Of a stretch of 64,000 nt of DNA, positions 1 to 64,000 are shown in pieces. A program made the translations under genes and the position numbers. Each line of letters opens with the position of its first letter. The first letter of the stretch is position 1. This stretch comes from Xylographa opegraphella (Eukaryota): assembly GCA_022813865.1 (NCBI GenBank), contig JALDZX010000042.1:1-64000 (forward strand), given 5' to 3'. The notes under the pieces were generated by a model. The model had not been told where the DNA came from, searched no databases, and saw nothing but the letters and a program-made list of their open reading frames with translations.

Positions 1-33
1 CCCCCCCCCATCCCCCCTCTCCCATCCCCCATC

Positions 34-486
34 TCACCTCCCCCCCTCCCCCTCCTCCAAAACCTCCCCAACACCCCACCACCCCACCCCCGGCCGCGGC
101 TCCAACACGCCCACGACACTATCCCCAAACACGGCCCTCTCCTCCTCGCGCTCCTCGATGCTGAAGCACGAGCTGCGCCGCCGATCGGTGCTGCGGCAGG
201 AAGATGCGAAGCTGTGGGTGCGCGGCGTGTAGAAGGCGGACGCGGACTGGGCGAGTATTTCGGCGAGGGAGGAGGGCGCGCTGAGGGTGGAGCGGAAGGT
301 GGCTGTCGAGGCGGTGGAGGGGGAGCGGGAGGGGCGGGTGTGGAAGGGGGAGGGGGGGGTGGTTGTGAGGGGGTGGGGGGTGGTGGTGAAGGGGTTGGTG
401 GTGAAGGGGTTGGTGGTTGAGAAGAGGGGGCGGGTGGCTGTTGTGGTGGTTTTCGTGGCTGTGGTGGTGGGGTGTGGGGAGGGCAT
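34..486 (-). CDS. Small hypothetical protein (~150 aa), Thr/Pro/Ser-rich N-terminus
   Basis: ATG at 486 in ORF 34..810, preceded by a pyrimidine-rich 5' region; C-terminus ERAVFGDSVVGVLEPRP..GVGEVLEE looks protein-like; no family recognised. Confidence 0.45.
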   Translation of the reverse strand: MPSPHPTTTATKTTTTATRPLFSTTNPFTTNPFTTTPHPLTTTPPSPFHTRPSRSPSTASTATFRSTLSAPSSLAEILAQSASAFYTPRTHSFASSCRSTDRRRSSCFSIEEREEERAVFGDSVVGVLEPRPGVGWWGVGEVLEEGEGGR

Positions 487-3400
487 GATGGCGAGATGTG
501 GTGTCGTGGTCGGGATGGTGGTTGGCGATAGGAGAGGTGTGTGTGCTTCTTGTAGGGCGGAGGGCGGTGGATGCTGGGTCGCTCGTCGTGCGAGCGAGTG
601 GCTGGAGAGGGGCGCACAGGGCCTGCCTGCGTGTTTGGTGTTCCTTCCTGAGCTTTGCTTCCTTCGTGCAAGATGGCCGCGACGGGGTGGTGAGTGTGGT
701 TTCGCTTCGCCGGTCAAGGTCTCTCCGAGAGAAGTCGAGGTGTCGACTACGCCTGTTCGCGCGCCCGAGAGGAAGCGTCCGTTCGCGTTCGTTTGGGGGA
801 TAAAGAACAAAGAAAAAGAGAGAGCGCGGGTGAGAGAGGAAAAGAGAAATGGGATTTCGCTGTGGAAAGAGTTCCCGTGTAGCGAGATTCAAGAAAAGCG
901 GTCCTTGTCGTCAGCTAATGCCCAGCACGTAATAATAAAGCCCGCAATCAATGCGAGGGCGGGAAGGGGATCCTAGAAGATTGAAAGGGAAGGCCGGGGG
1001 GAAGGATGAAATGTCGTGAGCTGGCACGGTTTCACACCCAAAAGAAATACGCGGTCGAGCTGATGAAACCCGCAACTCGGGGGGGGGGGAGAAGCGGTGG
1101 GCGCATTGATATATAGGAAATCTCGCCTTTTTTTTCGTCGCTGGGGCTTTTGCTTTTTTCCCAGAAAAAGCGACCGGCGTTGAGGGTTTGCCAACCTTGC
1201 TCTCTCGGTGTTGGGGGCTGGAGATGGCTGGTGACCAACATTCGTTCTTGTTCGCAACGGCGGGGATCGTTATTGTGAATGAATGGACGAGCGAACGAAT
1301 GGTCGTGTGAAGGGCCCAACAGGAGGGGGGTTTGTTACACGTGAGGAAAGACAGGGGGGGTTTTGAGTGTTTGGGCGGTGTTTGGGTCTTTCGGTGTTAG
1401 CGATCGTCAGATGAGGCGTGGTCGCTGGAGCGGAGATGAAAAGACGGAGGGCCAGTGATTGGTGCGGAGGAGGGGGAAATAACAGGGACGCTGCCGAGGC
1501 GAGGCCTTCGGTCTGGTTACCTTAGTTTGTGTGAGACATTCACACAGAGAGCGAAGGAGAACGATTTCGTGTCGAATGAGACTTCCTCGCGTTTCCCCTC
1601 CGTGCGCAAGACGTTGCTCCCACGCACACCGTGATTGTGATCGTCATCTGCGATGCACAGCTACTGGACCGCACGGCCTTCATACTACCTACGTAACTCT
1701 CACTCACGGCACACGGTGGCGAAGGCTTTCATGCAAACCCAGCTCGTCCCGCTCCCCGGGCTCAAATAGGGGGCGACGCCGGCGATTCAGGTACGTCCAT
1801 AGCGGGCTACACGACCCCGCGCTCGCCCCTATCACCTGCCCGCGAGCGGCATGGACGCCCGAGCATTTTGCATGAACGCATTGGCTGGGTGGGTAAATAG
1901 CGACGTTACATTGAATAGGTATGGTAGGTAGCTCGCAATAGCCAATATCCACATCGCCCAAGCCAGTGCGGTGCAAACATGCCGATAACAAACCCAAGCA
2001 GGCGCGAGGTATTGTTGATTCATGCATGGCCTCGACAGTGGAGTCCACACACAGCGCCCAACAGCCCATCCGAAGACAGTGATCGCTCGTGGGCAGAGCT
2101 CATTCAGCTACTTCGTACCGTGACGATTCACGAAAATAACGGGAACAGGAATTGTAGCACCTTCCCAATCGGGCACTCGCCTCATCGCCAACGCTGGCGC
2201 TCAAACACAACGTGCAACAAGCCCCCCGCCCCGGGCGCAAAAGCGACCGTATCGCTGTCCCCTCACCCGTGCGTGGAAACAGCGTGCCCGGGCTGATGGG
2301 TGGGGTTTCGCTTCGTCTGCGGCTTTGTGGCCGCGTTTGGTTTGCTCAAAAGGCACTGGCTGCGATTTGGGGCCATCGGTCACGGCGGGGTGGGCTGCTG
2401 TGAACGGGTTAGGGTTCGGGAGAGGGAGGGATGAAGGACTTGGAAGGGCGGTGTTTGGCGCAGGGACGATGGCTCGTGTTCGTTTTCCAGCACGTACATG
2501 TTTTCTACAGTGCCACTGGATAAGGGCGGCATGGTTCAGAGCGATTTACGAAAGTTTTGTTTCTCGTCCGAGCCGCTTTCACGCCATGGACGCTGATACG
2601 CATGCACTTCTTTCTACGCGAATGGATATGCGGACGAGCAGTCGCCGTTCATTCCTTCCTCCGCAACGGAAACATCTCTCCGCTCGACCCGAACCATCGG
2701 CCATCTTCTTTTCCATGCAATGCATTATGACTGGGCTATCTTTTTTCCTGCAGCGTGAATCATAACCAGATCACAGAAAAATAACTGCGAACAACAAATC
2801 CCTCGCGGGGACATGCATTTGGTTGACAAGGAGCACTTCAGCGTGACCAGAGCCGGATCCTAATGAGGAGAAAGTCGAGTATCGTGAGTTCGATCCACTT
2901 TCCACATGACCCTGCATTATCTGTGTCGAGCCTGCCGAGATCTGGTCAACCATATTTCGAAGGTGCGCCATAAATCGCGATTGGGCCTCGGGTGCAAGTC
3001 GCGCTTATGGGGTTCCCACAGTGTCCCAGCATCGTTTTGCCAATTGACGATCTGCTGGCAGGCTCCAACGAGTTGTCTACTGTCGAAAGGATCTCATTCT
3101 GCTGGCCAAAGTATTATTTGATCATGTAAAATGCTCAAAATCCGGCCAGGTCTGATCTAAGCGCCTCGAAGCTAAAATATGATGATGGCCAAGCCCTCCG
3201 ATAATGACGCAGTTCCTCCATCTCTTCGCATTGTAATGTGAGGCGTGGTTGAGACCATTGGTATTGATCCATAGTGGAATCGGCTTTCATTGAAAGAGAT
3301 CTTGACGTTTATCACCGTCAAGACTCTTTTTCTTCCAGCGACCAAGTATTGTGTTTCTAGGCGAAGCATAAAGGCTCCCAAGATGTTCTCGGTCCGTCTG

Positions 3401-4791
3401 CATGTTCCTGACAAAGTCGGGTGAAATCTGCCTGGCTTCTGAGCTGGAAAGATGTTTTGTATATTCAGAGTATTGAATTGCCCTGCTCAGATTGGCCCAC
3501 GATTGCTGTTAACAGACTTGGCAATCACATAACAGAACCGTTAAAGGTATATACTGTTTGAACTGAGATTGGTCTGGTTCTGTTTGCAGTTCGTAAACTG
3601 ATTAATGTTCACGAAAAAATATTGTGACTTGTGAGATCTGCGAACCTCCTCAGGAATTCGAATTTCGTTCAAATTAACCCACGCATTTCATGTGTATGCA
3701 TGTATAAAATTGGATAACGGAATGAGGAAGTGAGGAGTTGCCTGCAGGAAACAGGCGCTTTCCAAGGTATGAGATCGATCCCGTGATATTTCGCTAGTAG
3801 GGCTTGGTGAACGTGAATGATCAGTAAGAAAGCATCGCCATACACGAACACAGGGACGGCTAAGGCCTCAAACGTGATCCTTTAGAGTCACTAGCATGAA
3901 GTCTCGGCTCTCATTACATGGAGACCCCTTCCATATGTCCTATGTAATCTTCTTACCATCATCTCTCACACTTCTTGCTGTTGCCCCACCTGCGTGACCT
4001 GGTATCGGTACGACCTTGTCTCCCTCTGCAAAGCCCAGGTTTTTGAAGTCGTCCGGAAGCATTAGATTACTATATTTGGAAGATTGTATTAGCCACTACT
4101 TCAGCCATCACTTATGCTATGATTGAGTCTCGAAGATGATACAGCAGTCAAGAGGCTCTAGAGAACCAAAAGAACACTGACTGCTCCATCCTGCACCTCA
4201 GGTATTCCTTCGCAATCATGCGGCATTCATTATCATTCAGGCCTCTCATTCTCCTCACACAGCGGAGGTAGTCACCGATGATGGGTTTGCATTCTCCTGC
4301 AGACCAATGTCAGAACTCAATCTCCATCCTTGCGACTTTCGAAGGCGACTTACCATCATGATCGAGTGGGAAGGAACCGCGCTCCGGACTAGGTTGCAGA
4401 CATCAGTACGCTGACCTGTCAAGCAAGAAACAGAAACATAAGCGTGAGACGTACGGAGCCGGCTTCTGAGCTTTCTGACCACCACCTGGTCCACCAAAAC
4501 TCATGGTTTGGACGTAACTGAAGGAGAGTTGTGGTGGAGATAGAGTTCGGGGATAATGAGAAGCGAGAATGCATCTACAGGGGGAGCTGCAGGGAGATCT
4601 ACCACTAAAATGATCGGGGATGCGGGGAGGGTGACCAGGCCTTTATGACTGTGATATGACGGCAGTTATGCAGCGGATGAGGCCTGTAGTGGTTCGCACG
4701 TCGTCCAGACATCACATCTATTCTTGTGAGCTCAGATTGAACATATCGCTGCAGTTTGAACAATTGAGCACAGATACCGTATTCTGACACA

Positions 4792-5399
4792 ATGCCTATG
4801 TACGCTATACATCCACTGGGTCATCCATATTCTCACTAAAGGTACACGTACAGGAAACTTGAAGGCACCTGCCAATGTGGCGGAGTGGAGTTCACCTTGC
4901 AATCCAATACTCCCGTCCCTTATCAGCTCTGCGCCTGTGGTATCTGCCGTAAAGTATGCGGTTACAGTGGCTCGGTCAATCTGGGTGGCATCGCAGACAC
5001 TTTGAAGATCCAGAAAGGAGAGGGTTTGATCAAGTAAATCTCCAGTTCTACGATTTTACTCCACTCCGGCTTAATAGCTAAGTACCAATCATTAGAAAGT
5101 ACGTGGCTATCAAGGATCGAGGCAAGCCTCAAGAGAGTAAATGCTCTTCGGAGCGCTCTTTTTGCTCCAATTGCTCCACGATGCTGTGGTTGTGGGATCA
5201 TCACTGGCCAGGGCTGATCCACCCATTTGCATCTGCTATTGATACCGAGCTGCCAGCGCCGGAGGAAATGGTTTGCGTGCTAGGAAATAGCAAGCCCACG
5301 TGGGTGAGGTGGCCAGAAGGGAAGAAGCAGGTGCATGAAGCTTATGGGGAGGATAGTCTGGAAGGGTGGCATAAAAAACATGGAGTCTATGTGGACTAA
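4792..5399 (+). CDS. GFA / Mss4-like (CENP-V/GFA) zinc-binding protein
   Basis: Spliced by hand (introns 4800-4853 and ~5034-5096): MPMKLEGTCQCGGVEFTL...LCACGICRK...RSFCSNCSTMLW; CxCGxV, CxCxxCRK and FCxxC are GFA motifs. Confidence 0.85.
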
Positions 5400-5805
5400 A
5401 GATGGTACGCTCAGGGAGTCATGCAGCTGACGTTAATGGTGTCAATAAATAAAGACAGAAGAAGTTTCTCCTATGTCGAGCTCTCCCTTGAAGATGAAGA
5501 TCGTTGTGAATGTCCTTCAAAAAGAGTAAAAGAGAAATAAAATCAAACCTACGGCTAACAACAGCGAGGATCATACCCGAAAGCAAAAGCTCACTACCGA
5601 AGTCCCTACGGAACTCTCCCCAACAGGGATGAGGGTCATTGTTTGCTCTATGTGGGAAGGAAAGTTGAGGAACCTTTGACCTGAGCACCGGTGTGATCGC
5701 CAAGCGCCTCCCGACAGCAAAACTTCTCATTATTAATTATATACCGATGCTGCTTCACATAGACATGCTAAGCACTTCTGGTACTGACGCACCCGCGCTC
5801 ATTTG

Positions 5806-5939
5806 TACCTACTTCCCTTGCACCTTCATTCTCTTGCGCCTACATTCTCTTGCACCTACATTCTCTTGCACCTACGTTCTCTTGCACCTACGTTCTCTTG
5901 CACCTACATTCTCTTGCACCTATGTTCCCTTGCATCTAC
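5806..5939. repeat. Minisatellite, ~8 x 16 bp (CACCTACATTCTCTTG)
   Basis: Head-to-tail units at 5821, 5837, 5853, 5869, 5885, 5901 and 5917 plus degenerate flanks; no spacers. Confidence 0.95.
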
Positions 5940-7359
5940 CTCGTATCCTGGAGATGCTCACTGGTTTGTGATATACAAGTATATACATAATCATGCCTGT
6001 ATTCAAGGTCTGCAATATCAATATGTACATACATACTCATACATTGACCTGTTGCAGTAAGCACGCAGTTCGAAACAGTGCTACTATTGAGGCATGTCGA
6101 TTGGACCATACTACTGATATTTCACACCATGTGATGGAGTCCTCCCGTTGAAACCTATGAAAGCAACTGTCTAATAAAGTGATAGACATGCTTGTAATTT
6201 GAGGCCGCAGGATCAGAGTCACTTATCCGGCATTCAATTATCAGGCCAACGAGTACGCGGTAAGCTGACTCAAATTGTCTCGAGACGGACAGCATACGTC
6301 TGTAGTCTTTGAACGTACTATCAAGCACCAAGGTATTCTCAGCAGGCCCCTTTGCTGATTATCATAGTTCCTATGGCCTAGGCTAGGAAAGCGCAGCCTT
6401 GACGCTTTTGAGCATGACAGCCTTTACGGCGATGTTTCACGCTGGGACTCCGCTTACTTTACCGCCTTTGGATCTGGACTACACTGATGCGTAACACTTG
6501 CTTGGAAAGCTCATAACAACAGCTGGTAATCCATGGAGCTCTATGAGTTGTCATCTGACAGACACCAGCCGCTTGCCTTACGCTCTCAGACGATTCGACT
6601 AAAGCATAACGCAAAACCGGTTCTAATTCGGTAGCGGCTGTTGCTGGTGAGTATCCTGTAGACTAGCCATAATAATGAGTCATCATGTTGCGATCAGATT
6701 TATTCTTCTACTTGGTCTGGAGTTCCAGCGAACTGGGAGACTGGATAGATTAGATTCTCATCTTATCTTATCTTTGCCACCCACTGCCGTTGAGATGAGC
6801 TATCATCAGCGACTTGTCCTAGGTAAGTTAGCGACCATATAGAGCAGGACTACCTTAGATGGCTCGGGCTTCGGGCAAGCCACCTCCTAGATGTCGGGTT
6901 TCCCATTTTCCGACACTAGAATAACATTCCGAAACGCATTCGCATCGGATCTCTGCACCGCCATGAGTGCAGAGTTAGTGCTCAGGCTGCTACAGTGTCG
7001 AGCTTGTTGATATCGAGTTCCTGGCCAAGAGAACCACACTGCATCAACAAGATTATGTAGATAAGCTTCAATTACATATCAACTACGGAATCAATACTTC
7101 CGCATGGTCATTGTCCCTTCGCTGTGGCGAATAAAAAGCTCAACAAGGACGGGGCCGACAGCGGCACGGGTTATAAGATCGTCACGGATTGTCTAGTAGA
7201 GATCTCCGTACAATATATCTCAGTCAAGGGAATTCATATAAAAGGACTAGGTTGTATATCGTCCATATAATAATGTTTCTCCCCAAGAACAAGAATTAAT
7301 CTTTGTCCTGTCTCCCTCTTCATCAGAATTGTATCTATTGCATCGAGTCGCTACCAACC

Positions 7360-9018
7360 ATGTCCTGTGACATACGGGTCCCCGTTCTAATCATAGGAGG
7401 TGGCATCGTCGGCCTCTCCGCCTCGCTCTGCCTCTCCCATTATGGCATACACTCGCTGCTCATCGAGCGCCACTCGGGGACATCAATCCACCCGCGCGCG
7501 CGGAGCGTCAATTCACGAACTATGGAGCTCTTCCGTCACCTCGGAATCGAAGACCGTGTTCGCGAAGCCGGTGCTTCGATATCGGCCAGCATGGGTATAT
7601 TCTCTGGTCATTCACTTAGAGAAGTTATTGAAAGTAAACCGCGCAAAGAAGGTCCTAGAAAATTCCCTCTTGCTGGGTTGGCTGCGCCAATAAGTCCAGC
7701 GGTCGGAACGTTTGTTACCCAGGATATGATTGAACCGGTCCTTGTAGACGTTGCCAGGGAACGTGGGGGTGATGTGAGGTTCTATAGGGAATGTCTTGGC
7801 GTTGAGCAAGATGGTGATAGTGTGACGGCTACCTTGAAGGATCGGGAGAGTGGTTCAATTTCGACAGTTCGAGCAAACTACCTAATAGCCGCCGATGGAG
7901 CAGGGAGTCCGATCCGCACTCAACTCAACGTCCCGATAACAGGCCGAGGCACGATGGGATACCTTCTCAACATCCTTTTCCACGCGGATCTTAAATCTCT
8001 TGTCCAGGGACGCGAATTCTCTCTTTGTATGGTCGAACGCCAGGAAGTGTGTGGCTTATTTACATCCATCAACAATAGCGATCGCTGGGTCTTCCACCTA
8101 TCATATGACCCATCGAGAGGCGAGAAAGCCTCGGATTTTTCAGCCGAGAGATGCACAGAGTTGCTACGACTTGCATTAGGCATACCAGAAGTTGAGATCG
8201 ATATCAGGAGTATTCTCCCCTGGGAACCAGCTGTACGAATTGCAGAGCGTTTGCAACATGAGCGTATTTTCCTCGCCGGTGACGCAGCACATCAGATGCC
8301 GCCATGGGCTGGACAAGGTGCGAATTCAGGTATCGCAGACGTTTACAACCTTTCCTGGAAACTCGCTGCGGTTCTGAAAGGAGTTGCAAAAACGGCCTTG
8401 CTGAACACATATGATGTGGAACGAGTCCCTGTGGGACGGGTGGCTGCTGAGGTATCAGCGGACGCAGCTGATGAGAGAGGGATTATAATGACAAAGAGGA
8501 ACTTGGCGTTTGTAACGGGATTGTTGAGGCGAGCACCAATACTATCGGGACATGGCTATTGTTACACGAGTGAGGCAATTTGCGCGGAAGATACTTCTCC
8601 GCTTGGTGGAATAACCTGGAGACCATGGACGGTGCCGAGCCTCTTCCTGTCTATTGATGGGAGACCTGGACGCAGGGTACCGCATGTATGGGTCGAGCAT
8701 CAGGGGAAACGGATCTCTATCCTCGATTTGTGCGGCAAGAGCTTTGTGCTACTGACCGGAGCGGAGGGTGCACCATGGTCGGAGGCTGCAAAGAAAGTAT
8801 CTTCTGTTCTCGGCGTCGATGTGGCCGCATATTGCGCAGGACCAGAAGGAGATGTTGTTTGTTCCAAGGGTGAGTTCGAATCTGCTGCGGGGATATCCTC
8901 ACAAGGCGCTATACTTGTACGCCCAGATGACTTCGTAGCATGGCGCCAAAGGAGACAACCGTTCGACCATCGGACCGAACTTGAGCAGGCGGTGAGGCAG
9001 GCGTCGTGTCTACCTTGA
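7360..9018 (+). CDS. FAD-dependent aromatic monooxygenase (FAD_binding_3; PheA/TfdB/RdmE-like), intronless
   Basis: VLIIGGGIVGL, LIAADGAGSPIR, RIFLAGDAAHQMPPWAGQGANSGIAD and C-terminal GAILVRPDDFVAWR; first ATG at 7360. Confidence 0.93.
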   Translation: MSCDIRVPVLIIGGGIVGLSASLCLSHYGIHSLLIERHSGTSIHPRARSVNSRTMELFRHLGIEDRVREAGASISASMGIFSGHSLREVIESKPRKEGPRKFPLAGLAAPISPAVGTFVTQDMIEPVLVDVARERGGDVRFYRECLGVEQDGDSVTATLKDRESGSISTVRANYLIAADGAGSPIRTQLNVPITGRGTMGYLLNILFHADLKSLVQGREFSLCMVERQEVCGLFTSINNSDRWVFHLSYDPSRGEKASDFSAERCTELLRLALGIPEVEIDIRSILPWEPAVRIAERLQHERIFLAGDAAHQMPPWAGQGANSGIADVYNLSWKLAAVLKGVAKTALLNTYDVERVPVGRVAAEVSADAADERGIIMTKRNLAFVTGLLRRAPILSGHGYCYTSEAICAEDTSPLGGITWRPWTVPSLFLSIDGRPGRRVPHVWVEHQGKRISILDLCGKSFVLLTGAEGAPWSEAAKKVSSVLGVDVAAYCAGPEGDVVCSKGEFESAAGISSQGAILVRPDDFVAWRQRRQPFDHRTELEQAVRQASCLP

Positions 9019-10026
9019 TGCGGACACTTCGTTAGTCAGAGATCACACTACGACGATGATTTTTGTGACACCAAACAATAATAGGACCGGTTCATCACTC
9101 CAAGGTTCAGTTCAAATCTGGGGATATCTTTACTCCTCGTTTGCGGAACGCTCGGTAGTTGAAACTTCGTTCGATAGAGAACATGAACCATGATGCAACA
9201 AATCCAATATCAAGGAATAACAGTCGGCATAATCAACGTTGGATCCAAGCCGAGAATGGCGAGTACATTTCGAACATTCGGAATCTGAATAACGAAATGA
9301 AACATTTACCCGACTGTTGGTAATTCATCGGATTCTTGGTAACCTAGCCATCGGAAGTTTTCGTTAAATGCTATGGAACACGACGTGCTGGCCACCGCTC
9401 AACATTTGCTCCACGCGTCAACGGCGTGTGGGGTAAATGATTGGCCATACTTGAATGAAGTGGTTCACGCCAATGCTACATTACGTGATGTTTATGCATC
9501 CTCCCGAACCACGTGTTTATTCGGAAACCATGGTTTTATTGGCGGCGTTGCCCGATGCTTCCCCTTATGTGATCTGTAGTAATGCTCCTCTGATCTGCGC
9601 ATACATTACGGTTCTGTTACCTAAAGGTGCTCCTGCCTTTTGGAGTTCGAAACTTGAATTATTTACTATGTCGATATGTGCTTTGTTTGAAGTCACAAGA
9701 TCACAATGCTCGAGGTTGGTGCTTACTGGGAAGGAAATTGTGTACGAGGGCATGAAGAAGTGGCTTGGATTATACGAGCATGAAGGTGTACGAGGGCCCG
9801 GAAGATTTACCAAGCTTGTGTTACTCCTACAAGGACAAAGGCGAGAGACCTCGGACATGTTTGCTCTCGGCTCCCAAGCCATGCTTGACCTGCTATATAA
9901 CTGGGTCCTGCCCGAAGAGTTCCTCAATTCTTATCACGCTCAACTTCACTTCCGTCTGTTGTATATTCTTCTGATACACTAACAAATACAAACTGTCTAT
10001 AAGAATCTTTGTCTCTCAAGACCACA

Positions 10027-10501
10027 ATGCAGTTCTCCTCTTTCCTGTTGGCCGCATTGGCGAGCATCGCCGCTGCAGCTCCTTTAGACTCCAGCATGTC
10101 CTCCAGCTCATGGACCATGAAGTCGTTCACTCGCACATGCCCCAACACTGGAACCTGCAAGTACGCCTACAGCATCTATGACGGCATGACCACCACTCCC
10201 TGCAGCTACACTGTCAAGGCTGCCAATGCCAGCACAGCTACATACGGCCCAGAGACCTGTGGCACATTCACCATTACCTCCTCCTGGAGTGGGCAGTTTG
10301 GGCCTGGTAATGGCTTTCAGGTGCTCGCCGTCAAAGGCGAAGCGTAAGTTACACACTTTCTTGCTTCAGGCGTGCAATAGAGAATGCTTCTGACGACTCT
10401 TGCAAAGCTCTGTCATCTATCCAGGATACACCGACAAGCAGCTCGCGAGTGGTGTTACGGTGACACCAGACCAGAGCTACACCCCACAAGCATCAACCTA
10501 A
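10027..10501 (+). CDS. Small secreted protein with 4 Cys (fungal 'surface protein 1'-like family, candidate effector)
   Basis: Signal peptide MQFSSFLLAALASIAAAAP; intron 10344-10407; WSGQFGPGNGF and IYPGYTDKQLA..V.PDQSY motifs; TATA-like sequence near 9895. Confidence 0.85.
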
Positions 10502-11185
10502 GTGGTGGAAAGTGTTGCGAAAGAACAGCGCAAAAAGGTCGATGTTTTAGGAAGTACAGGTTCGGGGAATGTTTCGGGCTCGAGATCGAGACGATAGTCA
10601 CACTCATTTTGCAAGAGCATCAGTATGCGCATTGGCTTTCTGCAGGTAAATTCGACTTTACTGGGCATGGAAATGAGTCTTATATGTAGATGGACGCACA
10701 TAACTACTATAAATAGCCCAACGGATGTTCAACTACAACTTGTGCATCAAAGTGGCTGACTGTGGCTGATTTTCATGTATTTCAAATACGTCACTTCTCA
10801 TTGGCTGAGTGCTGAGCTTGGCGGCTGAAAATAGTCGCTTCGGATCCTTTGGCGTGGCGCAAAGCCATTTTGGCCCGGTACGTAATTGGAAATGTCTTCG
10901 ATCATCTGATGGGGACCACCAATTTTCTCCATCTTCGCTCTTTCTCTGCAACAGGTGTTTTGCATTATTTCGCCTCGCCCACTGGTATCGGCTTGCCTTT
11001 ACGCTCCCTCGGTCATCAAATCGGTGCCACGAAAGGCTGAAGAGACGAAGCACGTGAGCACTAAGAGCACATCAATAAGCCCTAATTCCGCAGTTCATTA
11101 TTTTTGGGAATATCTGCTCAGTAGTACTTTCCTACATATCTGATACGTATATACCCATATTTGTTCTTTGCTTTGTATTTGTACT

Positions 11186-12426
11186 ATGGCTACCGCGACT
11201 CGGAGTGTTCCGTTCAGCTTGATCCTGTCCTACATCCTTGACTGGATCATTATTGCGTATGCATTCTGGAATAGAAGACAAAATACAGAACTGACAGACT
11301 TACAGACTCATCGCTGTTGCTGGTGCGCTTTTCACTCTTACCACGCCGAATCACCACCCTTTCTCGCCCACAGATCCCAGCATTGCGTACCCTTATGTTG
11401 TCAATGAGAAAGTCTCGACAAGTACGCTCGTGCTCGTCTCACTCGTGGCACCAGGCATCATCACAGCACTAGTATGCCTCATTTTTGCGCCTGGACGCGC
11501 TGCCTCGAGAGATATGCCCGCATCTCTGATCTGGCGGCGCAAACTTTGGGAATGGAACACTGCTTGGATGGGTCTTGGATTAGCGCTTGCTGCTGCCTTC
11601 ATGATCACCGATGGGATGAAGAACTTGTTTGGCAAACCGAGACCTGATTTGCTGGCTCGTTGCGATCCCGATATGGCCAATCTGCAGAATTATGTTGTGG
11701 GAGGATTTGGGACTGCTACCAGTGGTGGCCTTCTTGTTTCGTGGCAGATTTGCAGGCAGACGAATCGATCTATATTGAACGATGGCTTTGCGTCGTTCCC
11801 AAGCGGTCACTCTTCTTGTAAGTTATCTTTGTGAAACTTCCGACAATCAGTGCTGATATCCTCGGTCAGTTTCATGGGCCGGCATGGCATATCTGAGCCT
11901 TTTTCTATGCTCGAAGTTTGCAATAGCAATCCCATACCTCCTTCCCAGTGCATACGGCTCGAGTTCTTCAAGACCGACAGCTGGTGGCCGCCGCTTAGAC
12001 TCCCCACTGGATCACCCCAAGAATCCTTTGCAACCCACGGACCCAACACCCCTATCGAAGATACTACGGTCTCAAGCCGCCGCTCCTCCTACTTACCTCC
12101 TCGTCATCGCCTTCATTCCCATCGGCACGGCCATCTACATCTCCTCCACCCGCTGGTCAGATTTCTATCACCACGGCTTCGACATCATCTTCGGCTCGCT
12201 GATGGGGTTTTTGCTAGCCTGGGGAAGTTTCCGCTGGTATCATGCACCGATCAGGCGAGGGGCTGGCTGGGCGTGGGGTCCGAGGAGCTCGGAAAAGGCG
12301 TGGGGAATTGGGATGGGTGTCCAGGGCTATGCGGGCGAGAGCGAGTGGAAGCGGGGGGATGAGGATTTGGAGCACGGGGGACGAAATGTTAATGAGCAGA
12401 TTGGAGCGGATATGGTTGAGGCCTAG
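11186..12426 (+). CDS. PAP2-superfamily lipid phosphate phosphatase (DPP1/LPP1-like)
   Basis: Catalytic motifs KNLFGKPRPD, SFPSGHSS and SSTRWSDFYHHGFD; several TM segments; introns ~11257-11305 and ~11818-11869. Confidence 0.92.
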
Positions 12427-14327
12427 ATGGGATTGTAGAATGGATAAAGCTTAATGTGAGTGTAGGTTGTGGGTTGGATGTTTTGATATATATTGCAGAT
12501 TTTCAATCCGGCAGGAATTCTTCTGTTGCATTTTCAGATCATAAATGGTGTTTTCTGCCTTTGCCGTATTTACCCCCTCTGGCATTCGCGCCAGGCTTGG
12601 AAGCCTAAGATTCTTCTTGGTTCTCTGAAATAGCGTAAACAGCTGATGCTTTCCATTGTTTGACGAACACAGGCTAAAGATGGCCTATTTTAGATTATGC
12701 TCTCTTTAGGATAGCTTAGGCTTCTAGCCTCGGACGGAACTATTACTTTGTGCAACCAACCGTAAAAAAACATTCGGCTTCCGCAATGCTTGTAACTCCC
12801 TAATTCTGCATAGAACAGAATATTGAGCTCCGCATGGATAAACACATATTCCAGCTTCCCAATTTGAAGCTTAGTACGGAGTATCGCTGGATTTGATAAC
12901 GGATAGAGAACCGCCCGTGTTTGCTGTCATCCTTCCTTAGCCATTGTGCTCTAGGTTGGCAAGTGAAGTCGCACGAACACCTTACCCTGATGGTCTGCTC
13001 TTCGATTGGACATGATGCGAAATTGGTTGTATGCTGTGTACAACTCCAATCTGAGTCAGAAAGCCTGTTGCGATGATTGTGTAGCTGGAACACCTGATGT
13101 TTCGGTGGAGTCCTGCCTATGCCGCATTCTTGCCCGATTCTTTTCCTATTTTCCGTGGTTCGTATTATTGTGCTCCCACACAAGACACTTCTTGGCCAAA
13201 ATTGCTGGGTGAGCGGAGTATGGAAACGCTTCTTTGTTGCGACTGTCGCTGAAGTGTGAGGCACTATGTATGAAAAGTGGATAACTTGTTGTTATGAATG
13301 TGTCAATTTCTTGGAGTTTCTATCGAGTATCTCGACGTGGACATCGTCGAGAAGAGAGTTTTGGTCAGAGAACAAATACCCAATGCGGGAGTACGCTTAT
13401 CATGCTCAGTCTACATCCTCCGCGATCCAGGTCGTATACACTAACCAATACATTATACGAATTTGGAGTTATCCTGGGCTTATTCCCACACGCTTCAGGC
13501 CGTGTATTCGGTCTTTGCTTCAATTTTGAAACAACGTCTCCACAATGAGGATCTCCAGGAAAATTGGGTTTGGCTCACCGTAATACCAGGCCGTGGCTGA
13601 TCGGAAGGACACAACTTTCCGGGCGAGACTTCCTTGTCGATGTTTAACAACAGAATTGATTGAAGGGACTGGGCAGTAATTCAGACCTTGCTCTCAACTC
13701 TATACCTTGGTGCCATTGCTTCGTCCCAAATACGAAATTTGATAGTTTACTACATCCGATTCTTCCCTTGTGTTACAATGCGCAGACTCACCATAGAGAC
13801 ATATAACTACTACGGCAAGAGTTTGTGAGCGCCAGCACAACTTACGGCGTTGAGATTTCTTTTCATGCTGACTCTAATAAAGCAAATACTGCCTTTGGGT
13901 CGATATCTTAGCTCTGATGTAGAGTTACTTTGACACTATGGTGCTGAATTGAGGCTTTTCTCTGAGCTCTATTTCATTAACACTGTGTATACTTTGCCTC
14001 AACTTATGATCCTATTTGGTCAACATGCTCACTGATGCTTTGATTTACTATTATAACTTCCCTCTGCAACATCCTGGCTATTGAAAGTGTTCGTATTTAC
14101 CATAGCAGCCAGCCTCTCGAGATGTTGCTGTGTACTTGATTTGCAAATCTTTCCATTCACATACAACAACCACAGTGGACCATCGCTTTAACACGTCCAT
14201 ATCATCCGACCACCACTTACCCCGTCACCCCAAGACCTTTCATCCTATCTCACCACCAGCTCAGTCAACCACCATCTCACATCACCTCACCCCAGCCCCA
14301 AAAGTCTATCCTCCCCATCCGCCCACC

Positions 14328-15221
14328 ATGTCCATCTTCCATCCAACACCCACCTCCCTCGCCACCGCCATCCACACCACCCTCACCCGCGCCTGCGCCC
14401 CCCACCCCTCACACAGCTACAAAACCGCCCTCTTCGCCACTACCATCACCGCCGCCGACCCCGTCCTCACCTGCCTGCACCGCCTCTCCACCTCCACGCA
14501 CATCACCCCCTCGGAGCGCCACCTCTTCACCACCACGCACACGCGGCTCTCCTTCCTCCTCGCCCAAGAAGCCGCCGGCGTCCCCATCTCCAACACCCAA
14601 CTCCTCCTCAACGCCCTCCTCGTCGACGACCTCGTCGCCGTCCTCGACGCCGACTTGCGCGCCAGTGGCCAAATGCCCCTTTCGGAACCCCTGTCGCCCC
14701 TCGAGCTCGACACAGATCCCGTGGAGGTCTTGTTGCACGCCACGGCCACCGCGCTGAGGCGGGCCTGCGACACTTCCCGCGGCGGGGTCCTGCGCACCTG
14801 CATCTCCGGCGCGAAACAGCTGCTCGTCGCGCTGGAGGGCCTGAGCCGCGACGGGCGGCTGGCGGAAGAGGAGAGGGCGGTCTTCGCCCGCGCGAGGGAC
14901 GAGCTGCACCGGCTGTGGGCGCTGCAGCGCCAGGGAGACAAGGTGCGAGACCTGCACGAGGCCGAGGCCTTGTATATCGCGTATCGGGCGTGGTGGCGGC
15001 CGGTGCTGGGGGTCTTGCAGCGGGATAGGGAGAGGAGGGCTGGTGGCGCTGGGGAGCGGGTGGATGGGCAGACTGTCTTTGCGGCTGCGTTGGCGAGCGG
15101 CGAGTGGATTGTCAGGGAGGGTGGGGCGGTGGATGGGGGGAGTGCGCCGTTGAAGAGGGCGTCAGCGACGGGGAGTCTGGCGGCGTCGTTTAGGAGGAAG
15201 GTGAAGGGTGTATTTACGTGA
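14328..15221 (+). CDS. Hypothetical orphan protein with two diverged helical repeats
   Basis: ATG in CCCACCATG context; open for 297 codons; internal repeat L.RAC...I..A...L..L..LS......ER..F.....L..L. Confidence 0.7.
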   Translation: MSIFHPTPTSLATAIHTTLTRACAPHPSHSYKTALFATTITAADPVLTCLHRLSTSTHITPSERHLFTTTHTRLSFLLAQEAAGVPISNTQLLLNALLVDDLVAVLDADLRASGQMPLSEPLSPLELDTDPVEVLLHATATALRRACDTSRGGVLRTCISGAKQLLVALEGLSRDGRLAEEERAVFARARDELHRLWALQRQGDKVRDLHEAEALYIAYRAWWRPVLGVLQRDRERRAGGAGERVDGQTVFAAALASGEWIVREGGAVDGGSAPLKRASATGSLAASFRRKVKGVFT

Positions 15222-16029
15222 GGGGCTGATCGGGGGGGAGGGAGAGGGGCGCGGGTGTGGGGTGCTGTCGCGGTGTCTCGGAGGATTTTTTGGAGTTCGC
15301 GCAGCATTGCTGGCCGACTTTTCAGAGTGGATATGCATCGGCGGGCGGTGCGGGAACGCGACAGTCGTGTTTCTCGCGCTGGGGCTGGCGGTGAGAAGAT
15401 GATATCCCCGCGCTCTGGATCGGTGCGGCATTTGCGATGGGGTAGCTGGTCGTTATGTGATACTCCTTTAACCAGGTATTTTTGCACGGCAGTAGATTTC
15501 AACCCGATTGCCCGCCTGCGATCCAGCAGATTAGGTTGTGATGAGCTGAACTGCTGTAGAAGCTGGAGAGTGCTGGGCAGACCACATCGTTGAGCGCACT
15601 TCCGAAGCCTGATGGCGGACTGCCCAATACGAGCTGCTTCGGCGATCGTGTCGAGCTTGGCTCGATTCATGATCGTGGAGAGGGAATCGGGAGGATGGAG
15701 GATTCCTGAGGTAAATATGGCTTTCGGGTATGAGATGGCGGAGGACCCAGTAGCAAGGTTAAGATAGGATAATGAACAACAAAATGACAGAACATGACAT
15801 GTCGATCAAGGAAATGCGATTGAAGTCCCACGCTCAAAGGTCACCAGTGATACCTCCCCGAAGCTCTGTTGTACATCCACCGCTATGCGTACACAAACAA
15901 AACAATGGAGAGATCTATATCGCCAAGCCGGTACGCTCGATAATCCTGCACGAAACGCCATCCACCCAACGACCCGAGTCTCAGATCAAAACACCAGCCC
16001 TCAGTCTCTCAAACCCCCAAACCCCAAAT

Positions 16030-17713
16030 CTACTCGTAGTTGTCCTCCAATTCATGCGCATAGTGCGCCAAGTACGGGTCCTCGTTCACGACCTTCATAA
16101 CCGCCGCCTGGGCCTTCTTGTTCGTCTGCAACGTTTGGAACAGCTTCTTCATCTCCCCATCGGACATATGAGCCACTTTCTCGAGGTCTTCATCCGACGA
16201 ATCCTCTCTCGGGAATACCTCGCCGTCATCATACCACGCCTCGGCATCTCGCTTGTAGACGCCAAAGTGATCGTCAAAATCAGACTCGGCATCACGAGCG
16301 TACAGGTCAAAGTCGTCGTAGTACTCCGCTTCGGCGTCGCGGGAGAAGAGGCTGCTGTAGGAGTCGTCCACGTCGCGGGTGAAGAGCTTGCTATCGTAAA
16401 AAGCTTCCGGGTAGGCGTACCGGGCGAACAGCTCGCTGTCATAGAAGGACGCATCGGCACCGACATTACGCTTGGGCTTCTTGGCTTGGGCAGGAGGAGC
16501 TCCGGATTTGGCTTTTGCTGGAGTACCCGCGGTCGATTTCCCCTTGACCGAAGCACCGTTCGCGCCCGCTGCACCCTTTTTGGTCCAGCCGTTGGCGGGA
16601 TTTGCAATGGCTTTCATGATCTCGCCCGGGATTTGACCCGACTTGAGCACCTCGACGGCGTGAGTGGAGGGATGATTGCAGAGGACGGGGTCGCAAGGAC
16701 TTTCGTGGGCTGGTGGTACCCATTCTTGGGCCATTTTACTCCCCGCAAACGCGGCCACGAGGGCGGGTGGCCACGCCTGCTTGTGAACGATCATCTGGAC
16801 GATGGCGTCTATAGTGAGCTCTACACAAAGGAGGTTAGTGAAGTTTTTCGATGTGGATCTTGAAAAGTGACTTACCACCAGCTTCGTTGACCTTCTGAGG
16901 GCCGCCGTTATTGGGAGGGGCTGGTCCACCCTTCGCTGGTCCACCCTCTGAGGCGACTGGGCCCTTACTAGCGCGTACGAGTAACTGTCCATTGGATTCC
17001 TTGCGAGCATAGACAGAATCGCCATTTGCTGCACGACTGAACAGGTCACGTGCCCGGCGAGGTATTGGAATGGGCGGTAGAGAAAGATCGAAGTCTCCCC
17101 CCTTGCCACCTTTCCCTCCTGGACCTGATGATCCGCCGGGGCCATTTTTTCCACCATTGGCGTCTGCGAAAGATGAATTAGTCGCGGTGAAAGTATACGG
17201 TAATTGGATAGGCATACCTCCACCCTTGGCTGCTTTACCACCTGGACCGGAATTTCCGCCAGGACCACTTGAGCCGCCAGGCCCGCTTTGCGGGCCGTCT
17301 CCACCATTGCCTCCTGCTCCGGCAACGCTTGCGCCACTAGTTCCACCGGTTCCGCCCGTACCACCTTGAACATTTTGAGCTCCGCCGATGGTAACTCCAG
17401 CGCCAAAGGTATCGCCAGAAAACACGTATGTTGTTCCACCAACTTTTGTTTCGGATTCGCCAGCAGCGCCAACGGCTCCAGATCTAGAGCTTCCTCCTGG
17501 TGCGCCAGGACCGCCGTTGCCCTTTGCTACGGACGAGCCTCCTTTGGTGTCTCCTCCCTTGCTGTCACCGCCATTGCCTCCAACTCCGGCAATCCCACCT
17601 TTTCCGCTCTTTGTGTCTCCTCCCTTGCTGTCACCGCCGCGACCCCCCGGGCCTGCTTCAGCAATAGTAGCCATTGCGAAGACGATCCCGGTGGCGAGAA
17701 GAGTGAGCTTCAT
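16030..17713 (-). CDS. Secreted Gly-rich polyprotein with Kex2/Ste13-type repeats (KEP-like), ~542 aa
   Basis: Signal peptide MKLTLLATGIVFAMATIAEA; a 55-nt intron at 16821-16875 (GTAAGT..CTAAC..TAG) joins ORFs 16835..17755 and 16030..17472 in frame; repeats end LFAR/LFTR/LFSR/LYAR/VYKR/VFPR, three followed by DAE(A/S). Confidence 0.88.
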
Positions 17714-19729
17714 ATTGAAAGAATGTAGGTAATATTGATACGAAACGATTGTCAAAAATATCTCGTCAAGAGATCACGATCGTGTAGAAGAAATATAATT
17801 AGTAGCAGGATTTCGAACTCAGTGAAGTGGATTATTATAGTGCCATACAAACGACGCAATGGGACTTTAATAGGAAAGTAGAGGAGAGGCTTAGCGCCGT
17901 GTGCGGTGAAATCCTTCTGCACAGGGACAGTCAATCATTGCTGCAGTCCGTGTTGGTGTTCGTGGTCAGCAACGAGGCAAATAACGAGAGAAAATCTCTT
18001 GGACAGCTGAAACAACATAAAAAGCGGGTAAGGCAATAGTACTGCAGGGACTTGAGCCTTATTGAACACTCGATACCATCGGGAAACTCCGTGTTCACTA
18101 TCCTGCCTCCGCCGTAGTAGAAGATGGGCATAGGATTGGGGTTTAGCTTCCCATCAGATCGATAAATTCTAGACCTCCTGCTCCTGCTATGAATCGTTTA
18201 ACTTGGAATCTTTCTGTGTACCATAGCACGTACAACGGCCAGGTTGGTGGCACGGTTCCTTGCGTGATATTCGTGGTTACATTGGGGCTAGTGGCGTATA
18301 TTGGATCAGCACATGTGTTGATACAGAGTTGGTTTGACTCATGTGTCTGGGAAAGACGCCGTACTACCGCCGTGCCAGACGTAGCTCAGCGTAGCTCAGC
18401 GAAGGTTTGCGTAGCTTTGAATAAACACAACAAATTCTTGACAATGGGGTGTCGAGCATACTATGAAGCAACCCATCAATTCAATATTCTGGAGGGCAAA
18501 AGCCGCCCTTGAATTTGGTCTGACGATATAGCACTGTTCATATATCACCCATTTCTGAAGTTCCGTCTTCCTCCTCTCAATCATGATGAGAAATTTCTTT
18601 CTGCCTGCTCCTTCGACATGGAGGATTTCAAGGTTGGGGCTGGGGGGGGCGGCTTTGCTGTCCCGTAACTCTAAACATCAGCTTGGCCACAGAGCTCCCA
18701 AAGTTAGACCGATTCACAAGACCGGTTGCTATTGATTACGGTCAGCCTCGAAGCAATCACCCTATTCCCCCCTCAGCAGGCAGAATAGACGTCCGGTTGG
18801 TTGGTAAGCGCGTGCCAGTGACTGTAAGCCTGATGCGCACCATATTCTAAACGGCGGTCAAGGCATTGTGCATCATGCATTGTTAGATCCTTCATGAAGA
18901 GGAAGTAGTGGGAGATTACACAGTAAATCCAAAGGTAGGACACAGAGCAAAGCAATCAGGCCATCAAATCATGCAGCTATCGGTTGTCGCAGATTACGCC
19001 GCCACCCATGCGTGAAACAAAGAAAGGCATGACCCAAATCGAGACTCGGTTCTTGGCGGCTGAAATTCGAGCGTCGTGGAGGCGCTTACCGCCGAACTAG
19101 CGTCCTCGGCCACACGTGTCCCTTGGCGCGTGCACTTGGCGCGCTCGGGTACGAAGTTAGTGTTACCGCACGTTGCAGCTTCGCCCAGTCTCGTAGCGCT
19201 TTCATCCCATACGGTATCTCAGCTGACCGCACCTCTGCTGTACGATGGACCGCTCGGGTCAGCCGGGCCCGTGCCTACAAGGATTGCGCCACAGGAATGC
19301 CGGTGTGATTGTAGTTGAAACATGAACCCGCCCTACGGTGTGACTTTACCCGTACTACATGACTGCCGAGGACTGCCATCAACATTGCCAATCGTATCCG
19401 GTCAACGTCTATCTGGTTAGCATCTCGTGGCTGATCCGAACTGTGAATCTCAATGTACAGATGCATTCAACGAATGAAGATACCAGATAAACAATCCCCC
19501 TTATATGTTGAGGCCGACCGGTCTCGAGAGCAGGGCTGTGCGTGGCGTCTGTGATGTTGGTCATACAGAGATGCCTCTCAATTGATTAAGATGTCCTTCG
19601 CAGCCTCAGCTTCGTTCTTAAGCTCAATCACGTCTCTCGTGTGTCATGAGCGGAGGTTCTCTATTCCATTATTTCGTGCTTCATGTTTGTTGAGCGCGAT
19701 TTCCATTCTTCCACTCCTACATCTTGATC

Positions 19730-20959
19730 ATGATCAACTCAATCCTTCCATTCGCGCTAGCCCATTTCGTATTGGGGTATGGCATGGCCTATACTGAACC
19801 CTCATCTTTTCAGCGACCATTGTTCGTGCTCCTGATTGTCGTTTGCTGTCTCATTTCCGTTCGAAGCACGGCCTCAAATCGTCTGCCTGGCCTAGTCGGT
19901 AATGAATACGTGATCGGTTTCATGTTTCATGCGAGCAATTCTCTCTGTCTTGCAAAACGACAACCTCCTCCACACTCGACACCCAGCGCAAGGAAATTCT
20001 GGGTGATCGATCAAGTTTTCAATGGGCGATGGGGAATCGTGTACATTCCTCCTTTCAACAAGAAAGACTTCGCATACATTCCATCACCCTTAGAGCTTTT
20101 CTTCCATAGATTGTGGGATCTTATCTGGACTGCTGGCTTGATTTATATTCTCCAAACTTATAGGCTTAACGTGGACAAGGACGACTTTTCGGAAGTGCCT
20201 AATGGTTTCATACACAGACTTTCCGATGTCACGCTAAGAGAATTCATTGTCCGGGTTTACGTGTTTATCCTTGGTTATGTAATTCCTTATTGTGGTCTCC
20301 GTGCGGCACATAGTCTTCTCTCATGTGTAGCTATTGCATGTGGAGACACTCCAAATCGGTGGCCTCCCCTCTTTGGGAGCCTGACACAAGCTTACACGGT
20401 GCGGAGGTGGTACTCGTGAGTGTCACATTCTCGGCTTCTCCACAAGAACAACTAACCTAGATCCAGGGTATTCTGGCATCACCTCATGCGCAAGGCCTTC
20501 ACCTCCCACGCCGCGCTCTTGGTCAACGGAATTTTGCGCCTACCGCGTAAAAGTCAAGTCGCCCGGTATCTGATTGTTATCACCACTTTCATGCTGTCCG
20601 CATTGCTTCACATTTTAGCGAACCCAGGATACGAGCAATGCAGTGCTTACCCTCAAGTGCGCTACTACTTCAGCATCGTTTGTGCTATCGCACTGGAAGA
20701 CTTTGTGATTTCCGCCTACCAATCATGGACAGGCTCTGCCGCTGGATCTCCACCTCGAACGCTTATGCACGATAAGGAGGTGTCCGATTTCGAGAAGAGT
20801 CCCGCAATGCCAAATGGCAAGAAGATTTTCAACGCCCAGAATGCTTTTCCGAATGCTACCAAGCCTAGCTTGGTGTGGAGGATTGTCGGATTTTCCTGGG
20901 TGATGTGCTTTGAGGGATGGGCTATATCAAAGCTGATGTATGGATTATATGCATGTTAG
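19730..20959 (+). CDS. Membrane-bound O-acyltransferase, wax-synthase/MBOAT_2 type (TRI7-like acetyltransferase)
   Basis: WPPLFGSLTQAYTVRRWYS|VFWHHLMRK and FMLSALLH motifs; intron 20416-20466; multiple TM segments. Confidence 0.9.
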
Positions 20960-21745
20960 ACAAACTCTGGCTGATAGTATCTCACTCATAAAAACTATTC
21001 ATAAATCTCGACATTTCACCGCTGTCGCCTAGCTCAATAGCCAAAATATTGATGCAGCGCTAATCCGATCAGAATCATATCCCGCTTTCGCGCCATTTCG
21101 ACGACGATATACCGGTTCAGTTGTCTTAAAAAACAGCCTCACCTTGATAACTTGCATTGTCTCTAGAGTGCATGCCTTCAGCACTGTTCCTAGTTCTATC
21201 CCCGTTGATCTGTCTGGCCAATGCAGATCATCAATGAGTGGGAACAGCGCAGACTGATCACCCTTATGTGTCAGAAACAAAACCATGGCCCACCGCCGAA
21301 AGACCGCTCGTCGTCCTGCTCGATCCGCTGCCTTTAGCCGACTGTATGCCTCTACTGCCGTTACTCGGGGAAATTGCGTGATCTCTCAGAGTTATATCGT
21401 TCGGATTATCCAGATCTCGACCTTGAAACGTGCCCGACAGGTTGGTTGATATCCAAAAGTTAAGATTTCATCACTCTGTAATCCCGACTTGGTAGAGTCA
21501 TTTTGTCATTCAGGAGATAAATTCTGCGACTTGAACGAAGCCCCACGAAAGCACTCCGGTGTCTAAAATATCCGCTCCCGCTCCGGTGCACCCGCGGGCC
21601 GCTGTCTTGGCCCTTATTTGGAGTCCAGTCACGCTAAGCCCTATCAGATCCAGAGCTACATGATGGCCCCCAAAGCAAGGGAGCCTTTATCGGTATTCAA
21701 CACCTACATTTCCTATTGCAGCACCTCAAGAAACTATTCGCCATT

Positions 21746-23069
21746 ATGGTCAGTATTCCTTTTATAGTGTTCATCGGGTAGACACTAATATACGTCAGGC
21801 GTCCACTTCCGAGTCCAAAAAGCGACTTGCCCTTGCCATCATAGATTTTCTTTCCACCTCTCTCAAGGATGGCACTCTTACCTCTGAGGACGCAGAATCA
21901 ATTGAAGTGGCTCAATCATGTATTGCTGATACTTTCCACGTCGATCCCTCGGACAAAGCAGCCATGCAGGATGCGATTGGCGGCCAGTCTCTCCTTAGTA
22001 TATATGGGGTCTATGAGAAGCTGAAGGGCAAATCGCCCGGGCCAGCTGCTGCAGCAAGCGGTACCACTGGAACCGGATCCAGCACGTCTGGTGCAGCGAA
22101 AGCTGGGAACACAGACCCATCCCAAGGCGGTACGGGTGCGGAGGCGGAAGCCTTCAAGAGTAAGGGTAACTCGGCCATGGCCGCAAAGGACTACAAATCG
22201 GCGATAGAGCTGTATAGTAAAGCACTGAATCTCTCACCGTTAAACCCAATCTATCTTTCCAATCGTGCCGCAGCATATTCGGCTTCGCAACAGCATGCAG
22301 AAGCGTCAACTGATGCGGAGATGGCAGTCGCTGCTAACCCCAAATATACGAAAGCATGGAGCAGGCTCGGACTTGCGAGATTCGCCTTGGGAGATGCGAA
22401 AGGATCCATGGAAGCATATCAGAAAGGGATCGAATACGAGGGCAACGGAGGCAGTGAGGCCATGAAACGAGGATATGAAACGGCCAAGAAGAGAGTGGAA
22501 GAAGAGGAAAATGAAGCCACACAAGAGGATGAAGCAGACGATGTCGGAAGTGCAAGAGGAGGGGCCGGCGGTGCTGGCGGCATGCCCGATCTGTCTTCTC
22601 TGGCCGGCATGTTTGGCGGAAGAGGTGGAGGTGCTGGTGGAGGCATGCCCGATCTTTCCGCTCTTGCTGGTATGATGGGCGGAGGAGGCCGAGGCGGCGG
22701 GGGAGGTGGTATGCCTGATTTGAGCTCAATCATGAGCAACCCGATGTTTGCCAATATGGCCCAGAACCTGATGAGCAACCCCGATATGATGAACAATCTT
22801 ATGAGCAATCCGAGGTTGAGGCAGATGGCGGAAAGCTTTGGGGGAGGCGGGGGAGGTGCAGCGGGGGCTGAAGGAGGCGAGGGTGGTCGTGGAGGTGGAG
22901 GTGGAGGTGGAGGTGGAGGAATGCCAGACATTGCCTCATTACTGCAAGATCCGAGCATTGCAGAGATGTAAGTTTACCTCGAAACCTGGCAACACATTGC
23001 TAACAGTGTACCAGGGCTAGGAACATGATGGGTGGCGGACGCGGTGCAGGCAGAGGAGGTTCGACTTAA
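21746..23069 (+). CDS. SGT2: Small glutamine-rich TPR co-chaperone Sgt2 (GET pathway)
   Basis: N-terminal dimerisation region KKRLALAIIDFL..ESIEVAQSCI, three TPRs (AEAFKSKGN, YLSNRAAAY, KAWSRLG), GGMPDLS/NP STI1 repeats; introns 21749-21798 and 22968-23014. Confidence 0.95.
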
Positions 23070-23438
23070 CGACTTTACGTCCATAAACCTATACAAGTGA
23101 AGAGTATTAATAATGGGAAACTGGATAATTTAGATCATGTTCGCCAGTTTTTCCCAGATGTACTTCGCCCCAAATTGCGGACAGCGGTTGCCGATAAAGA
23201 TCGCCGGACATGATGGAAATGAAGTAGCATAACTAAAAAACACTATTACAAGCCCTTTTCCTCATTCTAAACAGATTGAAGGTTCAACTGTTCAGTCCAT
23301 TTCCCATGCGTGACATTGCTCGACTGGTTTCCCCATTCAGAACCCCGCATAGTGGGGCAAGAGGGGGAAAAGCTGAGCAAATACTTGAACTCAATCCAAA
23401 TTTAAGATCTTCGTAGCTTTATCACAAGTTCTACGAGC

Positions 23439-24094
23439 ATGTTCAAGAAAGAGTCTGTCACCCCAGTGTTCTCCAAACCGAGCCGTACTTACTGGCAACG
23501 CTAGGATCTCCGCTGGGGCGAAGTCCAAAGTCAAGTCCTCCGTCCAGCGCGCCATACGTACGAAGATAGTCGAGACATACCCCCTCCTAGCTCCCCATAT
23601 CGATGAGATAATCCCGAAGAAATCTCAACTCGATCTTCTCAAGCTGTAAGACCAGCTGACGCACAACTGGAGCACAAGTGCAGTGCCACTGACAACTTAG
23701 AAGGCCTGATCGTGTCACGCTCTATGCCCTCGATAACCAGCCTCTATTTTGGCAGCACATGGACGATCCATTAATACCTCATCTCCGCGTGGTACACGCT
23801 TTCCCTAAGTGTTTCTCGAGCTTGGGCATAGACCGAGGAGCTATACGGTTTGTCCTGTCGGGGGCTACGCTGATGGCGCCGGGATTGACGTCTGCGGGGG
23901 GGCGGCTACCAGGAGAAGATGCTCAGCTGAAGGAAGGAGATGTGGCGGTGGTGGAGGCAGAGGGGAAGGAGGAGGCTTGTCTTGTGGGGCAGTTGAGGAT
24001 GGGGACGGAGGAAGTGAAGGAGAAGAAGAAGGGGGTGGTCATAGATATGGGTCATTATCTAGGCGATGGTCTCTGGAATATGACTATAGATTGA
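23439..24094 (+). CDS. TMA20: Translation machinery-associated protein 20 (MCT-1; pre-PUA + PUA)
   Basis: MFKK..KSKVKSSVQRAIR; DRGAIRFVLSGATLMAPGLTSAGG; HYLGDGLW; two introns. Confidence 0.95.
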
Positions 24095-24376
24095 TATCAA
24101 TTGGTTCTGGCTATTCTTGCGACGTGTACGCAGTACTCGTCGTGATTCTGGCTTCAGTGCTGGAGATAAGAGCCGAGTGACTCTAAAGTCCGGCTGCTCC
24201 CTATGGTGTCGGAGCTTGACCATTTCGCCAGTAGAGCAACAACCATAAGGTAGATCTGCTGACGAGAGGACCGACTTCACGGTGTATCTTAGCAAGCCTA
24301 AAGATGTCTAAAAAAGGCAACGTTCAGTCTGGCATCGAGATGGCGCGGTTCGACCAGTCCTGAAGATTTGGAAACA

Positions 24377-27300
24377 ATGTATTGGCCTCTTGGTGCACCA
24401 AGAGTATACGCAGCGAGAAAGCTTGCAGTGCCTTCCGCGACCGGAAATGGACAAACAGAGAACCAGGAAGATGAGGAGGAGAAATATAGTGCGTTATTAG
24501 GTCTACGGGTGTCGAGAAATGGACAATATTTTGCAACTATTACAACCACATCGTTGAACATCTGGCAGACTTCGGTAGGTCATACCATGGGCCGAACCAG
24601 CTGATTCTGACTGATTACCAGCCAGTGGTACTTCTCGTGTCAGTGATAAGATCCGCATCATCCCTTCGCACATATGGCGACAATGTCGATGTTTTACTTC
24701 GACCCGATTCATCGGTTGTTGCGGTGCAGACATCGTTCGGTTTCTTGGTCACTTATAATATCACGGTTGACCCGTCTGCCAGAGTCTTTCAGCAGCAGAG
24801 AACCGACGACAAGGCCCCAAAGCGGTCTTCAAGTGGGCGACTTCCTCTGCGGGATCCAATTGCTGGTCAGCGCGAAGTCCTTATCCGGTTTCGCATGATC
24901 ATTAAGATAGATGCAGGAATTGCTAAAGCTCTGGCGCTCGACGAAGAGCTTGTCATAGCGACCGCAAAGCCTGCTGCTATACAATGTATCCGCTGGGTGA
25001 CAGACAACAAGACAAGTCAGACAAGCACAGAGCTGTTGAGCCGTGTGCCCTGGATGAGCAAGAAAAGTGCAGTGGTAGATATTATCCACAATCGAGCAAT
25101 GAGCTTGTTTGTCTGGATCGCCAACGATGGTAAAGCGTATGCAGTACAACGAATGCCCCCTGGAAATGAAAGATTAGATACGCCGAGGAGACTTTTTAGG
25201 GGATATGGATTTCACGTCCAAGAACAAGAAAGTCTATTTGCTGTAAAGGCTTCCATAAATGCCAGGTTCTCCCTACTCGCTGTAGGATGTGCCAATGGTG
25301 AAATCCATATTTATACAGCTCGAGATTATGTTGGCAGCATACCACTCTCACATAAGCTTTCTCCACCAGTATCGCTGTCGACTTGTGGACCCATCACCTT
25401 CTTGAGCTATTCCCCAGATGGATACTGCTTATTTGTGGGTTATGCCAACGGTTGGGTGGTGTGGAGTGTTTATGGCAAGCTGGGAGGGAATAGCTTCGTT
25501 GCTGACAGGTCGATCTCAACGGAGAATAACGACCTATGGCTTTCCGGTACACGCGAGGGAAGCTGGATTGATGGTGGCTCCGGAGTACTCTTTTCGCGTT
25601 ACGACGACTCAAGGCTGTGGTTGTTGGAAATGGTTCGAAGCGTGGTGACAGGTTGCTTTGGACCAGCCAATATCTCACGGATGCTGCTGCATAGTAGCTC
25701 CGCTGTGATGGCCTACCGTGGACACGACCTCTTAGATCTCGTATCAGTCTCGGCTGATTCATCACTATGGCATCAGGCTCAGATCCCAGCAGCCTACCTT
25801 CTGGATCAGCGCCCGATCCGCTTGGCCGTGATCTCACCCGATGGACGATATATAGCTGTGGCGGGCCGACGGGGTCTTGCCCATTACAGCATCAACAGTG
25901 GACGGTGGAAGACTTTCGATGATTCAGATGTGGAAAACTCGTTCGTAGTACGAGGGGGTATGTGCTGGTACCAACACATACTTATCGTCGCCGTAGAATC
26001 TGGTGAGCACCATGAAGTCTGCGCCACCCCTTTTCTTTCTGTTGCCGTCACTTACTAACTAGCTACAGCTACGGCTCTACTCGAGAGAGCACGGATTGAA
26101 TGACTCCTCTTTGGTCTTCGTTGAACGCCTCAGTTCTCCGATAGTATTCCTCACGCCCACAGGGGAGAACTCGTTACTGGTCTATACGTCGGAGAACGAT
26201 CTGTACCACTATATCATTTCGGCGTCCGATTCGGGTATTCACCTTGTCCAGGTCGGTCAGATTGGTCTTCATGGAATCGTCCGAGCTCCTGCTCGAGTAC
26301 GTGCCGTGACATGGTATATTCCGGAACACCAACTCTGTATGTAGTTATTCCTACCAAAGTGGGCGCTACTGACACGAAATAGTGGATGGTGATCCTTCAC
26401 AAGATGTCGTTCATGCATCCGTTCTCTTCCTTGTGGATGCAAAACTGGTCCTGTTACAACCAACTACAGACGACGAAGGCAAGTTGAAGTACGACATGCG
26501 CATCATCGCCAGCAATGTCGAATACTTTGCTTTCATTCGGGACCAGGGCTTGAGCCGCAACACCCCGGAAACGCCTTTGCCATTGTCAGCAGTGGAAGAT
26601 AACGGCTCGGATGATTTCCGAACGGACGCCACCCTGCTCGATTCTCTGTGGTACTTCAACGGCAGCAGCATCCAGTGCTGGCCCGACGTGCAAGATCTTC
26701 TCAAATCAGCTTCCGCGGAAGACCACAAGGACCTGCCCTCCCCGGTCTCCATCCCAGTCGACTTTTACCCCACGGCCATCGCGCTCCGCAGCGGAGTCAT
26801 CATCGGCATCGACCCCGAGCTCGTCCAGCGCCGCGACGCACACTTCGCCTTCTTCCGCCTATCCATCAGAGTAAATCCCCCCCCCCCATATTCCCCAGCC
26901 TCCCCATAATACACTCCCACTAACCGCCCTCCCCCGCCCCACCAGACCCAACTCTTCCTGCCCCCCCTCCTCCGCCACCACCTCGCGCAGCACGACAGCC
27001 CCTCCGCCCTCTCGCTCGCGCACGCCTACCGCCCCCTCCCCTACCTCGCGCACGCGCTCGAAATCCTCCTGCACTCCGTCCTCGACGACGAAGTCGACCA
27101 CCCCCCCTCCCCACCCAACACCGCCCTCCTCCCCACCGTCCTCGCCTTCCTCGCCCCCTTCCCCGCCTACCTCGACATCCTCGTCCAATGCACCCGCAAA
27201 ACAGAGCTCCGCTCCTGGCGCACCCTCTTCGCGCATCTGCCTCCGCCGCGCGACTTGTTCGAGGACGCCCTTCAGCGGGGTATGCTCAAGACCGCGGGCG

Positions 27301-27695
27301 GCTATTTGCTCGTGCTGCATACTTTTGACGAGGAGGGTGAGGAGGGTGTGGGTGTGGGTGCGGAGCAGTGTGTTCGGCTGCTGAGGAGGGCGAGGGATCG
27401 GGGGGAGTGGGAGCTTTGTAAGGAGCTTGCGAGGTTTTTGATGGCCCTCGATGGGGAGGGGCGCCGGTTGAGGGATGCGATGGCGAAGTTGGGCTTTGGG
27501 GCTGCTGGGATGGGGGAGGTCGTGCGGCTGAGGGCGTTGGGGACGGAGGACGGGAGGGGGGTGGGTGAGCGGAGTTGGAGTGCGAGTGGGAGTGGGGCCA
27601 GTGGGGAAAGCGGAGGTGGAGGTGAGGATTATTTCTCCGCGAGGGGGGGTGAGATGTTAAATGCGCCGAAGGAGGGGTGGGGTTCTACTAGCTAG
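24377..27695 (+). CDS. RIC1: RIC1, Ypt6/Rab6 GEF subunit (WD40 + RIC1 domain)
   Basis: MYWPLGAPRVY start; IAVAGRRGLAHYS, VDFYP, VQCTRKTELRSW, LKTAGGYLLVL and WELCKELARFL; about four introns. Confidence 0.93.
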
Positions 27696-28164
27696 GGGGT
27701 TGGCGCGAGTATGGATAGCTATGAATGAGGGTATATCTCTATCTATCTATCGAGCCTGGCTGTTGCGGAGTAAAGCGGCGCGGTGTCGGTGATGATGCTC
27801 GTGTGTATGTGTGCATGTGTCTCCATGATGCGTACCTGACTTAGACTCCAAAACTCAAGACGCAAAAGCAGCACGAATGCCGAAGATCGGAAAGAAAGTT
27901 GTTCTTTCAGAAGCTCGCTCGCGCTGAGATGTCGATTATAGTGTATTATATTTATTATAACAACTCCAACTCTGGAACCGAACACCGCGCAGCAGGCAGC
28001 GGAAGAAGAGAAGGGGAGAAGGACATCCTCTCTCGCCGTCTTCGAGGACCGCTCTTTTTGTTAATTTTCCCCTCATGCTTGGAAATAACCGCCCCCCAGT
28101 ACGCCCATTGATGATTTCCACATGTTTGCTTCGATTACTCCCACCCCCACTTCCCCCTTCCAAG

Positions 28165-29064
28165 CTATCCCACCGACCCAAGCGAATACCTCGCCCCGAC
28201 ACTCCTCCTCCCCAACCCATCCACCCCATAAATAACCACCTCCTCCACGCCCTTCCCTCCAATCCCCACCCCCCCCTCCTCCCCGTCCCCAAACGCATAT
28301 ACCATCCCCCCCACCAACCCCCCCTCCGCCTCCCACTCACTACTCCCCCAGCTCCGACTGCTCCCCGCACTACTCGCCTTCCTGCTCCCGGCCACACTGC
28401 GTCCACTGCGCGGCGTGCTGCTCCACTCGCTCGCGCCCCTTCCCGCCGGCCGCGTCGGCTTCCAGTACTCGCTGACGGCGCGCCCGCCTGCGACGACGAG
28501 GCTGCCGCTGTCTTTGAGCACCACGGAGGCGCAGCGCAGTTTGCGCGCGAAGGTGGCGGAGAGGCTTTTGGTGTGCGAGCGGGGGTGGCTGCGGCTGGTG
28601 GTGGTGGTGGTGGTGGTGGTGGGGGAGAGGGGAAGGCGGGTGTAGGGAGGGGGGCGGGTCGGGCTGGAGGGGGCGGTGAGGGAGGCGGGGCGGAGGAAGG
28701 GGTCTGTTTTTGGGTGTTAATGGGTGGGATATGGTAGGGAGGAGGGGGGAGGTACCTAGGTAGGCGGAGTCGCAGTCGTGGGGGTGGGGGTTGAGGCAGA
28801 AGGGGTTGCGGGTGTCTGGGAGGGGTTAGGAATTGGTTGGAGAGCGGGAGCGGGTGTGTACGTACTGCTGGAGCTGGTATAAGATGCTCGCTTGGTGGAT
28901 TCAGATGCGGAGACTCCTTCCCTTGCGTCACAGCTGTCGTTGGGAGCAGAGAAGGAACCACGGCATCGTTCCCATGAGTCGTCCGCCTGGCAGCATGAAG
29001 GGAAGGCTTCGTCACTGCCGTATACTGCGCTGTGTGCCATCATTGTGTTCGCGAGGTGTTGCAT
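28165..29064 (-). CDS. Hypothetical low-complexity protein (probably two introns)
   Basis: MQHLANT.. exon, GTACGT..CTAAC..CAG intron near 28817-28865, NPFCLNPHPHDCD exon, second intron ~28704-28755, final exon in the frame of ORF 28165..28524; model tentative. Confidence 0.45.
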
Positions 29065-29208
29065 GATGACTCGATTATGTGGGAAATGGAAGATGGAGTG
29101 TGCTGAAGTGTGCTGAAGCATGAAAGCAAAACAGCAGACGGGGGCAGAATATGAAGCACGTTTATGCTTTCGACCCTGTGCTCTCGTCATCAAGCCCCCA
29201 TTCGGCCA

Positions 29209-30690
29209 TCACCTACTCAAGGGCATTTTCTCCCGGAGCTCGAGCTTCGCGTTCATGCCGACGATGCAGCGCACGAGATCCCAGTTCCCGTTGTTCCCCA
29301 CCCAATCGCACACTACGATGCCCGTGCAACCATCGCCGACCTTTTTGCCCTGGTCCGAGGAATTATGCTTCCGGCACAGGTAATCCACAATCGCCGGATT
29401 GAGCTTGGCAGCGATCCGCTCAGGCCAGCATCCCACATTCCAGAAGTTACTAGCACTCAAGAAATTGAGGTAGATCGGTTGCCTTCCGGACGGCCCGCCG
29501 GCGCCCATGGTCGGCAAGGCGCACACGCAAGCCGCCGATCGGTCGAGTTGGTCCTCGCAGTAGGTAATCTTCTTGTCGATGTTCTCGGTGTCCAGCACTT
29601 CGTAGAAGTCTTGCACGCAGATATCTCCGCTTGGACAGGTACCGTTGGGTGTGTTGTCCGCCCAAGTCTCAGCGTTGATACCCCATCCGGCACCATTCCA
29701 TTCTTGCTTCAAGCTTTCGTCCAGTCCAAACCTTCGGAGCAGTATGATCTTACGTCTTGCTTCACCCAAAGTGGGGATGTGTGGCGCAGTGTACCACCGA
29801 TCAGTGTCTCCTGCGTAATGCGTTTTCAGGATACGGCTTAATTGAGCGTCAGTGGAGTTTCCCGTTCCTTCCCGCTTCAATGACATTACGACGGTTTCGC
29901 TAGGGTTCCTGTCTAAGAAGTCGTAAATACGATTGACAAGATCGCCGAAGTATTTGCTCCCGGTCAGAGCAATAGGAAACACACTATGAACAAGAACAAG
30001 ACTATCTTTAGATGTGTCCTGCGGGCTTCCAGGCTGAACTCTGATGTCGAAAAAGCGAACCCCGTTTTCGAGCTGCACTTGCGGAGACACGGCTTGGCAT
30101 CTGACCGAGGGCAGAGCACGATGGCACGCTGGAGAGTTGTGTGTACCAGGTATGGAGAGCGCAGAGAGTGGCGTTTCGTCTTTGAGCTCTCGCATCCATG
30201 CCTGGAGGTTAGCAGACGAGAAAAGGGTCAGATGCGATTGTTGAGTATGGTAGACCGCCGTGTAGTTGAATCGTGGATTCGGCGTCAATGGCGTCAGGGT
30301 CGTAGAGCTGTATGTCGAACATGGAATGTCCAATCGATACCTCTCGCCGTCATTCTCGAATGTGAGCCGAAGTGTCTCCCTGGCCGATACCTTGGGAGGC
30401 CGGATATCGGTCTTGATGGTTGCAAAAGCGTCAACGCGAATGGATACATCATCGTGTGTGAAAACATCGGCATGTTCCGCCAATTGGGCAGGCGTAGGTG
30501 GAGCGGAACTGCTCGAACTATTTGGAATACGCCATAAGCTCGTGATATTCTTTGTGATGTAAGAAACGCCCACAGCGGAGTCGGCGGCGGCAGGCGCCCC
30601 AAAGCGTTCCAAGATCTTGAGCTCGATTGGCGTCGAACTAAGATTCCTGATGGTCAAAGGCTCAATTGCCATCACGGGCAAGCCAGACAT
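29209..30690 (-). CDS. Phosphatidylinositol-specific phospholipase C (PI-PLC X domain, bacterial-type catalytic domain), intronless
   Basis: LSALSIPGTHNS, CQ....QLENGVRFFDIR, PSETVVMSLKREG, IPTLGEARRKIILLRRF, CVQDFYEV and GIVVCDW. Confidence 0.92.
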   Translation of the reverse strand: MSGLPVMAIEPLTIRNLSSTPIELKILERFGAPAAADSAVGVSYITKNITSLWRIPNSSSSSAPPTPAQLAEHADVFTHDDVSIRVDAFATIKTDIRPPKVSARETLRLTFENDGERYRLDIPCSTYSSTTLTPLTPNPRFNYTAVYHTQQSHLTLFSSANLQAWMRELKDETPLSALSIPGTHNSPACHRALPSVRCQAVSPQVQLENGVRFFDIRVQPGSPQDTSKDSLVLVHSVFPIALTGSKYFGDLVNRIYDFLDRNPSETVVMSLKREGTGNSTDAQLSRILKTHYAGDTDRWYTAPHIPTLGEARRKIILLRRFGLDESLKQEWNGAGWGINAETWADNTPNGTCPSGDICVQDFYEVLDTENIDKKITYCEDQLDRSAACVCALPTMGAGGPSGRQPIYLNFLSASNFWNVGCWPERIAAKLNPAIVDYLCRKHNSSDQGKKVGDGCTGIVVCDWVGNNGNWDLVRCIVGMNAKLELREKMPLSR

Positions 30691-31568
30691 GTCTGGTCTC
30701 TATACGGCAAGAGTGATGAGAAAAGAACAAAGTTGAAGTGCAAAAATGGAGAGTGCGAGAGATACAAGCGAGCATCGGCAAAGTTGGAATCTGGACAAGA
30801 TCTTGCAACAGTCACATATCTTCGGTCAGATTCCTCGCCTCGTGAACGCATCGATCGTGGACAGACACATCGATCCATCGTCGCCGAACCAGAAGGTTGT
30901 GGCTTTCACATCCGTGGTCGAGGAGGCTGCTAGGTACTAGGATGTGAAAACTCTCGAGAGCGCTCAGACCATCAGTCATGTACGGCACAATTCACTACGA
31001 CATGCACCACGACACGAATCATCGGAATCTCTTCATTGAAGTATCTTTCCGGACTATGCCCTCCAAGCCATTACCAGTCCCGTGCAATAAAGCCACGTCA
31101 GCTAAAATAAACAGTTTGTTGAGACAGCCAGCCCGAGCACCCACCAGCCCTCACACGACCGTACGCATGAAAAACGAATGCCAGACTTGCAGGAGGCAGA
31201 CTTGCACGGGCTGGGTTCCGCGAGCCGCTGAACATGCTGAAAGCAAATTGTGTTTGAAGGGGTTGGTGGTCCGAGTCGCTTTTCTTTTGTGGTCGCAGGG
31301 TCCCTTGCTGTGGAGTAGTGTTTCTGGCTGCAGTATGCTTTTGCTTCTAGTAGCCCGCGATGGCGGTATCGAACAACCACCAACAACAGAGATGAGATCG
31401 AGCTCAGTCAGCCAGTGTGCTTGGCGACAGCAAAAGGAGACCTCCGCAGAGCCCATAATGTATACGCAGCAGCCCGCTCCATTGTACCCTTCCCCAAATA
31501 TATCTATCGCCATGCCCACTCCTCCTGACCCTTTCTGCGGAGTTGCCTGATCTTGCTCGGTCCACGCA

Positions 31569-33909
31569 TTACCGAACCCCACCCCAGCTCCGGATCGCCA
31601 TCCCACAGACTCTTTGCACGACTGTGGTGGTCCCTTTGCCAGCCGCTTCCCCTTCCACAAATCTCCTGGCGACACTGAGCTTTGCTCGAGGGTCTTGCTC
31701 ATCGTTGCTGATTTCCTCCGCTCTGTCGCCCACGCCCTTTCCTCCCTCCGCCATCCGTTGCCCGATGTGTCTGGCGATGGCGATACTGTAGATCACATCG
31801 CGATTCTCACGACTGTCCAGCAGGTGCCGACACTGCGAGAGGGTGTCGTCAATCTCGTTTGCAGATGCAGCTTCGTCGTCACGGAGGGTGAGGAAGCGTG
31901 CGATGAGCCGCCAGAATTCGCGCTCGCGGGTCTTGAGCTGGTCATCGAGTCCGTTGCGACTGCCGGATGTAGTGCTTGGCGGCAGCGGTTCGTTGTCGAG
32001 GTACTGATTCGTGATGAGGGTCTCGAAGATTTCCAGACGTTTCGCAGCGTCATGGACCCCCTCGTTCACTTCAATGTAGTTGTTCTGTCCATTCGTCGAG
32101 TGTGCAGCAGCAGATACTTGGCGGCAGAGAAGCATGGTGGACCAGATCACATGTGCTTCGATACTCTGCGTGATGGCATGTTCTCGATAATTCGGGGGTT
32201 GGGTGATGGGCATGGTGACGCGTTGGAGCAGGGTGTTGTACTGTTCGCACAAGTTGGTGTCCGCGAGAAGATGTGGTAAGCCACGAGTGGTGAACCATCG
32301 GGTCTCGAAGAATTTGTCGATCGCGGTCGCGTATGCGGTCGAGTAGAGGCTTTTCAATTCATCGATGGCCGAGGGTGGGATCGACGTCGACGGTTTGACG
32401 TCCGGAGGAGGATATCCGCCCACATCGAGCAGGTCTTGGATCTTCGTCGGCTTGGCTGGAAGAGTGTACACCGATCAGCATGAAAAAGGTACTTGCGCGG
32501 TCCACGAGCCGGCACGGGCATCCACCGCGGGGACGTATTCGTTTGGGGTTGCAGGTACGTACCTCCGAGTTTTGCTTCATGCGTTCCATCGTACAGGGAC
32601 GAGTGCACCTGGGCTTGTGATGTTCCTGTCCCTTCCAAGGCCGGATCGATGGCCGCACTGTAGTCGTACGGCTCCACCGACGACACCGGCGAGGTCACCC
32701 CGGCCGTCAAGCTCGGGGCGTACGGCTGACTGCCCGCGGGCATGTAGCCCTGAGGCGGTGGAGGATAGGGCGAGGCGGTGGCAGGATGTGGTTGCATCGA
32801 CGGCGCCGAACTCGGGGCAGGCTGGATGGCTGCAGGCCCGGGCTGCGATTTGAAGATCGGATCGTACCCAAGGCACTCTCGCTTCGACTTGACACAGTTG
32901 CGACAGGTCGGATGCGCTTCGTCGCACTACTCGCACGCGCACGATGAGATCAGCACACGATCGTGAATGGAGGGGGAGGAAGTTTTGCCTCTGGGGCCGT
33001 GTCGCGACACGAGGATTCAACACCGAGGGAGAAAAAGGTGGAAGACTCGCTTCGAACGGGGGGGCCTTAACCGACAGCCATCTCGGTAAGAAAGCCCAAC
33101 TTCACCTCATCAAAACGCATGGAAAAAGCATTCGAATGCGCATCGGATGCGAGGGCACAACGAGTCGAGACAATGGGTTCGCATACCTTTATCCGTCGCT
33201 TTCGACACGTCAGACAGCCGGTCTTGGTCCTCCGCTTGATGTCCTTCTTGGTGCGCCCGCCGGGCATCATCCTGTTGTCCGAGGCGGGCAGAGGGTATCG
33301 AAGAGGCTGGTTGGGATCGGAGGTCACACTCATATGCGGTGGAGGGGGTGCCAGCGTCTGCTGTGGGCTGGAGTAATACTGGCTCAGCGGCGGTGCGAGC
33401 GGAGAACCCATCGCGTTCTGCCCACTGGTCGGCAGGCCGTGGTGCTGGAGGTGCTGGTGCTGGTGCTGGAGCTGGAGCTGGTGCTGATGCTGCTGCTGTT
33501 GCTGCTGTTGCTGCTGCTGCTGCACCTGCAACTGATGCTGGATGGCAGACGATGGCTGCGATGCTTGCGCTGGCAGCTGTTGCTGTTGCGGTGGCGGTTG
33601 CGGCTGCTGTTGCTGCTGTTGCTGCTGTTGCTGCTGCTGCTGTTGTTGTTGTTGCTGCTGCTGCTGTTGCTGTTGCTGCTGGATGGATGGCGAGCGGCCG
33701 TCGAGGTTGCGGATGGGAGGCAGATTGAGGGAGGGCAAAGACACGTGGGAAGCGGTGGGCGATACACGGTAAGGCTCGGCATTCTGGCCCGAGCCTGAGG
33801 TGGGCGGCGGATACGCGTAGGCGGCCATGGAGGGCGACGGGTACGAACGAGGTGAAGGATACGACGGTGCTGGCGGACGCGACGGGGGATTCGAGCTTTG
33901 CTGTGCCAT
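31569..33909 (-). CDS. Zn(II)2Cys6 transcription factor with poly-Q tract
   Basis: RTKTGCLTCRKRRIK|CDEAHPTCRNCVKSKRECLGY after removing intron 32927-33186; second intron 32456-32562. Confidence 0.92.
33460..33681 (-). repeat. CAG/CAA trinucleotide repeats encoding poly-Q and QH runs
   Basis: Run of ~25 Gln plus a second ~11-Gln run in ORF 33067..33909. Confidence 0.95.
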
Positions 33910-36852
33910 TCAGCTCAAATACCTTTCTCACTGTTCTTCGGCCGACGCGGCGAGCGGTGAGATTTCGGCTCGCTGGCTGGATCGCTGGCTGGTGCTTTTG
34001 CTTTCGACTTCGAGGGGGCCCCCGCAAGCGAGAATGCAGAGACGCTCCCAAGCTTGTGGCCGCCGGAACACGATTGCTAGGGGGCGTTGGGGGGGGGTAC
34101 TAGGATGGCGAGGAGGAATATGGACCAGTCGCAAGTCTGATCTACCGTGCAGCTGTCTTCCAAGCTACTACCTTTTGTATCACCGGCCACCTATATGCGC
34201 CGTACCTTCTTGTTAACTCAGTCGTGAAGTCCCGGGCGCGGCCATCTCTTGGCTTTGCTGGCCCGACTCTAATAAGCGAAACAGGCGGAAGGCCTTTTGG
34301 GCTGCTTGAAGGCTGCGTGTACGGAAGGTGAAACAACGAGACGCGGGTGAAAGTGGGGGCATTGGAGGGATTGGAGAGATGGGATCATTTACCTGAGAGA
34401 GAGAGAGACTTGAAGCTGCCCACGATCACGACCGTGATTAATTCCGACTCCGTGTAATAGTCTTCGTAGTCTTCGCAATGTTCACGCGAGCTTCTCGATA
34501 TCTGTTGAACCTCTCCCTCCCCCCTGCTCGGTCGGAGAAGTCGCTTCGTTAACCGACACCGCAACTTTGGTTGGAGGAGGGCAAATCTACTACGTTAGCG
34601 ACAAGATCCAAGCTTCACTGATATGTTTCCCTTTCACGGCAGACACAGCGCAACGCAATGCGCGTCACGAATAGGTGGATGCGAGAGAAAGGGAATGAAT
34701 AATTGGCAGGCAGGAATGCAAGACGAGGGTCGGAATGTGGAAAGAGAGTCAGTGGTTAAGATTTGATGGGCGAAAAGGGCCTGGTCCGTGCCTCCAATAA
34801 TGGACCAGACTTCCAGCGCGCCAATCTCGATCTCTTCCCTCCGCGCCTTTGGCCTGGCTTTTGCTGATTTCTGCCCAATTGAGGTCTTGGTCTGCCCGGT
34901 CAGTGGTCGGGACGGATGGATGAAGCTGGTGTAGATGATGGCCAAGGGAAAGTTATCATTGCTTTCGTGGCCATCTCATTGTTGCTTCGAGCGACATCCC
35001 CCGATGCTGATTCGCCTTGCATTTCTACAACCCGGTCTTTTACCATACCCTGGAGGAGGGTGACCGTCGACATTATTGACCAGCTGACCCCCAAAAGCCC
35101 CGCAGCTGTAAATGGGAAGTCGGCAGGGAGAGAAACGAGGAACAGCTCAGGAAAAGCTTCTCACGCCGGCCTCGCGCGCGCATGAGTGGCCTTTCTCAAC
35201 GGTCGAACATGGCAAGCAGATCTTCCGATCTCGCCAGACCACGGCTTCAATAGGTGCGCGTATCAAAATAACACATGAACCGCAGGAACGTACCTTCGAC
35301 AGGCCTTCTAGCGGTCTTCCAGCCAGCTCGTCGCCGCGTCGCTTGTTACCGTCGCTTGTACGGAGTAGCTCTGCTGGCCCAAAGTGCGTTAGGGCTGGTG
35401 GAAGGTCGGTGTTGGATCACCGACTCGGGATGTTTGCTGACTGGATCCTCACCCCGTCAGCGAGGACGCCTTGGCCGGCAAAGGGAAAAATATTCACGAT
35501 CGCCTGCGGTGTGGATCTGAAACGCTCCTCTCAGTTGTCGGCGTATGCTGGGCCTGCTCGATGGCGTCTGGGAGCGTGATGTGGCAGGACGGTGAGATCA
35601 TGCTGAAGGGTCGTCAATCATAGCGGCGGTGGGGTCCCTCCAGTCCTCTTACCGGCATCATCTATCCTCGAGCCAAGTGGGGACCCGTCAGAGGAAGAAA
35701 CCAAGCAGCTGCGGCGGAGTGAAGGGCCCCAGGAGCATACAACACACATCTCCACACGTCGGTCTCAGTCGGTCTCTCCTCTGCTCTGTCGAGCAGGTTG
35801 CCATTGGCTCGTGAGGATCGGCCATTTGATGCGAAATGAGGCTCCCTCCTTATGACCCCGACCAGAAAGCCCTCCATCACATCGAACACGGCCGCCAGCA
35901 CCCATCTACCTGTCAAGCACGACTCAGACGCAAGCCGCCTTTTTTCCTCTACGGCAAGCATCGGAAACGCTGGATGCAACGACGCTTGGCTTGGGCAGTG
36001 TGTAACGCGTATGGACTACGGACAGGAGATGACATCTGCAGTACGAGCGATGCAATGTAAGGACGAGACATACGCCCTGCACGCCTTCCCATTCGTTCTC
36101 TTCCCACGCCCAACCATGGACAGGGATATACCGCGATGCACTGCTTGATGAATGACATCTCGGCACCACGGCTCTTCCGGTGGGCGCTGTTGGGTTACGA
36201 AGGTGGGGGGGGAGAGTCACACAAGCTATTGTTTTGGCAGAACTGGTCCAACCAATGGTCGGACCGCCGCTTAAGTGCTGATCAGCGTCAAGAACGTGGA
36301 CCCCGACGCCGTGTCGATCATCAATCGTTTGATCCCGCTGCACCTAGCCGAGCGAAGTCGGCGGACGAGTGTCGTACAGGACCCTCCGTCGTCCCGCCAT
36401 TGAACAAAGCTGCTCCCGCTTCCCAGGGGGGACTTGGACCCCATGTATCTTCCCACCAAGCACCGGGGACGGAAATACCTTCGACGGATGTACTTGACCA
36501 TCGTGGTTGCCTGGGTGCTCCTCCACAAACAACCCGCTGGTGCATTCGAGGTGGTACATGCACTACCAGGCCGTTCTACAGCAAAAAGGCAACTACCATC
36601 TCACCGCGGCCACGGCTCTAGGCCCTTTTCTTTTCCGTTGTTCGATATCGAATGACTACGAGGCAGCTAACTGATGTTGGGGTCTGGGGAACCTTGCAGC
36701 CGATCAAACGTTCCAGTCTCGCGACACAAGCGAGATGCCAGCTCGGACTGCCCCCGAGAGAGCTCGCCTACGCTTCAGGGACCAGGGCAAGGCTTGTTCA
36801 CGGCATTAAGGTAGCCGCTAGAGTAACGCGAAAAAGTCTCTCTCTCTCTCAC

Positions 36853-36905
36853 ATGCTCATGCTCATGCTTATGCTCACGCTCATGCTCACGGTTATGCTC
36901 ACGCT
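36853..36905. repeat. Hexamer microsatellite (ATGCTC)n downstream of the CWF19 stop
   Basis: catgctcatgctcatgcttatgctcacgctcatgctcacgg... Confidence 0.8.
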
Positions 36906-36911
36906 CTTTTC

Positions 36912-39191
36912 TCACGACGTCAGCATCCGCGTCCAATCGAACTTCCGCCATCTCTTCCTGAAGCCGTCCACCCTCATGTCGCCTCGATCCCACCTCCCTT
37001 GCCTCTTGACCACCTCGGGCCCCACATCCAGCATCCCGCCCAGGATCTCCCTGGCAAAGAGGTCGCCCTTGGGCCAGCGGCCAGCGTCTTCGACAATGTG
37101 TCCCAAGCCGCCATCGATCTCGAACCAGACGTGGAAGTACGGCATCTCCTTCACCAAGCTCCGCCGGAACGCCATCTTCCCCTGGCCGTGCCGTGCGTTG
37201 GCGAGGGTGTCGATGAGCTTCTTGTGCTGCGTCCATTCCTCGTCCGCGGACAGGATCGCCTCTTTGAAGAACGCCGGCGCCGTCTCGCCCAGGCGGTATG
37301 GGAGCGGGACCGCCTCCATGCCGGCATGCTTCTTGCGCTGGGGCACCGCCGCGTTCTCGTAGAAGATCACCGCGCGGCCCTGGTCGTGATACATGCGAGT
37401 CAGCGATTTCATGAAGTTCTGCCACAGCGTTAGTTGAGGTGATTTGGGGAATCGAGGCATGAGAGAGCCCGACCCGGATTTCTTCCCATTCATCATCGTC
37501 GCACTCCAGCAGGTTGATCCGGTGCTGGAGAGGCACGATGCACGCCCCACCGTCGCTGATCTCCGGCTCGGTCGGCAGCGTCAGGTACACTCTGGTGGCC
37601 AAGGAGACCACGGGAGCGACGGGCGGCGTGTCGGTGTCTTCGTGGTAGCATAGCGGACAACTGTCGAGGATGCGGTTCATCTTCTGGAAGTCGGCGATGG
37701 CCGTGTTCCGCAGGCTGAGCTCCGATTTCTGCACCCGCGTCGCGAGCTTGGTGGCGTTCTCATCCATGTAGTCGAGGTCATTCTAGAAGAGAGAACACCC
37801 ATCGATCAGCATGAAAAGTAAAAAAAGGTTTCCCTAATCAAGAACCCCCCCCCAAGAAAAACTTCAGATCTCCAACATACATCGAATTTCCCATCCTTCG
37901 CTATCCGCTCCGCAAAGCGCTGCCCCTCGCCCCCCGCCTGTCCTCGCGTCCGCCGCTCCTCCCGCACCATGTCCGCGACGCTCATGTCCGCGTTCTCGGC
38001 CACCAGCCCTCGCTTGCTACCCACTTCCGAGACCTCGCCGCGCCGCCCACCCCCAGCGAGCATCCGGCTCTCCATCGGCCCGAGCACAAGCACCGCCGGC
38101 TGCTGCGTGGCGCTCGCTGCCGCTGCCGCAGCAGTAGTGTACTCCGCCTCCAGCGCCGCAGCGTCCGCCGCACCGCGGAGCGTCGCCCGCATCATCCGCG
38201 CCTTGAGCTTGTTCAGCGCCGTCTGATCCAGCAGCGGCGCCGTCGGCCGCACGGGCGGAGCTTCCCCCTCTCCGAGCTCTTCGCTGCGTGGTGCCCGCCC
38301 GACCCCCCCATCTGCCTCGCCCCCCGTCCCCTCCCTCCGCAGCCCCGCATCCATCTTCCGCTCTTGGAACAATTCCCCGCTCGGCTTCTCCTTGCCCATA
38401 TACCCCTCCCCGTACGTCGCCCTGCGCTCCAGCTCGAGCTCCTCTTCGCGCGCGTCGTCAAAGGCCCGCAGGTCCCCGTACGTGTCTAGCGCTACCGCCT
38501 CCACCGCGCGGCCCGCTTCTGTCGCTTGTCTGTACACGGCTTTGAGCTTCAGCAGACGCCACTGCGCGCCTGCGTCTCCGAATGTGTAGTCGACGGCGTG
38601 CCGGGATGGTTTTTGTAGGCTCTCTTCAACCTCTTCTTCCTCCTTCGTATTATTGTTGTTGCTGAGTGCGGTCCGTAGGTGATGCTGGCTAAGGTCGCGG
38701 TCCTGGAGCTTTTGCTCGGAATCGGCTTTGCCGGCGACGAATGTTGAGGTGTTAGCTGCGTGGTCGTGGGGACGGCGGTGGATGTAGTCGACTGCGAGAG
38801 AGGTGGGGGCTTCCATCCAGGCGTCGCGCTTTAGGGACTCGCCGGGGGGATGCTCGGCTGGAGTTTCGTCCGTGGTTGGGAGGGGAGGGTCTTCGTGCTC
38901 GACTGCCACCGCCGCGCGCTCGTCTTTGTCCGCGGCGGGGTCGCGTGTCGTGGTTGAGGGGTCGCCATGGTGGCGGTGGTGGCGGTGGCTGCGATGCGGG
39001 ATCTCGGGCTCCGGGGTGCCTGAGTATGTGGAGGGTCGGGGGCGTTTGGAGCGGTGGGTAGAGGGGTGCGATCGGTGGTGTCGGCGATGTTCGTCGTCGG
39101 TGCCTCTATGGCGCCTTTTTGATTTCGTCGCGTCCTCCTCTTCCTTCCGCTGTGAGTCGGCTAGGCTTTTTTCGAAGTCTTCGAGAGTCAT
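36912..39191 (-). CDS. CWF19: Pre-mRNA splicing factor Cwf19 (CWF19L2; CwfJ C-terminal domains)
   Basis: LKRDAWM, YTFGDAGAQWR, CPLCYHED, ECDDDEWEEIR|NFMKSL, MPYFHVWF..DGGLGHIVED and WRKFDWT; introns 37783-37880 and 37419-37473. Confidence 0.93.
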
Positions 39192-39390
39192 GGTTTGGGC
39201 GGTGGTGGTTGGGTTTGGGTGGATGGGTGGATGGGTGTTTGTAGAAAAAACGTCATAGGTGAGGTCGGTGCGCGGATTGGCAAGCGAGAATTGGGGACCT
39301 CTAGCTTAAACTATATTTGAGATTTGGTGTCCAACCACCACCGACTATGCGTCAATAACTCATGTCGGAGTAGCTAAACATCTCTTCAAA

Positions 39391-40670
39391 ATGGCAGAGT
39401 CACCTGTAGCAATCGTCTGCGTCGGCATGGCCGGTGGGTTCTTCCTCTCCCACTACACCGTGCCCAGCTCTAACGAACCACCACCCCCACAGGCTCCGGC
39501 AAAACGACCTTCATGCAACGCATCAACTCGCACCTGCACGCGCAGCGCTCCCCGCCCTACGTGATCAACCTCGACCCCGCGGTGCGGAACGTTCCCTTCG
39601 ACAGCAACATCGACATCCGCGACTCGGTCAACTACAAGGAAGTGATGAAGCAGTACCAGCTCGGCCCCAACGGCGGCATCCTCACCAGCCTCAACCTATT
39701 CGCCACGAAGATCGACCAGATCCTCGGCCTGCTCGAAAAACGCACGGCCCCCGATCCCGAGAGGCCGGACGCCGCGCCCATCAAGCATATCCTCATCGAC
39801 ACCCCGGGCCAGATCGAAGTCTTCGTGTGGAGCGCGTCCGGGGCGATACTGTTGGACTCGTTGGCCTCGACCTTCCCGACTGTGATTGCGTACGTGATCG
39901 ATACGCCGAGGACGGGGTCGACGAGCACGTTTATGAGTAATATGCTGTACGCGTGCAGTATCCTCTACAAGACGAAACTGCCCATGATCCTCGTCTTCAA
40001 CAAGACGGACGTCAAAGACGCCGCCTTTGCCAAGGAGTGGATGACGGACTTCGAAGCCTTCCAAACCGCGCTCAAGGCCGAAGAGGAGCGCGGCAGCTTC
40101 GAGGGCGGCGGTGGCGTCGGCGGCGGGTCCGGGAGCGGCTATATGGGCTCGCTGCTCAACAGCATGAGTCTCGTGCTTGAGGAGTTTTACCGCCACCTCA
40201 GCGTCGTCGGCGTCAGCTCCATGACCGGCGCCGGCGTGGCCGACTTCTTCGCCGCCGTCGAGGAGAAGGCGGCGGAGTATGAGCGCGATTATAGGCCCGA
40301 GCTGGAGCGGCGGCGGGAGGAGAGGCGCAGGGATAAGGTCACGCGCAGGGACAAGGAGCTGGGGAAGCTGATGCGGGATATGAACGTCGCGCCGGGCGGG
40401 GAGGGTGCGAGGCCGGTTTCTGGTTTGAGCGCGGCGAGGGCGGCGCAGAGGGAGGGGGCGGGTACGCTGAGTGATTTGGAGGATGAGGGGGATGGGGATG
40501 AGAGGGACGAAGAGGAGGAGGAGGAGGAAGAGGACGGGGGAGAAGGGGGTGCGGAGGAGGGCTTGGAGGGGAGATATCAGAGGGCATTGAGGGACGAGAG
40601 TCAAGCGGTCGCGTCGGGGGAGGACCATAGCTTCGCGCGCTATTTGAACGCGAGTAGTATTAATCCTTGA
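39391..40670 (+). CDS. NPA3: GPN-loop GTPase 1 (Npa3)
   Basis: VGMAG|SGKTT P-loop, NLDPAV, LGPNGGI (GPN loop), DTPGQIEVF and NKTD; acidic tail; intron ~39434-39492. Confidence 0.95.
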
Positions 40671-41457
40671 CATGCTTTGTTTGTTCTTTTCGAGCCCGCT
40701 TCTAGCAGTGGGTGGGCGGGCAAGCAATTTGGGTGTACGGCCTGGGGCCGGGGGCGAGGGGCTTATATCCTCTTGCTATGTTTGCGGAGGCGCTTCACTC
40801 TATTTCCTTCTAAGATACCCGAAATTCACTCATCCTTTCAAGCCTCCTCGGGGCCAATTCCCCAACCCTCCCTCGCTCCACGCGTCCATTCAAAAAATGC
40901 GCGCTGCTATCGACGCACGGTTTCCTAGCATAGTACAGCGCGCGATCGACAGCCTCAAGGAGAAGTGGTTGTAGCACAGCACCATGCCGCCTCGCCTTCG
41001 CTGTTAACGCACCGGCTATCCCGCACGTGCGGACCGGAGTGGAGGGATCTCTCGATGGGTGTGTCGAGGGGTGGAAAGCGGCCCGGGGGGGGGGATTGTT
41101 CAGTTTTGTTTTCATCGAGGGTGTTCCTTTAATTTTCCACAGCCGTGACGAATGGTTCTGTCCGATATGCGGCGTTCCGTGGTCAGCAGGGCGGTTAATG
41201 TAATGCGGAAGGCGATTTAAGCGCTTTTGTGTTCTTTTGGCGTGTGTTATAACGGGTCTGTCGTGATCAGGAACTGTGTCGAGAGGAGATGGAGGGTGAG
41301 GAGAGACTTTGGTTCCGGGCTACGCAACATAGATCTTCTAATAGGTAGATGCATTGATATCTTCCCTTTCTAACCACAATATCCGTCCCCCACCATCTCA
41401 CACCATGCGACGCTAAATATCAAGCCATCCTCCCCACCTCCCCCCCAACATGCTTCC

Positions 41458-42093
41458 TCACTCCCCCCACCGCCCACCTTCCCACTTCGCCACCGCCTCC
41501 TCCCACCCCTCCCCACCCACGCCCTCACACCTCCCCCCAACCACATCCCAGCTCCTCCCCCTCACAATCCCCTCCACGCCCCTCTCGACCCTCACCCTCC
41601 GCGCCAACTCCTCCGTGCGCGGCTCCTTCGGAAAGAAGCGCCCGCTGTACGGATCCAGCCGCTCGTCCACCACCCTTTCCCGATCGCGGATCCCCTCCGC
41701 CTGCCGCGCCAGCAGCTCCGGATCGTCCGGGTCCGGGGACGTGGCCACCGAGGCGCAGTACGTCAAGGCCTGCGTGCGGGCGTGCCAGGCGGGGAAGAGG
41801 GCGGTGGCGAGGTAGGTTTTGCAGGTGGTGCGGGGGACGCGGTGGGATGAGGGGTGGGGGCGCGGGGCGGTGCGGTTGAGGGGGGTGAATGGCGCGGAGG
41901 GGGTGAGGGCGTTGAGGGTGGCGAGGAGGGGGTCGTCAGTTGTGGCGCGCGAGAGGCGGAGGAAGTCTGGGTGGGGTTAGATGGCGGAGGACGGGGTGGA
42001 GGGGATGGGAGACGGACCTTGTAGGGCGGTGGGATGGAAGCAGAACTGGGGCGTCAAAGCTGGGGGTTGTGCTTCTTCTGAGGGGATGGGCAT
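41458..42093 (-). CDS. MIX23: Mitochondrial intermembrane-space protein Mix23 (Cid2/CCDC58 family)
   Basis: LTPQFCF...LQ|DFLRLSR..DD, LFPAW..R...LTYC and DERLDPYSGRFFPKEPRTE; intron 41967-42017. Confidence 0.88.
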
Positions 42094-42731
42094 CGTGGGA
42101 GGTGGAGGCGCGGGCGCGGCCGAGGGCGAGGGCGAGGGCGAGGGTGAGGGTGAGGGCTCAGGGGCCCAGAACGAAAGTGCCAGGATGAGGGAGTATGGGA
42201 GACGGTCTGGCTGTGTGGAATGATGGTGCGGAGGATGTTCAAGGACCTTGAAGATGTGGCTGAAGACACGGTGGGAGACGTCGAAATCGGAATGGCAAAT
42301 CGGAATTGCGGTTAGAGTACGAAGTATTAGGCTTGAGATCAGGCTAGTCAGGGCTACCGCCCAGCATGACGTCGTCCACAGTCGCGTCCGCGGCTCGAGT
42401 CACGTCTTCGAGCACCGCGCTTGAGCAGCACCGCGCTTAGTCTGCGATTTCTGTCGTCTGGACGAGTGGACCGCCTTGGGTTTGCGCCTTGTATTTTACT
42501 TACCATTCTATAGATTGGCTGGACCGAGTTTACTTTGGCTTTGTCGCGTTAGCATTGCTTGACAGCATTGCTTGACAGCATTACAACCGTCGCCTCTCAA
42601 GCCATTCGTCGTCAATCGGAGCGTTCCCTTCACACAGCTTATTGCATGCAGCCACCAACGTTGAAACTTCTCATTCGTCCATTTCGCTGTTAGAAGTCTT
42701 CTGCTACTTTGCTCAATTCGCATCCAAGAAT

Positions 42732-44609
42732 ATGCCTGAAATAGGAGAAGGTAGCATAGCCTGCTTGGGGATACGCTACACTGTATACGTGCTTACATAT
42801 GATACGACGCAGTCGCTCGAATCGTCAATTACATCCGACAGCATCTGGTAGGGAGAACTCTCGCGGTCGTCAAAGCCCAGCATGACGAGAACGTCTACGG
42901 CAAGGTGGGGACCTCGGCGACGGAGTTTGAGAAAGCCTTGGCGGGGAAGAAGGTGCTGGGCGCGAAGCAGCAGGGAAAGTACTTCTGGTAAGATACGCGA
43001 GACTGGTTCTTCTGCATTTTTGGTCGATATCGCACAATGCCTTGCGGCAGAATCGTTAATCATGTTTAAACATAATTTCCTCTAGAGCCCTGCCGGGAAT
43101 GCACAATCTTTTGTGATTTTATCGGTGATAGTGTATAGTTTTAATTCTAAGACTGCATCTGACACTTCATTCCCTCTAGGTTAGAGATGTCCTCGCCACC
43201 CCATCCCTTGATGCATTTCGGCATGGCTGGCGTAGGTATCTCCCCCCATAGATCGCATATAGCAATTGGAAATAGGCAGACACCTGCTGACCTCTCATCA
43301 CAGTGGTTCAAGATCAAAGGCTTAGAAACGGCGTATTACAAACCTACAAAACCAGTACCCGCGGACGAGTGGCCCCCGAAGTACTGGAAGTTCACACTCG
43401 AAACCCTCGAAGAGTCGGGTAAACCGGTAACCGAGGCTGCCTTTGTAGACTTCCGCCGCTTCGCGCGCATCAGGTTGATAGACTGTCCTGCCGAGGAAAT
43501 GCGCAACACAACGCCGCTGAAAGAAAACGGTCCAGATCCTGTCGCTGACAGAGATATTCTGACTGTAGAATGGCTGGCAGAGATATGTGCCAAGAAGCAT
43601 ATTCCCATCAAAGCCTTGTTGCTGGATCAGGCAAACGTCAGCGGCATCGGCAACTGGGTGGGGTATGTCTTCACTGCTTTGTTGTCGTCGAGCGGGATCT
43701 ATGCTTGTGAGAGGCTACTGACTAATATCACGCGTGTACAGGGACGAGATCATGTACGACGCCAAGATCCACCCGGAGCAGTACAGCAACACTCTCTCCG
43801 CAGCTCAGATCACCCAGCTCCACAAGTCAATCCACTACGTCTGTTCACTATCGGTCGAGACACTGGCAGATTCTAGCAAATTCCCTGAAGAATGGCTCTT
43901 CAAACACAGGTGGGGCAAGGGCAAGAAGGATAGTAAAAACCAACTACCAAACGGTGCGAGAATAGTGTTTATGACTGTCGGAGGCCGGACAAGCGCCGTC
44001 GTGCCGAGTGTCCAAAAGAAGACGGGAAAGGTGGCCGGTGACGTCAAGAGAGAGGATCTGTCGGAGAGTGAGGCCGATGCAGTTCTGAGAAACGGGGATG
44101 AGTATAAAGAGCCAAAGCTGAAAGCTAAGGCAAAGGCAAAAGGCGCAAAAGGCACCAAGAAATCTCAAGACGACGAAACAGTTCCAGAAGTATCTGAAAC
44201 AAAGTCCACCGCGACGAGCAGCAAGCGCTCGGCGCGTGCAGCAAAGCAAAAGCCCACCGATTCAGAGAGCGAGCCCGTCGTCAAAAACGCTCCCATTACA
44301 AATGGCACTCCTCCCACGTCCCGAAAGCGCAAGCCCAGAAATGCCCAGAACCATGACGCTGCTGAACAATCACTAAACGAAGAAGAGCCAAAAAGTGAAG
44401 AACCCACAGACGCAGATGCCGAGCTGCCCAAAAGCAAGAAGCGGAAACCGCTCGCTAAGACCGTCGCCCGAACGGCCAAGAAGCCCATGGCGAATACGAC
44501 CAAGAAGAGAGAATCGACTATGCGGGCTACCAATGCTGAAGTTGCGAGTGCTGAAGTGGACGCCCCTGCGCGACGAAGGTCCGCCAGGGTCAGCGGAGGC
44601 GGTGCGTGA
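42732..44609 (+). CDS. Formamidopyrimidine-DNA glycosylase (Fpg/MutM family) with basic disordered tail
   Basis: N-terminal MPEIGEV, QQGKYFW, HFGMAG, DFRRFARI, H2TH region IKALLLDQANVSGIGNWV.DEIMY and VGGRTSA; four introns. Confidence 0.93.
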
Positions 44610-45567
44610 AGGGGGAACTGGGGAGTTTGGAAGATATCTGTGGACAGCTATCTCAAGAATCCCACAATCTACTGGGAAGGTATTGGGTAGATCTTAACCA
44701 ACAATCAATGCAACATCTTCGCGCTATTCGCATCAAGGGGCTCGTCGGACTTCCTACCGCGCAATGTCCATCACCCTGCCCCCTCCTGCGTACTTCTCAA
44801 GCATATCTTGTTCCATAACTCTACGGCCCCAAACTCCCCGCCCACGCCTTCGCATCCACATTCCCTCTTCGACCTCTTCTGCCACAAGCCATGCCCAACC
44901 GCCATCGTAAAACACGGCGTTCCACTAAACCCTGCTATCAGTCCCTCCACCACCAATGCACCGTCGGCATTTAGTAACTAATCTCACACATCCCCGGTCT
45001 TTTCTCTTTCCCATCTTCGGCCCACCCTCCCTTTCCCCCTCTCCTTCCGCAAACATTCTCACACCCCCCCGATTGACGATATAGGGCGCGGGGCTACGGA
45101 GCGGGAGCGCGGGACAGAGACCCCGATTGCATAGACGGACAGCTACGGGTGTAGATGCTCCGTGGCGAGTCGGCATCGGCATATTCTACAGTGTTTTCTC
45201 AGGAGGACAGGTCTCGCGAGACCTGGCTGGCCCCGGAGCCTGACTACGCGTGGCACGCAGCCTGGTATCGCAAAAGAGGGACCGAGGGGTCTACGGTACG
45301 CAAACAAGGTGCTTTCAAGCCCAGCTAATAGGGCAGATGGAACTTGTAGAGAGCAAGGTGCGTAGATATGCGCAGATCAGATGTGACCTCGGCGGGTGGG
45401 ACAAGGTGAGATGTCTTTTTGGAAGACCGAGCTAGCGTCGCCATTGGCCTGCTGGGAAACAGACAGCCTATCACTACCTATGTAGCTTCGCGGCAAGCTC
45501 GCGAGCGATAACTTCCTTTTACATGGCTCCTATCGTACCCTCAACCAGCACTTTCCTTTCTTGTCAA

Positions 45568-48215
45568 TCAGGGCTTTTTCTTTTCCTTGACTTGGAAGAT
45601 AGCCGCTTCCGGCCACCGTTCCGCCGCCTTGGCTGAGACTTTCGACGCATCACCTCCCCATTCCTTGACGATCTCTAGCGCTCGAACCGCGTCAGTCATT
45701 CCTATCGATTCCTCGCTTATCATGCGCAGCACTTCTTTCTCGTTCGCTTCTCTGGTTCCGGGGTCGAGGAACTGTCGGGCCTGGAGGCCTGCCAGTTGAT
45801 GCTGGGCACTATCCTTGTGCTCCTTCAGGAAATCGTTATTGTGCTTTTCGAGGTCGGCTTTCGATGATGGGTAGCGTGACGAGAACTCTGAAGTGATGAC
45901 TGCCGAGACTTTTGGTGACAGGGGGTCGGCGAGGGTGGAAAGCGCGTGTTGTAAACGGATAAGTTGGTAATGAGCTATCGGATCGGAGGGTGAGGTGGAG
46001 AGGGCGGCGAGGAGACAACGGACTGCGAGAAGGTACTTTTCTAGGAGCCGTTAGCATTCAAGTGATGTGGTCACTGGAGTAACGAAGATGCGCGCTGTGA
46101 ATACATACTGCGTCGGATAAACACCTCGAAGCCCACTCGTTGTGCTTCTAGGCTCTTAGGACTGAATTCCAAGAGAGGATCCAAGAACTTCATGGCATCT
46201 TTTAGTGGTTCGGTGGTCTGCACAAGCTTCTCACCCTGAGGATCAGTGTCCACCTTTTTTACCTCGCCATCTGCACCAGCTACACCAGCAGTCTTTTTGG
46301 CATCTTTCTTCTCGGCATCAACTTGATCTTGCTTCTCCTTCTCCTTCCGCGCTCTCTTTGCCGCCTTCTTTGCCTCGTTTGGATCAAGCTTACCATTACC
46401 ATTCACGCCATTGGGATGTGAGCCGTGAGCTAAATAGGGGTTGTCGTGTAGTAAAATGTAACACTGGATGGCGTTCATTGCCGCCCGCGAATAAAATGGA
46501 TGATCTCGAAGGTGATCCTCCCACCGTATCATATCCACATATGCTCGTATTTGGCCTTTCCGTAATGAAAAACTATGAAAGTCGAATTGATCTTCTTGCC
46601 AGACCTCAAAAATGTTATAGACAGCGGTAAAGCGCTTCAAGGCTAGACCGATTCTCATTTGTCTCATATACGATTCCCCGTCTTCTGTGATGTACCATAT
46701 ACACTGCATGTCATGGAGATCTCCTAGGGGACCGCCCACAGCTTCAACTTTCGTGAACTTCTTCATGGTCTCGAGTGCGGTTTCGTGATCATCATTCCGT
46801 AAATGGTACTTGGCAGCTTTGGTGTATATGTACCGGTCTCTGATGTCTAAACTTCGAGCATATTCCATTGTCTCTGCTGCTTTGTGAATATTGCCATTGT
46901 GTTTCCATATCCTTGCCTTTGTCATATGGAGGTCAACGGAATTCGGACTCAATTCTATCGCCTTGTCGATATAACTCATAGCTTTCGGTAGATCGCGACT
47001 CAGATAGTAGTTGTAGTGTTGCGCAAGGAAGTAGAGTGTGGAAGTCTCGAAAAGAGAACTCGAGCCATTTGTTTGTTTGTCGGTAACACCATTCGTCTGT
47101 GGTGTATGAGTGCCAGCGGCATAGCTTTCAACGAGTTCCTGTACCACGTTGCATTTACTGGAATCCTTATACAGGGCTTTAATGTTTGCGAAAGTTGAAG
47201 GAACGCCTTTGTGGAGCATTCGTTGTAAGTATTGATCTGCTGCTTCCCGGAAATCGTCACCTTGGTAGAAGTCCAGTGGGATCCTTCGTGCGGCATCCCC
47301 TCTTGGGTTTTTGTCGGCATACGCACCATAAAGCTGTTTGATAGCCGTGGAGTCTGACAGATCCAAGCCCAAAGCACTCTGTAGACCTTCATAGTATACT
47401 CGAAGTTCCGCATTCCGATCAATTAATGCTCGGTATACCTTTTCTGCTTCCTCTTTCCTTTCGAGCCTCAATAGGTATGTAGCTCGCATTTCCATTACCG
47501 ATTGCTTATCAACGCTGTTTTTTGCCGCTGCATCCAAGTGCTCAAGTGCTCGTTCAATCTCCCCCATCTCTGCAATGATTGTGTTTTTGTACAGAACAGC
47601 CTCAGCATGTTCCATATCGGTCTTTGGTGGTGGACTCTTTAATGTTTCCTCATACGTTGTCATTGTCCTTTCTGCCTCCGTCAACTCACCAGCAAGATGG
47701 TGGGCAATTGCCAATGCTGTCCAATTGGCCCTCAGAGCAGGCCGCGCTTGCAGCATCGCCTTTCGACTTTGTATATAGCCTTGATAGTCTCGCATCTGCA
47801 TCTGCAGCAGCGCCAGGTCCCGCTGGATCTGCTGCGATTCCGGTTCCAATCGCAGTGCAAACTTGTACGCCTTGATAGCCTCCTCGAAGTTTTTCGCCGA
47901 CCGCCAGAGCAGGCCGTAGACATGCCAACAGACGTGAGACTTCATGTCGTTGGTCAGTGCGATTTTGGCCAAGGCGAATGCCTCATCGGAATGACCTTGG
48001 GAGTTCATTATGAGTGCCTTCATAGCTTGTGTGTCCCCATGATTAGGAGCTTTCCGCAGGATCTGTTCCGCCGCTTTGAGCCCTAGGGAACTGTAAGTGT
48101 TCTGTCATAGATGAGGTAGACAAGCTACAGTACCTTTCTTGTACTGCTTGTTCTCATAGTTCTTCACCACTTGTGTGAAAAGTGTTCGCTCCTTGGAGCT
48201 GAGAGGCTGAGGCAT
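45568..48215 (-). CDS. NAT1: N-terminal acetyltransferase A auxiliary subunit Nat1 (NAA15)
   Basis: MPQPLSSKE..YENKQYKKG, SHVCWHVYGLL, RDLALLQ, KARIWKH and EDQFDFHSFSLRK; introns ~48083-48133 and ~46041-46108. Confidence 0.95.
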
Positions 48216-49428
48216 AGTGGTGACCAAGCCGTCTCACACAATCCTCTCCCACGAAGGGTTTCGACGTAGGTTGAAATACAGCTGAAGAAGCTCAAGCCCG
48301 ATTCTTTAGCTTTTTGGTCGCGGAGCTAGGAGGAGTTAAGGGAGTGCGGCCACGCTGCGCAGGTAGACTGGAAAGTCTATAATCCCTTCTCGTTGTATTG
48401 AAACAATATTCCTACTCAAAAAATGGAAGCTGCTTGACTGCGTATACGATGCAAAAGATAGATTGTATGCCTTCTCTCTTGACCGCGTCTATGTTCAATT
48501 GCTTGTTGCCGTCAGAAAGGTTTCGGCTGTCAAGCCGCATCACTCGAACTCCTGTACCGGGCATCGGAGCATAAAATATTGGATCACACCGGTCCGTTTC
48601 CTATTCCTCGAAGAATTTATGTTTGCTCCAATAGCATTCTCAGCTTGCTTCGTGCTATTAATGAACCATTAGGGATCCAAGGTTGACTCGTAATGTTGAG
48701 ACACAATGATACACAACCACGAGATACCAAATGTGCTTTAACCTTCATCAAAAACGTGAACGAGCTACGATTGAATATTCTTATTTTATCAGGACCACTG
48801 TAGGGCACATCTAAAGGCTAGAATTACCCTTCCTGCGCCATCAACTATCGTCTTACATTCCATCATTCCCGCTGCCACGACTGCTGCATCAGAGCGATAG
48901 TGCTTGCAAGCCACTACGCTCCGTTAGGGATTTCGATCCCCCACTGCTGAACCTCCTCTTTAACATCAATAACATAGAATATGAGTCTTGTAGTCTCTGG
49001 TTGCAGTTGGTCGTGTCGTTTAACCGTGGTCTTGTTCAGTCAATAGATACCCCTTTTGCAACCACTGCAAAACGTCCAGTCAAATGGGGCAATAGAACCA
49101 GTTGTATCCTATTTTCAATCTGGGTTTGAGGGAATGGCTTTAGATCAGCTTGATCTGCTGAGACCCATTCCTTCATATACTGAGTGGCCACAGGTTTGTC
49201 GGTGTAATAGCTAGATTCGAGGCGACGAAGCATACGGTTTAAACCGCAGCAAAAGGTCAGACATTCCGTTTTCCGATGTCTAGCTTTGGAGGAATGCATC
49301 AAAATCGAATTTCTCGAGGTTCTCAAGGTCCTTCGTCAAATTCTCCTCAAAGATTGATAGGACATCAGCAGATGAACCGCGGAAGTCTGCGTCGTCCAGT
49401 TGTGCAAAACTCTTGTCAAAATTAGCTT

Positions 49429-49491
49429 GAATCGGCTCAGCTGGAATCGGCTCAGCTGGAATCGGCTCAGCTGGAATCGGCTCAGCTGGAA
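49429..49491. repeat. 4 x 15 bp perfect tandem repeat (GAATCGGCTCAGCTG); reads PAEPI x4 on the - strand
   Basis: Units start at 49429, 49444, 49459 and 49474. Confidence 0.95.
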
Positions 49492-49690
49492 GATTCGAAA
49501 TAGGAACTGAATCCTTATTGATCTGATAGCGCTGTAGAACCCTAGCCTGCAGCGCCGAGTCTGCAGCCTGGAATCTTTCAATCTGAGAATACTTAAGGGT
49601 ATCTGGATCTATGTCGTTCTCCCTTAGCGCCGACAGAGCTTGAGCATGCGAATCCAGGCGTTCTTGATCTGATAACGTTACCTATGTTTC

Positions 49691-51056
49691 TCAAAATGAT
49701 ACGGGGAATCCCAAGGTACAATGCTTACCAAGATGGTCACTTTCAAACGGATGTGCCAAGTACTTTTGAGTGCCCTCGGGATAGTGCTGACCCCCCGGAT
49801 GAAGCGGTTGTGTGTTCTAAGCAAGATCAGTCACGTCAACTACGACAAAATACAGTATAACAGCAACCGCTCTGAATAAAAATAATCTATTGCCTAAAAG
49901 AAACTGTTGAAGCGCCACTGACATCAATCATCTGGTCTCCCTCCACTCGCACCTCTTTGTCACGCAACTGCCGCATGAGTGCAAGAAATGAACTATTTTG
50001 GAACTTCTGGCTATGCTCATCTCTCAAATTATCCAGCAGCTGACCAGCGGTCCTCGCTAATTCGTCTGCTTCGCGGGTTGGATTGCGTTCTTCCTGGCGC
50101 TTTGATGCTTCCTCCAAGATAGCGTCTGATCCAATCTTGAGCTCCCGGGTTGGGTAGGAATCTGCAAAGTTCTCCGAGTCAGACTGATCTAAGAAAACTC
50201 TCTGATGCGCAATTATGGACTGAAGCAATTGCTCACTGAGGTCGTGGGAGTTTGTACCATCTCGTGGCTTCAATAGCGGATCATTCGCCCACCACTTCTT
50301 GAGATCTTCTTCTATTCCCAATGACTCTACTTGTTCATGTCCTATCATCACAGTGTCCCGCTCTGATTGTGCTTCAGTCTGCAAAACTTCCGTCCTCGCC
50401 ATTTCAAAAGCTTTTTCAAATGCAGTCTCATCGAATACATCTTCCAGCTGACCTGCCAGCTGCTCGTGCTGGGATATAGGAGACACGAAGTCGCCAGCTT
50501 CAGCGATGTTCGAAAAAGGTAGGTACTGTTCTTGTGGATGAAAGTTACTGCCACCGTACATCTGTGGGGTATCATGCAGTACGGTTAACTGTCGACTCTG
50601 CTGTTGTACGAACTCATGATGCCAGCCTCCCGGGGTGTGCCGTTGCAATGGGGCTTCATGCTTGAATTGAGACGGCGGGATGGGTGTGGATCTAGCATGA
50701 TTTAGATTGAGGCGCTGAAAATCGTTTACCCATCCAGGGAATTTCTGGCTCGATGAACCAGCTACTAAGCCTGGCTGCTGAAATCCGTACTGTTCTTGAA
50801 AGCCGCCACCGGGAAGGTGGCCTGCTTGGAACGCCTGAAACTCGGCATCAAGGTGACCCGCAGGAAGACGTGGAGCTGATCTGAATCCCTGCTATCCTTC
50901 GATGAGCAAGTCTTTGTAGAGCCACTACCCGTAGACGCATACCTGATCTGATGGCGGGCTGAAAACAGAGCGGTCCTGTTGTAGCGTGCGGTCGACGCTT
51001 GTATGCTTCTGGATATTCTGCAACGGGTTTGACGGTCCGCATAACGCCTCTGCCAT
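49691..51056 (-). CDS. PEX20: Peroxin 20 (PTS2 co-receptor); 3' end uncertain
   Basis: N-terminal MAEALCGPSNPLQ with the conserved Cys; WxxxF motifs WVNDF and WHHEF; Pex7-binding region KFQNSSFLALMRQLRDKEVRVEG; exon NTQPLHPGG. Confidence 0.85.
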
Positions 51057-51299
51057 GCTCACGTTTCGTAGGGATTCATCAAAGTACGGAACGTATCAGA
51101 GGACGATGATGCTAAGTAGTCGGGAAAGATACCGAATCGTCACAAGCATTGAATGAACCGAGGTTGGCCGCAATTTGCGGTATTGCTTACCCGGTGGCGG
51201 GACATTACCTTTCAGCCCTATCCAACCGGCCAAGTATGGTACCTGATATTCACGATAATTATCCAGAAAGCTCCATACAAGAGCAGACCTGCCTCAACC

Positions 51300-52624
51300 A
51301 TGGTATTCACTCTCCTCCGGTGTGTTGAACTTATCTGACTTCTCCCAGGCACAAGTTATCACGAACTCCGGTCACGAAGACATGATTGTACGTCCAGTCG
51401 CCATGCCATGTCAATTGAGCTCAATTGCGCCCCAACCCTCTGTACCAACCTGGAGCTATCAGTGCTGACTGAAAGGGTATAATAGCATGATGCGGTACTG
51501 GACTACTACGGCCGACGGTTAGCAACCTGTTCGTCAGATAAGACGATCAAAATCTTCGATATAGAAGGAGACACGCATAAATTGACCGAGACATTACGGG
51601 GGTCTGCTTCATTCACAGCTCCCATAGCATTGTTCTACCACTGAACCTCTCCAGGCACGATGGCGCCGTATGGTGCGTATCATGGGTACTTCTCTCCTCT
51701 GCCCTGTCTCTCCATCGCTATTCGTCTCTTACCCATGTTCCCACACTGCACCAAATCTATCTAACTCCAAACACCACCGCTAACTCAACCACAGGCACAC
51801 CCCAAATTCGGCCCTATCCTCGCCTCCTCTTCCTACGACGGCCGCGTCCTGATATGGCGCTCCACCCCCACCAACTCCTCCTCCAACTCCCCCTCCACAT
51901 TCCAAAAAGTCTTCGAATCGACCCTCCACACCGCATCCGTCAACCTGCTCGCATGGGCCCCCCACGAATGCGGCTGCCTACTCGCCTGCGCCTCCTCGGA
52001 CGGCTGCATCTCAGTCCTGGAGTTTCAAGACGGCAGCTGGAACCACGTCGTGCTCAAGGGCGCCCACGGGCTCGGCGTCAACAGCGTGAGCTGGGCACCC
52101 AGCGCGCGGCCCGGCAGCCTCGTCAGCGCGAGCCCCGAGAAAGGCGCCCTGCGGCGAATCGTCAGCGGAGGCAGCGACTGCCTAGTCAAGATCTGGGACT
52201 GGAAGTGAGCGCCCCCAACCCCATACCCAGCCCCAAAAGCAACCAACACCCAGCTAACCCGCTCCCCCCCTTTTTTCTTCCTCCCAGCCCTGAACACAAA
52301 ACCTACCACCTCAGCAACACCCTCACCGGCCACAGCGACTGGGTGCGCGACGTCTCCTGGTCGCCGACCATCCTCGCGAAATCCTACATCGCGTCCGCGG
52401 CGCAGGACAAGAGCGTGCGCATCTGGACCTCCAGCCCGACGTCCGACCCCTCCCACCCCGTCGAGTGGACCAGCACCGTCCTCGACTTCGACGCCGTCCT
52501 GTGGCGCGTCAGCTGGAGCCTCAGCGGCAACGTCCTCGCCGTCAGCGGCGCGGATAATAAGGTCAGTTTGTGGAAGGAGAATTTGGCCGGCGAGTGGGAT
52601 TGCGTTAAGTGGATCGAGGAGTGA
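51300..52624 (+). CDS. SEC13: COPII/nucleoporin WD40 protein Sec13
   Basis: [54 protein letters not shown] and [18 protein letters not shown]; five introns. Confidence 0.96.
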
Positions 52625-52979
52625 GTGGGCGTGGATGGCTGGGGATAGGTACGGCGGGCGAGGGGGGGGGGTGGGGGGATGGGGAAGGGGTAGTTGTCAT
52701 CTCCCTCCGGGGGCGCGAGGGCAGGAGGGGAAGGGGAGAAGCGTTTCCCATCCTACTATATCAACTACCCTAGAGAAAAAGTCTACTCGAAATACCAACA
52801 TTTTCCGCAACCCACTCGCTTTCTGCACCAACCCATACTCGTGGGCGCGTAGACTGGTCTTTTGTGAGCCACCCGTCCATGGCTGCCCGTCCGCTGCTTG
52901 GCTGAGGCGCGTTCTGTAGTCGATGTTCCGCAGCTGGCCTTCATCGTCTCCGCTCCCGGCTTGGGCTGGGAGTTGGGAT

Positions 52980-53047
52980 GGGTATGAGTAGGTAGGGTAT
53001 GAGTGAGTAGGGTATGAGTAGGTAGGGTATGAGTGAGTAGGTAGGGA
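52980..53047. repeat. ~4.5 x 15 bp tandem repeat (GGGTATGAGTRRGTA)
   Basis: gggtatgagtaggta-gggtatgagtgagta-gggtatgagtaggta-gggtatgagtgagta. Confidence 0.85.
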
Positions 53048-53441
53048 TATAGACGCTTGGCACTAGAGCCGGTCACAAGTGGTTTACGCACACACCACAC
53101 TCTCCGAGACGGATGCGAGAGCCGCACGTGAGAAGATATTGTATATTGCCCAGGACGAGAGGAATGAACAGAACGAGTGCAAGAGAGAGCGGGTATCGAG
53201 AGCTGGGTATTTGTGTAGGTGGGTAGGTAGGTGGGTAATAGTCTCCCGAAAGGCCCACAACGACGAGACCCCCGAGCTACATTCATTTCCGACTTCCCAC
53301 CCCTCCGCATCCCACCCGGGCCAGCGAGCCAGTTCGACGGCGAACTATGACCAACGACAATAGATTCTCCGCTAAACACTCCCACTGAACGCCGCCCGGA
53401 AGCGCGTCCGCCGCACACCGCGCACCCGCCCCATCCCGTTC

Positions 53442-55689
53442 TCACGGAACCCCCACCCTCACCCCCTCCTCCACTCCCCCCTCCCCATAATCCACATTCC
53501 AAAACAGAAACGGCCCCGTAGACGTCCTCTGCGCCAGATTACGAGGCCCTGGCGCAGGCAAGCCATCCAGTTCACCCGCAGGCGTCTCGCTAGGACACCA
53601 CCAACGGCCCTGCCGGAACGAAAAGAACAGACGCGATCAGCTCGCGGTATGCCTCTGGCGGACGACGGCCTCCGGGAGAGGGATGACACTTACGAGCATG
53701 ATATTCCCCCCGGGCAGGACAACGCCCTCGTAGGCCCAGTGCTCCACCTCGGCGCGCGCGAGGCCGTCCGGCCCGTGCATGGCGGCAAGGTGCTTCTCCA
53801 CAGCGGTGGGGGCGAGGGCTTCATCCGCGGGGGCGAACCATGCTATCATAGTGATGCGCTGGAAGCCCGGGACCGGGTGCACGTGCTGCGGGTCCTGGGC
53901 GGGCAGGGCGCTGACGTAGCCGGCGCAGAGGTGTTGGTCGGGGGTGTGGGCGAGGCCTTGGAACTGGTGGTAAGGTATCTCGGGCGCGGTGGCGTGTGCG
54001 GTTGGTTCTTGGTGGAGGGGGGTGTAGGTGTTGGCTTTGGAGGCGAGGTGGCGCTCGAAAGACGCCGGCCAGGGAGCCGGGCGGCGGGAGAAGTCTAGCT
54101 GAAGAGACAGGAAGCCGTCGTCGGTGTCTTCGACGTCTATCACGTCGCTGTAGATATCGCTGCTGCGGCGGGGGGGAGGGGGGAGGTTAGTACGGCTTCT
54201 GCGCAACTCGCGTGGATCGGTGGGGGGGAAGTACCCTGGGGTGTTGCCACGCAGGCGAGGGGCCGTTTGGTGGACGTTGTCGAGGTATGCTGTTGGTGGG
54301 GAGGGTGGTGCTTGTCAGTCGGAGATCTCGAGGTCGCTTTGCTGTGGGGGGAGCGGAGGGTAAGAAGGAGGGGAGGCTTACCCAAACATCCTTTCCAATG
54401 CGTACCGAGCTTTTGCGCGCCGGTCTTCACGGGGAAGTCCCACGCCCGGGGTTTCTCTTCGTCGGGCAGAGCTTGGAAGGGGGCGTGCAGCGAGTATTCG
54501 TCACGGTTGACGATGTGGTATTTGAAAAAGTTCACCTGGGCGGCATGTTAGCGAAGCGGAAGCACAGCACGAGAAAACGGTGCTCGAAGCCTGCGCCGAG
54601 CAGAGCCATACAATATGAAGCAAGTTGTCAAGATTGAGCTTCGACTTAAGCGGCCCGTCGGTGAATAGTGGGTAATCAAGGGGGTGGCCTAGCAAGGAAA
54701 ACATTTGTTCAGTAGCAATTTCGAGGTATTGAGCGTTTCATCGACTGACCGTAAACCGCTTTTTGAGAATACTCGAAGCAGTGAGGGACACTGGCATGCT
54801 CGTCCAGCGCCAGATGGGTGAGAACGAGACGATAGAGTTGAAGCTGCGGAAAGCTGAGTGACTCGTTGTTGGCGAAGCGCATGCTGTTGTCCAGGAAGCT
54901 GCTGTCCGCGATAACCTCAGCGAGGTGCTTGAGATTCTTGGAGACTCGTTGGCCGGTGTGAGAGGAGCGGTACGAAGACCCGACCGCGAAAGAATCTGAG
55001 ATGTCAGCAGGCCTGGCATATCAAGGAGCTGATGATAGAGTAGTTGTGGAGTGAGGATCTCATGACGCTCGCGAAAAACAGCCACTTCGTCGGTATCGGT
55101 AGCACATACCATCAATGAGCTCCCCTACGAACTCAATAATAGCACCCTCGTTGTTCTTAATAGCATCAATGCCTCCAACCACCTGGATCCGACGTTTCTT
55201 GAGCCTCTTGCGCATCCACTGGCGGCACTTGTATTCCAGGTGAAAGTTGACTCCAACACCCCAGATGGATGCCGGGATATCGTACGATTCCGCGAAGCGC
55301 TGAATCCAAATGCCAGATCTCGGATGGCTGATGGCTGCATGGGTCTGCTGGCAGGTAGCATCGAGATTGCAGAGATCTCGATCTCTCGGAAGGTAGAATG
55401 CCACACGATCGATTATCTATCGAGCTTAGCAACCCACAAAACTGCGGTCGACATGAGCAGTCGGCTTGCTTACTTCAGGTGGAAGAATGTTCAATGCTCG
55501 CTGATAATGATCCTCGGAGACTGATGGGCGTAAGCTGCGAACAGCAGAAACGGCTGCACGGGAAGCCGATGGAGCATTCAAACGATTGTTGAAATTAATC
55601 ATTTTGGGCAGCACGGCCGATCGATCTCTGGATTTGTTCATAGCGAACAGGCCTCGCGGGTGACTGTCTAAGGAAGTTGGGCGAGACAT
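53442..55689 (-). CDS. F-box domain protein (multi-exon; start uncertain)
   Basis: F-box-like LNILPPE|IIDRVAFYLPRDRDLCNL..TC; later exons NFFKYH, LGTHWKG, FQRITM, WAYEGVVLPGGNIML|GRWW and TGPFLFWNV. Confidence 0.8.
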
Positions 55690-55837
55690 GGCTTTCCAGT
55701 GCTTGAAAATGGGTTTGAAGACAAGTGTGGATGAGGAGGTTGATCTGATTGGAAAGTAGAAGATATCTTTGACATAGCATCAGACTTGTTAACGATGACT
55801 TTGTTATTGACTTGACAGAAAGATGACTGGGAGTTGA

Positions 55838-56352
55838 AATTAAATGACAGTGAATGACCATCAAGTACTCTACTTCTCCTCAACAGAGAAGTTTGTAATC
55901 AACAGAAAGTGAAGTCTCCCTCAAATTTCCGAACAGAGCGCCATCTCGCCACGACATCTTCGATATAGACCAGAGCTTGCAATGATAATTCTCTCATCAA
56001 CTTGACGAAAAAAATCACTAGAATTGAAATTCAAACAACAGTAAATAACCATCAAGTACGTCGACTTCTCATCAACAGAGAAGGCCATAATCAACAAAAA
56101 ATAAAAATTTTCTCAAATTTCCGACCAGAGCGCCATCTCGCCACGACATCTTTGATATAAACCAGAGCTTGCAATGAATACTCTCCCATCAACATANAAA
56201 AAAACAACTAGAAGCGTAATTCAAACAACAGCAAATAACCATCGAGTACTCTCCCTCTCACCAACAGAGAAGTTTATAAGGTAATCAACAGAAAGTGAAG
56301 TCTCGCTTGCGGTTCGGGGCAGAGCGTCATTCTCACTACGACATCTATGATA
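55838..56352. repeat. Three diverged direct repeats of ~190 bp
   Basis: Shared blocks ACCATCRAGTAC, CAACAGAGAAG, TAATCAACA, CAGAGCG and ACGACATCT recur with units starting ~55840, ~56030 and ~56220; ambiguous base N at 56197. Confidence 0.9.
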
Positions 56353-56761
56353 GCGGATAGTCGTCCGATAAAGGAACGGCATAACGCCAGGAAGCCAACC
56401 ACATCCCCCAGCCCCCTCACCAATCCCGATCCCAGAGCCCAACGAAACTGTCATTCATCCCCAAAGAACGACCCAAATATCCCGCCCCCCTTCCCGAGGC
56501 AAACCAAACCACAAAAACCAGCAGCCAGCTATGCGGATACGGAAGAATGCCCAGCAGGGAACAGGGGAAAGTGTTTGCAAAAGCATTACCTACGGTCAAT
56601 AGCGCCGCAACGTTTCTACTCAACGCAGGCACCAACATCTGAGAGGCAGGGACTATTACCCGACATTCAATAGGAATTCATCAGATAGATAAATGATAAT
56701 GAAGTATTTTTCTACATGAAACATGGATAATGCCATTGTTATTCTTCGCTAGATTTAAGCA

Positions 56762-58272
56762 TCAAGCTAGAAACAGAATAAACAGCCCAGCCAAGACACA
56801 AAACAGAGCTCCCGAAGCCGGAACCGCGAACCCATGCGCGCTCGACGGGGACGTTGTAGACGCCGGGGCAGATCCCGTCGAAGTGCTGTTGGGCGACCCT
56901 GTCGCGGACTGGTCCCGGACGACGACATAGATCTCGCCGGAAGCGTCCGAGGAGACGAACATGCGCCCTTGGCTGTCGAATGCAAGACTGACGGGCCTGA
57001 AACAGTTATCCGGGCATTTGGAATTATCCGCGTTGGCGAAGATGTCGGTGGTGGAGGTGTTGCTGGTCGATGGAGCGACGGGCGAGCCGTTCGCGAATTG
57101 GATCATGGATACCTTGTAGCCTACGGGCTGCGTGCGGTCCCACGAACCGTGGAAAGTGACCCAACCCTCCGTGCCACTGTTGTTGAACTTGATGTCGAGA
57201 GGTGCTTGGTGGGCTTGGAATGTCAAGCGAGCAGCAACGGTCTGGTCGGCGCAGTATGTATCGTTGATGGTGTTGTTCTCCGTACCCGCAGCGAAAGGGC
57301 TCCCCACGGTGAGGTTCGCATTATCGGGAATAGCTGAAGGGACCCAGGCGGAAAAGCAGTACGGGTATCCGAAGTTCCGCCCCTCATTCGCATATTCCGT
57401 GCCGTTCAGATACCCGAGGAAGTTCATTTCCTCGCCCGGATTGTCCTCATGCACATCTTGCCCATTACGAGTGAGCGAATCCACAGAGTTCTCGACGGTG
57501 TAGATACCTCCCGTGACTGGGTGCTCACCGACTCCGACGGAGTTGCGCAGACCCCAGCCCAGGCGCAGACCCTGGGTGTCGAAGTCGTACCCTCCAGAGG
57601 TCATGTTTGTCAGATTGAAGGCCTTGACCTCGCTATGGCCAGATGATAGAAGCTCAGCTTCCGGGTCAATGTTGGCTGTGCTTCCTCGGCTTATAACAAG
57701 GAGACCATCCACCGTCTTCGGGGCCAGGAGTGTACGAGTAGTGTGATCGGACGTCGTCATGTCACCCACAAGAGTAGTATTTGACTTCCCCACCGACATC
57801 GAAGCCGCGTCATACGGCCATGAGTAGGCAGCATCGGTGGTCGAGACATACACGGTTTTCCCATCGGCAGACAAAGCGAGACCATGGTTGAGCTAAATGC
57901 AGCACCGTCAGTCCTTCAGCTCGTGAAGAATGTAGTGGCCGCGGAGAAACTGACGCCTATGTTCTCAATGACCATTCGGCTTGACTTGACAGTCACGCAC
58001 GCCCCTCCATCATCTTGGAGCGCAAGACTCGTGAGGCCGACGCCCGACTCGACTACCAAAAGGTTGCCCTCCGTATCAAATTCGATTGATCGTGGGGCGG
58101 TCAGTCGAGTGGCAACCACGGCCATCCGGTAACCCGACGCCACTGAGGGCTGGATGGAGTGTGTTGGCGTCAGCATGGTGGAACATGCTGCTTCGGATGA
58201 TTGCCCAAGGATGACAGGCAATGAGGAGAGCAGCAGGAGAGCGACCGTGTCGAAGGACAGCGGAGACATCAT
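56762..58272 (-). CDS. Secreted quinoprotein glucose/sorbosone dehydrogenase (CAZy AA12-like), putative GPI anchor
   Basis: Signal peptide; PRSIEFD, LNHGLAL, HTTRTL, GWGLRNSVG, DNPGEEMN, FHGSWDR, CFRPV and SSDASGE; Ser/Thr stalk plus hydrophobic C-terminus; intron 57893-57954. Confidence 0.9.
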
Positions 58273-59210
58273 GGTGTACAGAGCGTCAGAAGATGTCTGG
58301 AATCGTTGTTAAAGAAAAGACAAGGGGAAGCAGTTGCGAAGTAGGTCGCATACGAAGAGGTAAAGGAAAAGGAGTTGATATTGAAAGTATAAAAGTAGGA
58401 AAGACGGTCATAAATGGGACCAATCATATGTGAATCAGGGGGGTGGGGACCGTTCGCCTCCTCCCCGCTCAAAAGCATGACGCTGCCCAAAGCGGTCGTT
58501 TTTGCCCTCGCCATTGATTTGACATTGAAATTTACCACCCGCTAAGCCGAATGAAGCGGCTATCGCCCGGCATTTCGGCAAACAGCACTCGTTTAACTTC
58601 CCACCAATGAGCTCTGGGGCCTTGGCATTGCCTCAATTCAGCCGTTGACAATATCCTTCGCATGAAAGCCAAGTAGTACCAAGGCGTCTCAGGGGTTTCG
58701 GTCTGGAGTGCCCTTTTATGTATAATTCCCTGGTGTTCATGGAGCGAGTCATCTGGGCGACAATAATGGCTTGCATATAACAATGGCGATTTATGGGGAA
58801 TGTTACATTTCAATTTCCACATTAATCGTGGGTACAGCACTACATTACGCGTGATATAAGATCCGGAGCTTTTTGTACTTTTCCGTGCGCCGACGACGAG
58901 CAGCCTCCATCGTCGCCTATCGACCGCTGCTGAGCTTTGCCTGTCCCGCTGCCAATGATGTATCCTTGCCCCGTTGAGCGTTTAGACAGTGCCATCCGGG
59001 GAGAAGACGGCCGCGCCATGAGATGACCTTCCTCATCCAAACAGAACCCATATTAAAATGAGAGACGCTTTCCATGCTATGCTGTTGGCCCGTCCCGCCG
59101 AACCCTAACCAACCCAGATGCGCGGGTATGTGTACACGAAGCGAAAATGTGACCAGAGGTAAGGAAATTAGCACCCGAGGACGCTCGATGCAAAGTGATG
59201 ACCATGTATT

Positions 59211-62200
59211 TTAGGCAACCGTCATTATCTTCATGTGTCCGTTGATATCGTTATCGTTGCCCGTCATCGAACCACCCAGGAAGCTGTTGTGGCTTGAGCT
59301 GTGGCCCATGCGCGGGCTCCTATTGGATGATGGTGAACTATGTGGCTGATGGAATATTTGACTGAAAAGTGGATCGGGCGGGTTGCTCGGCCGCCTGTCG
59401 GGGAGAGGGAAGGGATCGTGAGGGTTCTCTACCCTCCGGATGATCTCCTTGAGCGCGCGGGTGACCACCCCGGCCCGAGTGACGAGGTCACGTAGCGAGG
59501 TGGTGTCAAAGGGAAGTTTCTTTTGGGTAGATTTCGTTGTTGGCTCGAGGGGCGGATCGAGGGAGCTGCGCTGCTGGTGGATATGTTCCAGGACCGACTT
59601 CGCCTTAGCAACCGAATCCTTTCGATTCCGACCCTGAATTGGTGTGCCAAGGTTAGTTGGAGTCGGAGCACTCTGTGAAGGAACATGGCGAGGAGTGTTA
59701 CGATCCTGATATGTCGTGGGAGTCTCCGACACGTCAGAGAGATGGGACATTGGACGACGCTGGCTTGTGGGAGACTCGTCGTCGAAGCCATCGAACTCGA
59801 AGCTCGGTGAGCCTGGCGATCGAGGCATTTGGTAATCTTGCTCTTCTTCGTCAAGCGTTGCAAGATCAATGATTCCCTCGGCCTCCTTCCATAATTCCGA
59901 AGCCTGTCCCTGTATGATGCCATATTCACTGGCTTGATGACGGAGACTTCGGAGTTCTTCCACTAGCTGCGTCAACTCCTTCACCTGTCCGAATTGCCCA
60001 TGCACGCTAGCTTGTCGTTCCAATATAGCTCGAGGCACAAGCATGCCATGAGACTCGGCGGCAGTGGCTTTTCCCTCACGAGCTTCGCTTGGTCCGGCAA
60101 GGTTGACGGGTTCGTCGAACTCGAAGTCATTATCCCAGTCCTCGCTCACTCCCTTGTTCCCTAATATCCAAGCATCCAACTTAGCCGCGTTGTTGATCTT
60201 CCGATGGTTGTTGTTTTCCGGTGAGAGAGGAACGCTTTGACTCCGGAGATGCAATCCACTGGCACCTCGTCGGCCCGCCGAACGACTTCCACGCTCCGTG
60301 CTTTGCTTCCCATGGGCAGTCTTCGGTCTGGGTGAGAAACCTTGAAGGTCTCCGGAGTCAAGATGACTGCGCTCTGACCATTCGAATAGACTGGACTTCG
60401 GTCGCTCCCCAGAATCATTATGTTCGAGAGGTACGGAATTAAGATGTAAATCAGCGTAGTCGGGAGCCGGACCGGCTGCCGTCGACCATAGCTCATGATC
60501 TACTGAGCTTTCCTCTTTTTCGCTGTTGTTCCACGACGTAGACTCGTCTCCATCGAAGCCCCAAACTTCGTCAGCATGTGGGTTGTGGAGTCCTTGGTGA
60601 ACCTGGCCATCAAGTGCAGCATTTAGCGGTATGGGCGGTGAGGAGGCAAAGTCGGGCGGCGACGAAAGATGCGTCGGGTACCGAGATGGAGTGGGTAAGT
60701 TGTCTTCGTAAGATTGAGCCATATGGACAGGGGTACGAAGGCTCTCTTCTTCCTCCGCAATGAAATCCCTGAAAGGATTACTGTTGGAAAGTTTCTCCTG
60801 CAGAGCTGCCAGGTTTTGTTTGAGAAGTTCGGGGGGCGGGGGGTTCTCAAAAACACTCTCAATCCTGGCTCCCTTCACACCCGAGTGACTGCTGCCAGTG
60901 GCGCCCGTCCGCACCGAATCATACATAGTCTCACTCCGATAGTCCAACTCGTCACCGTCAATGGAGAAAATTCTGCTGTTATCATTATCGGAACTGATGA
61001 GGGTTGAAGCTCGATCGGATGGAGCGCCAGAGGGACGATGAGCTCGGGATCGGGGTGCGGTCTGAAGGTTGGAGTTGGGGAAGACGGCTAAGCTGGGACT
61101 TGTTTGAGAGGATGGCGACGAATTCCGTAGACGTCCCGGACTTGGAGGATGAGAAACAGTGGTTTCTAGGAGATCGATCTCGAAAGTAGATGAGCGATTT
61201 AATGGTGGAAGAGGAGAAGAAGGACTTCTGATCATGGGATCGTGTGGGCTTGACTGCAGCGTCGGCGAGGAAGCATGCTTTGAATGAAATAACGATGTGG
61301 AGGCATGATGCCGCGTGGCTGAGCCTGGCTGACCGGCGTGCGGTGGACTACGTCTCTCGAGCGCCTGAGGTGCAGATGTTGTTCTTCGACCCGATATTGA
61401 ACCCTCGGTTCCTTTTTTCCTTCTCAGCGAGCCGATCCGTGACATTTTCCATGCCGACGGAGACGGAGATGGCACACAATCACTAATGGCAAATGAGCTG
61501 CGAGGTTTGGGGTCCGATTCCTTTCCACCACCAAAGCGACTGGTACTGGACGACAGCGTTTGAGAGGAGTTCATCGGTCTCGGGGAGAGTGAACCTTCGG
61601 GTTGTACAGGGGTTGAAGGAAGTGGAGTCAGCTCATCCTTTGCAATTTCGACAATCGACGCTGCCTTCAATAGTACGGCTTTGTCTCCGGCTACAGGGAC
61701 AACACATTGGACATAACCATAACGATTGGTGGTTCGTGCTCCCACTGCCGGCTTCGCGGTGGCCTCTTTGGAGAAATCGGCCATTCGACGTCTGAAAAGT
61801 GGTTGGTAATGCTCTTCCACGACATCTGCTCCACGATCGGATGTGACAAGATCATCATCTTGGAACGACGGACGTGAGACATCATGTTGTAATGGCACTG
61901 GGTCCAGAAAGAGCTGCTCCCGAAGGTTGGCCGATCGTTGATGACTTGTTGCTGGCCTGCGTAGCGTCGCCTTCGAATAGCCTGTTTGATCGAAGCCGCT
62001 ATTATGCAGAATCCTTTGAGATGTAGCTCGCTTTACCAACTTGTTACGGGGCGTCACGGGCGCCGCGTTCGAGGGCATGATCGGCGTACTTGACGCATTG
62101 GAGAAGGAGAGCGACGGTGTCCCGGGCCTGGACGTAGACCACAGGCTTTCTGTGTGGAGGGACGACATTGTTGACATCCGTCTTAACCACGAGGACCTCA

Positions 62201-62764
62201 CCGTGCTTGCTCCAGCCTTTGTCCGCGGTGTTGAGACTGCCTGATTCCCAGACGGATCTTCTCTTCGATCAAACACCGAGACTCTCCAGTCCTCCCGATC
62301 GACCGAATCAACGCCACCAAGCCCGTCCTTTGCCCGCTGGGCAGTATTGGTCGGGAACGACGAGGATTGTGGACGACGTAGGACGTTGGGCTTTGAAAGG
62401 CGGGTTGTCGGTGCTGATACGGCCTGGCCGCTGTCCCCTGGTGTTGCGGGAGGAGCAAAGATTTGGCTGAAACGATCGCTAACTTTGTCCACCACCTGCC
62501 TCCTTCTCGAGCGAGGTCGGGACTCTGCGGTTGGGAGACGGCCGAACGCGAACCCGAGAGCAGCTACGCCGACAGTACTTGTTGCACATAACTAGTTGTA
62601 GAGAAAAACGGCGTGTTAGCGAGGAGAGACAGAGTGTTCAAGCGTCCAATGGTACATCATGTGATTCCAAACACCATTCAGGCTTCAGGATGTAGAAGGG
62701 GACATGCTTGGAAGGATCGGGTGAACGTCAGGGTCGGTGCACTCACCGTTGGTACTGCGTCCAT
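59211..62764 (-). CDS. Large, mostly disordered Ser/Pro/Arg-rich hypothetical protein (>1100 aa)
   Basis: 1094-codon ORF; upstream phase-0 exons inferred (MDAVPT|HVPF..|LCATS..); structured-looking blocks RNKLVKR, EDWDNDFEFD, VPRAILERQASVHGQFGQVKEL and KLPFDTTSLRDLV. Confidence 0.75.
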
Positions 62765-64000
62765 AGAGATCTAAGCTCACCAGCCAGCGCCAGCACTCAG
62801 CTCTCAGCGCATCTGAGCGCGGGTACGGACGTTCCAGTCGTTTCTAGGTTCCGGACTCATCGAATAGGCCGAGGGTCAAGCACCTTGCTCACCATTCAAT
62901 CCGACGAAGCGTGCGACGTGCAGGGGGAAGGATTCAATGGTCAGCTGTGTGGGCTATGGGGTGAGAAGGCCGTCCGGTACAACAACAGAAAAACAACACG
63001 GCCACCACAGTCCAGCGAGAATTGATGGAGGAGAAGATTATTGAAAAGACAGCTGTGTGGACTGCTTTGCGTAGAGGATTGAAAGGTTGAGATCTTGTCG
63101 GGGGTCAGGAACCGCGTTGTTACCGTACCACAGGATTAGGTGGTTTAGGTGGTGTTAGTGGACCAATGGGAGGCGGCTCGGCAGCTTTCGAGCCACGGGC
63201 CACCGCCAGCCAAGTTCGAAATTGCCTAACTTTAGCGGGCCAAACAGTCGAGGCGCGGAGCACGCTACGCATAACTCCCTTACGCAATTCCTCTCGACGG
63301 GCAACAGGCCGGGCCTCGAAAGGGCAGAGCGTGGGAGCAAATACTACTACTACTATTACTACTAGACTACAGGTAAGGTAAGGTAAAAGGTAGGTAGGTC
63401 AGCTCGGTGTTTGGCGATACGATTTGATGCACAGCTCTCAAACGCGCTCCCGGCTGCTTCCCTACAGCTGATTGCGGGGCCTGTAGGACCTACGTGACTA
63501 CGTCGAAGCAATGCGGTACAACTCCAGGCCCCCAGGCCGCTTGCAGTCGCCTACGTACGCGGTCAGCTTGTGCTTTCGGAAGGTCAATAGCAGCTGCGGC
63601 AAAGGGGTCCTTCCTTCGGCGGAAGCGAAAGGGCAGAAGCAGCGAAGATCAACAGATAGATAGCGGAAAGGTGCGAAGGTGCGAGGTGCGAGTTGCGAGG
63701 GCTACCGACTAAAACTGCGTCCGGAGCCTGTTGCTGGTAGCAAACTTGCCCACTTCCCAGATTTTCCAGGCTACGTGCGCCCACCCCCTCACAGCCCAGC
63801 TGGAGGGAGCGAAACTTTGATGCTTGATTAGGCCGTTGAAGCGCAAAGGTTGGAAGCTTCTGTAGGCACACGCTAGGTGGGGAAGACACATGCCTTGACT
63901 GTTGAAGCTGCCGGTGTCGATATCTCTCAGTCATGGGCTTCTGCTCTACGGTCCGGCGGCTGGCGTCTTGCGGTGCCAGTCACGGGCGACGAGCTCTGTC

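Follow-up and report, generated by a model that had tools for sequence, protein, structure and literature searches.

In fungi, the coding strand is biased toward C at the 5′ ends of genes and toward G at the 3′ ends (McLean & Tirosh 2011, BMC Genomics 12:638; PMC3315797). In the sections of that paper drawn on here, the skew is present at 4-fold sites, in promoters and in UTRs, affects amino-acid use and is read as mutational; it is a genome-average gradient across 64 mostly yeast-like species and correlates inversely with GC content. C-skew at transcription start sites is outlined for plants and fungi by Fujimori et al. 2005 (PMC555766), and a GC3-rich gene class with 5′–3′ GC3 gradients is outlined for grasses by Tatarinova et al. 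2010 (PMC2895627). The fungal 5′-C/3′-G skew has had no accepted mechanism since its description in 2011, and none of the titles or opening abstract lines of the papers listed for the phrase "opposite GC skews" takes up its mechanism. Two systems from other fields are also relevant. Ginno and co-workers are said to have described, in 2012 and 2013, GC skew together with R-loops at both ends, 5′ and 3′, of human genes. Roberts, Gordenin and co-workers reportedly traced strand-coordinated mutation clusters in yeast to resected double-strand-break (DSB) ends and to damaged single-stranded DNA.

We analyzed a window of 64,000 nucleotides from Xylographa opegraphella, a lichen-forming ascomycete (GenBank assembly GCA_022813865.1, contig JALDZX010000042.1, positions 1 to 64,000 of the forward strand). 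An earlier sequence-only reading had proposed nine GC-rich blocks that run from C-rich to G-rich. All nine are present with much the same extents, and four further, smaller units of the same type are found at 11990–12495, 36850–37700, 40800–41330 and 52750–53240. In 400-bp windows the skew passes from about −0.6 to about +0.4 at a GC content of 0.66–0.72, as in the steps from −0.61 (26801–27200) to +0.41 (27201–27600) and from −0.59 (28001–28400) to +0.41 (28401–28800). Windows of 200 bp with |skew| ≥ 0.5 and GC ≥ 0.6 make up 4.31% of the total, against a maximum of 0.30% in 100 shuffles, each performed within 1-kb blocks; the largest up-switch is 1.29 versus at most 0.87 in the same shuffles. 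Unit density is about one per 5 kb, and units often stand back to back (three in 39440–42345). About 10 genes in the window display the pattern, and the NAT1, FAD monooxygenase and Etd1-like genes do not. NAT1 and the first 2.3 kb of RIC1 are ordinary, as had been claimed, with GC3 near 0.5 and no consistent skew, and the same holds for the FAD monooxygenase gene. Contigs built separately from run X1 (~150x depth) show 0 differences over 26906–33437, 33687–40475, 40544–42093 and 42166–46000, so the islands did not arise by an assembler slip; X1 is probably the source run of the window, and its contigs are therefore not an independent sample.

The units differ in how much of a gene they cover. 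Switch positions given here come from logistic fits. The first island (1–620, minus strand) is cut by the window start; its plus strand is C-rich over 1–170 and G-rich over 171–620 (switch 171; 100-bp skew −0.87 at 1–100 and +0.86 at 301–400), and the GC3 phase fits an unnamed minus-strand ORF (37–888) with a T/P-rich, then G/E-rich translation. A plus-strand PAP2-family gene (Pfam PAP2 on 11857–12423) carries a ramp over its last ~430 nt and ~70 nt of 3′UTR (11990–12495), with skew of −0.54 at 12050–12100 and +0.75 at 12450, an abrupt drop at 12495, and 1 C and 23 G among the 69 nt of the 3′UTR. A small plus-strand gene near 14 kb is covered whole (14140–15265), from a C-rich 5′UTR starting at ~14140 through its CDS (14328–15221); its skew climbs in a nearly straight line between −0.8 and +0.66 (switch 14744, width 161 bp) and drops at 15265. 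The GC3 phase fits the plus frame, which encodes a real-looking protein, and the antisense ORF is junk-like; a Pfam search found no match to a known family. In RIC1 (plus strand; Pfam RIC1 C-terminal domain, E 2.6e-63) only the last ~1 kb is affected (26700–27720, switch 27272), which includes the end of the penultimate exon, an intron at ~26870–26945 and the last exon at 26946–27695. This intron is poly-C as claimed (43 C and 5 G of 76 nt), and third positions shift from 3/39/8/0 to 0/5/35/10 (A/C/G/T per 50 codons). Convergent with RIC1, an unnamed minus-strand gene near 28 kb is mostly covered (28090–28860, switch 28481; skew −0.91 at 28300 and +0.82 at 28650), the GC3 phase fitting an ORF at 28168–28716 plus an upstream exon, with a T/P/S-rich, then G/E-rich translation.

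Two ramps occupy a minus-strand CwfJ/CWF19-like gene (Pfam CwfJ_C_1 and CwfJ_C_2; P0241 match 100%). In the exon-1 ramp (37830–39240, switch 38543), coding-strand third positions turn from C-rich into G-rich, and the ramp ends in a step at 37829; the intron at its G-arm end (37783–37880), which contains this abrupt reset, is G+T-rich on the coding strand, with 28 G, 42 T, 13 C and 15 A in 98 nt. The weaker second ramp covers the 3′ part of the gene (36850–37700), where GC3 reaches 0.8–0.94 yet skew is mild (−0.53 at 36950, +0.28 at 37650; 4-fold skew +0.08 to +0.14). The neighboring plus-strand GPN1/Npa3 GTPase gene (Pfam ATP_bind_1, E 3e-71; P0001 match 100%) is covered whole (39440–40790, switch 40391), from an ATG at ~39450 past the stop at 40668–40670 to the end of a ~120-nt 3′UTR, where the skew drops at 40790. 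Its ramp is shallower, and the G-arm is strong over the final ~300 nt (4-fold skew in successive quarters −0.32, +0.17, −0.45 and +0.71). Between GPN1 and MIX23 lies a small ramp not assigned to a gene (40800–41330; skew −0.56 at 40850, +0.51 at 41250), whose ORF (40813–41319) found no match in a Pfam search. The whole MIX23 transcription unit (41357–42345, minus strand; Pfam MIX23, E 4.9e-38) follows, with ~100 nt of 3′UTR, a C-rich intron at ~41977–42027, an ATG at ~42095 and a 5′UTR. Its drop at 41357 is the sharpest in the window, and its coding-strand third positions pass from 4/42/3/1 to 0/9/35/6 (switch 41706). The island proposed for SEC13 (plus strand; WD40 Pfam matches) is real (51690–52742, switch 52509), but it consists of two ramps and not one, divided by a reset at the ~52207 intron's 5′ splice site, with steps at 52212 and 52742. 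It begins in an early intron, runs ~118 nt beyond the stop codon (52622–52624) and leaves the 5′ exons outside; intron b has 42 C and 8 G of 81 nt, and the 3′UTR 69 G and 16 C of 118. A small ramp at 52750–53240, likewise without an assigned gene (skew −0.45 at 52800, +0.70 at 53000; drop at 53242), is followed by the island of an unnamed minus-strand gene (53242–54400, switch 53593; skew −0.68 at 53450, +0.59 at 54000), where the GC3 phase fits ORF 53640–54314 with a plausible translation. This gene probably has a further exon near 53300–53460. In 10/10 units that could be matched to a gene, C-richness lies 5′ and G-richness 3′ on the coding strand, although this polarity is automatic for any one-gene block given the reverse-complement symmetry of the pattern and is not independent evidence.

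Amino acids are not the source of the skew: silent sites, introns and UTRs carry it. Counts of A/C/G/T at 4-fold sites are 25/183/40/11 in 5′ arms (n = 259; 71% C) and 11/44/158/40 in 3′ arms (n = 253; 62% G), versus 426/451/423/413 in ordinary genes (n = 1713; ~25% each). Among the outcomes that the sequence-only reading had named as refutations are skew absent from synonymous and intronic sites and skew following transcription direction without a switch. Skew is present at both classes of sites and strongest at the 4-fold ones, and the switch is found within single genes. The pattern indeed runs through exons, introns and UTRs, the latter two taking on the bias of their arm (introns within C-arms are 52–57% C, 3′UTRs within G-arms 47–58% G). 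At two-fold sites A:G is 13:117 and C:T 34:44 in the G-arm, while C:T is 91:8 and A:G 24:25 in the C-arm; only one strand therefore shows the drive, as A>G, and C>T is not in excess. On the G-driven strand of each arm A is nearly gone, and C and T are each down by about a third. The spectrum is a change of any base into G on a single strand, strongest for A>G, and does not have the form of C>T deamination. Each arm mirrors the other, in keeping with the proposal that the pattern is its own reverse complement; a hand-worked test on the silent-site counts does not reject symmetry (chi-square ~5.4, 3 d.f.). The described protein shift from P/T/H/L to G/E/V/R is also borne out by residue composition: P+T+H+L+S make up 46% of residues in C-arms and 20% in G-arms, and G+E+V+R+W 20% and 49%, respectively, with P at 12.2%, T at 7.7% and H at 7.3% in C-arms and G at 16.2% and E at 13.9% in G-arms. 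Substitutions at conserved residues, polarized by orthologs, lean weakly as expected (13 to C and 4 from C in C-arms, 12 to G and 5 from G in G-arms). G4 motifs number 13 on the plus strand in G-arms and 11 on the minus strand in C-arms, with 0 found on the opposite strand of either arm type. At the switch cores GC peaks at 0.70 and CpG observed/expected is 1.17.

The skew profile has the shape of a sawtooth: G-to-C drops are abrupt and C-to-G switches mostly gradual. The drops at unit edges have a logistic width of ~0 in 11/13 fits, and up-switches are gradual, with widths of 18–161 bp, in nine of 12 converged fits (14 were tried). The G-arms of PAP2, the 14-kb gene, GPN1, MIX23 and SEC13 end 45–120 nt past the stop codon (drops at 12495, 15265, 40790, 41357 and 52742, respectively), and that of the 28-kb gene about 55–75 nt past it. 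Another drop, at 39330, falls in the CwfJ/GPN1 promoter, and those at 37829 and 52212 lie inside introns. Skew is confined to ±0.5 kb and fades within ~0.5 kb. The RIC1 and 28-kb islands have a fairly sharp center and soft outer edges, and the putatively untranscribed spacer between them (27800–28050) is unskewed, with 59 C, 63 G and 49% GC. In the skew profile, neither the C-arm of RIC1 nor the exon-1 ramp of CwfJ has a G-rich flank on its left. In the small genes MIX23, the 14-kb gene and GPN1, the skew is anchored at both gene ends and intermediate in mid-gene. Such anchoring fails in RIC1, where the C-arm lies 2.3 kb from the start, and in SEC13, PAP2 and the CwfJ gene with its two ramps. 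The late C-arm of RIC1, the 5′ exons of SEC13 and PAP2 outside the islands and the mid-gene G-arm of CwfJ mean that a simple rule of transcript 5′ end versus 3′ end does not hold.

Islands are common to five other Xylographa species at the protein level, and weaker versions of a skew with the same polarity occur in dozens of other fungal contigs. In CwfJ orthologs of other fungi the 4-fold skew goes from −0.50 to +0.14 across the last ~1 kb. Single contigs span −0.56 to +0.79 in 200-bp windows. In 19/25 other long ORFs, G-skew is stronger over the final 300 nt than over the segment 450–900 nt upstream.

Our preferred interpretation, which we put forward tentatively, is that the islands take the within-gene skew of fungi to a local, GC-rich extreme and are made by strand-biased mutation confined to transcribed DNA, not by selection on proteins or by origin-like centers. 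The G-enriched strand would be the one left unpaired, namely the non-template strand with respect to sense transcription in the 3′ arm and to antisense or incoming transcription in the 5′ arm. Lesions on this strand, lost or deaminated bases, may be copied with C opposite, which would turn any base into G. Rev1 inserts C opposite abasic sites in yeast biochemistry. The same any-base-to-G spectrum also results when dGTP is misincorporated into a freshly synthesized strand. G-rich DNA is expected to favor R-loops and G4 structures, which may let the process reinforce itself and make the blocks sharper. A regional increase in GC3, separate from this and apparent also without skew in the 3′ part of CwfJ, adds to the effect. 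We count the unit edges past stop codons, in promoters and in introns, together with the neutral RIC1/28-kb spacer, in favor of a link to transcription units. Several observations speak against the transcription reading: equal arm strength is odd for strong sense and weak antisense transcription, the simple transcript-end rule fails, the housekeeping gene NAT1 has no island, the polarized substitutions lean only weakly in the expected direction, and the sharp centers and soft edges of the RIC1 and 28-kb islands fit a center-focused process. A more specific proposal, of which we are doubtful, holds that the ramps are the footprint of self-reinforcing hypermutation of the unpaired strand in tracts of ~0.3–0.8 kb, formed by R-loops at transcript ends or by break resection, with lesions copied with C opposite.

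The sequence-only reading had envisaged a process acting from fixed points, with the polarity of replication origins. Its core, a localized and strand-asymmetric compositional pressure that overrides coding sequence, is supported by 4-fold sites, introns and UTRs. The fixed centers are not supported: every island lies inside a gene, with the coding strand C-rich at 5′ and G-rich at 3′, the abrupt features are the drops at the edges and not the up-switches, the RIC1/28-kb spacer is neutral, and the same polarity is found in published and other fungal genes. Origins whose leading/lagging-strand skew switches at each island center are very hard to credit, even though bacterial leading strands share the C-then-G polarity and the G+T-rich, A-poor composition of the G-arm strand: units at about one per 5 kb are too closely spaced, the skew ends at gene edges within ±0.5 kb and is not replicon-wide, the sharp jumps are downward where origins jump upward, and dozens of unrelated fungi have the same polarity at the same gene ends. 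We also rejected a GC-biased gene conversion hotspot, which predicts a smooth bell without strand skew, as GC falls to 49% between two islands. Such conversion alone cannot make strand skew, because both mismatch types are equally frequent and set by the donor allele; the strong skew means that a hotspot with GC-biased conversion needs an added strand-specific mutational step. The main rival, which we consider unlikely, is recurrent meiotic or mitotic DSBs, where resection exposes one strand per side to damage or faulty resynthesis and GC-biased conversion adds GC. The mirror-image arms of equal strength are what a break-centered process gives, islands common to several species are expected of stable hotspots, arm lengths of 200–800 nt agree with yeast meiotic resection tracts (~0.3–2 kb), and the density of units resembles that of yeast hotspots. 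Breaks could lie in nucleosome-free DNA at unit edges, with lesions of 3′ tails copied as G, which fits the sharp drops and gradual inner ramps; however, the RIC1/28-kb spacer, an expected break site, is unskewed at only 49% GC, and the RIC1 C-arm and CwfJ exon-1 ramp lack a G-rich left flank. Alternatively, breaks could lie at the switch core, with dGTP misincorporated into the refilled strands. This fits the GC peak at switch cores and the soft outer edges of RIC1, but it requires mid-exon hotspots at a roughly set distance (110–480 nt) from stop codons and leaves the step-like outer edges unexplained. Both forms face the absence of cytosine deamination, the known yeast signature of resected tails (C:T in G-arms is 34:44), and a GC-richness that ends at transcript edges and forms no smooth bell.

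Selection could favor G-rich non-template DNA that stalls or terminates RNA polymerase II via R-loops or G4 at sense (3′ arm) and antisense (5′ arm) ends, insulating close neighbors in a compact genome, as has been proposed for terminal GC skew in humans. Genes here are tightly packed, at least seven units have G-arms adjoining stop codons and 3′UTRs, the strand that carries G4 motifs is strictly set by the arm, and terminal 4-fold G-skew is widespread in other fungi. We nevertheless rate selection as quite improbable, since ~150 codons per arm are rewritten, with 4-fold sites saturated and amino acids changed, far beyond the need of a pause element; many neighboring genes are without the pattern, and the CwfJ G-arm lies in mid-gene. 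A sequencing or assembly artefact, or amino-acid composition alone, can be practically dismissed. Homopolymer runs do break the X1 contigs at 26929, 28581–28638, 40476–40543 and 42093–42166, and in conserved genes the protein dictates part of the all-site skew: over the final 200 nt of CwfJ, 98–100% of 55 other loci are G-skewed. The ~150x contigs, however, match across the islands, the open frames have Pfam matches with E as low as 3e-71, proteins of related species have the same composition, and the skew is present at 4-fold sites, in introns and in UTRs.

Whichever process is responsible, the fungal skew is amplified about three-fold at silent sites in Xylographa. The amplification exposes three properties that averages hide and that constrain any model: the spectrum, the arms' mirror symmetry and a sawtooth that resets at introns and gene ends. 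In lichen fungi, islands of this kind also mislead gene prediction, through long antisense ORFs and poly-C introns, and distort codon-usage statistics and protein phylogenies. Should the hypermutation form of strand-biased mutation be true, it would have saturated silent sites and remodeled conserved proteins throughout a lichen genus, R-loop or break zones could be mapped from sequence alone in unculturable organisms, and the skew described in 2011 would be explained.

Compared with known systems, the islands stand closest to the within-gene skew of fungi. As far as the account of McLean & Tirosh drawn on here extends, both share the coding-strand polarity, the skew at 4-fold sites, promoters and UTRs, the difference in amino-acid use between gene ends and a mutational interpretation. 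Unlike that gradient, the Xylographa units are discrete, ~1 kb long and limited to some genes, with |skew| up to 0.9 and GC3 of 0.8–0.94; ramps start 2.3 kb into RIC1, reset at SEC13 and CwfJ introns and include a mid-gene G-arm, and AT skew depends on the arm where it is flat in the published data (PMC3315797). The C-rich 5′UTRs of MIX23 and the 14-kb gene recall the C-skew of Fujimori et al., which, as outlined there, is a start-site peak only, with neither a paired G-arm nor GC3 saturation. As in grasses, genes with GC3 above 0.8 stand beside ordinary ones and the preference for C3 or G3 depends on position, but the CG3 skew outlined for grasses is only ~0.05–0.1, with no C-to-G switch (PMC2895627). 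The features of R-loop- and G4-prone DNA, a G-rich non-template strand with G4 motifs, are found here, the strand being non-template for sense transcription in the 3′ arms only. Human R-loop skew likewise has a G-rich, G4-capable non-template strand at gene 3′ ends in gene-dense regions, and human bidirectional CpG-island promoters have a C-then-G switch. In humans, however, the switch is at the promoter, coding-strand 5′ ends are G-rich and amplitudes are much lower. In yeast mutation clusters, as in the islands, the affected strand switches at a point on a sub-kb to kb scale, and the cluster spectrum with C inserted opposite abasic sites is any base to G. The clusters are single events with changes mostly at C, and their polarity of C loss about a central break is reversed, whereas the islands have a composition at or near saturation and are common to a genus.

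Each of the approximately nine C-then-G blocks listed by the sequence-only reading is visible in skew profiles at both 400 bp and 100 bp, and the profile reveals four further, smaller units at 11990-12495, 36850-37700, 40800-41330 and 52750-53240. An absolute skew of at least 0.5 combined with a GC content of at least 0.6 occurs in 4.31% of 200-bp windows, against a maximum of 0.30% in 100 shuffles performed within 1-kb blocks; the largest switch, the C-to-G rise inside an island, measures 1.29 versus at most 0.87 in any shuffle. The island pattern is real and striking. Contigs built independently from sequencing run X1 (~150x depth) show 0 differences to the window across the islands, and their only breaks fall in homopolymer or short-repeat runs. 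This match excludes an assembler slip, though not a library artefact, because X1 is probably the source run of the deposited assembly. Open frames, strong Pfam matches and the similar composition of proteins from related species all speak against an artefact, which we find hardly credible. Within the G-rich arms there are tandem runs: (GGT)n at 28590-28620, encoding poly-Thr on the - strand, (GAGGGC)n in the MIX23 5'UTR at 42100-42160, and a GAG run in GPN1 at 40476-40543, encoding poly-Glu. All three coincide with breaks in the X1 contigs, which suggests that slippage contributes to the arms. The X1 contigs also break at the poly-C intron of RIC1 (26929). The C-terminal exon of RIC1 (24490-27695), used as a query, returned RIC1 proteins from five congeneric species and no X. 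opegraphella protein; the deposited gene model may be faulty on account of the poly-C intron and the island.

Xylographa opegraphella is a lichen-forming Lecanoromycete, and the genes of the window are an ordinary fungal set. A Pfam scan of 133 stop-to-stop ORFs of at least 120 aa identifies RIC1 (24490-27692, +), a CwfJ/CWF19-like gene (36778-39305, -), GPN1/Npa3 (39474-40667, +), MIX23 (41461-41976, -), NAT1 (46074-48104, -) and SEC13 (51581-52621, +), along with SGTA, a PAP2 phosphatase, an FAD monooxygenase, PI-PLC, an AA12-like oxidoreductase, an Etd1-like protein and an Fpg/Nei-type glycosylase. NCBI proteins named Xylographa opegraphella match the GPN1 and CwfJ products at 100% identity. 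The glycosylase, a base-excision repair enzyme with an H2TH domain, is encoded in an unskewed, ordinary stretch (43163-44606) by two ORFs, presumably separated by an intron. Some 5 kb at 31600-36800 (GC 0.55-0.63) carry many overlapping ORFs on both strands with mild skew only, and none of those reaching 120 aa matches Pfam. A single N lies at 56197, in AT-rich DNA upstream of the AA12-like oxidoreductase gene.

Every island lies within a gene, and the coding strand always runs from C to G, because the pattern is reverse-complement symmetric. The G-to-C drops at the unit edges are steps, with a width of ~0 in 11 of 13 logistic fits; the exceptions are at 28112 (37 bp) and 42345 (4 bp). For the C-to-G switches, 12 of 14 fits converged, of which nine are gradual (18-161 bp) and three are small steps. 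Five drops are located 45-120 nt past a stop codon: in PAP2 (12495), the small + strand gene with CDS 14328-15221 (15265), GPN1 (40790), MIX23 (41357) and SEC13 (52742). Another falls in the divergent CwfJ/GPN1 promoter (39330), and two are within introns, of CwfJ (37829) and SEC13 (52212). The 250-bp spacer between RIC1 and the convergent - strand gene bearing the island at 28090-28860 is neutral (C 59, G 63, 49% GC), with islands on both sides. Units cannot be equated with entire transcripts: the RIC1 island occupies the last 1 kb only, the SEC13 and PAP2 islands exclude the 5' exons, and CwfJ contains two ramps, with one G-arm ending mid-gene at an intron.

Site counts were taken in Pfam- or orthologue-verified frames of RIC1, GPN1, MIX23, CwfJ exon 1 and SEC13, with NAT1, the FAD monooxygenase gene, the 5' part of RIC1, and the Etd1-like and AA12-like genes as the ordinary set. 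At 4-fold sites the A/C/G/T counts are 25/183/40/11 in the 5' arms (n=259), 11/44/158/40 in the 3' arms (n=253) and 426/451/423/413 in ordinary genes (n=1713). Two-fold pyrimidine sites have C:T of 91:8, 34:44 and 382:376 in the same order, and two-fold purine sites have A:G of 24:25, 13:117 and 252:305. Together these counts imply a drive of A>G that acts, in each arm, on a single strand. C and T are depleted as well, in favour of G, and an excess of C>T is absent. The proposal that the pattern is its own reverse complement holds: the 5' arm mirrors the 3' arm in 4-fold composition, and symmetry is not rejected (chi-square ~5.4, 3 d.f., hand-worked). Introns and UTRs follow the composition of the surrounding arm, as had been claimed: the RIC1 intron has C at 43 of its 76 positions and SEC13 intron b at 42 of 81, while the intron of CwfJ that closes a G-arm has G at 28 and T at 42 of 98. 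Skew at 4-fold and intronic sites rules out a purely amino-acid-driven origin. GC3 enrichment is separable from skew: little skew accompanies a GC3 of 0.8-0.94 in the 3' part of CwfJ, and in the PAP2 3'UTR a skew of +0.75 goes with a GC content of 40%. G4 motifs are strictly arm-specific: G-arms have 13, all on the + strand, C-arms have 11, all on the - strand, and the motif search found 0 on the opposite strand of either.

The encoded proteins shift as originally described, from P/T/H/L-rich to G/E/V/R-rich: P+T+H+L+S falls from 46% in C-arms to 20% in G-arms, and G+E+V+R+W rises from 20% to 49%. The effect is modest at well-conserved columns, which differ from the outgroup majority at 64 of 219 positions in C-arms, 56 of 248 in G-arms and 176 of 752 in neutral stretches. 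Long antisense ORFs at 14420-15805 (-, 462 aa), 27939-29039 (-, 367 aa) and 39699-40775 (-, 359 aa) are open because GC3 is saturated; their third positions coincide with those of the real genes, their translations are junk-like, and they are a trap for gene callers in the X. opegraphella genome.

In five other Xylographa species, whose locus tags indicate the same gene order, RIC1 likewise has a P/L/H-rich then G/E/R-rich C-terminal region, and the RIC1 island is therefore older than the species. X. opegraphella GPN1 carries additional changes of A>G type (K>R, K>A, I>V, Q>R). Substitutions specific to X. opegraphella relative to the five relatives number 11 A>G versus 4 G>A in the G-arm and nearly none in the C-arm, amino-acid counts that are too few to inform, and polarising against more distant outgroups gives weak trends only. 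Runs X2 and X3, from other organisms of the same study, cover short conserved pieces at 80-90% identity, so nucleotide substitutions are not polarisable. Among 80 metagenome loci with a CwfJ gene there are no close relatives (best ~64% protein identity). Near-identical locus pairs were left out of mutation spectra, their counts being uninformative at compositional equilibrium.

The Xylographa polarity is present in these metagenome loci as well, and many Pezizomycotina carry ramps of lesser strength. We compared 68 of them, each of at least 4 kb with a CwfJ orthologue and none a close relative: 48 have no extreme window, and the highest reaches 3.2% versus 4.2% in the Xylographa window. Over the last ~1 kb of CwfJ orthologues the 4-fold skew goes down to -0.50 and then up to +0.14, and in GPN1 orthologues it moves from -0.34 to +0.02; within individual contigs, ramps climb from -0.56 to +0.79 and finish at the stop codon. 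A further 25 long ORFs keep a 4-fold skew of ~-0.2 along their length until the final 300 nt, where it becomes positive; 19 of the 25 rise in this way. All-site skew at the CwfJ stop in 55 other loci, largely set by the conserved protein, was left out as evidence. A C-to-G ramp starting right after an abrupt drop is also present in the gene that follows CwfJ in other fungi (L038 9100-10000, L060 4400-5100, L010 5400-6566). Such ramps in consecutive genes indicate that the sawtooth is not confined to Xylographa. The divergent CwfJ and GPN1 genes, which have a short promoter in common (39250-39450), recur head-to-head in many unrelated Pezizomycotina metagenome contigs, GPN1 lying immediately upstream of CwfJ on the other strand (L016, L022-L024, L026-L031, L033, L035-L037, L071, L072, L079 and others).

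Several candidate origins were rejected. Inverted matches between arms are short and of low complexity (14-32 nt, 72-93% complementary), unlike a palindrome or hairpin, and conserved single-copy genes continue through the islands, excluding a repeat or mobile element. CpG observed/expected is 1.10-1.17 in islands versus 0.90 elsewhere, contrary to CpG depletion, methylation or RIP. The two-fold pyrimidine sites (G-arm C:T 34:44) rule out cytosine deamination as the driver. Pure GC-biased gene conversion cannot, by our own derivation, yield skew, because both mismatch types are equally frequent per polymorphism.

The mutational interpretation of the sequence-only reading is sound: the pressure acts by mutation, or at any rate not at the protein level. 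It is strand-specific, mirror-symmetric, confined to transcribed DNA, sharp at its outer edges and directed from any base to G. The spectrum fits the copying of base-loss or deaminated-adenine lesions by insertion of C across from them, a behaviour of yeast Rev1; it fits dGTP misincorporation into a newly made strand equally well. We tentatively favour exposure of the non-template strand, whereby sense transcription would expose it in the 3' arm and antisense transcription would expose its own in the 5' arm, possibly strengthened by R-loops and G4. Footprints of break resection come second to transcription and seem unlikely: for breaks at the edges, the RIC1 spacer is neutral and opposite-skew flanks are missing, and for central breaks, the islands are gene-anchored and their outer edges step-like. 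Selection for terminator-like G-rich DNA is more doubtful still; the strong CwfJ ramp occupies the first 1.3 kb in Xylographa versus the last 1 kb in others, which counts against selection on the sequence itself. Replication origins are very improbable, and the fixed, origin-like centres once proposed are not supported, as the islands are all genic and the abrupt features are the drops, with switches mostly gradual.

Among known patterns, C-skew is reported at transcription start sites (Fujimori 2005, PMC555766), and the comparable CG3 skew given for grasses is just 0.05-0.1 (PMC2895627). In a lichen-genome paper on GC3 (PMC12492740), a term search gave 0 matches for skew, and we found no description of islands of the Xylographa type in open-access papers on GC skew in connection with lichens, recombination hotspots, R-loops or Xylographa. 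Exactly the same polarity is described in fungi by McLean & Tirosh (2011, PMC3315797), at 4-fold sites, promoters and UTRs and with altered amino-acid use; these authors leave its cause undecided between mutation linked to transcription phases and an adaptive idea. The Xylographa islands are an amplified, island-like variant of this published yet unexplained fungal skew, and the amplification lays bare its spectrum, symmetry and boundaries, for all three of which any mechanism must account.
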